From positions 248,001 to 300,933 of the forward strand of contig NW_026860036.1 of NCBI RefSeq assembly GCF_026571515.1: a DNA stretch of 52,933 nucleotides. The letters are read 5' to 3'. This document shows positions 1 through 52,933 of this stretch, one piece after another; position 1 is the stretch's first letter, and each line of letters starts with the position of its first letter. Source of the DNA: Ruditapes philippinarum. Taxonomy: Eukaryota. A program made the translations under genes and the position numbers. The notes below the pieces were generated by a model that worked only from the letters and a program-made list of their open reading frames with translations, was not told the origin of the DNA and searched no databases.

Positions 1-3000
1 GCCAGCCGGAATTGGCCAGATATGACCTGTATAGTACGATTTTCGGCTCACCGTCGGCAAAATACCAAGGTATTCCCGACGGACACACCTATACCCGCGG
101 ACACCCGGTCAGACCCCCTAACCATCCCACCATATGCGGTTCTGCGGAATTGAGTCTGGTCCCCACAGGGGCCAGCCGGAATTGGCCAGATATGACCTGT
201 ATAGTACGATTTTCGGCTCACCGTCGGCAAAATACCAGAGTATTCCCGACGGACACACCTATACCCGCGGACACCCGGTCAGACCCCCTAACCATCCCAC
301 CATATGCGGTTCTGCGGAATTGAGTCTGGTCCCCACAGGGGCCAGCCGGAATTGGCCAGATATGACCTGTATAGTACGATTTTCGGCTCACCGTCGGCAA
401 AATACCAGAGTATTCCCGACGGACACACCTATACCCGCGGACACCCGGTCAGACCCCCTAACCATCCCACCATATGCGGTTCTGCGGAATTGAGTCTGGT
501 CCCCACAGGGGCCAGCCGGAATTGGCCAGATATGACCTGTATAGTACGATTTTCGGCTCACCGTCGGCAAAATACCAGAGTATTCCCGACGGACACACCT
601 ATACCCGCGGACACCCGGTCAGACCCCCTAACCATCCCACCATATGCGGTTCTGCGGAATTGAGTCTGGTCCCCACAGGGGCCAGCCGGAATTGGCCAGA
701 TATGACCTGTATAGTACGATTTTCGGCTCACCGTCGGCAAAATACCAGAGTATTCCCGACGGACACACCTATACCCGCGGACACCCGGTCAGACCCCCTA
801 ACCATCCCACCATATGCGGTTCTGCGGAATTGAGTCTGGTCCCCACAGGGGCCAGCCGGAATTGGCCAGATATGACCTGTATAGTACGATTTTCGGCTCA
901 CCGTCGGCAAAATACCAGAGTATTCCCGACGGACACACCTATACCCGCGGACACCCGGTCAGACCCCCTAACCATCCCACCATATGCGGTTCTGCGGAAT
1001 TGAGTCTGGTCCCCACAGGGGCCAGCCGGAATTGGCCAGATATGACCTGTATAGTACGATTTTCGGCTCACCGTCGGCAAAATACCAGAGTATTCCCGAC
1101 GGACACACCTATACCCGCGGACACCCGGTCAGACCCCCTAACCATCCCACCATATGCGGTTCTGCGGAATTGAGTCTGGTCCCCACAGGGGCCAGCCGGA
1201 ATTGGCCAGATATGACCTGTATAGTACGATTTTCGGCTCACCGTCGGCAAAATACCAGAGTATTCCCGACGGACACACCTATACCCGCGGACACCCGGTC
1301 AGACCCCCTAACCATCCCACCATATGCGGTTCTGCGGAATTGAGTCTGGTCCCCCAGGGGCCAGCCGGAATTGGCCAGATATGACCTGTATAGTACGATT
1401 TTCGGCTCACCGTCGGCAAAATACCAGAGTATTCCCGACGGACACACCTATACCCGCGGACACCCGGTCAGACCCCCTAACCATCCCACCATATGCGGTT
1501 CTGCGGAATTGAGTCTGGTCCCCACAGGGGCCAGCCGGAATTGGCCAGATATGACCTGTATAGTACGATTTTCGGCTCACCGTCGGCAAAATACCAGAGT
1601 ATTCCCGACGGACACACCTATACCCGCGGACACCCGGTCAGACCCCCTAACCATCCCACCATATGCGGTTCTGCGGAATTGAGTCTGGTCCCCACAGGGG
1701 CCAGCCGGAATTGGCCAGATATGACCTGTATAGTACGATTTTCGGCTCACCGTCGGCAAAATACCAGAGTATTCCCGACGGACACACCTATACCCGCGGA
1801 CACCCGGTCAGACCCCCTAACCATCCCACCATATGCGGTTCTGCGGAATTGAGTCTGGTCCCCACAGGGGCCAGCCGGAATTGGCCAGATATGACCTGTA
1901 TAGTACGATTTTCGGCTCACCGTCGGCAAAATACCAGAGTATTCCCGACGGACACACCTATACCCGCGGACACCCGGTCAGACCCCCTAACCATCCCACC
2001 ATATGCGGTTCTGCGGAATTGAGTCTGGTCCCCACAGGGGCCAGCCGGAATTGGCCAGATATGACCTGTATAGTACGATTTTCGGCTCACCGTCGGCAAA
2101 ATACCAGAGTATTCCCGACGGACACACCTATACCCGCGGACACCCGGTCAGACCCCCTAACCATCCCACCATATGCGGTTCTGCGGAATTGAGTCTGGTC
2201 CCCACAGGGGCCAGCCGGAATTGGCCAGATATGACCTGTATAGTACGATTTTCGGCTCACCGTCGGCAAAATACCAGAGTATTCCCGACGGACACACCTA
2301 TACCCGCGGACACCCGGTCAGACCCCCTAACCATCCCACCATATGCGGTTCTGCGGAATTGAGTCTGGTCCCCACAGGGGCCAGCCGGAATTGGCCAGAT
2401 ATGACCTGTATAGTACGATTTTCGGCTCACCGTCGGCAAAATACCAGAGTATTCCCGACGGACACACCTATACCCGCGGACACCCGGTCAGACCCCCTAA
2501 CCATCCCACCATATGCGGTTCTGCGGAATTGAGTCTGGTCCCCACAGGGGCCAGCCGGAATTGGCCAGATATGACCTGTATAGTACGATTTTCGGCTCAC
2601 CGTCGGCAAAATACCAGAGTATTCCCGACGGACACACCTATACCCGCGGACACCCGGTCAGACCCCCTAACCATCCCACCATATGCGGTTCTGCGGAATT
2701 GAGTCTGGTCCCCACAGGGGCCAGCCGGAATTGGCCAGATATGACCTGTATAGTACGATTTTCGGCTCACCGTCGGCAAAATACCAGAGTATTCCCGACG
2801 GACACACCTATACCCGCGGACACCCGGTCAGACCCCCTAACCATCCCACCATATGCGGTTCTGCGGAATTGAGTCTGGTCCCCACAGGGGCCAGCCGGAA
2901 TTGGCCAGATATGACCTGTATAGTACGATTTTCGGCTCACCGTCGGCAAAATACCAGAGTATTCCCGACGGACACACCTATACCCGCGGACACCCGGTCA

Positions 3001-3490
3001 GACCCCCTAACCATCCCACCATATGCGGTTCTGCGGAATTGAGTCTGGTCCCCACAGGGGCCAGCCGGAATTGGCCAGATATGACCTGTATAGTACGATT
3101 TTCGGCTCACCGTCGGCAAAATACCAGAGTATTCCCGACGGACACACCTATACCCGCGGACACCCGGTCAGACCCCCTAACCATCCCACCATATGCTGTT
3201 CTACGGCCCCACAGGGGCCAGCCTGAATCAGCCAGATATGAGCTGTATAGTACGATTTTCGGCTCACCGTCGGCAAAATACCAGAGTATTCCCGACGGAC
3301 ACACCTATACCCGCGGACACCCGGTCAGACCCCCTAACCATCCCACCATATGCGGTTCTGCGGAATTGAGTCTGGTCCCCACAGGGGCCAGCCGGAATTG
3401 GCCAGATATGACCTGTATAGTACGATTTTCGGCTCACCGTCGGCAAAATACCAGAGTATTCCCGACGGACACACCTATACCCGCGGACAC
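1..3490. repeat. 170-bp satellite DNA array, about 20.5 near-identical GC-rich units (may continue left of the window)
   Basis: Exact 170-bp periodicity (GCCAGCCGGAATTGG at 1, 171, 341...). Variants are few: a change in unit 1, a 1-bp deletion near 1351, and a degenerate shortened unit near 3196-3245. Confidence 0.98.
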
Positions 3491-3983
3491 CCGGACACAC
3501 CATGGAAGAATGGAAGACGCTCATTTTTTAGGAATATATCTGATTTTTTTCATCTGAAGTACACTTGATATCGGTTATTCTGGCTAGCCTGAAGAACCAG
3601 ATATCGATGTGATTAGGAATTTGAAAATACATCATGAAATAAATGAATGGTCTTTTGCACAGGTTTTACTGTATCATTTCTGGCTAGCCTGTTCAGCCAG
3701 AACCGGATTCCGGCTAGCCGGAGTAGCCGGAACAACCGGATTAAACGAAAATATGTTCCGGCTGCTCCGGCTGTTCCGGCTGTCTGGCTAACTTCACGCA
3801 CATCGTTTCTTAGGCATATTGTTCCTTTAAAAATAAGTACATTTTAGCGCTAATTAAGATATTTTATGGTGTAATCAGCAGAAAAATAAAGAAAACCACT
3901 ACAAGCTAAAAATACAATTGGTAGGAATGAAAATTTAGCCTATAGATTTCGTTAAAATCATTAAAAACTTTAAAACTTTTTAC

Positions 3984-6900
3984 CGTAGAGTGTCCATATT
4001 CTTGTAGAATTGTTCCAAGTGTGAACAGGTTTTTCTCCGGCATATTAACACCTTCCAATCCTTTCTCATAGAACTTGCAACCACGTGGAATTCTCATATC
4101 TTTTTTATCCAATGACTCCATCCTATAGATATAAAACCATAAAATACAGCAGGGAATCGTTAATATACATATACTAAGTAATAGAAACAACCGTTTGTAC
4201 AGGGTCATATAACCTTTAAAAATCTTTATAACAAATAATATAGCTGAAATTTTAGGCAAAATACAGTCAAGCATATATCTAAATAACCCTATATGTATAA
4301 ATTAATTAAAAAAGATAATAAAAAAATTAACTTACGTTGGGTCAAAGGTTAAAACTTCACACCCAAATTGTTTGATTACTTTATCCTCAAAGTCAAACTG
4401 GTTGTTTGAACTGAAAAATAAAAATAAAATTCTAAAAAAGTAACAATAATTATAATTATATGACTTTACTTTTATAATATATAAATCCATGTACAATGTT
4501 AACATGGAGAGAGATATCCAACTTTGTTTAAACTTCGTGTCAATAAATCTTCTGTTCAATTATTTGATATTTAGATTGATGGCCCCAAACACATTTAATT
4601 GTTAATGATTGTGACTGTTAGACAGATCTCATCTATGTGAACAAAAATATATTTACGATATATATGGCCAAAGAAAAGTTATGAAAATATTGGGTAAACA
4701 AAGTGTGTAGAAGAACGAAATTCTGCTCACTCTTTCTTGACTTCGATTTTTATTGTTTTTCCGTCTAATGCAGCATGTATGTACTTCTTTTCATCCTTCC
4801 ATCTTCTAGAAAATGTAAATCGAACCGGATGTACTTGTATTTTAAATTTATTTGAAAATAAAATTTTGATATTTTTAAAATGCCTTTCTTTTATATCATA
4901 TGAGTGGTAAAATTGCTTAAAGTGTACTTGTAAATATTGTATAGAGCAGACAACTTCCGGTGATGAAAGTTGAATGAAAGTTTGATTACTTCTTTCTGAG
5001 AACTTATTCAAAGCAAAATTTTATTTATCAGGACACTGTTATTCCCCTGGTTGGAATAAATCACAAAAGCATTAGGCCTTATTTAACTGCAAAAATTTTT
5101 ATTCACATTTATTTTTATTCAGTATATAAGGACTTCTGCAAAAGATGCAAATCGAATGAATTATGTATGCAAATTGTATTATTTATTATTTGTAATTTTC
5201 TTTTAAGTTCACTGAAAAGTATAACATTTTCTGTCTAAAAAAGTAACTGATAAATGTTTGATGCTCTAAGCATTGTCTAGGAATTGCCAAAAAATCATCA
5301 AGAATGTGCATTTTGTTACCAGTTCGATTTACATGTTTCGCAGAAGCGGAAGTGATATTGAGGTTTCTACACACATCAAGATAAATATGCAAATGAAAGT
5401 ACAACGATGCAACCGCAAGGCTGATATTTGCATATGTAGACCAATATCTTGGAAACGGTCTCTTTGTATAATACATGTATTTGGTTTACATACTGTTTTC
5501 CAGTATTCGAAAATTTCGAATATGTGCAATTATCGAAATTCACTTTGTCACTTCATAAAACAGTTCTAGATTTTATCTTGGAAGACGTTCAAGCTAAAAA
5601 TTACGAATTCACAGATTTAAGTCCATGAATGACCACAGCAGGAAAAAACTTTTTTCTCTCACTTTTTGTCAATTCGTCAAAATAAAATAATCATTGGATC
5701 TATGGCGCTGTAAATTTGTTGAAAAATTTAACAGTTTTTGGTTTCCGTCTTATTTAAACGGTATGGAGTGACATCATGTAAAATTGTAACAATCGGAAAG
5801 ATGTTTTTTTAAAAGGAAAGAAAAATGTTGATGTTTTACCCGAACGAATAAACGAGGCACGGTGATCTCGGGCGGATAATTTCGTCAACGCATACTTCCT
5901 TACCCCCGTCAGTTATTACCCCTGTCCTCTTGTGATTCCTGCACATAATTTGGAACGAGTTGATGTACCTAGTGTATAAAGAATACATATCATACCTGAA
6001 CATGAATATTAAGAACTAAATTAACTTTATATATGTGTGAAGTCGGCGGCCTAGCTGCGTAAAAGTGTCGACCGAGCGGTCTAAACCTTTTGTCCTGTAC
6101 TATAAGAAGGACTGAAACGTCTCTTTACGGAGTTCTTAAGACATTTCTTGTTATTTAAAAGATCTATAAGCAGAAAAATCACTATGAAAGAATCAAAGAA
6201 ACTCGTTTTGAGAGAAAAGATTATTAGTATTTAATATACTGCTACAAGTAATAGGTTCAATTTCTGAATGTTGGGTAATGTATTTGCTATGCCATAAATT
6301 CTGAACAGCCATTCCGACTCTTAAAAGAACTCCTCTGAGGTCCAAAAGCTTATAAATAGCATAAAAAATCAATTTGTTATATTAATCAGTTGGGGGAATG
6401 CATGCAAATGATAATTTAGAAATACACACAGAAATAAATTGAACATCATAGTTTTGTGCTATTCATTGCCCGATTTGAGTGAAAAGCGTTGTAACGCTTT
6501 TCAATTTTGGGTCAATTTTCACAATAAGAATAATTATTCTGGAAAAGTGTAGTGAGTGAATGATCAGAAATTTTGCACACAAGGTTTTGAACATTAATTC
6601 AGAAAAAATAGTTCCTGTTCCGTCATGTCAAAAACATCAGTGAAGTCCTTTAAGATATTTCAATGTTGAAATACCAAAGTGAGCTACCGACATAAATAGA
6701 CCCTGTCCCTGGTCAGACTGTCCTGAAATGCAGGCCAAATGCTTGGCTGTATACTAGGTACAAGGTTGACCCTTTTGTTACGAACAGGTTAATGGTGAAA
6801 GGCATGTTGAACATCGATCACCAGTTAATAGTTTCTTCAAAAATGATTACATTTGTTATTTTTATAATTAAGTCTGGTATATTTGTTCTGTCTTTTAAAT

Positions 6901-8412
6901 AAACTTATCAAAAACCTACTTTGTGAAAATGTCCACAAGCTGGCTATCCGATAACCGCTCAAGTTGTTGGTCGTCTGGTATCAAAAACTGATCACTGTAT
7001 GGTCCAACTGTTATGACGTCACCGGTGCCAACTCTCATGGACACAAGGCTAAGTGTATACACTGTAAAGCAAAATAGAGTAAAATCAGCTTAAACAGGAA
7101 TGTTAACATGGCAAACACATTCAACTATTTTGCTGATATTTTGGTTTATTTTATCTTTACTAGGTACAATATGTGCAGCCATGTCAATGTCTCATTTAGC
7201 TATGTTTGGATAGCATTTACAGCAAACCTAGACTTTTAATGAATGATATATTATTATTCGACAACAGAACGTGTAAATATATGCATAGTAATAATAGGAA
7301 TCATTATTTATGCTATGACAATTAATGTGCACCTTTCCAACTTTGGTAGCTGTTTTGATTATATAAGTAATTATATGCCAAAATGTCATTACGTTGATGT
7401 ATATCCGCCCGTTTGGAGATAAAAAGAAGAAATAAAGAAAAACATCAAGAATGAAATCGAGTCGCATCTGGCAGGCACGCGGACGAGCTTAGTCCATTTT
7501 ATTCCGGGACATATCTTCTATATGCATGAAGTGATTCTTCTATTACTTTATACAAATGTTTTCCACCATGACGCAGTTTTTCAAGCATGTATCAAGTCTC
7601 TAGTACAAATATCAAGGTCTCACATTATGTGCAATGTTTTTAGTATAGCTCGTATAACATTACTCGGGTATAACTCGTCACAAATATTCACTTATTATAT
7701 TCAGATCCCTGAGACCAAGGTCAAGTTCATATGTAGAGGTCATATGTCGGATAAAAATATGAAAATGAGTGTACGGACAAGGAAGATGCCTTGAATTGAG
7801 ACATTATATTACAAATGTTCACAATCATGAGACTAAGTGTTACCAGCATAATCCAAGTCTAAACTAGTGTATGGAGTCAAGGACACTAGAAACAATATCT
7901 CCAGACTTTTTCATGTGCATATCTCCTGTATGCATGGATGCATTTTTTCATTACTTAAAGAATTGCTCGGAATCATGAGGCGTACTGTCGCGCACATTAA
8001 CCAGGGCTTTTATGAATCCGGCTAAATGTATCTATGTCAAACGTTAAGGTCATATTAAGAAATCAAAGGTTAACTTGTCGGCAGCAAAACTCCTACATGT
8101 ATTTGGTTATTTCATTATATGCTTGAAAAATTCAGGTCCCTGTCAGAAGGTCATATGCAAAGCTCACAGATCAGCAAAAAATCGAAAGATAGGGATACTA
8201 ATGTAAATGTTCACCACAACTGGACTGAAAAAAGACGGGCGTTTTTTGTATGTCAATGGTATATACTTGTTGGTGTATAGTAGTTAATATGCAAACAATT
8301 GTAAATACTCACAAATACACATGAATATCAAGATGACAAAGGCTTGGAAGATACTCGTGGAGAAACATTTCCTTATACTGCAAGTTGAAAAACTTCGTTC
8401 TATTTTGTACAT
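3984..8412 (-). CDS. METTL24-like (Methyltransf_22 family) type-II membrane methyltransferase, 5' part (195 codons visible; 3' exons not in the window)
   Basis: Exons 8412-8313, 7061-6920, 5968-5840, 4410-4336 and 4122-3984, all GT-AG with compatible phases (1,2,2,2,0). Protein: MYKIERS...FQAFVILIFMCILYTLSLVS (signal anchor)...FLIPDDQQLERLS...YINSFQIMCRNHKRTGVITDGGKEVCVD...PCLVYSFGSNNQFDFE...GCEVLTFDPT...FYEKGL...TLGTILQEYGH. DGG-x-x-VC, CLVYSFG and GCEV-x-x-FDP are METTL24-family motifs. Confidence 0.85.
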
Positions 8413-8705
8413 TATCTGGCAGTTTGTCTGAAAATATATCAGTTATATGGATATTTAAATTCTTCAATTCGTTTTAATTTCGCTGCGAAAATTAATGTTT
8501 CATTTCCTTTAATAAAAGGTGTACATTTTAACGTAAATTTTTACTTTCTTCAAAAACAGTTTTACTTTCTTAAACATAACTTTCGTGAACATCACTTTCA
8601 ATTTTTAAACAACGATTTCACCCCTTAAATATCAATTTCTCTAACGTTAGTTTCGCTAAACCTTATTTATAATGTGTCATTATAAAAATACCAAAAATGA
8701 TCATA

Positions 8706-8743
8706 AACAACAACAACAATAACAACAACTACAACAACAACAA
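8706..8743. repeat. (CAA)n microsatellite
   Basis: aacaacaacaacaataacaacaactacaacaacaacaa. Confidence 0.85.
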
Positions 8744-9653
8744 GGAAGTAAGTGATACAAAAAAAAAATCAAATACATGTATTGCGTTCAGGTAAGTATA
8801 TGTAATCTATTCTTTATATTTAAGATTCAATATATTTCGGCTTACATAAACCTGTGAATAGAAAGAATAGAACTTAAGTCGATAAACTCATATTACAAAG
8901 TTATAAATGTACAAATAATGTACAAATTATATTTAGAATAATAATAAATCGCTGTAAAAGAACAGTTGTAAGATTGAAAGTAAGATAAACGTGATTACAC
9001 ACTTCACAAGTACTGGGAAAGTCCAAGAATTTTTTTTATCATATTCTATTAAAACAGAATATAAAGAACTTTTATTACTAGACTTATACAAATGTACATT
9101 GTCTTGTTAACATGCATAAATACAACGCAATCACATAACATATGTAAGACGAGTGTTTATAATAAATAAAAAGCTTACAATAAAAAACGCACAAATTTAC
9201 TAAGAGGATAACTACAATTGAGAGTTCAAAACTGTATATTAATAAGTTCTTCAAATCATCGATAACACGTCGTAAACGAACATTTCAAAATATTGAGGAC
9301 CGTTGAAGAGAAAGTACTCAATTGGAGTGTTAAATGTAAACATATAAAATTATATAAAATCAAAATTATTTAATTAGTAAAATACAAACCTCATCTGATA
9401 TCCACCCTCCGAAGTGTAAAATAAAAATAACTGTATATGAAGCCCTGAGGTCAAACGTCACATACTTGTAATGATTGACAGTTAAACTTGCAATGTCCGG
9501 TTACCTACATATCAGTAATACGGGTAGATATGTATATTCTAACTCATTACAGTGTTTTATCAATTATAGATGTTTATATTACATCTGAAACATTCATCTT
9601 AAATGTATTTTGATTTAAATGAAGGCAAAAACAAAACACTTTTTTGCATTATC

Positions 9654-9827
9654 NNNNNNNNNNNNNNNNNNNNNNNNNNNNNNNNNNNNNNNNNNNNNNN
9701 NNNNNNNNNNNNNNNNNNNNNNNNNNNNNNNNNNNNNNNNNNNNNNNNNNNNNNNNNNNNNNNNNNNNNNNNNNNNNNNNNNNNNNNNNNNNNNNNNNNN
9801 NNNNNNNNNNNNNNNNNNNNNNNNNNN
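9654..9827. other. assembly gap (N run)
   Basis: Run of n. Confidence 1.
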
Positions 9828-10339
9828 AACCTACACGAATGTAATGTTCTATTTATCACGTATACCCAAAATAAAAACAGTAAGATATACAGATATGTAG
9901 ATAAAAAGATGTTATCTATGTCTCTGTTATGCAAAAGAATATTTTTTATTCACGCGCTGTATAATGTAAATGACAGTAAAAACGTACTACATGGTCGTGC
10001 ATATATATTACCCTATCTACTAACCGAAATCATATTTAATGACGTAGCTAGTGCTCAACTTGTCTTTTTAACATTTTACTATTTAAAATCAATCTTTAAA
10101 AAAATTTAAAACGCTTAATGCAAAAAGTATTGAATTTCTCTTCCTCGTCTTTTTGCTATTAACATATCGACTACCTAAAACAAATCTATTGTTTAAGTTA
10201 ATCGGAGCAAATGCACGTCTAAAACAAACGTTAAACTTTCTCTAACTTTCTCTAGTCAACCATTCATTAATCAAGTTGATTATTCAGTTAACAATATAGT
10301 ATTTATGTGTATGTACATCTAGTGGAAGATAAAAATACT

Positions 10340-13300
10340 ATGTTTAAACTTGTGTTTTTGTATTGGCTCGTTTTAGTCTTCAAAGATACTATTTTCTCGA
10401 CTAGTAGAGGTTAGTTAACGTTTTTAGTTTTTTGTTTTCATTAAATTTGATAAAATGACGAAAAGTTTCTTTAATTCCAGTGACAGAAAAAAAGGAAAAA
10501 ATCCACGTGATTTAAAAACATAATACGTCCTTTTAGGGATAATAAATAAAGAATAAATCATATCTTACAGTTAAAAGGAGTAAAATAGCCTTCCTATTAC
10601 CGTTAATCTTTATTGGATTGAAAGAAGGAAAATTAAAAAAAAACAATTGAAAGACTGTCGAAAATCTTATTAAGTTTTGCTGCCTTACGCCTAACGTAAA
10701 AGCGCTATAATAAACATGTTATCTACGTAAAATGACAATAGCTCTAATATTCTGGTCCATTTGTAGTTTCAGCTATACCACTATTACCATGTTGTCGTAC
10801 AAACACAACATGTCGTGGCACAGGTCATGATAACCACTTTGATGTGGAATGCGGATTAGGGTATGCTATTGCAATATATAACATAACTGTTGGAACCAAA
10901 AGGATGTCAACAGGATGCCCAAACGCCTGGACTACACCTGTGAATGACTCGTCGTGTTGTGAAACGAATGAAGAAGACTGTATTTTCTTATTTGATTCAA
11001 ATGCAAATCAGATATATCACAACAAAATTAACGGAAATGAGGTTATATCTGGTCTTCCTGTAACAGGGAGTAACACCCCTGCTTCCTGCCAAGGAGGGAC
11101 TAACATATATTACAACTTAACAAACTACATGTACATCAATTATAACTGTATAAATCGTAAGTATTAAAGACCTACCCATATTTACAACAAACTACGTGAA
11201 ACTAAATTACTTTGTATAAATTCCAGTCAGATTTGTTGATTGGCTTAAGTTTTTTGTTGCTTGGTATGCAAACAATTCCGTTTCAGCCTGGAATATTATC
11301 ACAACAAAACAACAAAATTGCTAGGAAAACTGGAAATCGTACTTAACATAGCTTTTTGATTTACTAGAACTACAGATTTAGCCAGGGCTATAGATAAAAA
11401 TGTAAACTCAGCGCGCAGGTTTTAATTTATATATTTATTTTTTTACCATGAGCATACGATATCCTTAAATATTCGCTCTGTTTGAGTTTGAGCTAACGGC
11501 CAAGTTTCCTGATATGAACCATTACTGACTTTTACCAGGAAACGAACTCAAGAGTGGTTGAATGATAAGCTTTCATCACCAATCTGTTTAGTAAATATAT
11601 ATAAACACACGCTCGTATTTATTTAAGCATGTTTACATTAAAGGAACACACATATTTGACATGTTCAGTGACACTGGTGTGAAAGTCGTTGTTGAAGCAG
11701 AAGCCGTGTATATTTGGAGCAAAGACTATCCGAGCGTGATACAGGGAGACATGGATAGAGCGGCTTGTTCTATAGAAATAGATAACTGTGATGCTGGTAT
11801 TGAGATGTTCACATTAGACATATCTCTGTACTCATACAGGTCAGAAAAGTTCATTGAGTTGTCATTATTATCTGATGCTTACCGGAAGTTTTCGATCGAA
11901 ATAACAACATGCTTACTGTATGTGCGAGATCGACAAAAATGAAAAACAAAAACTAAACAAAAAACACAAAAAACATAGTATTATAACTGTCAGTTTCGTA
12001 TGGAAATGACCGAATGTAAACTTAAAGATTTATATTGTTAACCGTTTTTTCACAAGGAAATAACTATATGCAGACTGAAGTTGTATTAAATATGTAAAGA
12101 ACGTAAAGAAGTACGATGTTAATGCACGAAAAAAAGTTGCATTGAACAAAAGTATACGTCTGATTCGGTGATTCCAGAAAGTTCCGTTATATTNNNNNNN
12201 NNNNNNNNNNNNNNNNNNNNNNNNNNNNNNNNNNNNNNNNNNNNNNNNNNNNNNNNNNNNNNNNNNNNNNNNNNNNNNNNNNNNNNNNNNNNNNNNNNNN
12301 NNNNNNNNNNNNNNNNNNNNNNNNNNNNNNNNNNNNNNNNNNNNNNNNNNNNNNNNNNNNNNNNNNNNNNNNNNNNNNNNNNNNNNNNNNNNNNNNNNNN
12401 NNNNNNNNNNNNNNNNNNNNNNNNNNNNNNNNNNNNNNNNNNNNNNNNNNNNNNNNNNNNNNNNNNNNNNNNNNNNNNNNNNNNNNNNNNNNNNNNNNNN
12501 NNNNNNNNNNNNNNNNNNNNNNNNNNNNNNNNNNNNNNNNNNNNNNNNNNNNNNNNNNNNNNNNNNNNNNNNNNNNNNNNNNNNNNNNNNNNNNNNNNNN
12601 NNNNNNNNNNNNNNNNNNNNNNNNNNNNNNNNNNNNNNNNNNNNNNNNNNNNNNNNNNNNNNNNNNNNNNNNNNNNNNNNNNNNNNNNNNNNNNNNNNNN
12701 NNNNNNNNNNNNNNNNNNNNNNNNNNNNNNNNNNNNNNNNNNNNNNNNNNNNNNNNNNNNNNNNNNNNNNNNNNNNNNNTGTATGTCCGTCCGTCCGTCC
12801 ATCTATCTTTAAGCGTATGCATACTTTCAGTTTAAGATAGAAATTTTACTTATCGTACTTTTGAGGTCAAACTAACTACTAGTATATGCTAATGTTCATA
12901 GTATTTTTGATATCAAAACAAGTGTATGCTGACTGTAAGTTTTACATAGTAAATGCTTACTTAACTGATTTCTATGCTTACTGTTAATTTGATATGTAGA
13001 TAACCGTAAAACAACAGTCTCTCCCAGATATTAACAATTCAATTCAAATGTTGTTGCATTTTTTCGGCAAACCTTTGCCTTTGGCAATACATACAAAACA
13101 TACATAAATCACTAGAAATATGACTAACATTCAATACAAATATACAATGTTCACCTAAAATGCAGAAACATATTAAATCTACAATTCTTGCATTGTTTCT
13201 AAAACACTAGATCTTAATGCGAATGATTTATCTAGAAATTTACATAATTGCAATATTCTATTTTTGATCCTATCATGTTTTAGATAATGATAGATATCTA

Positions 13301-16300
13301 TCTATCTATCTAGCCACCTACCTAGCTAGCTAGCTAGCTAGCTAGCTACCTACCTACCTACCTACCTACCTACCTTGTCTTGTCTTGTCTTGTCTGTATG
13401 TCCGTCCGTCCGTCCATCTATCTTTAAGCGTATGCATACTTTCAGTTTAAGATAGAAATTTTACTTATCGTACTTTTGAGGTCAAACTAACTACTAGTAT
13501 ATGCTAATGTTCATAGTATTTTTGATATCAAAACAAGTGTATGCTGACTGTAAGTTTTACATAGTAAATGCTTACTTAACTGATTTCTATGCTTACTGTT
13601 AATTTGATATGTAGATAACCGTAAAACAACAGTCCCTCCCAGATATTAACAATTCAATTCAATTCAAATGTTGTTGCATTTTTTCGGCAAACCTTTGCCT
13701 TTGGCAATACATACAAAACATACATAAATCACTAGAAATATGACTAACATTCAATACAAATATACAATGTTCACATAAAATGCAGAAACATATTAAATCT
13801 ACAATTCTTGCATTGTTTCTAAAACACTAGATCTTAATGCGAATGATTTATCTAGAAATTTACATAATTGCAATATTCTATTTTTGATCCTATCATGTTT
13901 TAGATAATGTCATCACATAATGCCATGTTAGTTATTTAATGTTGGAAAAGATACATGTTTAATTAAAGAGTTTCTCAGTTCTGAATATAAGGGACAACAT
14001 AATAAGAAGTGGTATTCTAATTCACCATTTTTATACTAGCATAATTTACATAATCAGTTATTTCTATCCGTTCTCATATATCTCCCTGTTTCTATTTTAA
14101 GGAATGAGAACATAATATATAACATGATAGTTGTTTACGTAAATTGTCATTCTTTACAATACAAAACTGTGTTTTATATTTATTATAGTAATCAAGCTTT
14201 GGCATAATATCTATACAATCGTACCATTGTTATAAATTGATCTCTTAATCTCTGCTTAAATTCCATTGGACGCGTTTAGCCAAACATTTATCATTCCCAT
14301 TAATGCATTGGTCTAAATATATATATGTTATATAGGCGCCTGCTGACGGTTAACGATTGTATTCTAAAATCGTAAAGCTCTTTCCTTACATAAAACAAAG
14401 GAAATTCACCTAGTTCTTCATAGACAGCAAAATTTGGGGTCTGTCTTTTGACACCTAAAACATATTTATAAAATCTTATCTGTAGTTTTACAAGGTTATA
14501 TATACCCCAAACCTCTGACCCATATAATAAGATTGGAGCTACCATTCTTTCAAACAAGTATAATTTTGTTATAACATCGAATTTAACTCTATCAAAAAGT
14601 GCGAGAAAATTTAGGTAAGTTCTTAGACCTTGATCTGAAAATGTTTTCACAGCTTCAACAAAACTACCTGTGTAAGAAAATTTCACTCCTAAATATGTAA
14701 AACCATCTACATTTTCAACAAATTGACCATTTATAAATATATCAAAATTATGGATTGACTTACGTTTTTCAAATTTTTGATAACATCTATCTTTAGACCA
14801 CATTTATATGAATATTCAAAATCATGATCAACTTGTGTCTGCAGGCTTGCAGGGTCAGTTTTAAACAACACAAAACAACACATCTGCAAAAGTAACAACT
14901 ACTTTTTATAAAATTAACAGTGATAAAAACCACGTGCCTAAGCCCTACTGTAATTTTGAGAGAGTAACAGCCTTGTGCTCAATGTAAAACTTAGATTTTA
15001 ATATCCGAATGCTTTTAAAAGATGGAAATGACCTTATATCATATTTAAATAACGGTATACCTATTGTTAGTTTGGGATCAAATAACCTTACGTTTAAAAT
15101 AAGTTTAAAATTCATTTTAAATTCTAAATTTTTTAACATAACACATTTAATTTGGATTTGATAAAGTAATCTTACTTTCACTTCATTATTTCCAGCAATG
15201 GATCGTGCGAACAGTACTTGAAAATCATGAATGCCGACAACAATACTGTGAATGATTGGAGCTGTTCTGAGAATACCGTTGATGTTGTCTCCGCTATCGT
15301 TCCTAATTACGTCATTATTTACTTCAGTAAGAACAATAAAGACGTAGGTGGGCGATTCTGGATAGGATTCCAACGTGAGTATTTAGTAAATTTCAATAAC
15401 CATAGCAAACAATCATTATATCGAATGAAAATACTGATGTTAATTAACTTTGTTTTGTTATTATGTAATGATAAAAGGCCATATTGAAAACATAGAGCAT
15501 TTTAGAATACGAAAGCAAGCAGTAAACCAGAAGCAATAATGTCTGCCTATCAATATGGGTATCAATCATGGGTTCGAGTCTAAGGATCATTCCCAGAACA
15601 GTATTTATGCCTTTTAACAAGACAAAATATCTGCTGGCAAACTTTTTTAGTTGAATTTTTATTTTGAAAACTTGAATACTTACACAGCGACAACTTCGTC
15701 GAACATCACTGTCAATTGTCCTCCAGAATATCCGACAATGTGTGAGAGAACGACTACTTCAACTTTATCGTCCACAACAACTACTATATCTAGCTCGAGC
15801 GAGTCTTTGAACTACTCAACTTCAACTAACAGTCCACCAGCAGTAATTTCTACATCTCAGACGATTACTACCGATTCAAACTATGGTAAATTGTANNNNN
15901 NNNNNNNNNNNNNNNNNNNNNNNNNNNNNNNNNNNNNNNNNNNNNNNNNNNNNNNNNNNNNNNNNNNNNNNNNNNNNNNNNNNNNNNNNNNNNNNNNNNN
16001 NNNNNNNNNNNNNNNNNNNNNNNNNNNNNNNNNNNNNNCTATCTGATTCGCAGCATCTATCGTGCAGCGGTTAGATAGATAAATAAATTATATAATAATG
16101 CCTGTTCATTTATGCGAGATATAATGCTCATATTTGTGTTTGTGCATTTAGAACAGAATGGTAGATTCTAATGTCTCATCTTTTAACTGCATATAACTAT
16201 ATTGGTAATAATTAATTTATTTCAGACTGGGTGCCAATAGTGATAGGTGTGTTTGCAGGATTAATTTTTATCGTGATAGTAATTCTTATAACTTTGTACT

Positions 16301-18030
16301 CCCGCAACTTCGGAGTTTGTCAACGGCGCAAACAAGTTAAGGTATTTTTACACATTTATACATATATGAATAGTTTTTATAATGTTTGCGTATTTGTAGC
16401 AGTAACCTACGCTTTCTTTGAAATTTACTTTGGAAACTTACATGTAATTCTATAGCGATATATTAAATGTTTATATTTTTGCTAATTTACAAATTGTCAT
16501 AAAATGCGAATTAGTGCTATGTTTTAATATATGTTGCAGAAAGAAATTATTAGAGGAGATGCAAATAATGGCGGAAATAAAAATAAACCTTTACAAACGG
16601 CTGAAATAATATCTGAAGTAGAAAATAAGAAAGCAGCAGACTCAAACCCAGTTCTATGGCCAAACAAAACTACAAAGACTAGACATAATCATGAAGCTAA
16701 ATCAACACGCACAGCACATGATAAAATAGACGAAAGTGTCGCGACAAATAAGAAAGTAAAGTCCAGTAAAAAAAGTAAAATTCAACCAGATGGAAAAAGA
16801 ATAGGAGAAAAGGTTGTCAGTACTAGTGGAAAAAAAGTAAAATCGTCACCAAGAAGTGCTACAACTAACTCCTCACAAAATATACTTGATGTTAATAACA
16901 AGAGAACACATCAACGGAATAATGACCATGTTATTCAAGATGGTGAAAATTGGAAAGGAGAAAATACAGTCACTGCCGATGAAAAGAAAGAAAATTTGCC
17001 AAGATTATCATCTAGAGCTACTATGGACTCGTCAAAGGGCAAAGCATTTCTACATAACAAGAAAACAGGGCAGTTGAATGAAACTCAGATTTTTAAAGGT
17101 GATTCTCATGATCAAAATCCGAACACTAACACCGAACCACTGAGTACAACAGTTGCATCCGAAATATTACCCGGGAATAGCCTATTAATAGTAAAAAATG
17201 ACATAAATATGATTCCAAAAGAAAAAAGGGCACCGGCATCCCCTATTCGAAATGAAACAGCTTTCAATGTAGGCGGATCTAGACCAGAGAGTGCAACTAA
17301 ATCTTACAGAAGGAAGAAAAGAAGTAGTTTACATAGAAATCATTTAAGATATAAGAACACTCCAACCACCAACCAAGAAAGATCGTATCCAAGACCTTAT
17401 CACGATTCATATAGCAGCGAATTTGAAAGTGTGGACGAGAATGATGACGATGATGACATCAAACCGTTAGGTCACGAAAACCGACATCTTCATAAAGTCA
17501 AAGATGCCTTTCTCGTGAGTAAAAACACTAAGGTTTCTCAAAGGTCTGGTCATAAGAAAAAGAGACGTAATAAGATTAGTCCGACACATTTGAGTTTAAA
17601 ACACCGACATCATGCTCAACTCAAGAGTAAACCATTCAGTTTGTTGGATACAGACATAAAAGTTCTGCTTGGTATTATTGACAATTATGATGAAAACAGG
17701 TACTCGACCATGGTAAACAATAGTCAAGGTTTAACAAGATCTGAAGCGATGAATGATTTATCTAGAAAAAGTCGAAGAAAAAGGTCAGTAAATGCAAATG
17801 GTTCTACAGACAAAAACAAAGAATTAGTCGAAAATGATGCGTACAATGATATTACCGATGTTGAAAACAAAGATGATAGTTTGCGAATCGTTAAACCTAC
17901 TACATGTAGAAGCCCACAAATGGCACAAACGGAAAGCTTAAAGACAACATTGGAAGCAGTTCTTAATTCGTCAAAACTAAATCTGAAAAGTAAAAAGAAA
18001 CAAAATAATACTCAAAAAGGTAAACATTAA
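10340..18030 (+). CDS. Gene A: type-I membrane protein, signal peptide + SUEL/rhamnose-binding-lectin-like domain + CUB-like domain + Ser/Thr stalk + TM + ~500-aa basic disordered cytoplasmic tail (about 879 aa)
   Basis: Exons 10340-10409 (MFKLVFLYWLVLVF...), 10767-11156 (Cys-rich, ends YMYINYNCI), 11644-11839 and 15196-15374 (VYIWSKDYP...CSIEI...CEQYLKI...RFWIGF), 15688-15885 (CPP...C + Thr-rich), 16226-16341 (TM WVPIVIGVFAGLIFIVIVILITLY) and 16540-18030. All GT-AG, phases 1,1,2,1,1,0, total 2640 nt in one open frame. Exon-by-exon homology with gene C. An extra exon inside an N gap cannot be excluded. Confidence 0.85.
12194..12779. other. assembly gap (N run)
   Basis: Run of n. Confidence 1.
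12780..13909. repeat. ~510-bp direct duplication (12780-13289 / 13395-13909) separated by a compound microsatellite (ATCT/AGCT/ACCT/CTTGT/GTCC)
   Basis: Two almost identical copies beginning tgtatgtccgtccgtccgtcc, differing at about 3 sites; directly abuts an N gap. Confidence 0.9.
13910..14920 (-). mobile_element. degenerate non-LTR retrotransposon (LINE, RTE-X-like) reverse-transcriptase C-terminal fragment in gene A intron 3
   Basis: ORF 14300-14803 has FTYLGVKF and LFERMVAPILLYGSEVWG, typical LINE RT thumb-region motifs. It is frameshifted and its boundaries are approximate. Confidence 0.8.
15896..16038. other. assembly gap (N run)
   Basis: Run of n. Confidence 1.
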
Positions 18031-18289
18031 ACATTGAAAAGAAGGTGAACAATATTGATGCGGACAATGTGGTGTTTGTCTCTAAATGCTATGATGACGG
18101 TACGATGATTGAAACCGTTTTTACTATAGTACTAAATTACATTTTATTAAACATGACGTTATTTTGTAACAGTTATTTTTTGGCATGGTTAAATAAAGAC
18201 ACAGTACATATATATACATGTACTTGTATCTTTATGTCTCTTTTAGATATATAAAGTGTTGGTGATTGTGATAATAAGCATTCCTTATT

Positions 18290-19803
18290 TTTTTAGCTCA
18301 CCTGAGCTTGCTCAGGGTGAGCTATTAGGATCGGTGAATGTCCGTCGTCCGTCGTCCGTCGTATGTCCACAATTGCTTGTGAACACTCTAGCGGTCGCAT
18401 TTTTGCCTCAATCATCATCAAACTTGGTCAGGATGCTTATCTAGTTGAAAGCTCGGATGAGTTCGAACATGGCTCATCTCGGATGAAAAACTAGGTCACA
18501 AGAGCTAAAAATAGAAAAACCTTGTGAACACTCTAGAGGTCACAATTTTGAACCAATCATCATCAAACTTTGTCAGGATGCTTGTTTAGATAATAGCTCG
18601 GATGAGTTCGAATATGGGTCATCTCGGATGAAAAACTAAGTCACCGGAGCTATAAGTAGAAAAACCTTGTTAACACTCTAGCGGTCACATTCTTGCATCA
18701 ATCATCATCAAACTTGGTCAGGATGCTTATCTAGTTGATAGCTTGAATGAGTTTGAACATAAGTCATCTCGGATGAAAATGTAGGTCACCGGAGCTAAAA
18801 ATAGAAAAACCTTGTTAACACTCTAGCGGTCACATTTTTGCATCAATAATTATCAAACTTGGTCAAGATGCTTGTCTAGGTGATAGCTCGGATGAGTTTG
18901 AACATGGGTTATCTCGGATGAAAAAGAAGGTCACCGGAGCTAAAAATAGAAAAACCTTGTTAACACTCTAGCGGTCACATTTTTCATCAATCATCATCAA
19001 ACTTGATCAAGATGCTGCTTGTCTAGGTGATAGCTCGGATGAGTTCGAACATGGGTCATCTCGGATGAAAAACTAGGTCACAGGAGCTAAAAATAGAAAA
19101 ACCTTGTTAACACTCTAGTGGTCACAATTTTGACTCAATTGTCATCAAACTTGGTCAGGAAACTTGTCTAGGTCATTGCTGGGAATAAATCGAACATGGG
19201 ACATCTCGGATGAAAAACTAGGTCACAGGAGCTAAAAATAGAAAAATCTTGTTAACACTCTAGTGGCTACTGTTGTGATCCAAATATTCTGTTAATTGGT
19301 CTGAAAGTTTGTTTTGATGATTTCTAAGTCAAGATCGAACATGGGTCATCTTGGATGAAAAACTAGGTCACACCGCCCAAATATGGAAAAACATTGTTAA
19401 CATTCTAGTGGTCACATTTTCGACTCAATTATCATGAAACTTGGTCAGGATGCTTGTCTAGGTAATTGCATGGATGAGTTCGAAATCGCATGTGAAACTA
19501 GGTCACCGGAGCTAAAAATAGAAAAATCTTGTTAACACTCTAGTTGCTACTGTTTTTATCCAAGTATCCTGGAAAGTGGCCTGAAAGTTTGTTTTGATGA
19601 TTTCTAGGTCAAGTTTGAATATGTGTCACCTGGGTAAAAAACTAGGTCGCACTGCTCAAATATGGATAATCCTTGTTAACACTGTAGTGGTCACATTTTT
19701 GACTCACCTGTCATGAGACTTGGTCAGAATGCTTGTCTAGGTAATTGTTTGGATGAGTTTGATAAGTCAGGTGAGCGATCTAGGGCCATCATGGCCCTCT
19801 TGT
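18290..19803 (+). mobile_element. non-autonomous Helentron/HINE (DINE-1/pearl-like) element with ~10 internal 145-bp tandem repeats
   Basis: 5' TTTTAGCTCACCTGAG...GGTGAGCTA inverted repeat, GTCC/GTC microsatellite, AACACTCTA spaced about 145 bp apart, 3' CAGGTGAGCG sub-terminal IR and AGGGCCATCATGGCCCT palindrome. Inserted in a T-rich site; the duplicate segment has an empty site at about 44490. Confidence 0.9.
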
Positions 19804-21853
19804 TGTTTGTTTTAATCGTAATGTCTTTTTCTGCAGGAGTCATTGTATAATTATCTATTCTTTTGTAAGTTTTTGGTAGCAAGTATAAAAAAGTTATCAA
19901 AAGTATTATGCTCGTTAAACGAACGAACGTTATGAAACATAATTGTAAGCAGTGGGAAGTAGTAAGATTCGATAATATTCGTAAAAGTAGGACGTCCTAT
20001 TTTGAAATTTTATAAAAAAAGTGTCTTTATTGTTTAGTAATGTTTAAAATATAAACTCAACTAAATTTTTTTGCAGAACTAGACAAAAATTGTTTTTACA
20101 ACACAGCTCTATTCTATTATCGAAAAAAAAAAACAAACAACAAAGGTGAAATATTTAAACCCCAGTTTGTAACAATATTTGAAAGAGAGGGATTTGATCA
20201 CAGGTCAAAATATATTAAAGAATAGCGGTGTGATCAAATGAAATCGTATAAAAAACTACTTCTATGTCCCTATGAAAGCCGTGCTCCATAACAATACAAA
20301 GTAAGTTTCAGTTTTTTTTAGTTTTTTTTAAATATTTTCACTTACATTCAATATAAATGTTTTTGTTTTTTACAATTAAATAGGCCTTCAACTTATAAAA
20401 ATAAGTAAAAAGTAAAATACAGGCGTAAAATAAAATGCACACCAATAGTCATTTAGTAGTTGTCTAAAAAGAAGCACCTCAATTACATATATATTGAACA
20501 TAAATATTGGATATATTTTAAAGACAAGGTGAATAATTTTTTGCTATTGAAATTAATTTTGGATCAGAGCAGCCATCTCTTAAAACAAAACATTGCCATT
20601 GACGAGTGTTGTATTAATACAACCAAATCATGATGATCAACGATCATCTATTAAGGCAAAAACAAGAGATAATGATCTAAAATTTAGTAGGGAATGTAAA
20701 CTATTTCTCTTAGATTGGTATAGATAATGCCAAACTGTCACATTTCTGACTACTCTGATTACTCATACTAACCTTTCCATTATATATGCAAGGAATGTAA
20801 GAGGTGTTTTTCAATGGTGATACGGTATCCTTTACAGTTAACAGGTTTATCAAGATGGCTACATTAACCTTTATCTATGCCTGACGCAGTCAGAAGCGGT
20901 TTGTCCATCATAAGCTATTGGCTATTGTGAATAATGCATAAAGCGTTGTTACATATAACACTAAGCAAAGAATATGAACACATCATTCAAGAGATTCTAT
21001 TTGAAAAATACGATATAGGATTGAATGCCGGCATATTTTATCTGTATAAGCGTAAACAAAAGACTATCCAAATATTGTTTTATTTGTTAACAGTATACGT
21101 ATGAACAAAGAACATTTCAAATTTTGTTAACCTAATTGTATTACCCTTTGTCACCTTCTCAAAATTTGTATTAACCAATGTTAAAATGTTATTATAAATA
21201 TTACATTTATTTTAAAAAAATACGGCATAAAATATTTTTGTTTCAAATATTTACATGTCTTTTTTGTATAGATACGCCTAAAACTAAACTGTAGATGGGA
21301 AAAATAGTGTTACTTTTGTGATGTTTTATGAAACTTGAGCAGTATTGTTTCAAATCGATGGACATATTAAAGCATTAAAATTAAGGAGATACAATATGAT
21401 TTGATAAATTAACTTTTTAATTTAACGAAATGTGTTTTAATATACATTTTAATAAAAGATACTATTTGATGTATTGATTTTAACATGAATATCAGTTCGC
21501 CTAATTTGTAATAAAAATGAACACTAGTGTCTTTGGAATGATGATTCATTTCTATAGTTATAACAATCATAAATTTCACTTAAATAAATGTTAAGATAAG
21601 ATGTGCATTTTATATCAACACAATAAACATTATCGAATGTGAATAAATTCAATCATCTTATACTTATAATATAGCTTTTTTTCTAAAAAAATAACATTTT
21701 TAACAATTAAATTTTAAAAAATCCATGGAATGATAAACTACTTTTTATTTGTCTAACCATATCATTTCTAAGCTGATCCACAGGTTTAAGACAAACTATT
21801 TTCTGTGTTTAAAGATTTTAATAGCGCATTTTTCTGGTGAACATTTCAAAACA

Positions 21854-24800
21854 ATGAGAAAGTCGCGTGACCGTTTAATTTTAGTTATCACCATATTTGC
21901 TATATCCAGATCAGGTAAGAATTGAAATCTTAAATATTTTTATTTCATCTCATATTTCCCCTTTCTTTTTAAATATCATTTTGATATAAAAGAAAAAATC
22001 TGAAATTAAAATGAAACTTTTTTATTGTATGACCCTTCATAACCATCTTTAGTTTTGTGTGATCCAAATTTCACGTTTTTGGCTGCAAAGCTGCAAGACA
22101 TTTATTTTGGAAAACTTGTTCCGGTTAGGTGGTTTCCTGCTTACATATGTTAGTGCATGATTGAACGGGAAACCAGCTGCAATCGTGCCAATCGCAACTT
22201 TTCGGCCCTTTCCGTCACTCTTCGGATTAATGATAATAGCCGATGTAGTTCCGATTGCAATCGTGACAATTCGGGCGAGTAATATTACCGAAATCTAAGC
22301 TATTTTAGTTACTTCGGTAATCCCAGTTTGTTTATATAAATAGGATTTCTATTTTTACTTGATTCCGTTTCAATTCTTTTTCAAGACGCAAAAGTTAGTT
22401 TCTTTTATAATTGTTTTTGTCTTTATTAGTTTTATACAATAGAGAATGGTTACTGTAGTTAGTAGTATTCCGTCTCCAATTTAAAGAGCGGTCCTGCTTA
22501 TCAAAAGATCGTGACCGAATCACGCAGAATATTAGTGCATGATCAAGTTATATTTAGATCTAGCGTCTTGGTAAAGTAATCTAAAAATAGCCCATGCATA
22601 TCATTAACCTTGCCACGTGCTGATCTCCATAGATATTTTAAGTGTAACATAGTTGATACATGCTTATTAATTGGTACCACGTAACGAAGTCTTTTAGTGC
22701 ATTTACTTGTCTCTAAAGCTGCTATAAATGAAATTAGCAACTGCCAAAACGAAAAAACCCTACATATCCCTTTAAAAGTGAAACTTTTTTTTCGAGAAAA
22801 AAAACTAAATAAACCCTTTATAATATACAAATACGTAATTAAAAAAATGTGATAATAAATTGAAACAAAAAAAAAAAAAACAAATTTAAAGGGAAGGGAT
22901 GATGGCACAACTGAGCAAGCCTTTCCTTTTTAAAGGAAACTTTATTTCCCCTCGAACTGTTTTGTTTCAATTGCTGATCTTTTTAATTTTTAGGAAACAA
23001 TTACATTATGTATAAACACAAAGCAATTAAAGTTTATTAGTGTAAGAAATTAAATGATTGATATAGTTCTGTAAGGTATTAAATGCAAAAAATCCGTTGT
23101 AGTATGTTATTAGATTTGATAGCAATCCGTCAAACAGTTGTTTTTATAAAATGCTTTTTAAAAATTTATTACAGCTACTTCCGCGTCGTCGACTGCTTCA
23201 ACGTTCTCATCGACTCAAAAATTAGACACAACAACAAAAAATGATGAGACGTATACCTCTTCCCAATCTACTGTTTCTTTTTCAACTGATATTCCAACAA
23301 CAACTAGTGGTATAGACACCACAGTTGAACCAACAAGTATGATATCATCTACTGAATCTGGTACAACCACGGGCGATTTATCAACGACAACTGCAGCATC
23401 TGATACATCAGTCGATGATCTAAGCACAACTACCACAGGTGATATTGACTTTACAACATCAGATGATCTTGAGCCGTCCACAACTGATTTAGAGACAACT
23501 TCAAGTGAACAAATAACAACGGAAACTTCTACACAATTTACAGATCTAACCACATCAGTCGCTGCCGAAACAACAACGACTTCTTTAATTTCATCTAGAG
23601 CATCTACAGGTATGTCAACAACAGTCGACCAGGATACTACCATAGGTGAATCGACTACAATTACAGACTCCCCCACAACATCAACACAACCAGATCTAAC
23701 AACGTCGTCGCTAGGGAAAGAAACAACTAGTATAGCTTCAGGTCAATTATGCCAAACAAGAGACGAGTTTGAGCAAGGTAATTAAACATGAAGATACCTA
23801 CCATTTAAGAAATTGTTGTTGTTGTTGTTGTTGTTGTAGATGATATTTTTGAACAGTAACTTATAAATCATAATAGCTTTTTTTTAGATCATAGATCCAA
23901 ATCTACATGCATATATTTGTTTTAATGTTTATAACTGACTATTTTTTGAAACCCTACTCTCAACTTAAGCTATAAATTATACGTAATAAGACTTGATTGT
24001 TTCTTCTGCCATTGAATAATTGTTTCTGTGTGTATTTTATTATCAGATGACGTCAGAAATTATGTCATTATTGCATTAAGCGTTGCTCTTGGTACTATGA
24101 GCATCTGTGTGATGATATGGTGTGTTATATCAAGATTGTTTGTGAATGTAAGTACTTACAAGCTATTTTAGAAATAATATCGGTCTCAGCGGTGTTTATC
24201 AGCTGACACCCGTGTGGAGTTTTGATGCATAGGAATCGACCACGAAGGCCGTTGGCTTCTGAGTGGTTAATATTGTCGCATTAAATCGACAAACCTATAT
24301 TAAATAGCCGATTAACACCGCTTAGTCCGATTTTTTTTTGATTTTATAATATGATAAAATAAGGGAGACCATAAATGTTTTGTTTTAAGCCGATATTTTT
24401 CCGTTGCCGATTTTGTTATTTAGGACTCCTCTTTCGCTAAGGTATAAAAAAATAAACAAAAGAAATACAAATAAGAAAAATATGTCACACTTTTTTTTTT
24501 TCATCAATGATTTTGTTTTGTTTTTCAACAATTCAAACTTCCGTGTCAAACTTGATTGTCTTGTGATTCGGTTTTACAACATTTTAAACTTAAGTGTCAA
24601 ACATCCATCACCCATTGCAGTTTAAGGTAACGCCATTCTGGCAATTTTAAGAATGAGTTGACTACTAAAAATGACGTCAATACGCTGATTAATATTGCCT
24701 AAGTATTTTCTCTAATAAATTATATCAACTGATATGGGTAAAAATGTAGCATTATTGCATGTGAAATGTCAATTTAGTATCATATTGAAAGAAAACAATT

Positions 24801-26352
24801 GTGAGCGGAAAAAATCAATTATTTGGTTATTATTTTTGCCTTCAAAGGATTTGTTTATCCATCTTAAGGGATGGAGGAAAAAAGAACAGCCGATTAATCT
24901 TGTAGTCCCTAACCAGTGTTTATTGGCAGCTAACCATGTGAATAGCGACGCAATCACGAAGCTTGTTAGAATTGTTTTTAACATTTATAATTAAACTTTT
25001 GAAAGTCTAACTAAAATGAAAAAAGATGTAAATTGGGAGTTATTTTGTGGAATAAGATATCGTGCATTTAACACGATAACTAATTAAAAATTTCAAAAGT
25101 ATGTAAGAAATTGGAGTTTAACTACACATTTTCTTGTATTGCTATATTTAAGGTGAAGAAAACTATGATATCTGCAGGCACACAAACAGATTTCTTTATT
25201 TCAAAGGAAATTTATGTTCGTCCTTTGCCTCCAATAGATACACACATGAAGAAGTCAAATCCCTTTATAAATATAGACAGGAATACATGTGAAGACAAAA
25301 AATATCCGATGGATGTTCGCGTTGATATAGATCCCGATAACCCCCCTTTCGATAATAAATTGGATATTTTTTCCGAATGTGAATGTAGAAAAGTTAAAAA
25401 AGACGAAAAAATTAAGGAATGCAGAGAATATGATGGGTTGCTTTCACAATTAGTAGCAGAACCGACCGAGAGGTCATGTATGTCGAACGAGGATATAAAA
25501 TCCACTGACACAGATCTTTTATCAGAAGACATGAACATACTGGATTCTGAAGAATTCTTTAATCTCATTTTCGTTAGTGAGTATCCAATAATGGAAAATC
25601 CAGACTCATTGGCTTCAATTACTGGACTTCCCCGATCAGTGTCTAATTCTGATTCAATTTCTTCGTTTGATAAAATAAAAGAAAGAAGAGATGTAGTACA
25701 CGACATTTCCGGAATAGACAATGAAAAGGATGAAGGATCTAAATCTAAGACAAATGTGATTGGAGCAAGTATGAAAAATAAAAAGCCATCGTTTCAAACT
25801 AACCATTGTTTAAATGATGAAGAACCGTTTGAAGAGACAATAAATTTAGATACTGACGAAACAAAGCAAACAATGCGTCACGTGACATTTGCAGAACCTA
25901 AAGAACAAATTTTGAATCACAGCTTAAACTGTCAAGAAGTCGATCAAGAAGATTGTGTAGTCACCTTGGTAAGTCCTAAATACAGTAGATTAGAAAACTC
26001 AGAGACAAACACTGTCGAAATAACTGATTCATCAAGCCCAGGAAAATTGAGTATCAGTAGGAAATGGAAAAAGGTTCACAAGAACAGAGAAATAAATACT
26101 GACGTCATAAAAACTTTACCATTGTCACAAATTCAAAAGAAATATCTGGTTACATATGGCATTATATCAAATGAATGTAGTACCAATTCTGACATTAAAA
26201 TGACGAAGTCGTTAAGAAAAATAATAGCAAGAAAAACACTAAAAATAAAAGCAAACTCAAAAAAGAAATGGTCTCTGCCAAAACCTGAACTCAAGTTTCA
26301 AAGTGAACCGTACAGTAGTTTGTATTCTCGACTGTCACATTTTGAAACTTGA
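21854..26352 (+). CDS. Gene B: type-I membrane mucin-like protein, signal peptide + ~200-aa Thr/Ser/Asp mucin domain + TM + ~400-aa cytoplasmic tail (about 654 aa)
   Basis: Exons 21854-21914 (MRKSRDRLILVITIFAISRS), 23175-23777 (Thr-rich), 24047-24147 (TM YVIIALSVALGTMSICVMIWCVI) and 25153-26352. GT-AG, phases 1,1,0, total 1965 nt in frame. Confidence 0.82.
24178..24331. repeat. inverted-repeat (fold-back) segment, probably part of a non-autonomous DNA transposon in gene B intron 3
   Basis: atcggtctcagcggtgtttatcagct ... agccgattaacaccgcttagtccgat are imperfect inverted repeats. Confidence 0.5.
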
Positions 26353-27349
26353 TATGTATAGATAGTCAAGGTAAAAACTTTGGTGAAACTTTCGTAAACA
26401 TAATGCTGTTATGTATGTAAACTGAAAGTTATTTATATATGGCATTAATGTTATTAATTTGAAAATGAGAAGAAGATTTAAGGCCGTTTAATTTTTGTTG
26501 TTATTGCAAGTGTGCTAGGATTTAATAACGTATACTAACAAAATATTATTCCGTAAACAAATTTACATTATTAAGTACATGTAGATTTTAATACTATTAA
26601 TCAAGTATTTGGTGTAAACCGCAAAGCCGTTTAATGAAGCGTATACACATTTTAATAATAAAGCTTATATGAATATTATTAATTAATTCCTATTTTACCT
26701 ATCATGGTTTGGAAATATTCAGTCTTTATCTATTGGGACATATTGTTTTACTTGTATTTCATTTGTTATTTGTTCAGATACTAAATAAAAAGATTACATT
26801 AGTATATAATTTTACGTATTGAGTTGCCTTATAATTACATATATACCATATGAATAATTATAGTCCTTAAATATGCACGAAAACGTCACATTCAGACTGA
26901 CTGCGTTCATAATAATAAAAACAATTGTAACGGATATAAGTTTGAAAATAAATGTGGGAACAATATAGATTATAGCATGTTGAAAAGAATTGTTATTGGT
27001 GAATGTTATAAAAGGCGCGTTTTAAATGTCTGTTGCTTTTCTTCTGATAAGTATTTTATTTAATACGTTTCCTATTAGTTTGTTTTTCCTTTTTACACAT
27101 GCAAATAAGGAAAATCTTAACTGGTGAACAGAATTGGTTTAAGGGAATCATAAATGAAACAAATTTATGAAAGACAACCTGGGCGTCACCATCCTACTTC
27201 TTGAATTATATGGCCCGAAGATAAATGAGTTTAATAATTTTTCATTTTCTATTTGACATTGATAAATCCTCCTCCATTATCCTCCATATATCCTTCAAAT
27301 TGTCCGTGTGATAATATTTTCAATTAATTTCGTTGAGAATTTATAATTC

Positions 27350-27565
27350 TTTGTTTGTTTTGATTTTACGTCGTACCAACCTATAAAGGACTTATTCCAG
27401 CTTTACTGGTAGAAGAAGATGTCAGGTTCTCCGCTGCGTATTGTTTCAGGCACGAACGAACATGCACCTGTATAGAGACATGCTTGCTGGATGGCTTCCG
27501 TACATGAAAAAAAAAACAAGTCCCTGGCAGGATTCGAACCCACAGCGGTGAGAGGCAAGTGGTGA
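27350..27565 (-). mobile_element. tRNA-derived SINE, 5'-truncated
   Basis: B-box GGTTCGAATCC on the minus strand (about 27531-27541), a body shared with the copy at 34377, and an (AAAC)n tail. Confidence 0.7.
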
Positions 27566-27912
27566 GAATTTGCTAAAAGTTTTGGTGAAGACAAAAACCG
27601 TTGGGTACACATGCTAAAAAGTAAAAAAAAAATATGAATATAAATTTTGAAGTTATGTTTCATTCACGGATTTATGTCAGGTGAAAGGCAGTATTTGATT
27701 TCCATAACAGTGAGTAAATGACTAGAAAAACTAAATACCACATGAACATCATCTATATTCAGTAAATAAGCCAAAGAATTTGTCATCTTTACAGCTAGTT
27801 AATTTGTGACTTGACAGCACCAGATTCGTTCAAGCACACAACATCTTCACACGAAACAACTAGCTAGCAGTAAACATTATTTTCAAAAAATAAAGACCAT
27901 AAACAAATAAAA

Positions 27913-28268
27913 AGTTTTACTAGTTTATTTTATATTATAATGTTATCTTAGAGCATCAAAAGTCTCCGGCAGTGAGTTATACTGAATAACAAATATTTGT
28001 TTGCATTAAATGTGTTTCATTAATGATTCCCTTAAACCAACTAGTTTTACTAGTTTATTTTATATTATAATGTTATCTTAGAGCATCAAAAGTCTCCGGC
28101 AGTGAGTTATACTGAATAACAAATATTTGTTTGCATTAAATGTGTTTCATTAATGATTCCCTTAAACCAACTAGTTTTACTAGTTTATTTTACATTATAA
28201 TGTTATCTTAGAGCATCAAAAGTCTCCGGCAGTGAGTTATACTGAATAACAAATATTTGTTTGCATTG
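27913..28268. repeat. 130-bp tandem repeat, about 2.7 near-identical copies
   Basis: agttttactagtttatt recurs at 27913, 28043 and 28173. Confidence 0.95.
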
Positions 28269-30669
28269 ACAACTGTCCGTTTTTTAGAAAGGTCAACGCG
28301 ATGTATTAAAGCCATATTTCATTGCAGGTCGAGGTACTAATGACGTTAATATACTTGCTGCTCGATATTATGCGATAATGACCTTCGGACTGAGGCCCTC
28401 ATGCCATTATGGAGATACTCAGGCCTTTTATTCATGATAGTGAATAGCGACCAAGAATTTACTCTAAATAACTCATTTAAGTCTTATCAAATATATGCCT
28501 TCTCACTCCCAGTTTTTTTGGAGTTAGAAATGATGCATGGGTATGTGATAAAGTATCTATGTTCTTTTTTGTGAATATGTTTTTCTTGGTTTGTTTCCTT
28601 TCAGTTTAGTTGATATGACGTCAACCTAAAATGTCAACAAATAACACTTATTTATTTTGTTACACAATACGTCAAGATAATCTTTATTGCAATATCTTTC
28701 AATGTATAGTTAGGGAACCGACCGAAATGCAATTTCTAACTCAGTTTTAATGTCATATGACTCAAATCTTATTTAAGTTATCAATATCCTATTGAAAAAC
28801 TTGCATTATTCCGCTTAACCATTACCACGCTAAACGTCTTAAAAAGTAATTGTCCATCACAATCTGGACAAAACCATTCATCATTTCTTAGGAAATTTTT
28901 GAAATAAGAGCTGAAAGAGCAGCTAACACTGCGGGACCATGACATTTATAGTTTTTCTTTTGATTCATGAACGACAATATTCAGGATGCAGAAAAACAGC
29001 GTTTCTTTTACGTGTTTTATAGTGTTAATTTCTTTGTCTTTCGTCAGAATATACATGTTAAATTTGACCAGGTAAAGTAACCAAAGAGACGATGACGAAA
29101 ACAACGCTATGATTGATTCATCTGTCAGGGTCAAGGAAATAAGTTTAAAATTCAAAATCGGCATATATTGTTTTGCTTTCTTTATTCATGTATGTAATAA
29201 TTGGAATTCCATCACACTTAAAATATAAACAACATCAATAAAAAAAATGTTTGGACAATTAAACATCTAAAATAATTGTAGGTCTCATTACTTAAGTTTG
29301 GTAAAAATGGGTGTTTTAACACTTTCTTAAAAAGGCTTTAACAAGGCAAAGCAAAGCAATTCACAATACAAGAGTCCGGTTGAAAGATTGGGAAAGATGA
29401 CTCAAATCGCATTGCTTCTGGGCACTGAGCAACGACAATGCACAGATTGACCTTAGGGACGCCAGCCCTGTTGGCACCCCAAGCACGTGCTATGAACGAA
29501 TTGAAAATGCCGCATAACCACCGAAAAGACGCACATTGATTGTTTGATAAGTTCCTAATACGTATTAAATACTACTAAATACGCCGTGAGGATGCCATTC
29601 GCCGTAGAATCATTGTACACACACTAAGAACGCTCTAAAAATCCTGTTAAGTCGCATATAAATGCCGTAAGAACAAAATAGGAATGCCATATGAACGCCC
29701 TGTAAACGCAGTATAACCTTCATAATTGTACTTGAAACGCATTAAATAGGATGCCAAAATTTGCAATTTTGCCTGAAAAGAAATCGCGGGTTCTAGTACG
29801 GCTACGGCATTTTCCAAAACATAAAATGCCGGTTTAGGTCGCTTAAGATAGTCATACTGGGTACTTATTAGAGAAGGAGAAATAACGATTTACCGCTAGA
29901 GACATTTCAACTTCGTGAATTCGCTTATATAGATACAATTTCAACTGTATGACGATTTCAACTGATTTGATCATTAGATATTGGCTAAATAATTCAAACT
30001 TTACATATTCAGCTTCATCAAATTATGATTTTAATTTGACTAACATACGTTTGTGAATCTGAAATCGTGAACTTATGAAGTTGAATCCGTGAAGACACAA
30101 TGGCATCACCCGTTATTAGCAGGAAATCGCAAATCATTCACTTTGTATAGTGGTAGCATTGCATGGATCTTTTGCAAACTACCACTGGGAATACCTGTTT
30201 GCAGCCACATTGTATCCCCTGTCTTTTTCTTTTGTCTTTTCCAAACCATATATCAATAAAGCCCTATCCTGTCCATCATGTTTTGCCCTTTATTTACATA
30301 ATAACTTCCTGATAATTACAAGAAACAATTGATACAGACGATATATACATAGGACGTAAATCCATAAGCTGCCCTTTTTGTTGAACTTATTTAACGATGT
30401 GTGCATGCAAAAAGAAAAACAATCAACAGCTATCAAAAACATAAATATTGAAATATTGATAAGGAACAATTTTTTTTTGATAACTCTTAAGCATTTTTCA
30501 TAAGATTCGTCTATATTCTTTCACTAACATAACAGCTTAATTTCAATACAAAATACAAAACAACATTGTTAAACAAGTGAAAATACATTTATGTCGTGCA
30601 TCTCAAAATACTTTTGTATTTTATAATATTAACGACACGAGGGCATGTACCAGAAATCATTTTAATAAA

Positions 30670-31066
30670 TAAATAGAGGATATCCAAGTTTCTATAAATA
30701 GATAAAGGATCTATTTTCATCGAGTGGTATGAAAATAAATATTTTACGAGTGGCAGTAACCAGGAGTGAAATATGATAATTTTCATACCTCAAGATGAAA
30801 ATATATCCTGTATTAATAGAAATTTGAAGTTTCTGTTTATTTTATACCTTTTTCTCGTTTTTAACCTCATGAATAGGCAATATTCACTTTTAATCTTGTT
30901 TATTGGCCGAATTTAGAGGAGAGTCGTCCGGCAACACACCAGTGAAAATATGGAAAATATATTTCACTGCAGTGAAAAATAAATTTTTACAGTGAAAATA
31001 CGGAAAATAACAAAACGCATTTTATTTCATAAAAAATTCTCAATATTTCATTTATAAGTATATAAT
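30670..31066. mobile_element. non-autonomous DNA element with internal inverted repeats; absent from the duplicate segment
   Basis: The paralogous region at about 47940-47960 joins the two flanks directly. A related fragment lies at about 41480-41580. Confidence 0.65.
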
Positions 31067-31158
31067 AAAACAATATACTTATGAATAAAATGACCCTATT
31101 TGTATATTCTGTTTATATGTAAAGTAATTCGAATAATACTGTTATGATATCATGTTTG

Positions 31159-34100
31159 TTAGCAATGTGAATCTTTTCGTTTCTTTACTCGTTTCCCCTT
31201 GGATTGACGTCTTATCATGTGTAGTAGCTTTTCCTCATTCTTTTCCTGAGTAAAGAAAGCACTTTCCATCACGCTACGAACTTTATAAACATGTTTAATC
31301 TCCTTGGCAACAGTTGGGCTAAATGGCATTACCTGAATTGGGCGAACTTCCCTACTATACGTATCCGGACTTTCAGTATCAGTATTATCGGTTTGATAAC
31401 TGTGTACAACCGTTTCCGGTTGAGACATTTCCGGTTCCGGTTTATATACTTCCTTTTCCGGTGTAAAAAAAAATCTTTTATTTGCCGGAATGTCTTTGAT
31501 TGAATCTACACTGGCTATATCTAGAGTATCAGGAGATATATTACGAATGTCACGTTCATCGTCACTTTTTGGAATCTTTTTCTTTTTCCTTGTCTTCCTT
31601 TTGTGTTTATGTTTGCTGATAATTACATTTTCCATTTGGATTGGAGACGCTTCATCTTCATCTACAAATGCTGGAATATTTCCATTAGCCACAGGCTTGA
31701 TAGGTGTTTTATCAGGGCCAATTGTGAATTGTTTAGCTTCCCCTTGTTTTTTATCGTCTCGATGGATAATATCCGTTTGACTGCTTGTAGTTTGAACATT
31801 TTTCTTTGTTTTGATATTTGCTTGACTTTTCTGATTTTTTGTCTTAATCATGTCTGTTTGACATTGTCCATTAGACTGTAATATTGCTTCTGTTGATACA
31901 CCTTTATCTTTGTGTTTCAATGGTGGTACTTCAGACATCATAAAATCAGTTAATCTGTCTGATTCCGTTAAGGTTACTTGGCAGCCAATCTCTGCCCTCG
32001 GAATACGTATTTCATTCATTTCAGAGTTGATGTTAGGTTCAGTCAGATCTTTTGTTTCCACAGTATGGTGTAGTTGTACCTGGCAAGCAAAATCTTTTAA
32101 AGTTGGACTAGTGGGCGGTTCTGGTACGGATACCATGACTGGCTGTTGCAGGGATGGTTTATTCTCCGCGGGAACCTGTAATGGGGTTAAAGCATACTTT
32201 TATTTCTCAAAGATATGTTCATTTCTGCTCATGGTTGTTGCTTTGTCTATTTCAATGACAAGGAATGACAACTCCATGAGTGTTTTTTTTCGTGTAATAC
32301 GAAATTTACTTCCCTTTTAGGTTAACCATTATTGTGAAAAACAATGCGATTGTGAATTTATTGTGTGTACATGAATAACAAAAACATTAAAGATTAAAAG
32401 ATCTACATTAAATAAATCAATACATGTGACTAGGAAGTAAAACAGTGGTTAATTTACGCTCATGCAGACGACATCGATTAGATAAAATTATGATCGTGGA
32501 ATGAGGAAGAATTATTTAAATTATTTATTGACCTCGATTAAATTTGTTCGTTAAAATTTGTAAGATGTCAGCAGTGGACTTTTTAAAAAGATAAATACAT
32601 ATGTACATTCAACATGCAATTTCAAATAACAACCCTTTATCCTTTTTTCATTGCTTTACCAAATAAATTACCTTTAATAGAAAGTAATTTGTAAATATGT
32701 AATGCTTTCTATTCAGAAACATTAAACGTACAATGGTTATTGATCGTATTGTCACCTTAGTGCATTAACGGATTAAGTCCTTTTAAATTCAATAGGAGTT
32801 AACCAGTTATTGTCCCAAGATAATTAAACATGTTAAATCTAAGAAGGATAATGTTTTGCTATTGAAAATGCTTAACTTTTTAATACATGTAAATAGAGCA
32901 GGTGCAGTGATCCAGTGTTAACAGTGATTGATTGACTACAATTCGTAGGTTGTGAGTTCAACCATCAGCTACTCAAACTAATTACAATATAGGTTACCAT
33001 GACGACTATATGTAAACGTGTATTTCACACAATACCCTCTGGAACCCTTTAATAATAATTCATATGTAGTATACTTTTTATCAAATGATATTACTGACAG
33101 GTAAAATATTTTAAGAAAAAGTGAGATCCAAGAGCTTATTTCTTATCATCTACATGTAGATGGTATATAAAATAAAACACTTTTTATTTTCTATTTACTT
33201 AGTTACGAATGGATTGTCTTATGACATACGATTTGGTACGATTTACCTTTTCTAAGTCATTGCTGCTTTTAATACGACATGTTCTGTATAGGCAACATGA
33301 TAATATCATAACAACAATCAACAGAATGGCCGACAACACTCCCAGAGCAATTACTACAGCCAAGTAGTCATCTGGAAAAAATACAACAACAAGAGATTTC
33401 ATTATGTTCATTGCCGGATAGTCATCTGTAACAAAAACACTTGTAGGGATGTTAATTGTGGAGTAGTGATCTGTGACAAAATAAAAAGATGACACGATGT
33501 TCATTGCCTAAAAGTCGTTTTGAATAAAAACAGATGCCAGATTGCCGGATAATCATCTATAACAAAAACACATGTACGGATGTTAATACCCGAGTAGTCA
33601 TCTGGCAACAGATCTCACAACAGTTATCTGGAACAAAAACAGATTTCGTAATGTTAATTTGAAAAAAAAACATGGCTGCAATTATGAAACTTTCTTTATT
33701 ACTGAAAAAAAAACTCTAAGTATATATTTAATGAAATGGTAAACTGTATTTGTCTCATTTACCGTTTGTGACAAAGTTATACGCAAGTGTTTAATATATA
33801 TTGCAAAAGAACTGGCAAAAATATGAATGATCTAAGCTATAATATCATTGCAAACATTATGATTCTGCTGTGTCTGCGGAGAAGCATGCGAGGAATTCCG
33901 CCCAAAGTAAGGAGGACAGTCGTCACATCAGCGTAGAGGTGACGGCAGAAATGAAATATTCAATAATAACAGAACATGTGGTTTGATAAATTTTATAAAA
34001 ATCAGTAAATCGATACCCTTTTCTTCAGAATTGTCCTCTGCTGTTGTTACATTGTGTGAATCTGTTGACGTTATAATAGTAGTTGTCATATTCTCAGTGG

Positions 34101-37100
34101 TTGTAGATGTGGTTACCGTGGTAATGTTCATTGTTGTACTGGTTGTCGTCTGCATGCAGTATTGTTGTGATGTAGGCGGACAGCTGACAGTTATGTTAGC
34201 ATTCTGATTGGCTATTAAGCAACAGCAACAAAAACAACAACTAAAAATGATTATCAAAAGGTTACGTAATTAATGTTCTAGGAATAGAACACATATTTAT
34301 TGATGTTATCTTATCTGATATAATCATAAAATTATCCTCTATTTTTTAACAAAGAATGGCGAATGCGCAAACAATTCTTTTGTCTGGGTTTCACGTCGCA
34401 TCAACACAGTATAGGTCATACGGCGACTTTCAGGCTTTACTGGCGGAAGAAGACCTCAAGTGTCGGCAGAAACAGGCATTTGAGTAGAACAACGGCGTAA
34501 CGAAAGCTATCTGGATAACCTTCTGACATGTAGAATCCGACGACACTTGCACGGCTCGAACCTACAACTACCTAAAACCCCTGTCACACTAGGGCGGCGT
34601 TCTCACGGCGTCCAATGAATTTTCAGAACGCCGAGGTGAGCGCAGTAAGATCGCAAACATCGCCGCAGCATCGCCGTAGCATCGTAGTGGTATCGCATAG
34701 AACGCCGACCGACGGCGCGCATTTTGAGCATGTTCAAAACAAACGCCGTCACTCGGCGTTCTAAAGTGAGCTCAGTGGGATCGCAGCAAGGACGCCGTAG
34801 CAACTCAGTAACATCTCCTACAACGCAACAGGAGCGCCGTGAAAGCGCAAAAGGAACGCCGAATGAACGCGGTGGTTATCCACGGCGCTTGTACGGAGTT
34901 TGTGCGGCGTCCTTACCGCGCTTATACTGCGTGTGCACGGCGCTTTTACAGAGCTTTACGATTTCAGCGCAGTGTGAATGCCGTAAGGGCGCCGTATAAG
35001 CGCCGTAAAAGCGCAGTGAAAGCGCAAAGAACGTCGTAGAAGCGCGATCTGAACGAAGACAATCGTCAATTAAAACGCCGTGGAAGCTCCGTAGCATCGC
35101 CATGATTGCCGTGGGGACGCCGTGAAGACTCCATGAAGTCTTCATGTCATCAAAAATATTAGATTTTTCATTGCGATCTCGCGGCGCTTTGTTAAATTTT
35201 ACAACGCCGTGCAAACGCAGTGAAAGCGCAGTCTGGTGTGACAGGGCCTTAACCAACGACCTTTCATACGGACGCCCCTTTTATACCCAAAATAAATAGT
35301 TAAAACGCTACTTGAAATTGTATGTAACAAACAAATAGAAATAGAGAAATACAGAATCACTAAAGAAAGCCCAACACGACAAAATTGAAAATGTTGCAGG
35401 CTCGGTTTGATTGAGCCTGTTCATGGACGGTACTGGAAAGTGCAAGTTATCGTCCACGCCCCCTAGCACCGGCTTAAGCAGAATTCAACATTTAACATGA
35501 CAATGGTGAAATTTTGAATTTAGAAACATCCGCAGATGTGTTCATAAAAGTCTATGTAAAAAAAATCTGGAAACAAAGTGATCCCTCGGAAGCATTAATC
35601 ACAACAATATTACAAGAGAATTGCAGACTCGGTTTGATTGAGTCTGTACATGAGGGGTAATGAATACGTGCAACATCCCTCACGCCCCCGAGCACCGGCT
35701 TGAGCGGTACTCAATTCTCAACACTTAATAGTGCTGGCATCAATGATCCTGAAGGACCAGAAAAATATAACAACTCTGAAGTGAAGTACAGGGCAACTTT
35801 TTACAGCTGCCACACAGCACTTAACACCTGCTGTTGTGAAGTATAAAAATCTTGAAATAAAGTGATCCCTCTGAATCATTAAACACAACAAAATTACAAG
35901 AGAATTGCAGACTCAGTTTGATTGAGTCTGTACATGAGGGATAATGAATACGTGAAACACCCCTCACGCCCCCTAGCACCGGCTTGAGCGGTACTCAATT
36001 CTCAATACTTAACAGTGCTGGCATCAATGATCCCAAAGGACCAGAAAAATATAACAACCAGAAAAATATAACAACAATAAAATACTTAAACAGATATAGC
36101 TTTTACCCCTTAACTTGGTTGTTTACAAAAAATAATATTAAATTAAAAAACCCTTTGCATTTAAGATTAAAAATATAATAAACGGAAACCTTTAAACCCC
36201 ATCCAGACCTTGCCGTCGCTATCATTACGGGTATTTTCTAGGTTAAGCAGTATATAAGTAACCTGTGCTTGGAAGTTTTCTATATCTTGTTTGTTATCAC
36301 TACATGTCCACTCATAAAGGATAGTACTATTTTCACCACTTCCAATCCGAACAGTTTGATTGCACGCCCCATTTCTGAAAGAAGTTATTTGTCGTATAAG
36401 CTCTGATTTTGATGGTCAAATTCGAGAGAACGAACGCATACAAACATGTTATTGTTATGATATGCAGTTTTATTAACTTACGAATCGGTATTTGTTTTGA
36501 GTTTGAAGACACATAAAAATTGTAAAGATCACTTTTTCACTTTTTAGCCTGCTCGTTCCTGAACGAATTCAGGGACACCTGATGTCTTTCATCATTGTCG
36601 CCGAATGACTTTAACAATTTCGGTGTGACTCAAAGTTCAACAAAACAAACAAACAAACAAAATTAAAAAAAAAGAATTATGATTTTTATTGATTAAGCAG
36701 GACCACAGACCATAGTTTCAGTATATTTAGTATAAACGGAAGCATGCTGAAGCCACCCACCATATGAAATCTAGCTTATTTAAAGTGGTAAATGTCACAA
36801 GGTGAGAAAAATGTGCAGCCTGACCGAGACTCGAACCCGGGACCTCGGAATACCGTACCGCGGCTCTGCCGACTGAGCTATCCGGCCGCTTACACATCCT
36901 CTCCCCCTATATAGTGAACAGTTCTGAACCGTGACATACTCCCCTGCTATATTGAAATTTGTCCTCGAAATTCACAGAGTTACAGAGCAATGTGAATTAA
37001 ACTCTGAGCTATATTCAGTCACGGCCCCACGTTGGGCGCCAAATGTCACAAGGTGAGAAAAATGTGCAGCCTGACCGGGACTCGAACCCGGGACCCTCGG

Positions 37101-40100
37101 AATACCGTTCCGCGGCTCTACCGACTGAGCTATCCGGCCGATTACACATCTTCTCCCCTAAATTGTGAACAGTTCTGAACCGTGACATAAAGAACATGTA
37201 TATCATTTCCTTCAGAATTATAGTTTCGATATTACCCGTTTCCCGTTAATATGCTGTACATTTTATAGATATCAATATAAGCATCACAGTTGTCTATCTC
37301 CACGGAACAGTTGCAGCTTGGGTCAGACGGACTGATGGACGAAACCTCAAAATCTTTGTTCCAAATGTAGACTGTAGTGTTCTCTCTTGTTATTGTAGAT
37401 GTCGTGGCGGAACACAACTCTAACATTTTATCGTCTGCAAGTTTTATGCAAAAGGAAGACAAAATAAGAAATTTACATTGATCTATGAATACAATAAATA
37501 TCATTATATAATCACAGGAACATATTTCAAAAGCATCAATTTCCAAAATTTTTTCTTTCCGCACTAGATTTCAATGAAATCATATATCCATGACAGAAGA
37601 TCTCTCCCGAAAAACGACATAGTACCGAGTGAGAAAGCAAAACGGTCGGGCTCTCAGACGGCCACGAACAGCCCGTACACCGGGGATACTCAGTGCGAAT
37701 CGCAAGTTCTTCATGTTAGGGATGCTGGGTGGATGGCACACTTTGCCATTTCTTCGGAGAAAAAAACAGTTCCATGCACACTCAGGGGTTAGACCCTAAC
37801 TCCACCTAACAAGGCCCTTATCAACTCTAAGTAACTGTTAACATTGTAACACGAATGTAGGTAGCATCAGTGTCAATGTTAAAAATGTATTTCAATTCAA
37901 TTTCCATCTAAATAGTGCTTTACAATTAAGTTTCATTAAAATACTGAATTAAGATTTGGTTGTAAATGTTGTTTTTAGTTCGTGTGAAAAAAACAACAAC
38001 TAAGTTTATGATCGACAGATTACAAACTTGTATGTTACCGAGAGTTGACCAAGGTGGATTAAGTAGGGGTCAGGGTCTGACCCAATATTGTGTGTTGTCC
38101 AAAAATACATTAACAACGCAAGTGCTGTGAAAGAAGTATCTTCCAATGTTAATTTAAGTTTGATCAATTGTTCTTAATTTGTTCCGTCACTAGAATGTAG
38201 TGATTGAAGTAAATATAATTCGTATGGAAAACAGAACACGTATGACTATATTCACAAGCACATGCCAAATATGCGTCTTGATTTATCAAAAACAGTGTTG
38301 TTGATGAGATGTTTTACTCTAAAGCTATTACAGCCAATCAGAAATAAGAGGGCCAGACATCTATAGTACATTTTAAAGGTGCATAAATCAAATTAAACTA
38401 TTTATCCTTAGTTTCCTATCATTCACAGATTCTATCCATGCGATCAGTGCAGTCTGGACATGGTCTCTACTCTACCATATCCAATCAGTACTTATTACAT
38501 ATATGATGTTTCCCCTTAAAACAATAAAAGGTTTTGTCCAATTTTAATTGAAAGAAATTTTGTATGCCAAGGGTTTAGGAAACTTGTTTTCCTAAAACGA
38601 GTAGGAATTGATAGATCCCTACTCTGACTTTCCATTTGAATAGCAATAGATTTAACCACAAACATGAACATGTGCTCTTTTGTTAACAAATATGTTGTGG
38701 TGAAATTATTATTGCATCCACTAATCTGATAAGGGATTAATGCATGTATTACGGAGATTAAAAATCTTTGGTTGTAAGTACTGTCAATTTATGTTTAAAA
38801 TACTTGTCACGAGATAATTTAAACGTATGAAAAATATCGTTATATAATCTTACCCTCTATGCAGTAGTAATCAATGAACATGTAACGACTTAAAGTAGTA
38901 AGATTTCCTGTACAACTCGCGTCAGTATTTTGATTCTGTACTCCCAAGTAACAATTCTGTCGTCCGTTACAGCCTTCATGATAAGTTAAAGTTTCGAAAT
39001 AAAATGGGAACAGACAGTCATTTGCTTGGTCATATGTACAGCAAACAGAAAAGTTGTGCATATCGTCGTAGTATCTAGGACAACCTGTAGATTGTAATTT
39101 GGAACCCACTGTTACATGTTTGATGGCAACGACATGACCATTACCACAGGAAGCATTGACGAAGACTTTATCAGGATCTGACGACGTTCCGGAACATGCC
39201 GATGGTGACTGTATGATTTGAAGATTCGATGGCTGGCAGGTCACTGTAAATAAACGTAGTTATATCAAAACATGATAAAAAAGAAACAGATTCTGTTGTC
39301 AATAATATGCGTGCACGCACACTGTAAACTGTTAGTCCCTTTAATACAATATGTACTGTGCATGTAATTATACTTTGATTTAATTTGTCATCTTATTGTA
39401 CAGTTCTTCTCAATCTTGCTACTATTATTTCATGCCTATAGATGCTTATGTTTCCTGTAATTTGTAAACCGACTGAAAATAAAGTTTCTTGTATCTTGTA
39501 TCTTGTACCCATGCATTATTTTATCGACTTATAGTTTTAAAGTGACTTCTGTTTCAAATGGTAACATTGCTAAAACAGCTTAGATTCTTTCTGATAATGC
39601 ATTAAAGGCATTGTACAATTTGTTAAGTCTTTTTACAAGAATACATGTCGATATAATAACGAAGCTAAAACTGTTTGATTCCCTAGCTGTATCAATTTTG
39701 CTTCATTCACTAGATGTATGAGGAATATATTCTCCCAAAGAGGTTGATAAGATTAAAATAAATTTTGCAAAACCATATTAGTTGTGAAATCACAGACTCA
39801 AAATAATGATGTTTTAGGTGAATTCGGGAGATTCCCCTTATTTGCGGGGTTGGAGGTCCATATGGATCGCAAAATTGAGCATCAGTAAAAAGGATATGTG
39901 AATTTCCGCTCATCTAGATGTGAAGTTTAACACCAGATGTGAATGTTTAATAAGGTCAATCGTATGGTAGGTTTTCAACTTTTAAGCAGTTTTATAAACT
40001 TCAAACTTTTTTAAACGAAAATCGAAATGTGATTCTACCCTCCTGACTCTCCTCTATATTACCCATTTTTGCATTGGATTATTATGCAGTCTTCATCGAG

Positions 40101-42428
40101 ATATTCTTTTCGTTGAGTGTTTTATACTGTAACAGTACGGGTACGTTTCAGTCATTATCGAAATGTGCCAGGAACGTTATGGTTTTAACCGTAATGTTTC
40201 TCGTAATGGTTAATCATTACGCCTTGAACATTAATTAATCATATCCTGATGATCAACGATAAAACATCAAATTTGAGTATAAACGTAGTATATAAAATGA
40301 AGAAAAACAGAACCCCTAAAGAAAGCCCAACACAACAAAATTGTTAAATGTTGCACGCTCGGTTTGATTGAGCATGTTCATGGAAGGTAATGGAAAAGTG
40401 CTAGATACCGTCCACGTCCCCCAAGCTCCGGCTTAAGCAGAATTCAACATTTTAACACAAAATGGTGAAATTTGAATTTAGAAACATACGCTGATGTGTC
40501 CATACGGTGGAACCTTCAATGTGACACAGAAGTGTCATGTCATGAGAAGCGGCGAATGGTCCCCCAGTAAAATAATGCGTGTGCCCTAAACGAGAAAACA
40601 ATGGGCGGAGCTAAATAAAATGGAATTTTGAAAGGGGATCTGAGGTTATGAAGCCTGCACATCTTTTGACAAGACGTCAAAAGACAAATTTAAAAAGCAC
40701 TACCTATTGGGCTAACCACGGCCGGACGCTACCTGTTGAGCTAATGCATATCGCCGACTTCGTTACAAATAATTGGAAAAAACGTTGCTACCTCATAAAA
40801 GGTATTTCTACTCGAATATTTGCGAATAATATTTTACTTGCTTCCTTTTAGTATTGACATGACTCTAGTACTCTATCTCAATAGCTTAGCGCAGATTCGA
40901 CGTTATTTTTGCAAAATTTTGAAACTTGGCACGGCCTCGTGAACGCCGTAAACAGTTACCCTCGAGCTAGATATTCCCATCTTTACCGGCAGCCGGTGTA
41001 ACATCCTTAATTGTAATCCGCGCAAGACAAGTCGCGTGTTTTAAATGACGTCATTCCCGCGCGCCTTTTATGAATGATTTTCGTTCTTAGAATGACGTCC
41101 TTTTGACGTTATGAATGAAGTTGTAAATTCAAACGCTACTATCAATGGAAATCTTAGTTCTTTCCGAAATGATTTTTCTGCGTAGTATTCAAGATAAAGA
41201 ATCAAACACCGGCTGCCGTAATAGACCGGAATATCTAGCTCTCGCGTAACTGTTTACATACGGTAGTATCGCGGCCCTCAGCCGAGTTTCAGCTGAACAT
41301 TTACCCGAGAGTTAGAAATTTCGGCAGCCGGTGTTTGATACCAAAAGATAAAAAAAAAACTTGAATTTTCTGTTTATTATATACATTTTTCTCTTTTTAT
41401 AATTTGCAATTTGAGAGACTTTCCTATAAATTGTGTGTACTGGCAGAATTTAGAAGAAAGTAGTCAGGCAAGACATCTGTGAAAATACGGAAAGTATGTT
41501 TCACTGAAGTGAAAAATAAATTTTACAGTGAAAGTACGGAAAATAAAATACACATTTAATTTCATCAATATTTTCTCAATATAATGATTTTACATCATTA
41601 TTATATTTATGTACGCCGAACACGGCGATGTGCATCGTCAATAAAAAAAATGAATTATAAATTTTTCAACTGATATTAATAAAACCTGTGGCATTAGTGT
41701 ATTTGAGATGTTATTATAGCATCATATGGAAAGAAAACATAATAAGAATGGAAAATATCAATAGAATGCGTTGTTATTGCTTCCTAAAAGGCTTTGTTAA
41801 CTATCTTATCGCAAGGACAAATAAAACAGTTGCATATACATGTAGCAGTCCCTAACCAGTATTTATTTGCACTTGAAAATCACGAGGGTTTTTAGAATTT
41901 ATTATAATAATACTTGTGTCAGGACGGTTGTAAGGCTAGAAAGAATGTTTTAAACCAGTCTACCTCAAATGTTTAGCCGTTTCTTATAATGCCAAAAATA
42001 TCTGTGGACAACAATTAAAGTTTTTGGGCTTTTTATATTGTCTATTTAAATCAGCTTTACAATAAAACACTGGCAAATTTTTGAAAATGATCATCGACTG
42101 GTTTCTCAACTTACGATCGGGTTGTTCGAATTACGGAATATTTCTTTAACACCAATCTATGATGTTTCATGGTAAACTTCAAGAACATCACCAATATTAG
42201 TCAAAGTTTCGTATCATTATGAGCTTTATAATCCCTCGTGTAATTTTTTATTTTGGGGGTCTTTTAGATCACATTAAGCCACTACTCTCTCGTATTATTA
42301 AACTCTTATTGATATCAATATTTTATAATTTAATAATTTCATATCAACAATTAAACAACAAACTTACCTTGTGCTATAAAAGCGCCAATTGAAACACATA
42401 TTATCGCTAGAAAGTTTAATTTCGTCAT
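31159..42428 (-). CDS. Gene C: type-I membrane protein, signal peptide + SUEL-like lectin domain + CUB-like domain + Thr stalk + TM + tail with multiple LC8-type motifs (about 723 aa); paralogue of gene A
   Basis: Exons 42428-42368 ([20 protein letters not shown]), 39243-38854 (…CNGRQNC…[10 protein letters not shown]), 37434-37236, 36374-36190 (…GACNQTVRI…EWTCS…KVWMGFK), 34211-34017, 33371-33247 ([27 protein letters not shown]) and 32175-31159. GT-AG, phases 1,1,2,1,1,0 (identical to gene A), total 2172 nt in frame. Confidence 0.87.
33360..33660 (-). repeat. about 7 degenerate ~45-bp tandem copies of the splice-acceptor/TM-exon start
   Basis: Recurring minus-strand motif TTTTGTTNCAG|ATGACTAY...AATGAACAT. 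Confidence 0.75.
34377..35279 (-). mobile_element. tRNA-derived SINE interrupted by a MITE
   Basis: The body (caggctttactggcggaagaaga, ggctcgaacc) matches the SINE at 27350. The probable head remnant (ccaacgacctt...cggacgcccc) resumes after 35252. Confidence 0.6.
34576..35249. mobile_element. PIF/Harbinger-type MITE (674 bp)
   Basis: 14-bp TIRs AACCCCTGTCACAC / GTGTGACAGGGCCT (12/14 match) flanked by a TAA target duplication. GC-rich interior with many ACGCCG motifs. Confidence 0.8.
35389..36003. repeat. three copies (35389-35493, 35616-35719, 35900-36003) of a ~104-nt multi-hairpin element; candidate structured RNA
   Basis: Closing stem plus internal hairpins with compensatory substitutions between copies; a fourth copy lies at 40342-40457. 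Confidence 0.7.
36793..37187 (-). mobile_element. complete TRIM (miniature LTR retrotransposon) with a tRNA-like sequence in each LTR (Helenus-type)
   Basis: Two 144-bp LTRs (36793-36936, 37044-37187) bounded by TGTCAC...GTGACA; 4-bp TSD TAAA; PBS TGGCGCCCAACGTGGGGC (tRNA-Lys, 37041-37024); PPT GCAGGGGAGTA; A-box and B-box in each LTR. Confidence 0.93.
40342..40457. repeat. fourth copy of the ~104-nt structured element, in gene C intron 1
   Basis: Homologous to 35389-35493 including flanks (about 40300-40505 vs 35345-35545). Confidence 0.8.
40950..41340. mobile_element. fold-back element with ~45-bp inverted repeats (probable non-autonomous DNA transposon)
   Basis: acagttac...gagctagatattcc...cggcagccggtgt and its inverse acaccggctgccg...ggaatatctagctc...gtaactgt, with a third partial copy at about 41300-41340. 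Confidence 0.5.
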
Positions 42429-43020
42429 ATTAAGTTTTAAACAATCATATCATTTTTAATTTGAATAAAAACACTAACGGTTAGCATTGAAATCTTCACG
42501 CAACTGTTAAGGAGATTTGTTTTATTGTTATCACATACAGAGGGTTGATCAAAATGTAATATATCTTATCAGAAAATAAAATAGAACGGCTCCATGTATT
42601 CATGTATAATATCACACAAACGCGTAATAAATAAATAAATTGTTGGTAAAATGAATGCCATATCTTTAACCCAGGCACATATATAATGTAGCGCACACAA
42701 CTTAAACTAAATAAAACTTGAGTACATTGACAACAAAACAATGCTTGTTTTCCTGAAGTTATTTTTTGTACACAAATGCAAATAAAGCACGATAAATCAA
42801 AGATTTATAGATTGAGAAGATTTGGTAATATTTATTTTATAAGGCTACGTGTACATATATTAAGTGATCTCTAAAAACTTTTTAAATAAATCACAGACAA
42901 TTAAATACAGAAGCCTACGGTAACTAAAGAGCACGTGAATTAAAAAGGAATGTTTACAAACACAGTATCAATATCAGAAGACTTGCGAAAGGTTTGATAA
43001 TCTTAAAACAAAAATAGAAA

Positions 43021-43216
43021 TGAGCCGCGTCACGACAAAACCAACATAATGGGTTTGCGACCAGCATGGATCCAGACCAGCCTGCGGATCCGCGCAGTCT
43101 GATCAGGATCCATGCTGTTCGCTATCAGTTTCTTTACTTGTTATAGGGTTTGTAAGCGAACAGCATGGATCCTGATCAGACTGCGCATTATGTTGGTTTT
43201 GTCGCGACTCGGCTCA
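43021..43216. mobile_element. MITE with ~30-bp TIRs and internal inverted repeats
   Basis: TGAGCCGCGTCACGACAAAACCAACATAATG ... CATTATGTTGGTTTTGTCGCGACTCGGCTCA; internal GCGCAGTCTGATCAGGATCCATGCTGTTCGC inverted pair. Confidence 0.85.
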
Positions 43217-43307
43217 AATGTTAAAAGCGAGAAAAAATGATTAGAAAATTACAAACGTCAATACATGATTTGTTTATGCTTTAGAGAGTATAACAAGTGT
43301 GGGAGAA

Positions 43308-44299
43308 GCCGGTAGAATAGAAAAAGAAAAAATGACAAAATTATCATCTAGAGCTACTATGCACTCGTCAAAGGGCAAAGCTGATAACAAGGCAGTAAAA
43401 TGAAACTCAGGTTTTTAAGGATGATTCTCTTGCTCAAAATCCGAACACTAACACCGAACCGCTGAGTGCAACAATTGCGTCCGAAATATTACCTGGGCAT
43501 AGCACTGTAATAGTAAAATAGACATAAATGTGAGACCAAAAGAAAAAGGGCACAGACGGCCCCTATTCGGAATGAAGCACCTTTCAGTGTAGGTGGATCC
43601 AGACCAGAGATTACAACTAAATATAACGGAAGCAAGAAAAGAAGTAGCTCACATAAAACTCATTTAAGATATAAGAACTCTCCAACCACCACACAAGAAA
43701 GATCGTATCCAAAACCTTATCACGATTCATATAGCAGCGAATGCAAATGATTACGATAATGACATGAAACCGTTAGGTCATGAAAACCGATGCCTTTCTC
43801 ATGAGTAAAACAACTAAGTTTTCTTAAAGGTGTGGGCATAAAAAAAGAGACGTAATAAGATTATTCCGACACATTTCAGTTTAAGACACCGACATCATGC
43901 ACAACTCAAGAGTGAATCATTTAGTTTATTGGAAAGAGACATAAAATATCTGCTTTGTATAATTGACAATTATGATGAAAACAGGTACTCGACGATGATA
44001 AATAATGGCCATGGTTTAACAAGATCTAAAGCGATGAATAATTTATCTAGAAAAAGACGAAAAAGAAAGGGTCAGTAAAAACAAATGCTTCTACAGACAA
44101 AAACAATGATATAGTGAGAAATGATGCGTACAATGATAATTCTGATGTTGAAAACACAGTTGATAGTTTGCGAATTGTTAACCCTACTACACGAAGAAGG
44201 CCTCAAATGGCACAAACGGAAAGCTTGAAGACAACATTGGAAGCAGTTCTTAATTCATCAAAAGTAAAAAGAAACAAATAATACTCAAAAAGGTAAACA
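43308..44299 (+). pseudogene. pseudogenised copy of the 3' two-thirds of gene A's cytoplasmic-tail exon
   Basis: Aligns to about 16975-18027 but carries frameshifting indels and stops; no ORF of 60 aa or more in the track; no upstream exons. Confidence 0.9.
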
Positions 44300-46307
44300 A
44301 TGCTATTATGACAGTACGATGATGGAAACCGTTTTTACTATAGTACTAAATTACATTTTATTAAACATGACGTTATTTTGTAACAGTTATTAATTGGCAT
44401 GATTAAATAAAGCCACATTGCATATATATATATACATGTACATGTATCCTTATGTCACTTTTAGATATAAAAAGTGATAATAAGCATTCCTTATATTTTG
44501 TTTGTTTGTTTCATTCGTAATGTCTTTTTCTACAGGAGTCATTGTATCATTACCTATTGTTAAGGTTTTTTAGCAAGAATAAAAATTAGTTATAAAGAGT
44601 ATTATGCTCGTTATACGATCGAACGTTATAAAACATTATTGTAAGCAGTGGGAAGTACTAAGATTCGTTAATAGTCGTAAAAGTAGGACGTCCTATTATA
44701 ATCTCAATCGCTATGCCTCGCCTATTTTGACTCAGGAGATTAAAAGAGTGTAGTGACTTTTGTGTGTTTTTTTCCGCTGTATCAAAATTCTTCTTGATTT
44801 AAAAATAAACACAACTTTTCCCGATTACCGAAAAAAAATAATAATAGAAAAGTGGAACATTAAGTCCCAGTAAAAACGTTTGAGGGAGAGGCATTTGATC
44901 ACGGGTCAAAATATATTATAAAACGACTGTGTGATGATCAAATAAAATCATAAACAAATAACACTTCTATGTCCCTATGAAAGCCGTGCTCCATAACAAT
45001 GCAAATTAACTTTATATCGTTTTTATTTTTTAATGAATTTTCATTAACATTCGATGCAAATGTCTTTGTTTTTACAATTAGAATAGGCCTTCAACTAATA
45101 AAGGTAAAATTAAGTAAAAAATAAAAACAGGCGTAAAATAAAATGCACACCAATAGACATTTAGTACGCGTTATCTGAACTAGATAAAATAGCACCTCAA
45201 TTACCAATGTATTGAACATAAATATTAGATATATTGAAGAATTCTTTCTATTAAAATTAATGTTGGATCAGAACAACAATCTCTTAAAACAAAACATTGC
45301 CATTGACGAGTGTTCTATTCATACAACCAAATCATGATTATCAACGATCATTTATTTAGACAAAAACAAGAGATATTGTTCAACATTTAGTAGGGAGTGT
45401 GAACTATTTCTTTTAGATTGGTATAGATAATTCCAAACTGTCACATTGTTTAACGTTTATCCCGACTTTTCTGATTACTCATACCAACCTGCGATTATGA
45501 ATGCAAGGAGTGTAAGATGTGTTTTTTCAATGATGATACCGTATCCTTTACAGTGCCTCTCTCATTCAGAAATGGTGTGTCCATCATTAGCTATTCGCTA
45601 TTGTAAATAATGCGTAAAGCGTTGTTACAGTTCGGCACATCCATATAACACTTAGCAAAGAATATGAACAAATCATTCAAGAACAAATACGATATAGAAA
45701 TGAATGCTGGCATAGTTTAACTGTATATACGTATGTTAACAAATAAAACAATATTTGGACATTCTTTTGTGAACGCTTATATAACAAAGAACATTTCAAA
45801 TTTTGTTAACCTAATTGTATTGCCCTTTGTCACCTTCTCAAAATTTCTATTATCCAATATTAAATTGTTATTGTAAATTCATTATTTTAAAATACAGCCT
45901 AAAATAGTTTGTTTCAAATATTAACATGCAATTTTATGTCTATTTTTTGTAAAGATACACCAAAAACTTAACTGTAGATGGGCAAAAAATGTGTCATTTT
46001 TGCGATGTTTTATGAAACTTGAGCAGTATTTTTTCAAATCGATGGACATATTAAAGCATTAGAATTAGGGGATACAATTTTATTTGATAAATTGAAGCTT
46101 TATTTTAACAACATGTTTAGTTATAATTGTACATGTAAAACAATGTTTTTGATAAATAGATATTCGTTTATTTACTGATTTTAACATAAATGTCAGTTCG
46201 CCTTATTTGTAATAAAAATTACAAACACTAGTGTCTGTGGAATGGTGATTCATTTCTTTAGTTATAACAATTATAAATTTCACTTAAATAAATGTTAAGA
46301 TAAGATG

Positions 46308-46497
46308 ATATCAAATAAATGTATCACCAATTCTGATATTAAAATGGCGAAGTCGTTTAGAAAAATTATGGCAAGAAAAACACTAAAAATAAAAGCAAAC
46401 TCAAAAAAGAAATGGTTTCTGCCAAAACCTGAACTCAAGTTTCAAAGTGAACCGTACAGTAGTTTGTATTCTTGACTGTCACATTTTGAAACTTGAT
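46308..46497 (+). pseudogene. remnant of the last ~60 codons of gene B
   Basis: Aligns to 26165-26352 (…KPELKFQSEPYSSLYS…); the rest of the gene is deleted. Confidence 0.9.
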
Positions 46498-48086
46498 ATG
46501 TATTGATAAGTACGGTTGAATCTTTTTTGAAACATCCGTAAACTGAGAATTATTTATGTATTGTATTAATGGTATTAATTTGAAAATGAAAAGAAGAGTT
46601 GAGGCCATTTAATTTTTTTTTGTTATTGCGAGTGTGTTAGGATTTATTGAAGTATACCAACAAAATATTATTTCGTAAACAAATTTACATTATTAAGTAG
46701 ATTTTAATACTATTAATGACGAAGAATTTGGTATCAGTCACAAAACCGTTTAATTATATAATGAAGCGTATAAAAATGTAATTGTAAACGTTAACCAACA
46801 AAACTGACACCAAATGACATTTATTTTGTTAGACATGACGTCAAGATAATCTTATTGCAATATGTTTCAATGTATAGTTAGGGAACCGACCGAAATGCAA
46901 TTTCTAACTCAGTTTTAATGTCATATGACTCAAATCTTATTTAAGTTATCAATATCCTATTGAAAAACATAAAATTAAAACTTGCATTATTCCCCTTAAC
47001 CATTATCACGCTAAATATCTTAAAAGGACTTGTCCAACTTACAATCTAAACAAAATCATTCATCATTTCTATTGATATTTTTAAAAATAAGTTTTACAGA
47101 GCAGCTAACACTGTGGAACCATAACATTTACATGACATTTACAGTTTTTCATTTTTATTCATTACCGACAATATTCAGGAAGTAGAATTAACAGCGTTTT
47201 CTTTACGTGTTTGATAGTGTTAATTTCTTTGTCTTTCATCAGAATATACCTATTAAATTTCACCAGGTATAGTGACCAAAGAGACGACGACAAAAATCAA
47301 CGCTTTTTTTTTTGAAACTGAAATCGTGAATTTATGAAGTTGAATCCGTGAAGATACAATGCCATCACCCATTATATCGTAGGAAATCGTAAATCATACA
47401 TTTTGTCTATTGGTATCATAACATGGATCTTTTTGCTAACTACCACTGGAAATACCTGCCTATATCCACATTGTTTCCTCTGTCTAATGTTTCTTTTCCA
47501 AACCTCACATCGATAAGGGTGTTTCCCCTTTCTGTCCATCATGGTTGACTCTTTATTTACACAATGACTTCCTCATAATTTCAGGGGGGAAAAAATAAAT
47601 ACAGACGATGTATACATTTGACGTAAATTTATAAGCTGTTCTTTTTGTTGAACTTATTTAATGAAAGGTCATGTTTAATGTGTGCATGCAAACAGAAAAA
47701 CAATCAACAACAATCAAAAACCCTAATATTGATATATCGATTGGGAACATTTTTTTGTTTGATAACGCTTAAGCATTTTTCATAACCTTCGTTTATATTC
47801 TTCACTAAAATAACAGCTTAATTTCGATACCAAATACAAAACAACATAGTTAAACAAGTGAAAATACATGCATGATGTGCATCTCAATATACGTTTGTCA
47901 TTTTACAAAATTGACCACGAATCATAAATCCGAAATCATTTTGATAAATAAAACGATATGTTTATGAATAAAATGCCCATATTTGATATTCTGTTTATGT
48001 GTAGTACGTGCAATGTAGTTTGTATGATACTGCTATGATATCATGTTTTAGCAATGTGAATCTTTTCGTTTCTTTACTCGTTTCTT

Positions 48087-48123
<37 letters not shown>

Positions 48124-51100
48124 GATTGACGTCTTATCATATGTAGCAGCTTTTCCTCATTCTTTTCTTGAGTAAAGAAAGCACTAGCCATCACGCTACG
48201 GACTTTATAAACATGTTTAATCTCCTTCCCAACCGTTGGGCTAAATGGCCTTACATGAATTGGGCGAACTTCCTTACTATACGTATCCGGACTTTCATTA
48301 TCAGTATTATCGTTTTGATAATTGTCTGCAACCGTTTCTGGTTGAGACATTTCCGGTTCCGGTTTATTTACTTCCTTTTCCGGTGTAAACAAAAATCTTC
48401 TAATTGCAGGAGAGTCTTTGATTGTATCTACACTGGTTATATCTAGAGTATCAGGAGATATATTACGAATGTCACGTACATCGTCACTTTTTGGAATCTT
48501 TTTCTTTTTCCTTGTCTTCCTTTTGTGCTTATGTTTGCTGATAATTTCATTTTCCAATTTGATTGCAGCCTCTTCATCTTCATCTACAAATGCTTGAATA
48601 TTTCCATTAGCCACAGGCTTGATTGGTGTTTTGTCAGGGACAATTGTGGATTGTTTAACTTCTTCTTGTTTTGTATCTTCTCGATGGATAGTATCAGTCT
48701 GACTGCTTGTAGTTTGAACATTTTTCTTTGTTTTGATATTTGCTTGACTCTTCTGACATTTTGTCTTAATCATGTCTGTTTGACATTGTTCATTATACTT
48801 TATAATTGCTTCAGTTGATACACCTTTATCTTTATTCTTTAATGGTGGTACTTCAGTTTGAGTTGACTTTTCTTCAGACATCATTAAATCAGTTAATATG
48901 TCTGATTCCGTTAAGGTTACTTGGCAGCCTATCTCAGCCCTCGAAATACGAATTTCGTTTATTTCAGAATTGACGTTAGGTTCAGTCAGATCTTTTGTTT
49001 CCATAGCAGGGTGTAGTTGTACCTGGCACGCAAAGTCTTTGAAAGTTGGACGAGCGGGCAGTTCTGGTACGGATACCATGACTGGCTGTTGCAGGGATGG
49101 TTTATTCTCCGCGGGAACCTATAATGGGGTTAAAGCACACTTTTATTTCTCAAAAAACAACAACAAATTTATATTCCTTTCTACTTATGGTTGTTGCTCT
49201 GTTTACAAAACAAGGATTGACAACTCCATGTGTGATATTTTTCGTGTAATACAAACTTTACTTCCCTTTTAGATTAACCAGTATTGTAAAAAGCATTGCT
49301 GCGTGTAGATTTGATAAAATAAAGAATAACATAAACATTAAAGATTAATAGATATAGATTAAAGAAATCAATACTTGTGACTAGGAAGTAAAGCAGTGGC
49401 TAATGAACGCTCACGCAGACGACATCGATTAAATAAAATTATGATCGTGGAATGAGGAAGAATACTTTAAATTATTTATGGACTCCGATTAAATTTGTTC
49501 GATTAAATTTAGATGGAATTTAAAAAATATATATGTATGTGCATTCAACATGCAGTTTCAAATTACAACCCTTTCTCCTTATTTTCATTGCTTAACCATT
49601 TAAATTACCTTTAATAGAAAGTAAATTGTAAATATGTAATGTTTTTTATTCAGAAACATTAAACGGTACAATGGTAATTGATCGTATTGTCACCTTAGTG
49701 CATTAACGGATTAAGTCATTTTAAATTCAATAGGAGTAAGCCAGTTATATTGCCTTAAAATTATTAAACAGAACAGAACAGAACATCGTTTTATTTAGAC
49801 TTGTACATAGTACATCGTCATGCATATAGATAAATAAAACAATTATCACGTCACGTGATCATGGTAACACAAAGTACAATGTGATACTTAGAATATATAA
49901 TAGAATGTACAGTGTTATGAGTAATAAGTAAATATTTTCTCAATCATAGCAGTAATAGAAATTCTACTGGCAACCTCACAGGATATTGTATACCATATTT
50001 TACCCAGTGAGTCTAACCATCCCACTGAAAGTAAAACTCCCTCCCGATAAAGGCGAAGGATAGATGTTAACCAGCAGCAAAACTAAATACTTATTGAGCA
50101 GTTTAATTCTTTCTAGATAGAGAACAGTATCATTAAAAGTTATACATGTTAACACACACATATCATATGATAATGTATCAAATAAGAGAAAATACCTTTA
50201 TTATTTAAGAACAATGCATGATTACACAAACAAACATGATGTTATAATATATGAGAATTGTAAAAAAATATTTTCCAAGAGGATGTTAAAAAATCAAATA
50301 TTTAAGAGAGTATTTCTTATTGCCAAACTTTCTTTAATGTATCTTGCTAAATTCATCAATAAAAGCTAGTTTGAAGTTTGCAATAACTGAATAAATTTGA
50401 ACATCGATGGTCTAACATAAAAATATTTTTTTATATATGTCTTACGAATATTATTATAACAAGGACAAACCAGAACAAAATGATATTCATCTTCGATATC
50501 AAGGGTATTACAGCACTGACAATATCTCTCGTTTCGTGGTAATCTATGTCTACTATATCTACCAGTTTGTATTCTGAGAGAATGGGCTGATAGTCTTATT
50601 TTGGTAATATACATTCTTAAACTACGTGGTAAAAGGTCGAGGTAAATTTCATACGATAAATTAGTTTTGCAATTTTTATATAGATCTAAAACATTATTAT
50701 TTTCAATATTACCATGCCAATCTTGTAAATAATTATCAATAAGTCTTTGTTTAAATATTCTAGGAAATAATTTACCATCAACATTATCACTATTTATAAA
50801 ACAATCAGCAAAGCCAAATGTATACAATAATCGTTTAACATTTGAGACCCAGTTATTATATCCATGTTCACAATCAATAACACTTTGTTCATAAACTTTT
50901 TTCATAATTATATTATCAGTTTGGATTGTTTTACACCAAAACTTGATTACTTTAACAAAACGAGCAATATATAATGGCCATCTTCCTAATTAAACACGTT
51001 AAATTTCAAGAAGGAAATCGTTTTTCTATTTAAATTGCTTAAAGGGTATAAATCTACATCATATGAAATTTTTTTTTTTAAATTTATCAACAGTAAAATT

Positions 51101-52322
51101 ATATTGGTTCCACTATTATATGATTGATTCCCGAATAAAAAAGTTATAACATAGAATGTCTCTATTATTTAATGCACATGAATAATGTACGTAAACAGAA
51201 TAAAATGTTCCGGAACAAAATATTATTTTGCTCTTTTAAGAAGGGTTTTATCCATTTAGAAATAATTTGGTTCATGCGCCATTCGCTTTTAAGCCAATAT
51301 ACATGTATTACCATATTAATAATACAAGCATTTTGGTAATATACTTTTTAAGAATTTCAAGCAATAAGTTTTGTATCAGAAAAATAGCTTTACACACATT
51401 AACTTATTTTTAATAAATAGAGCAGCTGTAGTGACCCATTGTTAACATTGATTGATTGACTACAATTCGTAGGTTGCGAGTTCGATCATCAGCTACTCAA
51501 ACTAGAAACTATCAAGTCTTTCAGATTAGAATTAAAAAATATAGGTTACTATGACGACTATATATTTACGCATATTTCACACAATACCCTCTGGAACCCT
51601 TTAATTATAATACAGACTTAGTATACATTTTTTATCCAATGATATTACTGATAGAAAATTTAAAAAAAAAACATTTTAAGAAAATATGAAATCCAAGAGC
51701 TAATATCTGATCATCTAGATAGTATATTAAATAAAACACTTTTTATTTGCTTAGTTACGAATGGATTTTCTTATGATATACGATTTGGTACTATTTACCT
51801 TTTCTATGTCATTGCTGCTTTTAATACGACATGTTCTGAACAGGCAACATGATAATATCATAACAACAATCAACAGTATGGCCGACAACACTCCCAGAGC
51901 AATCACTACAGCCAAGTAGTCATCTGGAAAATATACAACAAAAAAAAAACAGATTTCATGATGTTCATTGCCAAGTAATCATTTGGAACAAAGACAGATG
52001 TCATCAACGTAGTTGTGGCGGCAGAAATGAAACAAACAATGGACAAAAATACCCCCCAAAAACAACAGTAAATCGATACCTTTTTCATCAGAATTGTCTT
52101 CTGCTGTTGTTACATTGTGTGTATCTGTTGACGTTATTATAGTAGTAGTAGTTGTGGTTGTTGATGTCGAAGGTTCTGTCGTTGTTGTTGATGTCATATT
52201 CTCAGTGGTTGTAGATATGGTTACCGTGGTAACATTCATTGTTGTACTGGTGGTTGTCGTTTGCATGCAGTATTGTTGTGTTGAAGGCGGACAGCTGATA
52301 GTGATGTTAGAATTCTGTGTAG
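48087..52322 (-). CDS. Gene D: recent paralogue of gene C; last three exons (stalk, TM, tail); 5' exons expected beyond the window
   Basis: Exons 52322-52080, 51923-51799 and 49118-48087 with conserved splice sites and phases; open frame, alignable to gene C throughout. The C-terminus is altered by an A32 tract. Confidence 0.83.
49771..50986 (-). mobile_element. 5'-truncated non-LTR retrotransposon (RTE-X-like) in gene D intron
   Basis: ORF 50366-50905 with LRIQTGRY...CQCC...IEDEYHFVLVC (LINE C-terminal CCHC region), AATAAA plus a (GTTCT)n tail, TSD T(T/A)ATTAAACA (49761-70 / 50987-96), and an empty site at 32821-32830. Confidence 0.9.
51043..51398. mobile_element. TTAA-flanked MITE (Kolobok/piggyBac-type target site)
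   Basis: TTAA on both sides, degenerate 14-bp TIRs (10/14 match), and a single-TTAA empty site in the gene C paralogue at about 32872. Confidence 0.65.
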
Positions 52323-52365
52323 CTATTGGCACACACATATTTATTAATGTAATCTTATTTGATAT

Positions 52366-52933
52366 TGTTACGAGCCAGGCGTAACGAGAAAGAAAAGCCA
52401 GCAACAAACTTGTAACAATAACAAATTTATTACAGAAAAATTATTAAAGAAAAATAAAATAACAAATTATCTTTACAAATACCTGAAGTCCAAATAAAAA
52501 TTACAAATGTTTAGTCTGATCCTGGAATGATCCTTTTTCAATAGCACAGTTAAATCCAAGTTAAATCCAAGAACACTTTAGAATAAATTCCCACAATAAA
52601 ATCCACGAGAATAATTTATTTTAAAATCCAAGCTCCAATAAATCACTTAATTTCCAAGTTGAATAATACTCCAAATATATTGATGACTTAAAAGATTACT
52701 GATGACTAAAAAGGTAACTGATGACTTAAAGAGGATTAATGAAAAATGTCTCCTTATATATATTAACTAAGAAGTTTCCAGAAAGGTCTATTATGTTCTC
52801 AAGTAATCATAATCTAGCAACTTCAACAATAAAGATCATTCCAGAAGTTTCTATCTAAATATAATGCATGAGTTTTCTACAAACAGTTAAGAACCTTCTA
52901 GTACATACATGTAGTTTATGTTCTAAAAATAGC
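52366..52933. mobile_element. probable LTR-retrotransposon LTR inserted in gene D intron 4 (runs off the window)
   Basis: Homology with the gene C intron stops abruptly at a TGTTACG start. A-rich sequence with short tandem repeats (ACTGATGACTTAAA x3) follows. Confidence 0.5.

What the first reader, a model, noticed from the sequence alone, without database searches (positions are those of the whole stretch)
10340..52322. Cluster of uncharacterised SUEL-like + CUB-like + mucin-stalk single-pass receptors with a shared ectodomain plan but unrelated signalling tails
Seen in sequence: genes A and C have the same 7-exon layout, identical intron phases (1,1,2,1,1,0), an identical 390-nt exon 2 and alignable Cys patterns, yet their ectodomains are highly diverged and their large last exons (tails) are not alignable by eye. 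B has the same SP/stalk/TM/tail frame with a third tail type, and D duplicates C. Established: SUEL/RBL and CUB folds mediate glycan and protein recognition. Inference: this is a fast-evolving, tandemly clustered receptor family with variable outputs (LC8 array, ITIM-like, polybasic), as expected of an invertebrate immune, allorecognition or gamete-recognition locus. I do not recognise it as a named family.
Basis: partly seen in the sequence, partly recalled or inferred. Interest (0 to 1): 0.85.

Follow-up and report, generated by a model that had tools for sequence, protein, structure and literature searches.

The report
Clam lectin-like/CUB membrane receptor gene cluster
This stretch of the Manila clam genome holds a tandemly duplicated cluster of genes for single-pass membrane glycoproteins (a diverged sugar-binding-type domain, a CUB domain, a mucin stalk and a long disordered tail). 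They belong to an unstudied family found across molluscs, and what they do and where they are expressed is still unknown.

Summary
Genes A (10340-18030, +) and C (42428-31159, -) each have seven GT-AG exons with intron phases 1,1,2,1,1,0 and a 390-nt exon 2. Both assembly gaps fall in introns of A. The organism is Ruditapes philippinarum. RefSeq already models A exactly this way (XP_060606346.1, "uncharacterized"), splits C into two partial loci, and models D as a 5'-truncated copy.

The domain guesses are supported. An AlphaFold model of the Mercenaria orthologue (pLDDT 81.6) matches 22 CUB structures (Z 9.2-11.9) and SUEL/rhamnose-lectin structures (Z 6.7-7.0). Profile-profile and weak Pfam hits agree, but no Pfam threshold is met.

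At least 143 clusters (50% identity) carry the exon-2 domain, and all 30 looked up are molluscan (28 named, from bivalves, gastropods and a chiton; 2 unnamed). None has a described function.

The locus is a repeated unit [A-tail piece, B, C-like], with further copies on contig C12080. Several copies are broken or truncated.

"Fast-evolving" is only partly right. dN/dS between the intact copies C and E is 0.15-0.55 for exons 2-7, but exon 2 of C versus E has dS 1.13 against 0.11-0.30 elsewhere, so the genes are mosaics.

The tails do not align, yet the C/D/E tails are enriched in QT[D/E] motifs of the LC8-docking type. The complex prediction gave weak support only.

Four RNA-seq runs showed no reads on C exons.

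The immune or gamete role is untested. The scan has noted similar lectin/CUB clusters elsewhere in this genome.

The parts
10340..10409 (+). Gene A exon 1 (ATG plus signal peptide). The donor is at 10409 as in RefSeq; 10403 is an alternative in the same phase.
10767..11156 (+). Gene A exon 2, 390 nt, phase 1-1. Diverged SUEL-like domain that has lost the CNGxxxC cysteine pair.
11644..11839 (+). Gene A exon 3, N-terminal half of the CUB domain (phase 1 in, 2 out).
12194..12779 (.). Assembly gap inside intron 3 of gene A. Not filled.
15196..15374 (+). Gene A exon 4, C-terminal half of the CUB domain.
15688..15885 (+). Gene A exon 5: conserved N-I-T-V-x-C-P-P...C start, then a Ser/Thr-rich stalk (52% S+T).
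15896..16038 (.). Assembly gap that begins 10 nt after the exon 5 donor, so it lies in intron 5 of A. Not filled.
16226..16341 (+). Gene A exon 6, transmembrane segment.
16540..18030 (+). Gene A exon 7: 496-aa basic tail (19% K+R, three polybasic runs) with no detectable relatives.
21854..21914 (+). Gene B exon 1 (signal peptide, 61 nt, phase 1).
23175..23777 (+). Gene B stalk exon, 50% Ser+Thr, phase 1-1.
24047..24147 (+). Gene B transmembrane exon, conserved in Mercenaria LOC123552542.
25153..26352 (+). Gene B tail exon. Conserved islands include a juxtamembrane G-T-Q-T-D and a C-terminal S-L-Y-S-R-L. The acceptor at 25153 is supported by the alignment to Mercenaria.
42368..42428 (-). Gene C exon 1 (signal peptide, 61 nt).
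38854..39243 (-). Gene C exon 2, 390 nt, SUEL-like domain (Pfam SUEL_Lectin E 0.0033, below the cut-off).
37236..37434 (-). Gene C exon 3, N-terminal half of the CUB domain.
36190..36374 (-). Gene C exon 4, C-terminal half of the CUB domain. RefSeq does not annotate it.
34017..34211 (-). Gene C exon 5, stalk. RefSeq does not annotate it.
33247..33371 (-). Gene C exon 6, transmembrane segment.
31159..32175 (-). Gene C exon 7: 338-aa tail with three QT[D/E] motifs and a polybasic run.
43323..44299 (+). Fragment copy of the 3' part of the A tail exon (83% nt identity). A pseudogene piece.
46305..46754 (+). Fragment copy of the 3' end of the B tail exon and its flank (83% nt identity).
52080..52322 (-). 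Gene D exon 5 (stalk). Everything upstream of it is lost to a repeat and the contig end.
51799..51923 (-). Gene D exon 6 (transmembrane), 96% nt identity to C.
48087..49118 (-). Gene D exon 7 (tail). It has a canonical K-S-T-Q-T-E motif and ends in a poly-Lys run encoded by an A32 tract.
52365..52933 (.). High-copy interspersed repeat (more than 1200 first-look candidates, 96-98% identity) that runs to the contig end and cuts off gene D.

Best explanation
The region is a tandemly duplicated cluster of Manila clam genes for type I membrane glycoproteins of an unstudied, mollusc-wide family.

Shown:
- Each full gene (A, C, and E on contig C12080) encodes a signal peptide, a diverged SUEL/rhamnose-binding-lectin-like domain (one phase 1-1 exon), a CUB domain (two exons, together a phase 1-1 cassette), a short Cys-containing linker, an O-glycosylation-type Ser/Thr stalk, one transmembrane helix and a 340-500-aa low-complexity cytoplasmic tail.
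- B is a related frame without the lectin and CUB cassettes, and has its own conserved orthologue in Mercenaria.
- The cluster arose by repeated duplication of a unit [A-tail piece, B, C-like gene].
- The copies exchange sequence. Exon 2 of C and E is about as diverged as between clam genera, while the rest of the gene is about 90% identical.
- Several copies are broken or truncated.

Inferred:
- The lectin-like plus CUB head, held above the membrane on the stalk, binds an extracellular glycan or protein ligand.
- The disordered tail acts through short linear motifs. In the C/D/E type these are arrays of QT[D/E] sites that could dock dimeric LC8 (DYNLL) and so pair or traffic the receptors.
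- The ligand, tissue and biological role are unknown.
For: - Gene models: both are in frame with canonical splice sites and identical phases.
- Independent RefSeq models: P0002 is A with all six junctions. P0150 is C exons 1-3. P0162 is C exons 6-7. P0164 is D exons 5-7.
- CUB fold: Z 9.2-11.9, 105-117 residues aligned at rmsd 2.2-3.2 A, to 22 CUB entries. The model is of the Mercenaria orthologue (pLDDT 81.6), to which C exons 3 and 4 are 62% and 56% identical.
- SUEL fold: Z 6.7-7.0 to SUL-I, three latrophilin lectin-domain entries and CSL3. hhalign against three bona fide clam SUEL domains gave E 2.2e-4 over 82 columns with cysteines in register. Nine of 119 family members hit Pfam SUEL_Lectin (best E 4e-5) and 2 of 119 hit CUB. 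ESM Atlas leads agree.
- Family range: 143 representatives at E 1e-3 or better. All 30 looked up are molluscan (28 named, 2 unnamed).
- Cluster layout.
- Constraint: dN/dS 0.15-0.55 for exons 2-7 of C versus E.
- Tails: B has conserved islands against Mercenaria. QT[D/E] occurs 3-5 times against 0.23-0.29 expected in the C, D, E and Mactra tails.
- LC8 complex: score 0.55 against a best control of 0.02, which the tool rates as weak support. Runs agree in at least 61% of contacts and partner pLDDT is at least 45.
Against: - No Pfam model reaches its gathering score on any window exon, and no solved structure is found by sequence.
- The SUEL match, at Z about 7, is in the range the tool calls middling.
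- By the hhalign register, the YGR, DPC and KYL motifs that I recall as sugar-binding hallmarks are altered, so glycan binding is not assured. A has also lost a cysteine pair.
- Four RNA-seq runs (two studies, 4-12% of each read) gave essentially no depth on C exons 3-7.
- RefSeq splits C and leaves its exons 4-5 unannotated. No RefSeq protein for B turned up in the one search run.
- The LC8 pass is weak and may only reflect remembered LC8-peptide complexes.
- Contig C12080 could be a very diverged alternative haplotype rather than extra copies.
Confidence: 0.7

Rival explanations
1. One reading: a fast-evolving immune, allorecognition or gamete-recognition receptor locus. Diversifying selection acts on the ectodomain, and paralogues carry different signalling outputs (LC8 array, ITIM-like, polybasic).
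For: - Tandem amplification with copy loss.
- Exon 2 is far more diverged than the rest of the gene between C and E: 59% against 89% aa identity.
- Tails differ between paralogue types.
- Other family members carry Tyr-motif tails.
- Another first-reader note reports a lectin/CUB cluster with inhibitory-type versus ITAM-type tails elsewhere in this genome (not checked).
Against: - dN/dS on exon 2 is 0.29 and its dS is 1.13, which points to old divergence under purifying selection rather than rapid adaptive change.
- The ITIM-like count in B is not above chance.
- There is no expression or tissue evidence.
- The family is ancient in molluscs.
- No literature links it to immunity or fertilisation.
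Confidence: 0.2
2. The genes encode structural, non-signalling cell-surface mucins or adhesion molecules. The head and stalk contribute to the glycocalyx or cell-matrix adhesion, and the tails serve only sorting or endocytosis.
For: - Ser/Thr-rich stalks, 200 aa long in B.
- Weak Pfam resemblance of the stalk and TM region to sialomucins MGC-24 and TMEM154.
- Automatic names such as 'mucin-like'.
- The tails have no recognisable catalytic or adaptor domain.
Against: - Long tails of 340-500 aa are retained, with conserved islands and an enriched motif array. This is more than sorting signals usually need.
- The stalks of A and C are short, about 50 aa.
Confidence: 0.25
3. Much of the cluster is decaying. 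C, D, F and the A and B fragments would be pseudogenes or unexpressed relics, leaving only A (and perhaps E) functional.
For: - No RNA reads on C exons in four runs.
- RefSeq splits C into two partial loci.
- D is cut by a repeat and the contig end.
- F has a frameshift in exon 4 and garbled sequence in exon 3.
- The A-tail and B-tail fragments.
- C versus F dN/dS is about 1 on exons 2 and 4.
Against: - All seven C exons and all seven E exons are open with canonical splice sites.
- C versus E dN/dS is 0.15-0.55 for exons 2-7.
- The F defects lie in a stretch that looks like assembly error.
- RNA sampling was shallow and the tissues are unknown.
Confidence: 0.2

Closest known systems
SUEL / rhamnose-binding lectin domains (sea urchin SUL-I, fish CSL3, latrophilin Lec domain; Pfam PF02140)
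   Same: - Same fold by structure search (Z 6.7-7.0, 83-94 residues aligned).
- Cysteines are in register in a profile-profile alignment.
- The C-terminal signature of the type C-x-G...[KR]-Y-[LM]-x-[IV]-x-Y-x-C is kept in C, E and F.
   Different: - About 45 residues longer, with an inserted CC...DC segment.
- Below the Pfam cut-off (18.2 against 31.4 bits).
- The YGR motif is replaced by V-G-S-K and D-P-C by D-A-S-C.
- A lacks one cysteine pair.
- Sugar binding is untested.
Single-pass CUB-domain receptors (Kremen1/2, neuropilins, CDCP1, DCBLD2/ESDN, Neto)
   Same: - A membrane-proximal CUB domain on a type I protein. Kremen and neuropilin CUB domains are among the best structural matches (Z 10.8-11.9).
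- The tails are non-catalytic.
   Different: - No kringle, WSC, discoidin, LCCL or LDLa domains.
- CUB is paired with a SUEL-like domain and a mucin stalk.
- No sequence-level orthology. The family is molluscan in all 30 proteins looked up.
EVA-1 / EVA1C and other SUEL-domain membrane proteins (recalled from memory, not tested)
   Same: Single-pass membrane proteins whose ectodomain carries SUEL-type lectin domains.
   Different: EVA-1 has two SUEL domains and no CUB or mucin stalk. No sequence match appeared in any search here.
Multivalent LC8 (DYNLL) clients with arrays of TQT-type motifs in disordered regions (for example ASCIZ and Nup159; motif consensus recalled from memory)
   Same: - Three to five QT[D/E] sites in a disordered tail. 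One in D and E (K-S-T-Q-T-E) fits the consensus fully.
- The array is conserved in a Mactra orthologue although the rest of the tail does not align.
- The clam has 15 or more DYNLL copies.
   Different: - Most sites have Cys, Ser or Tyr instead of Thr, Val or Ile before the Gln.
- Binding is predicted only weakly (0.55 against 0.02).
- Membrane receptors with such arrays are not a described class as far as I know.

Membership tests
SUEL/RBL lectin domain (Pfam PF02140) | Score at or above the Pfam gathering cut-off (31.4 bits) | tested here: not met
   C exon 2 scores 18.2 bits (E 0.0033) and A exon 2 gives no hit. Nine of 119 family members hit below the cut-off level, best E 4.1e-5.
SUEL/RBL lectin domain (Pfam PF02140) | The alpha/beta lectin fold of solved SUEL/RBL domains | tested here: met
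   Residues 29-154 of the model match 5h4s, 8djg, 6vhh, 6ska and 2zx0 at Z 6.7-7.0 with 83-94 residues aligned. These are the top hits for this domain. The Z is middling by the tool's own note.
SUEL/RBL lectin domain (Pfam PF02140) | Conserved cysteine framework in register | tested here: met
   hhalign of A1 against three bona fide clam SUEL domains gives E 2.2e-4 and probability 45% over 82 columns, spanning template positions 2-85 with cysteines aligned. A lacks the CNGxxxC pair.
SUEL/RBL lectin domain (Pfam PF02140) | YGR, DPC and KYL sequence motifs (recalled as the carbohydrate-site hallmarks) | tested here: not met
   In the hhalign register, YGR corresponds to V-G-S-K, DPC to A-S-C and KYL to R-Y-M in C. 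In A the last is N-Y-M.
SUEL/RBL lectin domain (Pfam PF02140) | Binding of rhamnose or galactose | not testable with these tools
   Needs a glycan array or sugar-inhibition assay on the recombinant domain.
CUB domain (Pfam PF00431) | Score at or above the Pfam gathering cut-off | tested here: not met
   No CUB hit on the exon pieces or on full-length P0002 and P0003. Two of 119 members hit weakly, best E 0.002.
CUB domain (Pfam PF00431) | CUB beta-sandwich fold covering the whole domain | tested here: met
   Residues 156-284 match 22 different CUB entries at Z 9.2-11.9 with 105-117 residues aligned at rmsd 2.2-3.2 A. Foldseek gives probability 0.98-1.00 for MASP, C1r/C1s and Kremen (0.93 for cubilin).
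CUB domain (Pfam PF00431) | Ca2+-binding acidic site of ligand-binding CUB domains | not tested
   No residue-level structural alignment was available.
LC8/DYNLL-binding clients | TQT-type anchor motif in a disordered region | tested here: met
   D and E have K-S-T-Q-T-E and B has G-T-Q-T-D. C has only the variants C-Q-T-D, S-Q-T-D and Y-Q-T-D. QT[D/E] is enriched, p 0.0016 or lower in shuffles.
LC8/DYNLL-binding clients | Physical binding to the LC8 dimer | tested here: inconclusive
   Complex prediction scored 0.55 against a best control of 0.02, verdict 'weak support'. Runs agree in at least 61% of contacts and partner pLDDT is at least 45. That mark was reached by 51 of 78 solved complexes and 2 of 108 mismatched pairs, but at 0.60 or under by only 5 of the 78.

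The most novel reading that the evidence does not exclude
These are members of a mollusc-specific recognition-receptor family. The lectin-like exon would be kept as old, deeply diverged cassettes (C versus E exon 2 is as diverged as between clam genera), while gene conversion homogenises the rest of the gene. Arrays of LC8-docking motifs in the tail would pair or move the receptors after ligand binding. That combination would be a new way of building a diversified surface receptor and a new kind of receptor-to-dynein-light-chain coupling.
Probability: 0.15. Interest if true: 0.75.

Novelty: new variant of a known kind. Interest (0 to 1): 0.45.

Why it matters
Bivalves rely on expanded families of lectin-type recognition proteins. 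This family is present from chitons to clams in many copies, yet standard domain annotation misses it and nobody has described it. Its architecture is now defined: a SUEL-like domain, a CUB domain, a mucin stalk, a TM segment and a motif-bearing disordered tail. One locus is shown to have a mosaic history. Together these give concrete reagents and hypotheses (glycan ligands, LC8 docking, exon-2 diversity) for work on clam immunity, symbiosis or fertilisation. It also flags RefSeq models that are probably split (C) or misnamed (D is labelled a kinase).

Tried and rejected
- Sequence searches of exon 2 (single sequence and 4-sequence profile) against solved structures gave only chance hits.
- A first AlphaFold run on exon 2 with a 4-sequence alignment was useless (pLDDT 40). 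I did not search with it.
- Read laying on 31501-37500 with four RNA-seq runs gave no reads on C exons and no splice joints, only heavy coverage of intronic repeats. The intended test of C introns 3-6 therefore failed. This is not evidence of silence, because the tissues are unknown and only 4-12% of each run was read. The 20 contig-type runs listed by the look-up of sequencing runs look like low-coverage DNA and I did not use them.
- Pfam on ten flanking and intronic ORFs found nothing useful.
- Three literature searches for the architecture and one for the LOC identifiers found no description of the family.
- BLASTP of the A, B and C tails against all 159 fetched proteins found no tail homologues beyond self.
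- Complex prediction of clam LC8 (two copies) with D tail residues 60-110 gave 'weak support' only (0.55 against 0.02). I treat it as a lead, not as evidence of binding.
- I considered that D and F might be the two halves of one gene split between contigs. I rejected this because they overlap in exons 5-6 at only 80-84% identity.
Full-length work used database proteins returned by the searches (P0002, P0003). Joining was done only inside a script, to check frames.
Full report
**What is there**

The window is contig C8523:248001-300933 of a 1.4-Gb assembly. The contig ends where the window ends. Exact protein look-ups identify the organism as the Manila clam, Ruditapes philippinarum.

I rebuilt the gene models from open frames and GT-AG sites.
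- Gene A (+) has seven exons from 10340 to 18030.
- Gene C (-) has seven exons from 42428 to 31159.
- Both translate without internal stops, to about 878 and 723 aa. Both have intron phases 1,1,2,1,1,0 and an exon 2 of exactly 390 nt.
- Gene B (+, 21854-26352) has four exons (signal peptide, 603-nt Ser/Thr stalk, TM, tail) with phases 1,1,0 and no lectin or CUB exon.
- Gene D (-) keeps only exons 5-7 (52322-48087). Upstream of it, a repeat with more than 1200 first-look candidates in the genome runs to the contig end.

**The gaps**

- Gap 12194-12779 lies in intron 3 of A.
- Gap 15896-16038 starts 10 nt after a good GTAAAT donor of exon 5, so it lies in intron 5.
- The gap-free gene C has no exon at either corresponding place. 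The RefSeq protein of A joins straight across both gaps.
Whether anything non-coding is hidden there is unknown.

**Independent gene models**

A profile of four exon-2 domains (alignment A1) searched against 1.84 billion representatives returned the clam's own RefSeq proteins.
- P0002 (XP_060606346.1, LOC132758675, "uncharacterized", 879 aa) is identical to my model of A. The one difference is the exon-1 donor, 10409 instead of 10403, in the same phase.
- C is annotated as two partial loci. P0150 (217 aa) is exons 1-3. P0162 (393 aa) is an alternative start plus exons 6-7. Exons 4 and 5 are left unannotated.
- D is P0164 (exons 5-7), with a spurious kinase name.
- Every junction of the seven-exon plan therefore has a RefSeq counterpart in at least one copy.
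- No protein identical to B appeared in the one search I ran.
- I could not learn how much RNA evidence stands behind these models.

**Domains**

Pfam recognises almost nothing. C exon 2 gives SUEL_Lectin at E 0.0033, below the cut-off. A gives nothing, and full-length P0002 gives nothing.

I folded the 400-aa Mercenaria orthologue P0003 with a 119-sequence family alignment (mean pLDDT 81.6, both ectodomains above 90). C is 48%, 62% and 56% identical to it in exons 2, 3 and 4. A is 31%, 34% and 36% identical.

An all-against-representatives structure search split the model cleanly.
- Residues 156-284 match 22 different CUB entries (Kremen, neuropilin, C1s, PCPE-1, TSG-6, MASP, cubilin, spermadhesin, enteropeptidase, Neto2) at Z 9.2-11.9, with 105-117 residues aligned.
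- Residues 29-154 match five SUEL/rhamnose-lectin entries (SUL-I, three latrophilin lectin-domain entries, CSL3) at Z 6.7-7.0.
- Foldseek gives probability 0.98-1.00 for the MASP, C1r/C1s and Kremen CUB proteins and 0.93 for cubilin.

For a sequence-based check I took three bona fide SUEL domains from the clam's own genome (alignment A3). hhalign against A1 gave E 2.2e-4 over 82 columns, spanning the whole SUEL domain with cysteines in register.
- In that register the classical YGR and DPC motifs are not kept.
- The C-terminal [KR]-Y-[LM]...Y-x-C block is kept in C, E and F.
- A has also lost the CNGxxxC pair.
- That these motifs mark the sugar site is my recollection, not a test.

Neither domain is a Pfam-grade member, and sugar binding is open.

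**The family**

- 143 representatives (clusters at 50% identity) match at E 1e-3 or better.
- All 30 I looked up are molluscan. Of these, 28 carry names: bivalves of many orders, the gastropods Haliotis, Lottia, Nucella and Gigantopelta, and the chiton Liolophura. Two are unnamed.
- The names are "uncharacterized", automatic "mucin-like", or UniRef "CUB domain-containing" and "SUEL-type lectin domain-containing".
- Some members carry two or three tandem lectin-CUB modules (P0004, P0005). This fits the phase 1-1 cassette structure.
- One 726-aa member sits on a 3.2-kb Logan contig with no introns, so it is probably a transcript.
- Four literature searches found no description.

**Cluster history**

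- Self-comparison shows that 16987-34216 is repeated at 43323-52327 at 75-90% identity with deletions. This leaves a piece of the A tail (43323-44299), a piece of the B tail (46305-46754) and D.
- Contig C12080 (76.7 kb) carries the same unit in the opposite orientation. It holds an intact C-like gene E, a B-like copy without a tail exon, another A-tail piece, and a C-like gene F cut by the contig end.
- F has a frameshift in exon 4 and stuttered sequence in exon 3, which may be assembly error.
- I cannot exclude that C12080 is a very diverged haplotype of the C-to-D part of the window.

**Selection and mosaicism**

- Between C and E, dN/dS is 0.15-0.55 for exons 2-7 (1.56 on the 20-codon exon 1, which rests on 6 changes).
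- dS is 1.13 for exon 2 against 0.11-0.30 for the other exons, and the introns flanking exon 2 do not align at all.
- At the protein level, exon 2 of C and E is 59% identical, close to their 48-54% identity to Mercenaria. Exons 3-4 are 89% identical.
- The genes are therefore mosaics. Either an old exon-2 block sits in a recently duplicated backbone, or the backbone has been homogenised by gene conversion.
- This is not fast evolution in the sense of positive selection, though it is compatible with maintenance of distinct lectin-domain types.

**Tails**

- The A, B and C tails show no significant pairwise similarity.
- They are not featureless. B is 40% identical to its Mercenaria orthologue P0161, with sharply conserved islands: the TM segment, G-T-Q-T-D...R-P-L-P-P-I-D, R-H-V-T-F, and the C-terminal F-Q-S-E-P-Y...S-L-Y-S-R-L.
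- The C, D and E tails hold 3-4 QT[D/E] motifs against 0.23-0.29 expected (p 0.0016 or lower). A Mactra orthologue whose tail does not otherwise align holds 5.
- D and E contain K-S-T-Q-T-E, which fits the LC8 consensus as I recall it.
- The clam genome has at least 15 intronless LC8 genes.
- A complex prediction of two LC8 copies with D tail residues 60-110 scored 0.55 against a best control of 0.02. The tool's verdict was "weak support". Runs agreed in at least 61% of contacts and partner pLDDT was at least 45. That mark was reached by 51 of 78 solved complexes and 2 of 108 mismatched pairs, but rarely by true pairs at 0.60 or below, and the result may come from memory of solved LC8-peptide complexes.
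- The ITIM-like count in B (2 against 0.55 expected, p 0.11) is not above chance, though one site is conserved.

**Expression**

Four RNA-seq runs of this species (two studies, 4-12% of each read) put essentially no reads on C exons 3-7. They covered intronic repeats heavily. The tissues are coded and unknown, so this is weak negative evidence only.

**Verdict**

- The locus is best described as a partly decayed tandem array of an old, unstudied molluscan family of lectin-like/CUB membrane glycoproteins.
- The functional reading (immune, allorecognition or gamete receptor with distinct signalling outputs) remains a hypothesis.
- Two other first-reader notes report lectin/CUB receptor clusters on other pieces of this genome. 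I did not check them.

Noticed in passing
window 1-3501: GC-rich (51-57%) 170-bp satellite with 20.7 copies at 98% identity. Its long overlapping ORFs are an artefact of the repeat.
   Followed up: no
window 18376-19759: Tandem array of a 145-bp unit (9.6 copies, 78% matches) just downstream of gene A.
   Followed up: no
window 35339-36000: Intronic repeat copies in gene C are covered about 1300-3300-fold (35301-35900) in two RNA-seq runs, with many inverted and back-joints. This is a highly expressed repeat family elsewhere in the genome, not gene C expression.
   Followed up: partly
It has moderate RNA coverage.
   Followed up: partly
window 52365-52933: Interspersed repeat with more than 1200 first-look candidates at 96-98% identity across the genome, so a young element. 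It ends the contig and truncates gene D.
   Followed up: partly
G000 contigs C1882, C9411, C13971 (e.g. L016:1498-1764:-): At least 15 intronless, full-length dynein light chain LC8 (DYNLL) genes in three tandem clusters. This is an unusual expansion of a normally low-copy gene.
   Followed up: partly
window 12780-13909: A 515-bp tandem duplication (98.6% identical) directly after the assembly gap in intron 3 of A. The assembly here may be unreliable.
   Followed up: no
window 48091-48122: A T32 tract on the plus strand turns the C-terminus of the gene D tail into a run of lysines and replaces the ending seen in C and E.
   Followed up: no
G000:C12080:73470-73570 and 74198-74386: In gene F, exon 3 shows base-stutter (each base doubled or tripled relative to C), and exon 4 is 4 nt longer than in C and frameshifted. 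This is either a pseudogene or long-read assembly error.
   Followed up: partly
window 14300-14803 (-) and 50366-50905 (-): ORFs that look like fragments of retrotransposon proteins lie inside intron 3 of A and inside intron 6 of D (between its tail and TM exons). Pfam gave no hit at E 0.01.
   Followed up: partly
window 48087-52322 (RefSeq P0164): RefSeq names gene D 'probable serine/threonine-protein kinase DDB_G0275165'. It has no kinase domain, so the name is probably a low-complexity artefact.
   Followed up: partly

Follow-up and report, generated by a model that had tools for sequence, protein, structure and literature searches.

Whether a single-pass membrane protein can carry a tandem array of docking sites for LC8 (DYNLL) in its cytoplasmic tail is the question raised by a 52,933-nucleotide stretch of the genome of the bivalve Ruditapes philippinarum (contig NW_026860036.1, positions 248,001 to 300,933), referred to here as the window. 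A sequence-only reading of the window had proposed that two of its genes, C and D, encode lectin-like receptors whose tails may act as LC8-driven dimerisation scaffolds. LC8 dimers hold two client strands in parallel, the anchor being a Gln at position 0 with small uncharged neighbours, and many anchor-bearing peptides, even with TQT, do not bind LC8 (PMC6607443). The reading favoured here, at a probability of roughly 0.6, is that the tail of gene C contains five conserved Gln-anchored motifs and a doubtful sixth, likely binding several LC8 dimers cooperatively and zipping two tails into a parallel ladder. Judged from its sequence, the product is a probable LC8 client, and it is best read as a bivalve protein of SUEL and CUB folds with weak, cooperative sites similar to those of KANK1, the array being limited to few subfamilies.

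Gene C lies on the minus strand (42428 to 31159). The model comprises seven exons separated by GT-AG introns, has no internal stop and encodes 723 aa in the order signal peptide, two Cys-rich domains, Thr stalk, one transmembrane (TM) helix and a tail of 350 residues. The signal peptide is encoded by exon 1 (42368..42428), in agreement with the N-terminus of paralogue P0004, and a domain of predicted SUEL/RBL fold lacking rhamnose-binding motifs by exon 2 (38854..39243; Pfam, paralogue model). Exons 3 (37236..37434; P0004 model against Kremen1) and 4 (36190..36374; P0004 structure) would encode the first and second halves of a CUB-fold domain, exon 5 (34017..34211; Pfam run) the Thr-rich stalk and exon 6 (33247..33371; P0004 model) the TM helix and the start of the tail. 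Exon 7 (31159..32175) encodes the remaining 338 aa, predicted from the P0004 model to be disordered save for a C-terminal helix. The tail is 100% identical to RefSeq XP_060606347 (P0015) of R. philippinarum, which has the same junction between the TM and tail exons, begins within the preceding intron and lacks the ectodomain. The whole architecture recurs in a full-length sequence from Ruditapes, either a paralogue or a haplotype (P0001/P0004; tail 85% identical), and in the Mercenaria orthologue P0002, all of these, as well as XP_060606347, being gene predictions. The placement of the array in a cytoplasmic tail is borne out by its position in the last exon, downstream of the predicted TM helix, and by the junction shared with RefSeq.

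Four of the 24 listed RNA runs were mapped. Two had zero depth across 31432-32577, no exon joint occurs among the 15 joints listed of about 640, and no expression was seen. The other two runs (X21 and X22, labelled RNA-Seq) show low even depth, GATC chimeric joints and opposite-strand joints, and resemble chromatin-capture DNA more than RNA.

Just upstream of the TM exon (33370-33600, minus strand), its acceptor and first codons are repeated as several degenerate copies, among which the short RefSeq model starts. Read-through of the TM-exon donor would yield a tail-less form with a stop after 15 further codons, in gene C as in gene D. The annotated tail of P0005 (Mercenaria LOC128556550), a 90%-identical Mercenaria paralogue, has 12 residues; tail-less forms may exist, or P0005 may be mis-annotated. 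The introns of gene C contain high-copy repeats and duplicated stretches resembling tRNAs or SINEs, where read coverage is very deep (36790-37190, 35335-36058, 40292-40660).

The ectodomain was examined on an AlphaFold2 model of P0004 built from 60 of 116 relatives and first hits, in which residues 31-298 are predicted with confidence. A CUB fold is indicated for residues 153-281, which align with Kremen1 (Z 12.8, rmsd 2.1 over 111 residues); 20 of the best 21 rows of the structure search are proteins with CUB domains (Z 9.6-12.8), and Pfam gave a CUB match in 3 of 60 members. Residues 30-149 match the SUEL/RBL fold with its conserved cysteines (latrophilin-3 lectin domain, Z 7.6, rmsd 4.2, 91 aligned), with Z values to latrophilin-3, CSL3 and SUL-I of 7.1-7.6 over about 90 residues, middling as all values below 8 are. 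This fold agrees with a Pfam SUEL match of gene C exon 2 that is below the cut-off (E 0.0036) and with profile matches, including one of the SUEL-fold region to ADGRL2 (E 3.6e-05). Rhamnose-binding domains are marked by YGR and DPCxGTxKY and bind sugar through a Glu and a Lys (PMC3269628). In the profile alignment to ADGRL2 these sugar-binding residues are replaced by Tyr and Asn, respectively, and YGR or DPC motifs occur in 0 of 60 aligned family members; for these reasons identity as a rhamnose-binding lectin was rejected. What survives of the proposed lectin-like receptor is its architecture, a predicted SUEL fold and a predicted CUB fold, so that the ectodomain is lectin-like in fold only. 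Latrophilin and EVA-1/C21orf63 also present an N-terminal SUEL/RBL fold on a membrane protein (PMC3269628), whereas the gene C product, besides lacking YGR, DPC and the sugar-binding Glu and Lys, continues with a CUB fold, a Thr stalk and one TM helix and is not a GPCR. Foldseek searches with the whole model returned only E values of 1e-4 or worse, and no solved relative was found with the SUEL exon alone. Matches to TMEM154, RIFIN and mucin were rejected as TM or low-complexity matches below the cut-off.

The peptides reported for the gene C tail are present in one minus-strand frame (31771-32097), starting at 32097, 31998, 31911, 31872, 31839 and 31794. When aligned with orthologues they correspond to six motifs, all on the minus strand: M1 (KDFACQVQ, 32074..32097), in which CQ is kept in all three lineages; M2 (AEIGCQVT, 31972..31995), with an invariant GCQV nearest to the GIQV class; M3 (KDKGVSTE, 31888..31911), the weakest, without Gln and with S, L or V at position 0; M4 (SNGQCQTD, 31852..31875), with an invariant QTD; M5 (KNQKSQAN, 31816..31839), in which K..K.Q.N is invariant; and M6 (QTTSSQTD, 31771..31794), with an invariant S.QT. 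A Gln at 0, uncharged mid-size residues at -1 and +1 and the lack of internal Pro are common to M1, M2, M4 and M6; M5 has an atypical Ala at +1 in gene C, and M3 fails the Gln-anchor rule. KDKGVST, listed among the array motifs, has no conserved anchor and is doubtful. NVQT, between M5 and M6, was dropped as a site because its Gln is not conserved.

The gene C array consists of Gln-anchored triads and has no canonical TQT. Strict patterns found nothing in the gene C exon (TQT 0, G[IV]QV 0, and 0 for [KR].TQT, which we take as an ELM-like LC8 pattern), and the tail exon of gene D contains one TQT (P=0.02 under the ELM-like pattern). Enrichment was assessed with 10,000 shuffles of the 338-aa tail exon that keep its composition, using loose patterns set after the motifs had been seen. 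The triad [TSVICM]Q[TV] occurs 6 times in the gene C exon against 1.04 expected (P=0.0001), and a pattern with the flank rules of PMC6607443 occurs 4 times against 0.45 (P=0.0008). Counts in the tails of C, D, Mercenaria and P0115 are 6, 6, 6 and 8, with 1.04, 0.98, 1.30 and 1.12 expected. In a control set of 40 tails from family members not in the C clade, 15 sites occur against 11.4 expected, near enough to expectation to indicate that the pattern is not loose; viral contigs scanned with an LC8 pattern contained none. These figures bear on the idea that the triads arose by chance in a Gln/Thr/Ser-rich disordered tail and were kept by relatedness, or that exon 7 and the TM helix do not belong to one translated product. 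Such an origin would fit patterns chosen once the sequence was seen, the duplicate nature of C and D and the lack of visible expression in the four mapped runs, but it is judged very improbable, given that composition-keeping shuffles still yield P ≤0.001, that the control tails show so little excess and that the annotated Ruditapes and Mercenaria models join TM and tail.

The motifs were picked before any orthologue was seen, and their conservation was examined in an alignment of the gene C tail with those of Mercenaria (40% identical) and orthologue P0115 (30% identical), that is, in three independent lineages only. Residues identical to Mercenaria amount to 31/48 in the motif 8-mers and 13/71 in the linkers; the corresponding values for P0115 are 25/48 and 10/71, and those for identity in all three lineages 21/48 and 4/71. 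Gap columns number 2/48 in motifs and 31/83 in linkers. The motif-versus-flank comparison proposed earlier is thus answered in favour of the motifs, with a smaller excess in the ungapped M3-M6 block: 18/31 vs 4/15 for Mercenaria (P=0.045), 17/31 vs 2/15 for P0115 (P=0.007) and 13/31 vs 2/15 for the three lineages (P=0.05). The anchor Gln is invariant in 5 of 5 motifs, compared with 1 of 5 for the other Gln of the region. Changes at -1 (C/S/V) and +1 (T/V/A) are small and uncharged across lineages, as needed by the buried LC8 pockets (PMC6607443).

Spacing is conserved at the distal end. From M1 to M6 the intervals are 34/28/12/12/15 in gene C, 41/33/12/12/15 in Mercenaria and 16/26/12/12/15 in P0115; the last four motifs keep 12/12/15 in the three lineages, with linkers of 4, 4 and 7 residues, while M1-M2 varies (34/41/16). 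Short fixed linkers are thus combined with three or more sites, M4-M6 alone giving three. With these data a simpler arrangement can be weighed, in which LC8 binding is confined to between one and three sites (M2, M1, M6 and the TQT site in D), forming a dimer clamp of the L-MAG/GKAP type or a link for dynein transport, and the rest are decayed copies. The lack of Gln in M3, the atypical flanks of M5, the single gene C motif that passes flank rules with D/E/P at +2, a TQT site lost or never present in C and the existence of single-site membrane clients of LC8 all speak for it. It is nevertheless considered rather unlikely, since M4, M5 and M6 keep both Gln and exact spacing in three lineages and since low-scoring KANK1 sites that fail as peptides bind strongly together (PMC12803091).

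A Lys/Arg-rich basic patch follows the array (31576..31614, minus strand), is partly kept in the aligned orthologues and resembles a nuclear or lipid-binding signal. The predicted C-terminal helix (31159-31311) also occurs in P0115 and P0121. Either of them could mediate self-association in concert with LC8.

Disorder of the tail is predicted from the P0004 model, in which pLDDT is <50 over residues 413-682, with no secondary structure, and a predicted helix follows at 685-734; the array, downstream of the TM helix, falls within this predicted disordered cytoplasmic region, and a Pfam search of the tails found no domain. Complex prediction used four LC8 copies and two copies of tail residues 22-140, with a substitute LC8 taken from a different organism (metagenome locus L118) and identical to PDB 1rhw; the LC8 groove is strictly conserved across 58 eukaryotes (PMC6607443). 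The complex scored 0.48 against 0.18 for the best control, a value in the weak range and for disordered chains, which are outside the calibration; unrelated proteins replacing LC8 scored 0.01 (one control). The mark was reached by 51/78 solved and 2/108 mismatched pairs, and scores of ≤0.60 include only 5/78 solved complexes but all 4 passing mismatches (of 180). The runs share at least 42% of contacts, with partner pLDDT of at least 34, and the pass may reflect the LC8-peptide complexes that are already solved. As the check with a modelled complex proposed earlier, the prediction gives weak support to docking.

A further reading of the conserved block assigns it another function: a different strand-adding partner, self-association, or lipid modification, redox chemistry or metal binding by its Cys residues. 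M1 and M2 share an invariant Cys at -1, the LC8 complex score is weak, and tail residues 141-199, which do not contain the array, are also fairly conserved (25/59 identical to Mercenaria). However, Cys is replaced by Ser or Val at M4-M6 while Gln-Thr is retained, the block has no predicted fold and non-LC8 proteins scored only the 0.01 of the single control, so that this function is thought improbable.

Membrane clients of LC8 include L-MAG, which we take to belong to the Siglec family. L-MAG, a glycan-binding protein, resembles the gene C product in being single-pass, with a disordered tail and a non-canonical site, and its 2:2 complex with DYNLL1 has been proposed to bring about receptor dimerisation and a change in avidity for the ligand; it differs in having one site and an Ig ectodomain instead of an array and a predicted SUEL-fold plus CUB-fold ectodomain (PMC7072810). 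Given this precedent, the earlier remark that LC8-driven dimerisation is unusual for a lectin-like receptor applies only to the multivalent array. Kir4.1, also a membrane protein, carries a conserved LC8 motif in a cytoplasmic segment that is disordered, but is an ion channel with one TQT site per chain (PMC11999606).

Among soluble clients, the L2 linker of KANK1 shares with the gene C tail, as predicted here, many weak non-canonical sites, short linkers and a long disordered region near the membrane. Its sites, too weak as peptides, form a 14:2 complex through linkers of 3-4 residues, and its predicted anchors include IGC and TST; KANK1 is, in contrast, a soluble cortical adaptor with 7 measured and at least 15 predicted sites, compared with 5-7 predicted sites on a TM helix in gene C (PMC12803091). 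GKAP, nNOS and gephyrin (GIQV-type) and SAO-1 (CQT) have G-x-Q-V/CQT anchors resembling M1, M2 and M4, and are soluble, unlike gene C; the CQV anchor has 0 occurrences in the available part of PMC12057147 and none was found among the GIQV/CQT-type clients compared (parts of PMC12797016 and PMC12057147). Nup159, ASCIZ and Chica also contain tandem LC8 sites, in which linker length governs rigidity and homogeneity, but they are nuclear-pore, nuclear or spindle proteins with mostly TQT anchors (PMC10046861, PMC12797016). It is proposed, by analogy, that the gene C array works like those of KANK1 and Nup159 and sits like the L-MAG site. The literature search, covering mainly open-access papers, returned no multi-site single-pass client of LC8, and subscription papers or client-list supplements (LC8Hub, PMC12797016 Table S1) could hold a precedent; it gave nothing on this locus, and LC8 combined with mollusc gave no paper on this protein.

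In the cooperative ladder favoured here, each LC8 site would be weak alone, as known LC8 clients suggest, and two tails held close in the membrane would supply bivalency and gain avidity. The distal motifs M4-M6, perhaps with M3, would line up LC8 dimers as a stiff, KANK1-like segment, and M1 and M2, on variable linkers nearer the membrane, would act as flexible clamps. The outcome would be a stabilised receptor dimer in which the basic patch and the C-terminal helix are held in parallel and the paired ectodomains gain avidity for a ligand, probably not rhamnose. LC8 arrays have been described for soluble scaffolds, and the membrane clients compared, L-MAG and Kir4.1, have one site in the sources consulted; if a single-pass receptor does carry a conserved multi-site array, this would mean that LC8 can build a cooperative ladder under the membrane and in this way control receptor pairing. 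The array also opens a first experimental route into a bivalve receptor family that lacks annotation, in which natural variants (C versus D, other species) could show how cooperativity depends on linker length and on weak CQV/CQT/SQT anchors.

The family members with names are bivalves and one snail. Among the 44 relatives with a TM helix and a tail of at least 80 residues, including Ruditapes P0001, P0015 and P0008, three or more Gln-anchored sites occur in 7 tails and none in 32; related tails with arrays of their own are found in Mactra (P0006), Mya (P0010) and Dreissena (P0007). In a tree built from 34 ectodomains, namely those of the 60 rows with scored tails and at least 170 residues, array-bearing Ruditapes, Mercenaria and Mactra fall into one supported clade (99/94) and array-bearing Dreissena and Mya into a second (100/99). 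The array label changes 3 times on this tree, a number as low in 1 of 500 shuffles, and a single origin of the arrays is possible. With a wider pattern, post hoc in that it was set after the sequences were viewed, Mactra shows CQT sites spaced 14/14 and Dreissena shows Asn-anchored sites spaced 12/12/12, which suggests sequence turnover under a kept register. As a tentative and rather speculative extension, several subfamilies of an undescribed mollusc SUEL + CUB receptor family may have separately built LC8 ladders of about 12-residue register on different anchors (venerid CQT/SQT 12/12/15, Mactra CQT 14/14, Dreissena Asn 12/12/12), each resembling a membrane-anchored KANK1-like rod. In that case LC8 occupancy would switch receptor dimerisation and adhesion from the inside out, and gaining or losing individual sites, among them the TQT block in which C and D differ, would tune this switch.

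The segment 43323-51996 is a decayed tandem copy of 16987-33439, which makes gene D a duplicate of C. The tail exon of D (48087..49118, minus strand; 87.6% nucleotide identity with C) matches RefSeq model P0003, and its TM exon lies at 51800..51924 (minus strand, ends approximate). Both genes carry motifs, as had been claimed, four of the six gene C peptides recurring letter-for-letter in D and the other two as variants; being tandem duplicates they are one duplicated gene and not independent, and counting them as two observations was rejected. The canonical EEKSTQTE reported for D is present (48852..48875, starting at 48875 on the minus strand) on a 21-nt block that also occurs in P0001/P0004 and P0125, is changed in P0126 and is missing in C. 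The block (31932 in C; 48855-48875 in D) is bounded by a short direct repeat, which suggests a microhomology deletion in C.

Gene B (21854..26352, plus strand) has four exons encoding 654 aa with signal peptide, Ser/Thr stalk, TM helix and tail. It contains the reported ISAGTQTD (25168..25191, plus strand) as its sole motif, borderline at P=0.04 to 0.36 depending on the pattern, and no SUEL or CUB exon was found in it. Gene A (10340..18030, plus strand; RefSeq model P0008) is a paralogue whose ectodomain is the same and whose 500-aa tail has 0 motifs under all seven patterns.

The duplicated segment holds a broken fragment of the gene A tail (43323-44299), non-coding and B-tail remnants, and gene D. 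The ORFs 50366-50989, in the last intron of gene D, and 14300-14803 read, in our assumption, like ends of non-LTR retroelement proteins, and gave no Pfam match. The last exon of gene D contains a long run of A (48087-48125), which shifts the final codons relative to C and may be an assembly error. At the start of the window (1-3501) lies a GC-rich 170-bp tandem satellite of about 20 copies with 98-99% identity.

Follow-up and report, generated by a model that had tools for sequence, protein, structure and literature searches.

A probable twister-sister-type RNA domain in tandem retroelements likely copied by Naiads in the clam Ruditapes philippinarum

We report that a four-way RNA fold in a genomic stretch of the clam Ruditapes philippinarum is a real, conserved RNA structure and that it forms one domain of two non-coding, tandem-forming repeats, family A of ~641 nt and family B of 284 nt. 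There is little doubt in our minds that A and B are non-coding retroelements dependent on Naiad, a Penelope-like element. The explanation that best accounts for the observations jointly, and that we consider fairly likely on the sequence comparisons below, is that these Naiad-copied tandem retroelements carry a permuted, dimer-dependent twister-sister ribozyme that would cut at GCUY^AAGCC. In the parts of Craig 2021 available to us (PMC8557442), Naiads dominate bivalve genomes, are singled out as being without the hammerhead of other Penelope-like elements, contain no canonical hammerhead, and have non-autonomous partners described for Chlamys. For the ribozymes missing from Naiads, our analysis offers two concrete candidates, each with a named predicted cleavage site. 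If our reading is true, it adds a natural permuted, dimer-gated form to the twister-sister class, connects the human lantern ribozymes with a retroelement setting in animals that is conserved and functional, and extends retrozymes beyond hammerheads.

The four-way fold and its copies in the window

The window, i.e., the whole 52,933-nt stretch of DNA analyzed, had been described in a sequence-only reading as containing four copies of a multi-hairpin element with compensatory changes in three stems. The quoted stems are all present, with the closing stem at 35389-35396/35486-35493 in copy 1, 35616-35623/35712-35719 in copy 2, and 35900-35907/35996-36003 in copy 3. A covariance model, built partly from these same four copies, recovers all of them on the minus strand at 100-121 bits, including the fourth, while the rest of the window scores ≤17 bits. 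Copies 2 and 3 lie in family B units and copies 1 and 4 in family A units. The features are as follows.

35334..35546, minus strand: 5'-truncated family A copy, positions ~1-210 from the fixed 3' end, 96% to a natural A unit
35389..35493, minus strand: four-way domain copy 1, family A, intact core, predicted cut 35476/35475 (GCUU^AAGCC)
35458..35479, minus strand: invariant core of copy 1, with GCUYAA at 35474-35479, the palindrome GCCGGU at 35468-35473, GCUAG at 35463-35467, and a G-run
35561..36058, minus strand: family B, 1.75 tandem units of 284 nt each, fixed 3' end at 35561
35616..35719, minus strand: four-way domain copy 2, family B, private change GCUCG at the A8-equivalent
35735..35890, minus strand: junction domain J, a long hairpin with motif 2 (35786-35820) and an outer helix round the U-rich reverse-transcription start
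35900..36003, minus strand: four-way domain copy 3, family B, intact core, predicted cut 35986/35985
40292..40699, minus strand: older copy of family A that spans ~1-413 of the unit at 88% and has a degenerate four-way domain (copy 4) at 40346-40452
33928..39259, minus strand: host gene context, with exon-like frames 38840-39259, 37232-37570, and 33928-34269

The proposed selection on a single-stranded four-way fold is supported. First, the long stems covary. In a 39-sequence alignment of five families, 6/8, 6/9, and 4/7 pairs of the three long stems show two-sided changes, counts that are inflated by kinship of the sequences although the changes recur across independent families, and 90% of long-stem cells are paired vs 33-43% when the partners are slid. 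Second, the minus-strand folds of copies 1 to 4 beat shuffled sequences (z of -2.9, -5.0, -5.1, and -3.2) and are more stable than the plus-strand folds (z of -2.8, -3.4, -2.6, and -0.4). The junction region runs in the sense of the Naiad ORF at a fixed place, identifying the minus strand as the RNA strand. Other parts of the earlier description have to be revised. The fourth arm of the junction is a short helix plus the twister-sister catalytic loop and not the long hairpin. The long third arm exists in family B but only there, its outer part being unpairable in A and E, and the G in copy 2 is private to that copy. The suggested alternative pairing of GTGC with GCAC, a pseudoknot, shows no two-sided change in the 39-sequence alignment.

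The same reading had left non-coding RNA, ribozyme, and mobile-element RNA signal as options, of which the last two are the correct ones. The location of the copies in introns of one gene could speak for a host RNA, and because stems are possible in DNA too, a DNA cruciform or the signal of a rolling-circle DNA transposon could be considered. However, the exact core occurs 12,337 times, dispersed over the 1.4-Gb genome, and a second shared motif 6,638 times, with 0 matches for the controls, so that the copies are not specific to one gene; the intron link is incidental; the copies have the end pattern of retroelements; and G-U outnumbers A-C on the minus strand by 96 to 32. The junction that the repeats have in common with Naiad largely refutes this family of explanations, to which we give almost no credence.

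Families A and B and their Naiad partner

Families A and B are 67% alike across 284 nt, and their longest ATG frames encode 39 and 94 aa, respectively. Copies have one fixed end, are variably truncated at the other, are 0.1 to 4 units long, and include inversions. Left ends lie ≤20 nt from the unit start in 121/166 A, 89/106 B, and 80/136 Naiad segments. Array neighbors differ at 31/547 (A) and 32/310 (B) diagnostic sites, whereas unrelated arrays differ at 45%. This sharing of subfamily alleles by the units of one array fits repeated copying of one RNA, although a circle is not proven thereby. Subfamily variants occupy 1/106 columns of the A four-way domain vs 41/353 in the A middle (p 0.0002); in B, the corresponding constraint is not significant (3/104 vs 10/147, p 0.25). 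Two runs, X21 and X22, give rough copy numbers of ~28,000 for B and ~15,000 for A; these runs are labeled RNA-Seq, yet their reads break at GATC and they behave as Hi-C DNA.

A partner element emerged from one B array that sits within a reverse-transcriptase fragment, itself represented by 13,522 candidates genome-wide. Full units of the partner are 4.25 kb long and tandem, with an N-terminal GIY-YIG domain, CxC, DKA, in-frame UGA codons, and a SECIS-like hairpin (SECIS_1, 31.9 bits, under the 35-bit cut-off, E 0.0004). Craig 2021, in the part available to us, lists among Naiad features the N-terminal GIY-YIG, CxC, DKA, UGA codons with SECIS, and a length of 3.4-4.4 kb (PMC8557442). Searches of the Naiad reverse-transcriptase fragments against Pfam and PDB gave no match. 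Loci L166-L174 constitute a young selenoprotein family of Naiads, 96-99% alike, in tandem arrays and with several in-frame UGA codons at Cys-type sites and a SECIS-like hairpin.

Three observations connect A and B to this element. First, at the boundary of every full Naiad unit stands the A/B junction region, in ORF sense and 81-87% identical to A. Second, domain J adopts similar folds in Naiad and in A, B, C, and E despite different sequences, with an outer helix, a U-rich loop, and a long hairpin. Third, Naiad, A, and B all terminate in the U-rich loop at (T)AAAAT, where similarity fades over 4-6 nt. A and B thus have the membership features of a non-autonomous Naiad, i.e., no ORF and a 3' end and pLTR region in common with the autonomous element, and they are likely copied by the Naiad protein. 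The four-way domain is absent from the autonomous Naiad of this genome, and six motifs had no exact match among 54 published Naiad consensus sequences. Domain J, seen at L169:5027-5200 (minus strand) and at 35735-35890 of the window, is a candidate protein-binding site around the reverse-transcription start, and Naiad and five non-coding families have its structure in common. Among 256 terminal junctions, five have the P4 loop of A/B as the insertion target, in opposite orientation (loci L039, L043, L179, L193, and L034); the sequence of this loop resembles the priming sequence.

The cloverleaf-like shape of the domain, the T-loop-like P4 loop, and the U-runs at the fixed 3' end raise the question of whether A and B are SINE-like Naiad partners with a tRNA-like head and an internal Pol III promoter. 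We find this very improbable: neither ARAGORN nor Rfam detects a tRNA at the copies, relaxed ARAGORN calls are inconsistent between families, and the B-box-like loop is without G53 and variable at C56. Moreover, a transcript from head to terminator cannot yield copies longer than one unit, which account for 33/62 B and 22/68 A copies in a long-biased sample. The only matches in Rfam scans of the window and the homologue loci are two tRNA-like ones elsewhere in the window, in two 150-nt copies (36790-36938 and 37041-37189) that are 94% alike, have tRNA-like heads (36 and 49 bits), and probably represent a tRNA-derived SINE.

The domain extends beyond this genome, with related families in other marine animals. 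Of 44 metagenome matches, 39 are true homologues, which make up at least three further families, several of them tandem and with the same second motif; the other five are chance bacterial sequence at ≤22 bits. A sixth family was found in a bin labeled as a lucinid-clam symbiont and is probably host DNA. Viral contigs gave 0 matches to three patterns. Within the clam genome, a pattern designed for new families returned A and B variants only, and the 30 motif-2 sites sampled all belonged to A or B.

The conserved core compared with the twister-sister catalytic loop

The invariant core, C-Y-GCUYAA-GCCGGU-GCUAG-GG, matches both strands of the catalytic loop L1 of twister-sister and lantern ribozymes. 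In the accessible part of Zheng 2017 (PMC5660989), L1 consists of G5 C6 A7 A8 G9 opposite G59 C60 U61 C62^A63 U64, with the pairs A8-U61 and G9-C60; the mutants A7U and C62U/A/G are active, while G5A and A63U are dead. We scored 119 clam copies, collected through an anchor that lies outside the core, in this numbering. G5, C6, A8, G9, G59, C60, U61, and A63 are kept in 113-117 of them per position. The 5-nt strand GCUAG (115-117/119 per position) departs by A7 to U, and the 6-nt strand GCUYAA (113-117/119 per position) by C or U at position 62 and U64 to A. Two of these departures, A7U and C62U, are active in the published mutants, and A64 occurs in the LINE-1 lantern, whose loops have U at 7 and A at 64 according to the available part of Zhang 2024 (PMC11620745). 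The sole L1 difference between A and B is the C or U at position 62, i.e., the -1 position. Without being prompted, RNAalifold paired C60 with G9 and U61 with A8. A descriptor of L1, composed after the sequence was seen, has one match per family in 6/6 families, 0 antisense, and 0-7 in 2000 shuffles; the core invariance of families C to F is by construction because they were fetched with the core pattern.

The arms agree with this assignment in part. Their order is P2-P3-P4-P5 as in four-way twister-sister, the closing stem corresponds to an opened P5, and P3, P4, and P5 covary, with P3 lengthened by a C-G pair in 35/39 sequences. P2 consists of two clear pairs plus L1 extensions, shows no two-sided change, and is placed in a shifted register by the folding model. 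The P4 loop is 9 nt long (AAUMAAACC) and keeps A33, A34, and C37 but not the conserved SL4 residues G29, U30, G31, and G35; for this reason, we do not file the domain as a member of RF02681. The Rfam model RF02681 had no match in the genome (69 of 7059 candidates scored), a miss that is expected for a permuted form, and Rfam ribozyme families had none in the window and homologue loci at E values up to 5-10 beyond sub-threshold noise. Altogether, the four-way domain probably functions like a twister-sister ribozyme. Because the catalytic loop of twister-sister is present, the RNA of the repeats is likely cut by the domain, and we hold twister-sister-type cleavage to be likely. Copy 2 of the window, with its change at the A8-equivalent, is probably impaired. 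Variants at the -1 position were found in 399 copies; 24/30 continue as point variants and one array shares the change, numbers that may not exceed those from decay.

Other catalytic identities were considered. In agreement with the sequence-only reading, no tRNA, hammerhead, or HDV core was found by Rfam, ARAGORN, or core-feature comparison. Families A to E contain no CUGANGA..GAAA hammerhead core, and Rfam gave no hammerhead match; no family has a partner for the 7-bp, purine-initiated P1 that an HDV-like fold needs, together with P2 and a catalytic C, round the P3-like hairpin; and readings of the domain as a hairpin or pistol ribozyme failed. A self-cleaving ribozyme of the twister type, or of a new class, could be suspected from the ACCG-CUYAAGC-CGGU hairpin, which is like twister P4/L4 and like Naiad's own twister-like motif. 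However, P2 is missing, no general base sits in the right place, the general acid of family B would be U, and the twister descriptor has no consistent match and as many antisense matches, making this identity highly improbable, even more so than the tRNA-like head. A cross-domain twister using motif 2 was possible in D and E only, no better than in antisense controls.

As far as the accessible parts of the sources go, the domain has both likenesses to and differences from known systems. With four-way twister-sister (PMC5660989; RF02681), it shares both L1 strands, the P2-P3-P4-P5 order, and a 9-nt SL4 with A33, A34, and C37; it differs in being opened at P5 instead of P1, in having a 6-nt palindrome as P1, four other SL4 residues, A7 to U, and U64 to A, and in its animal retroelement setting. 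The family B loops equal the core loops of the LINE-1 lantern, in the same 5'-3' order (LINE-1/OR4K15; PMC11620745); unlike in lantern ribozymes, P2 leads to a four-way junction that covaries and includes an SL4-like arm, a palindrome makes up the other stem, and the domain is conserved across species.

Palindrome pairing, cleavage, and the proposed copying cycle

P1 of the domain is the 6-nt palindrome GCCGGU, which is self-complementary and cannot close within one unit. Among 11 folded natural dimers, five formed a cross-unit GCCGGU duplex with p 0.89-1.0, namely 3/3 A dimers, the C dimer, and 1/7 B dimers; in the other six B dimers, a competing AGUAC/GUGCU helix prevailed over the cross-unit palindrome. 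Homodimers lie 7-12 kcal/mol below two monomers. Cross-unit palindrome pairing is the arrangement of dimer-active hammerheads, which, in the part of PMC4209133 available to us, occur as palindromic forms in tandem repeats and Penelope-like elements. From these folding models, we lean slightly toward dimer dependence of cleavage.

The search for traces of cleavage gave the following. Two unstranded RNA runs of unknown selection contain no pile-ups of read starts or ends, and only 6 and 15 of their reads, respectively, run head-to-tail over the main B joint. No excess of copies ends at the predicted cut (0/145), implying that cleaved linear monomers are not the main template. These observations bear on the principal alternative, namely that the fold is non-catalytic, perhaps an ex-ribozyme, and serves to bind a protein, of the host or of Naiad, or to shield the RNA, with arrays arising by template jumps without cleavage. 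Such a role would be compatible with the SL4 divergence, the lack of an Rfam match, the missing cleavage and circle signals in reads and copy ends, and the competing helix in B dimers. It would also fit Poseidon, for which the accessible part of PMC11167929 describes insertion in vitro that did not need hammerhead cleavage, with internal initiation and priming without homology to the target. However, the invariant residues coincide exactly with those of the catalytic loop, the one change between families falls at the tolerant -1 position, and the autonomous Naiad contains no fold of this kind that could be imitated. We therefore consider a non-catalytic fold unlikely, and prefer the permuted twister-sister reading.

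Under the twister-sister reading, we suggest the following cycle. Units would be transcribed by read-through or from a 5' region of the Naiad type. Where units follow each other in one transcript, the P1 helix would form between the palindromes of n and n+1, giving two complete active sites. Cuts at both would free RNA of unit length, which RtcB could close into a circle in which the lone palindrome would be unable to re-form P1. After binding to domain J, the Naiad protein would nick AT-rich DNA and begin cDNA synthesis within the U-rich loop, with 4-6 nt paired. Copying round the circle, or repeated jumps on one RNA, could generate homogeneous arrays of up to four units.

The Naiad itself may bring a second ribozyme. 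A motif in its 3' UTR maps to a P5-type twister, with features for comparison taken from the available part of PMC11662667: it has N^AA, the G-A, P2, P3, P4, P5, two pairs of PK2, and PK1 CC/GG in 12/12.

L169:5490-5620 (minus strand), L215:1410-1545, L084, L076, and L097: twister-P5-like motif, predicted cut UU^AA

The motif occurs in two or more Naiad families of the clam genome and in metagenome contigs; two published Naiad sequences from clams have it too, with a compensatory change in P2. Its P1 is weak, and the Rfam twister-P5 model had no match in the genome. We regard it as a candidate for the ribozyme that Naiads were thought to be without. The most extended version of our model, with a P5-type twister in Naiad and, in its parasites, permuted domain-swapped-dimer twister-sister ribozymes, circular RNAs, and rolling-circle copying to tens of thousands of copies, is tentative, and we would not yet bet on it; if true, this ribozyme set has never been described for Penelope-like elements.

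Non-LTR retrozymes, in the parts of PMC7229834 and bioRxiv 10.64898/2026.07.22.740005 available to us, are a close counterpart: they too are short, non-coding, tandem, AT-rich units related to Penelope-like elements, with one ribozyme per unit (predicted here) and palindrome-based dimer activation. In contrast, A and B have no type I hammerhead, their partner is a Naiad, and circles are only proposed; what is available of Li 2026 (bioRxiv 10.64898/2026.07.22.740005) covers hammerhead retrozymes only. As in the accessible description of Naiads (PMC8557442), the partner has the listed features, a length of 4.25 kb, and tandem and inverted insertions; its end and junction domain recur in A and B, which, unlike Naiads, encode nothing. 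A literature survey, mostly at title level, found neither the core motif nor non-autonomous partners of Naiads described, and no twister or twister-sister ribozyme reported for Penelope-like elements; A/B sequences may be present in Repbase or Dfam, in subscription papers, or in large tables of ribozyme candidates.

The surroundings of the copies show further features. The frame at 38840-39259 has a weak SUEL lectin match (E 0.0036), and those at 37232-37570 and 33928-34269, between which copies 1 to 3 sit, are Thr-rich with a weak mucin match. Positions 34577-35250 hold a MITE-like GC-rich element between inverted CCCTGTCACAC ends, positions 1-3516 a near-perfect 170-bp GC-rich tandem array of at least 19 copies, and positions 18289-19770 a tandem array with a 145-bp unit. 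Long blocks of 16987-34216 are duplicated in 43323-52327 at 75-85% identity, pointing to tandem duplication of the lectin/mucin-like and neighboring genes.
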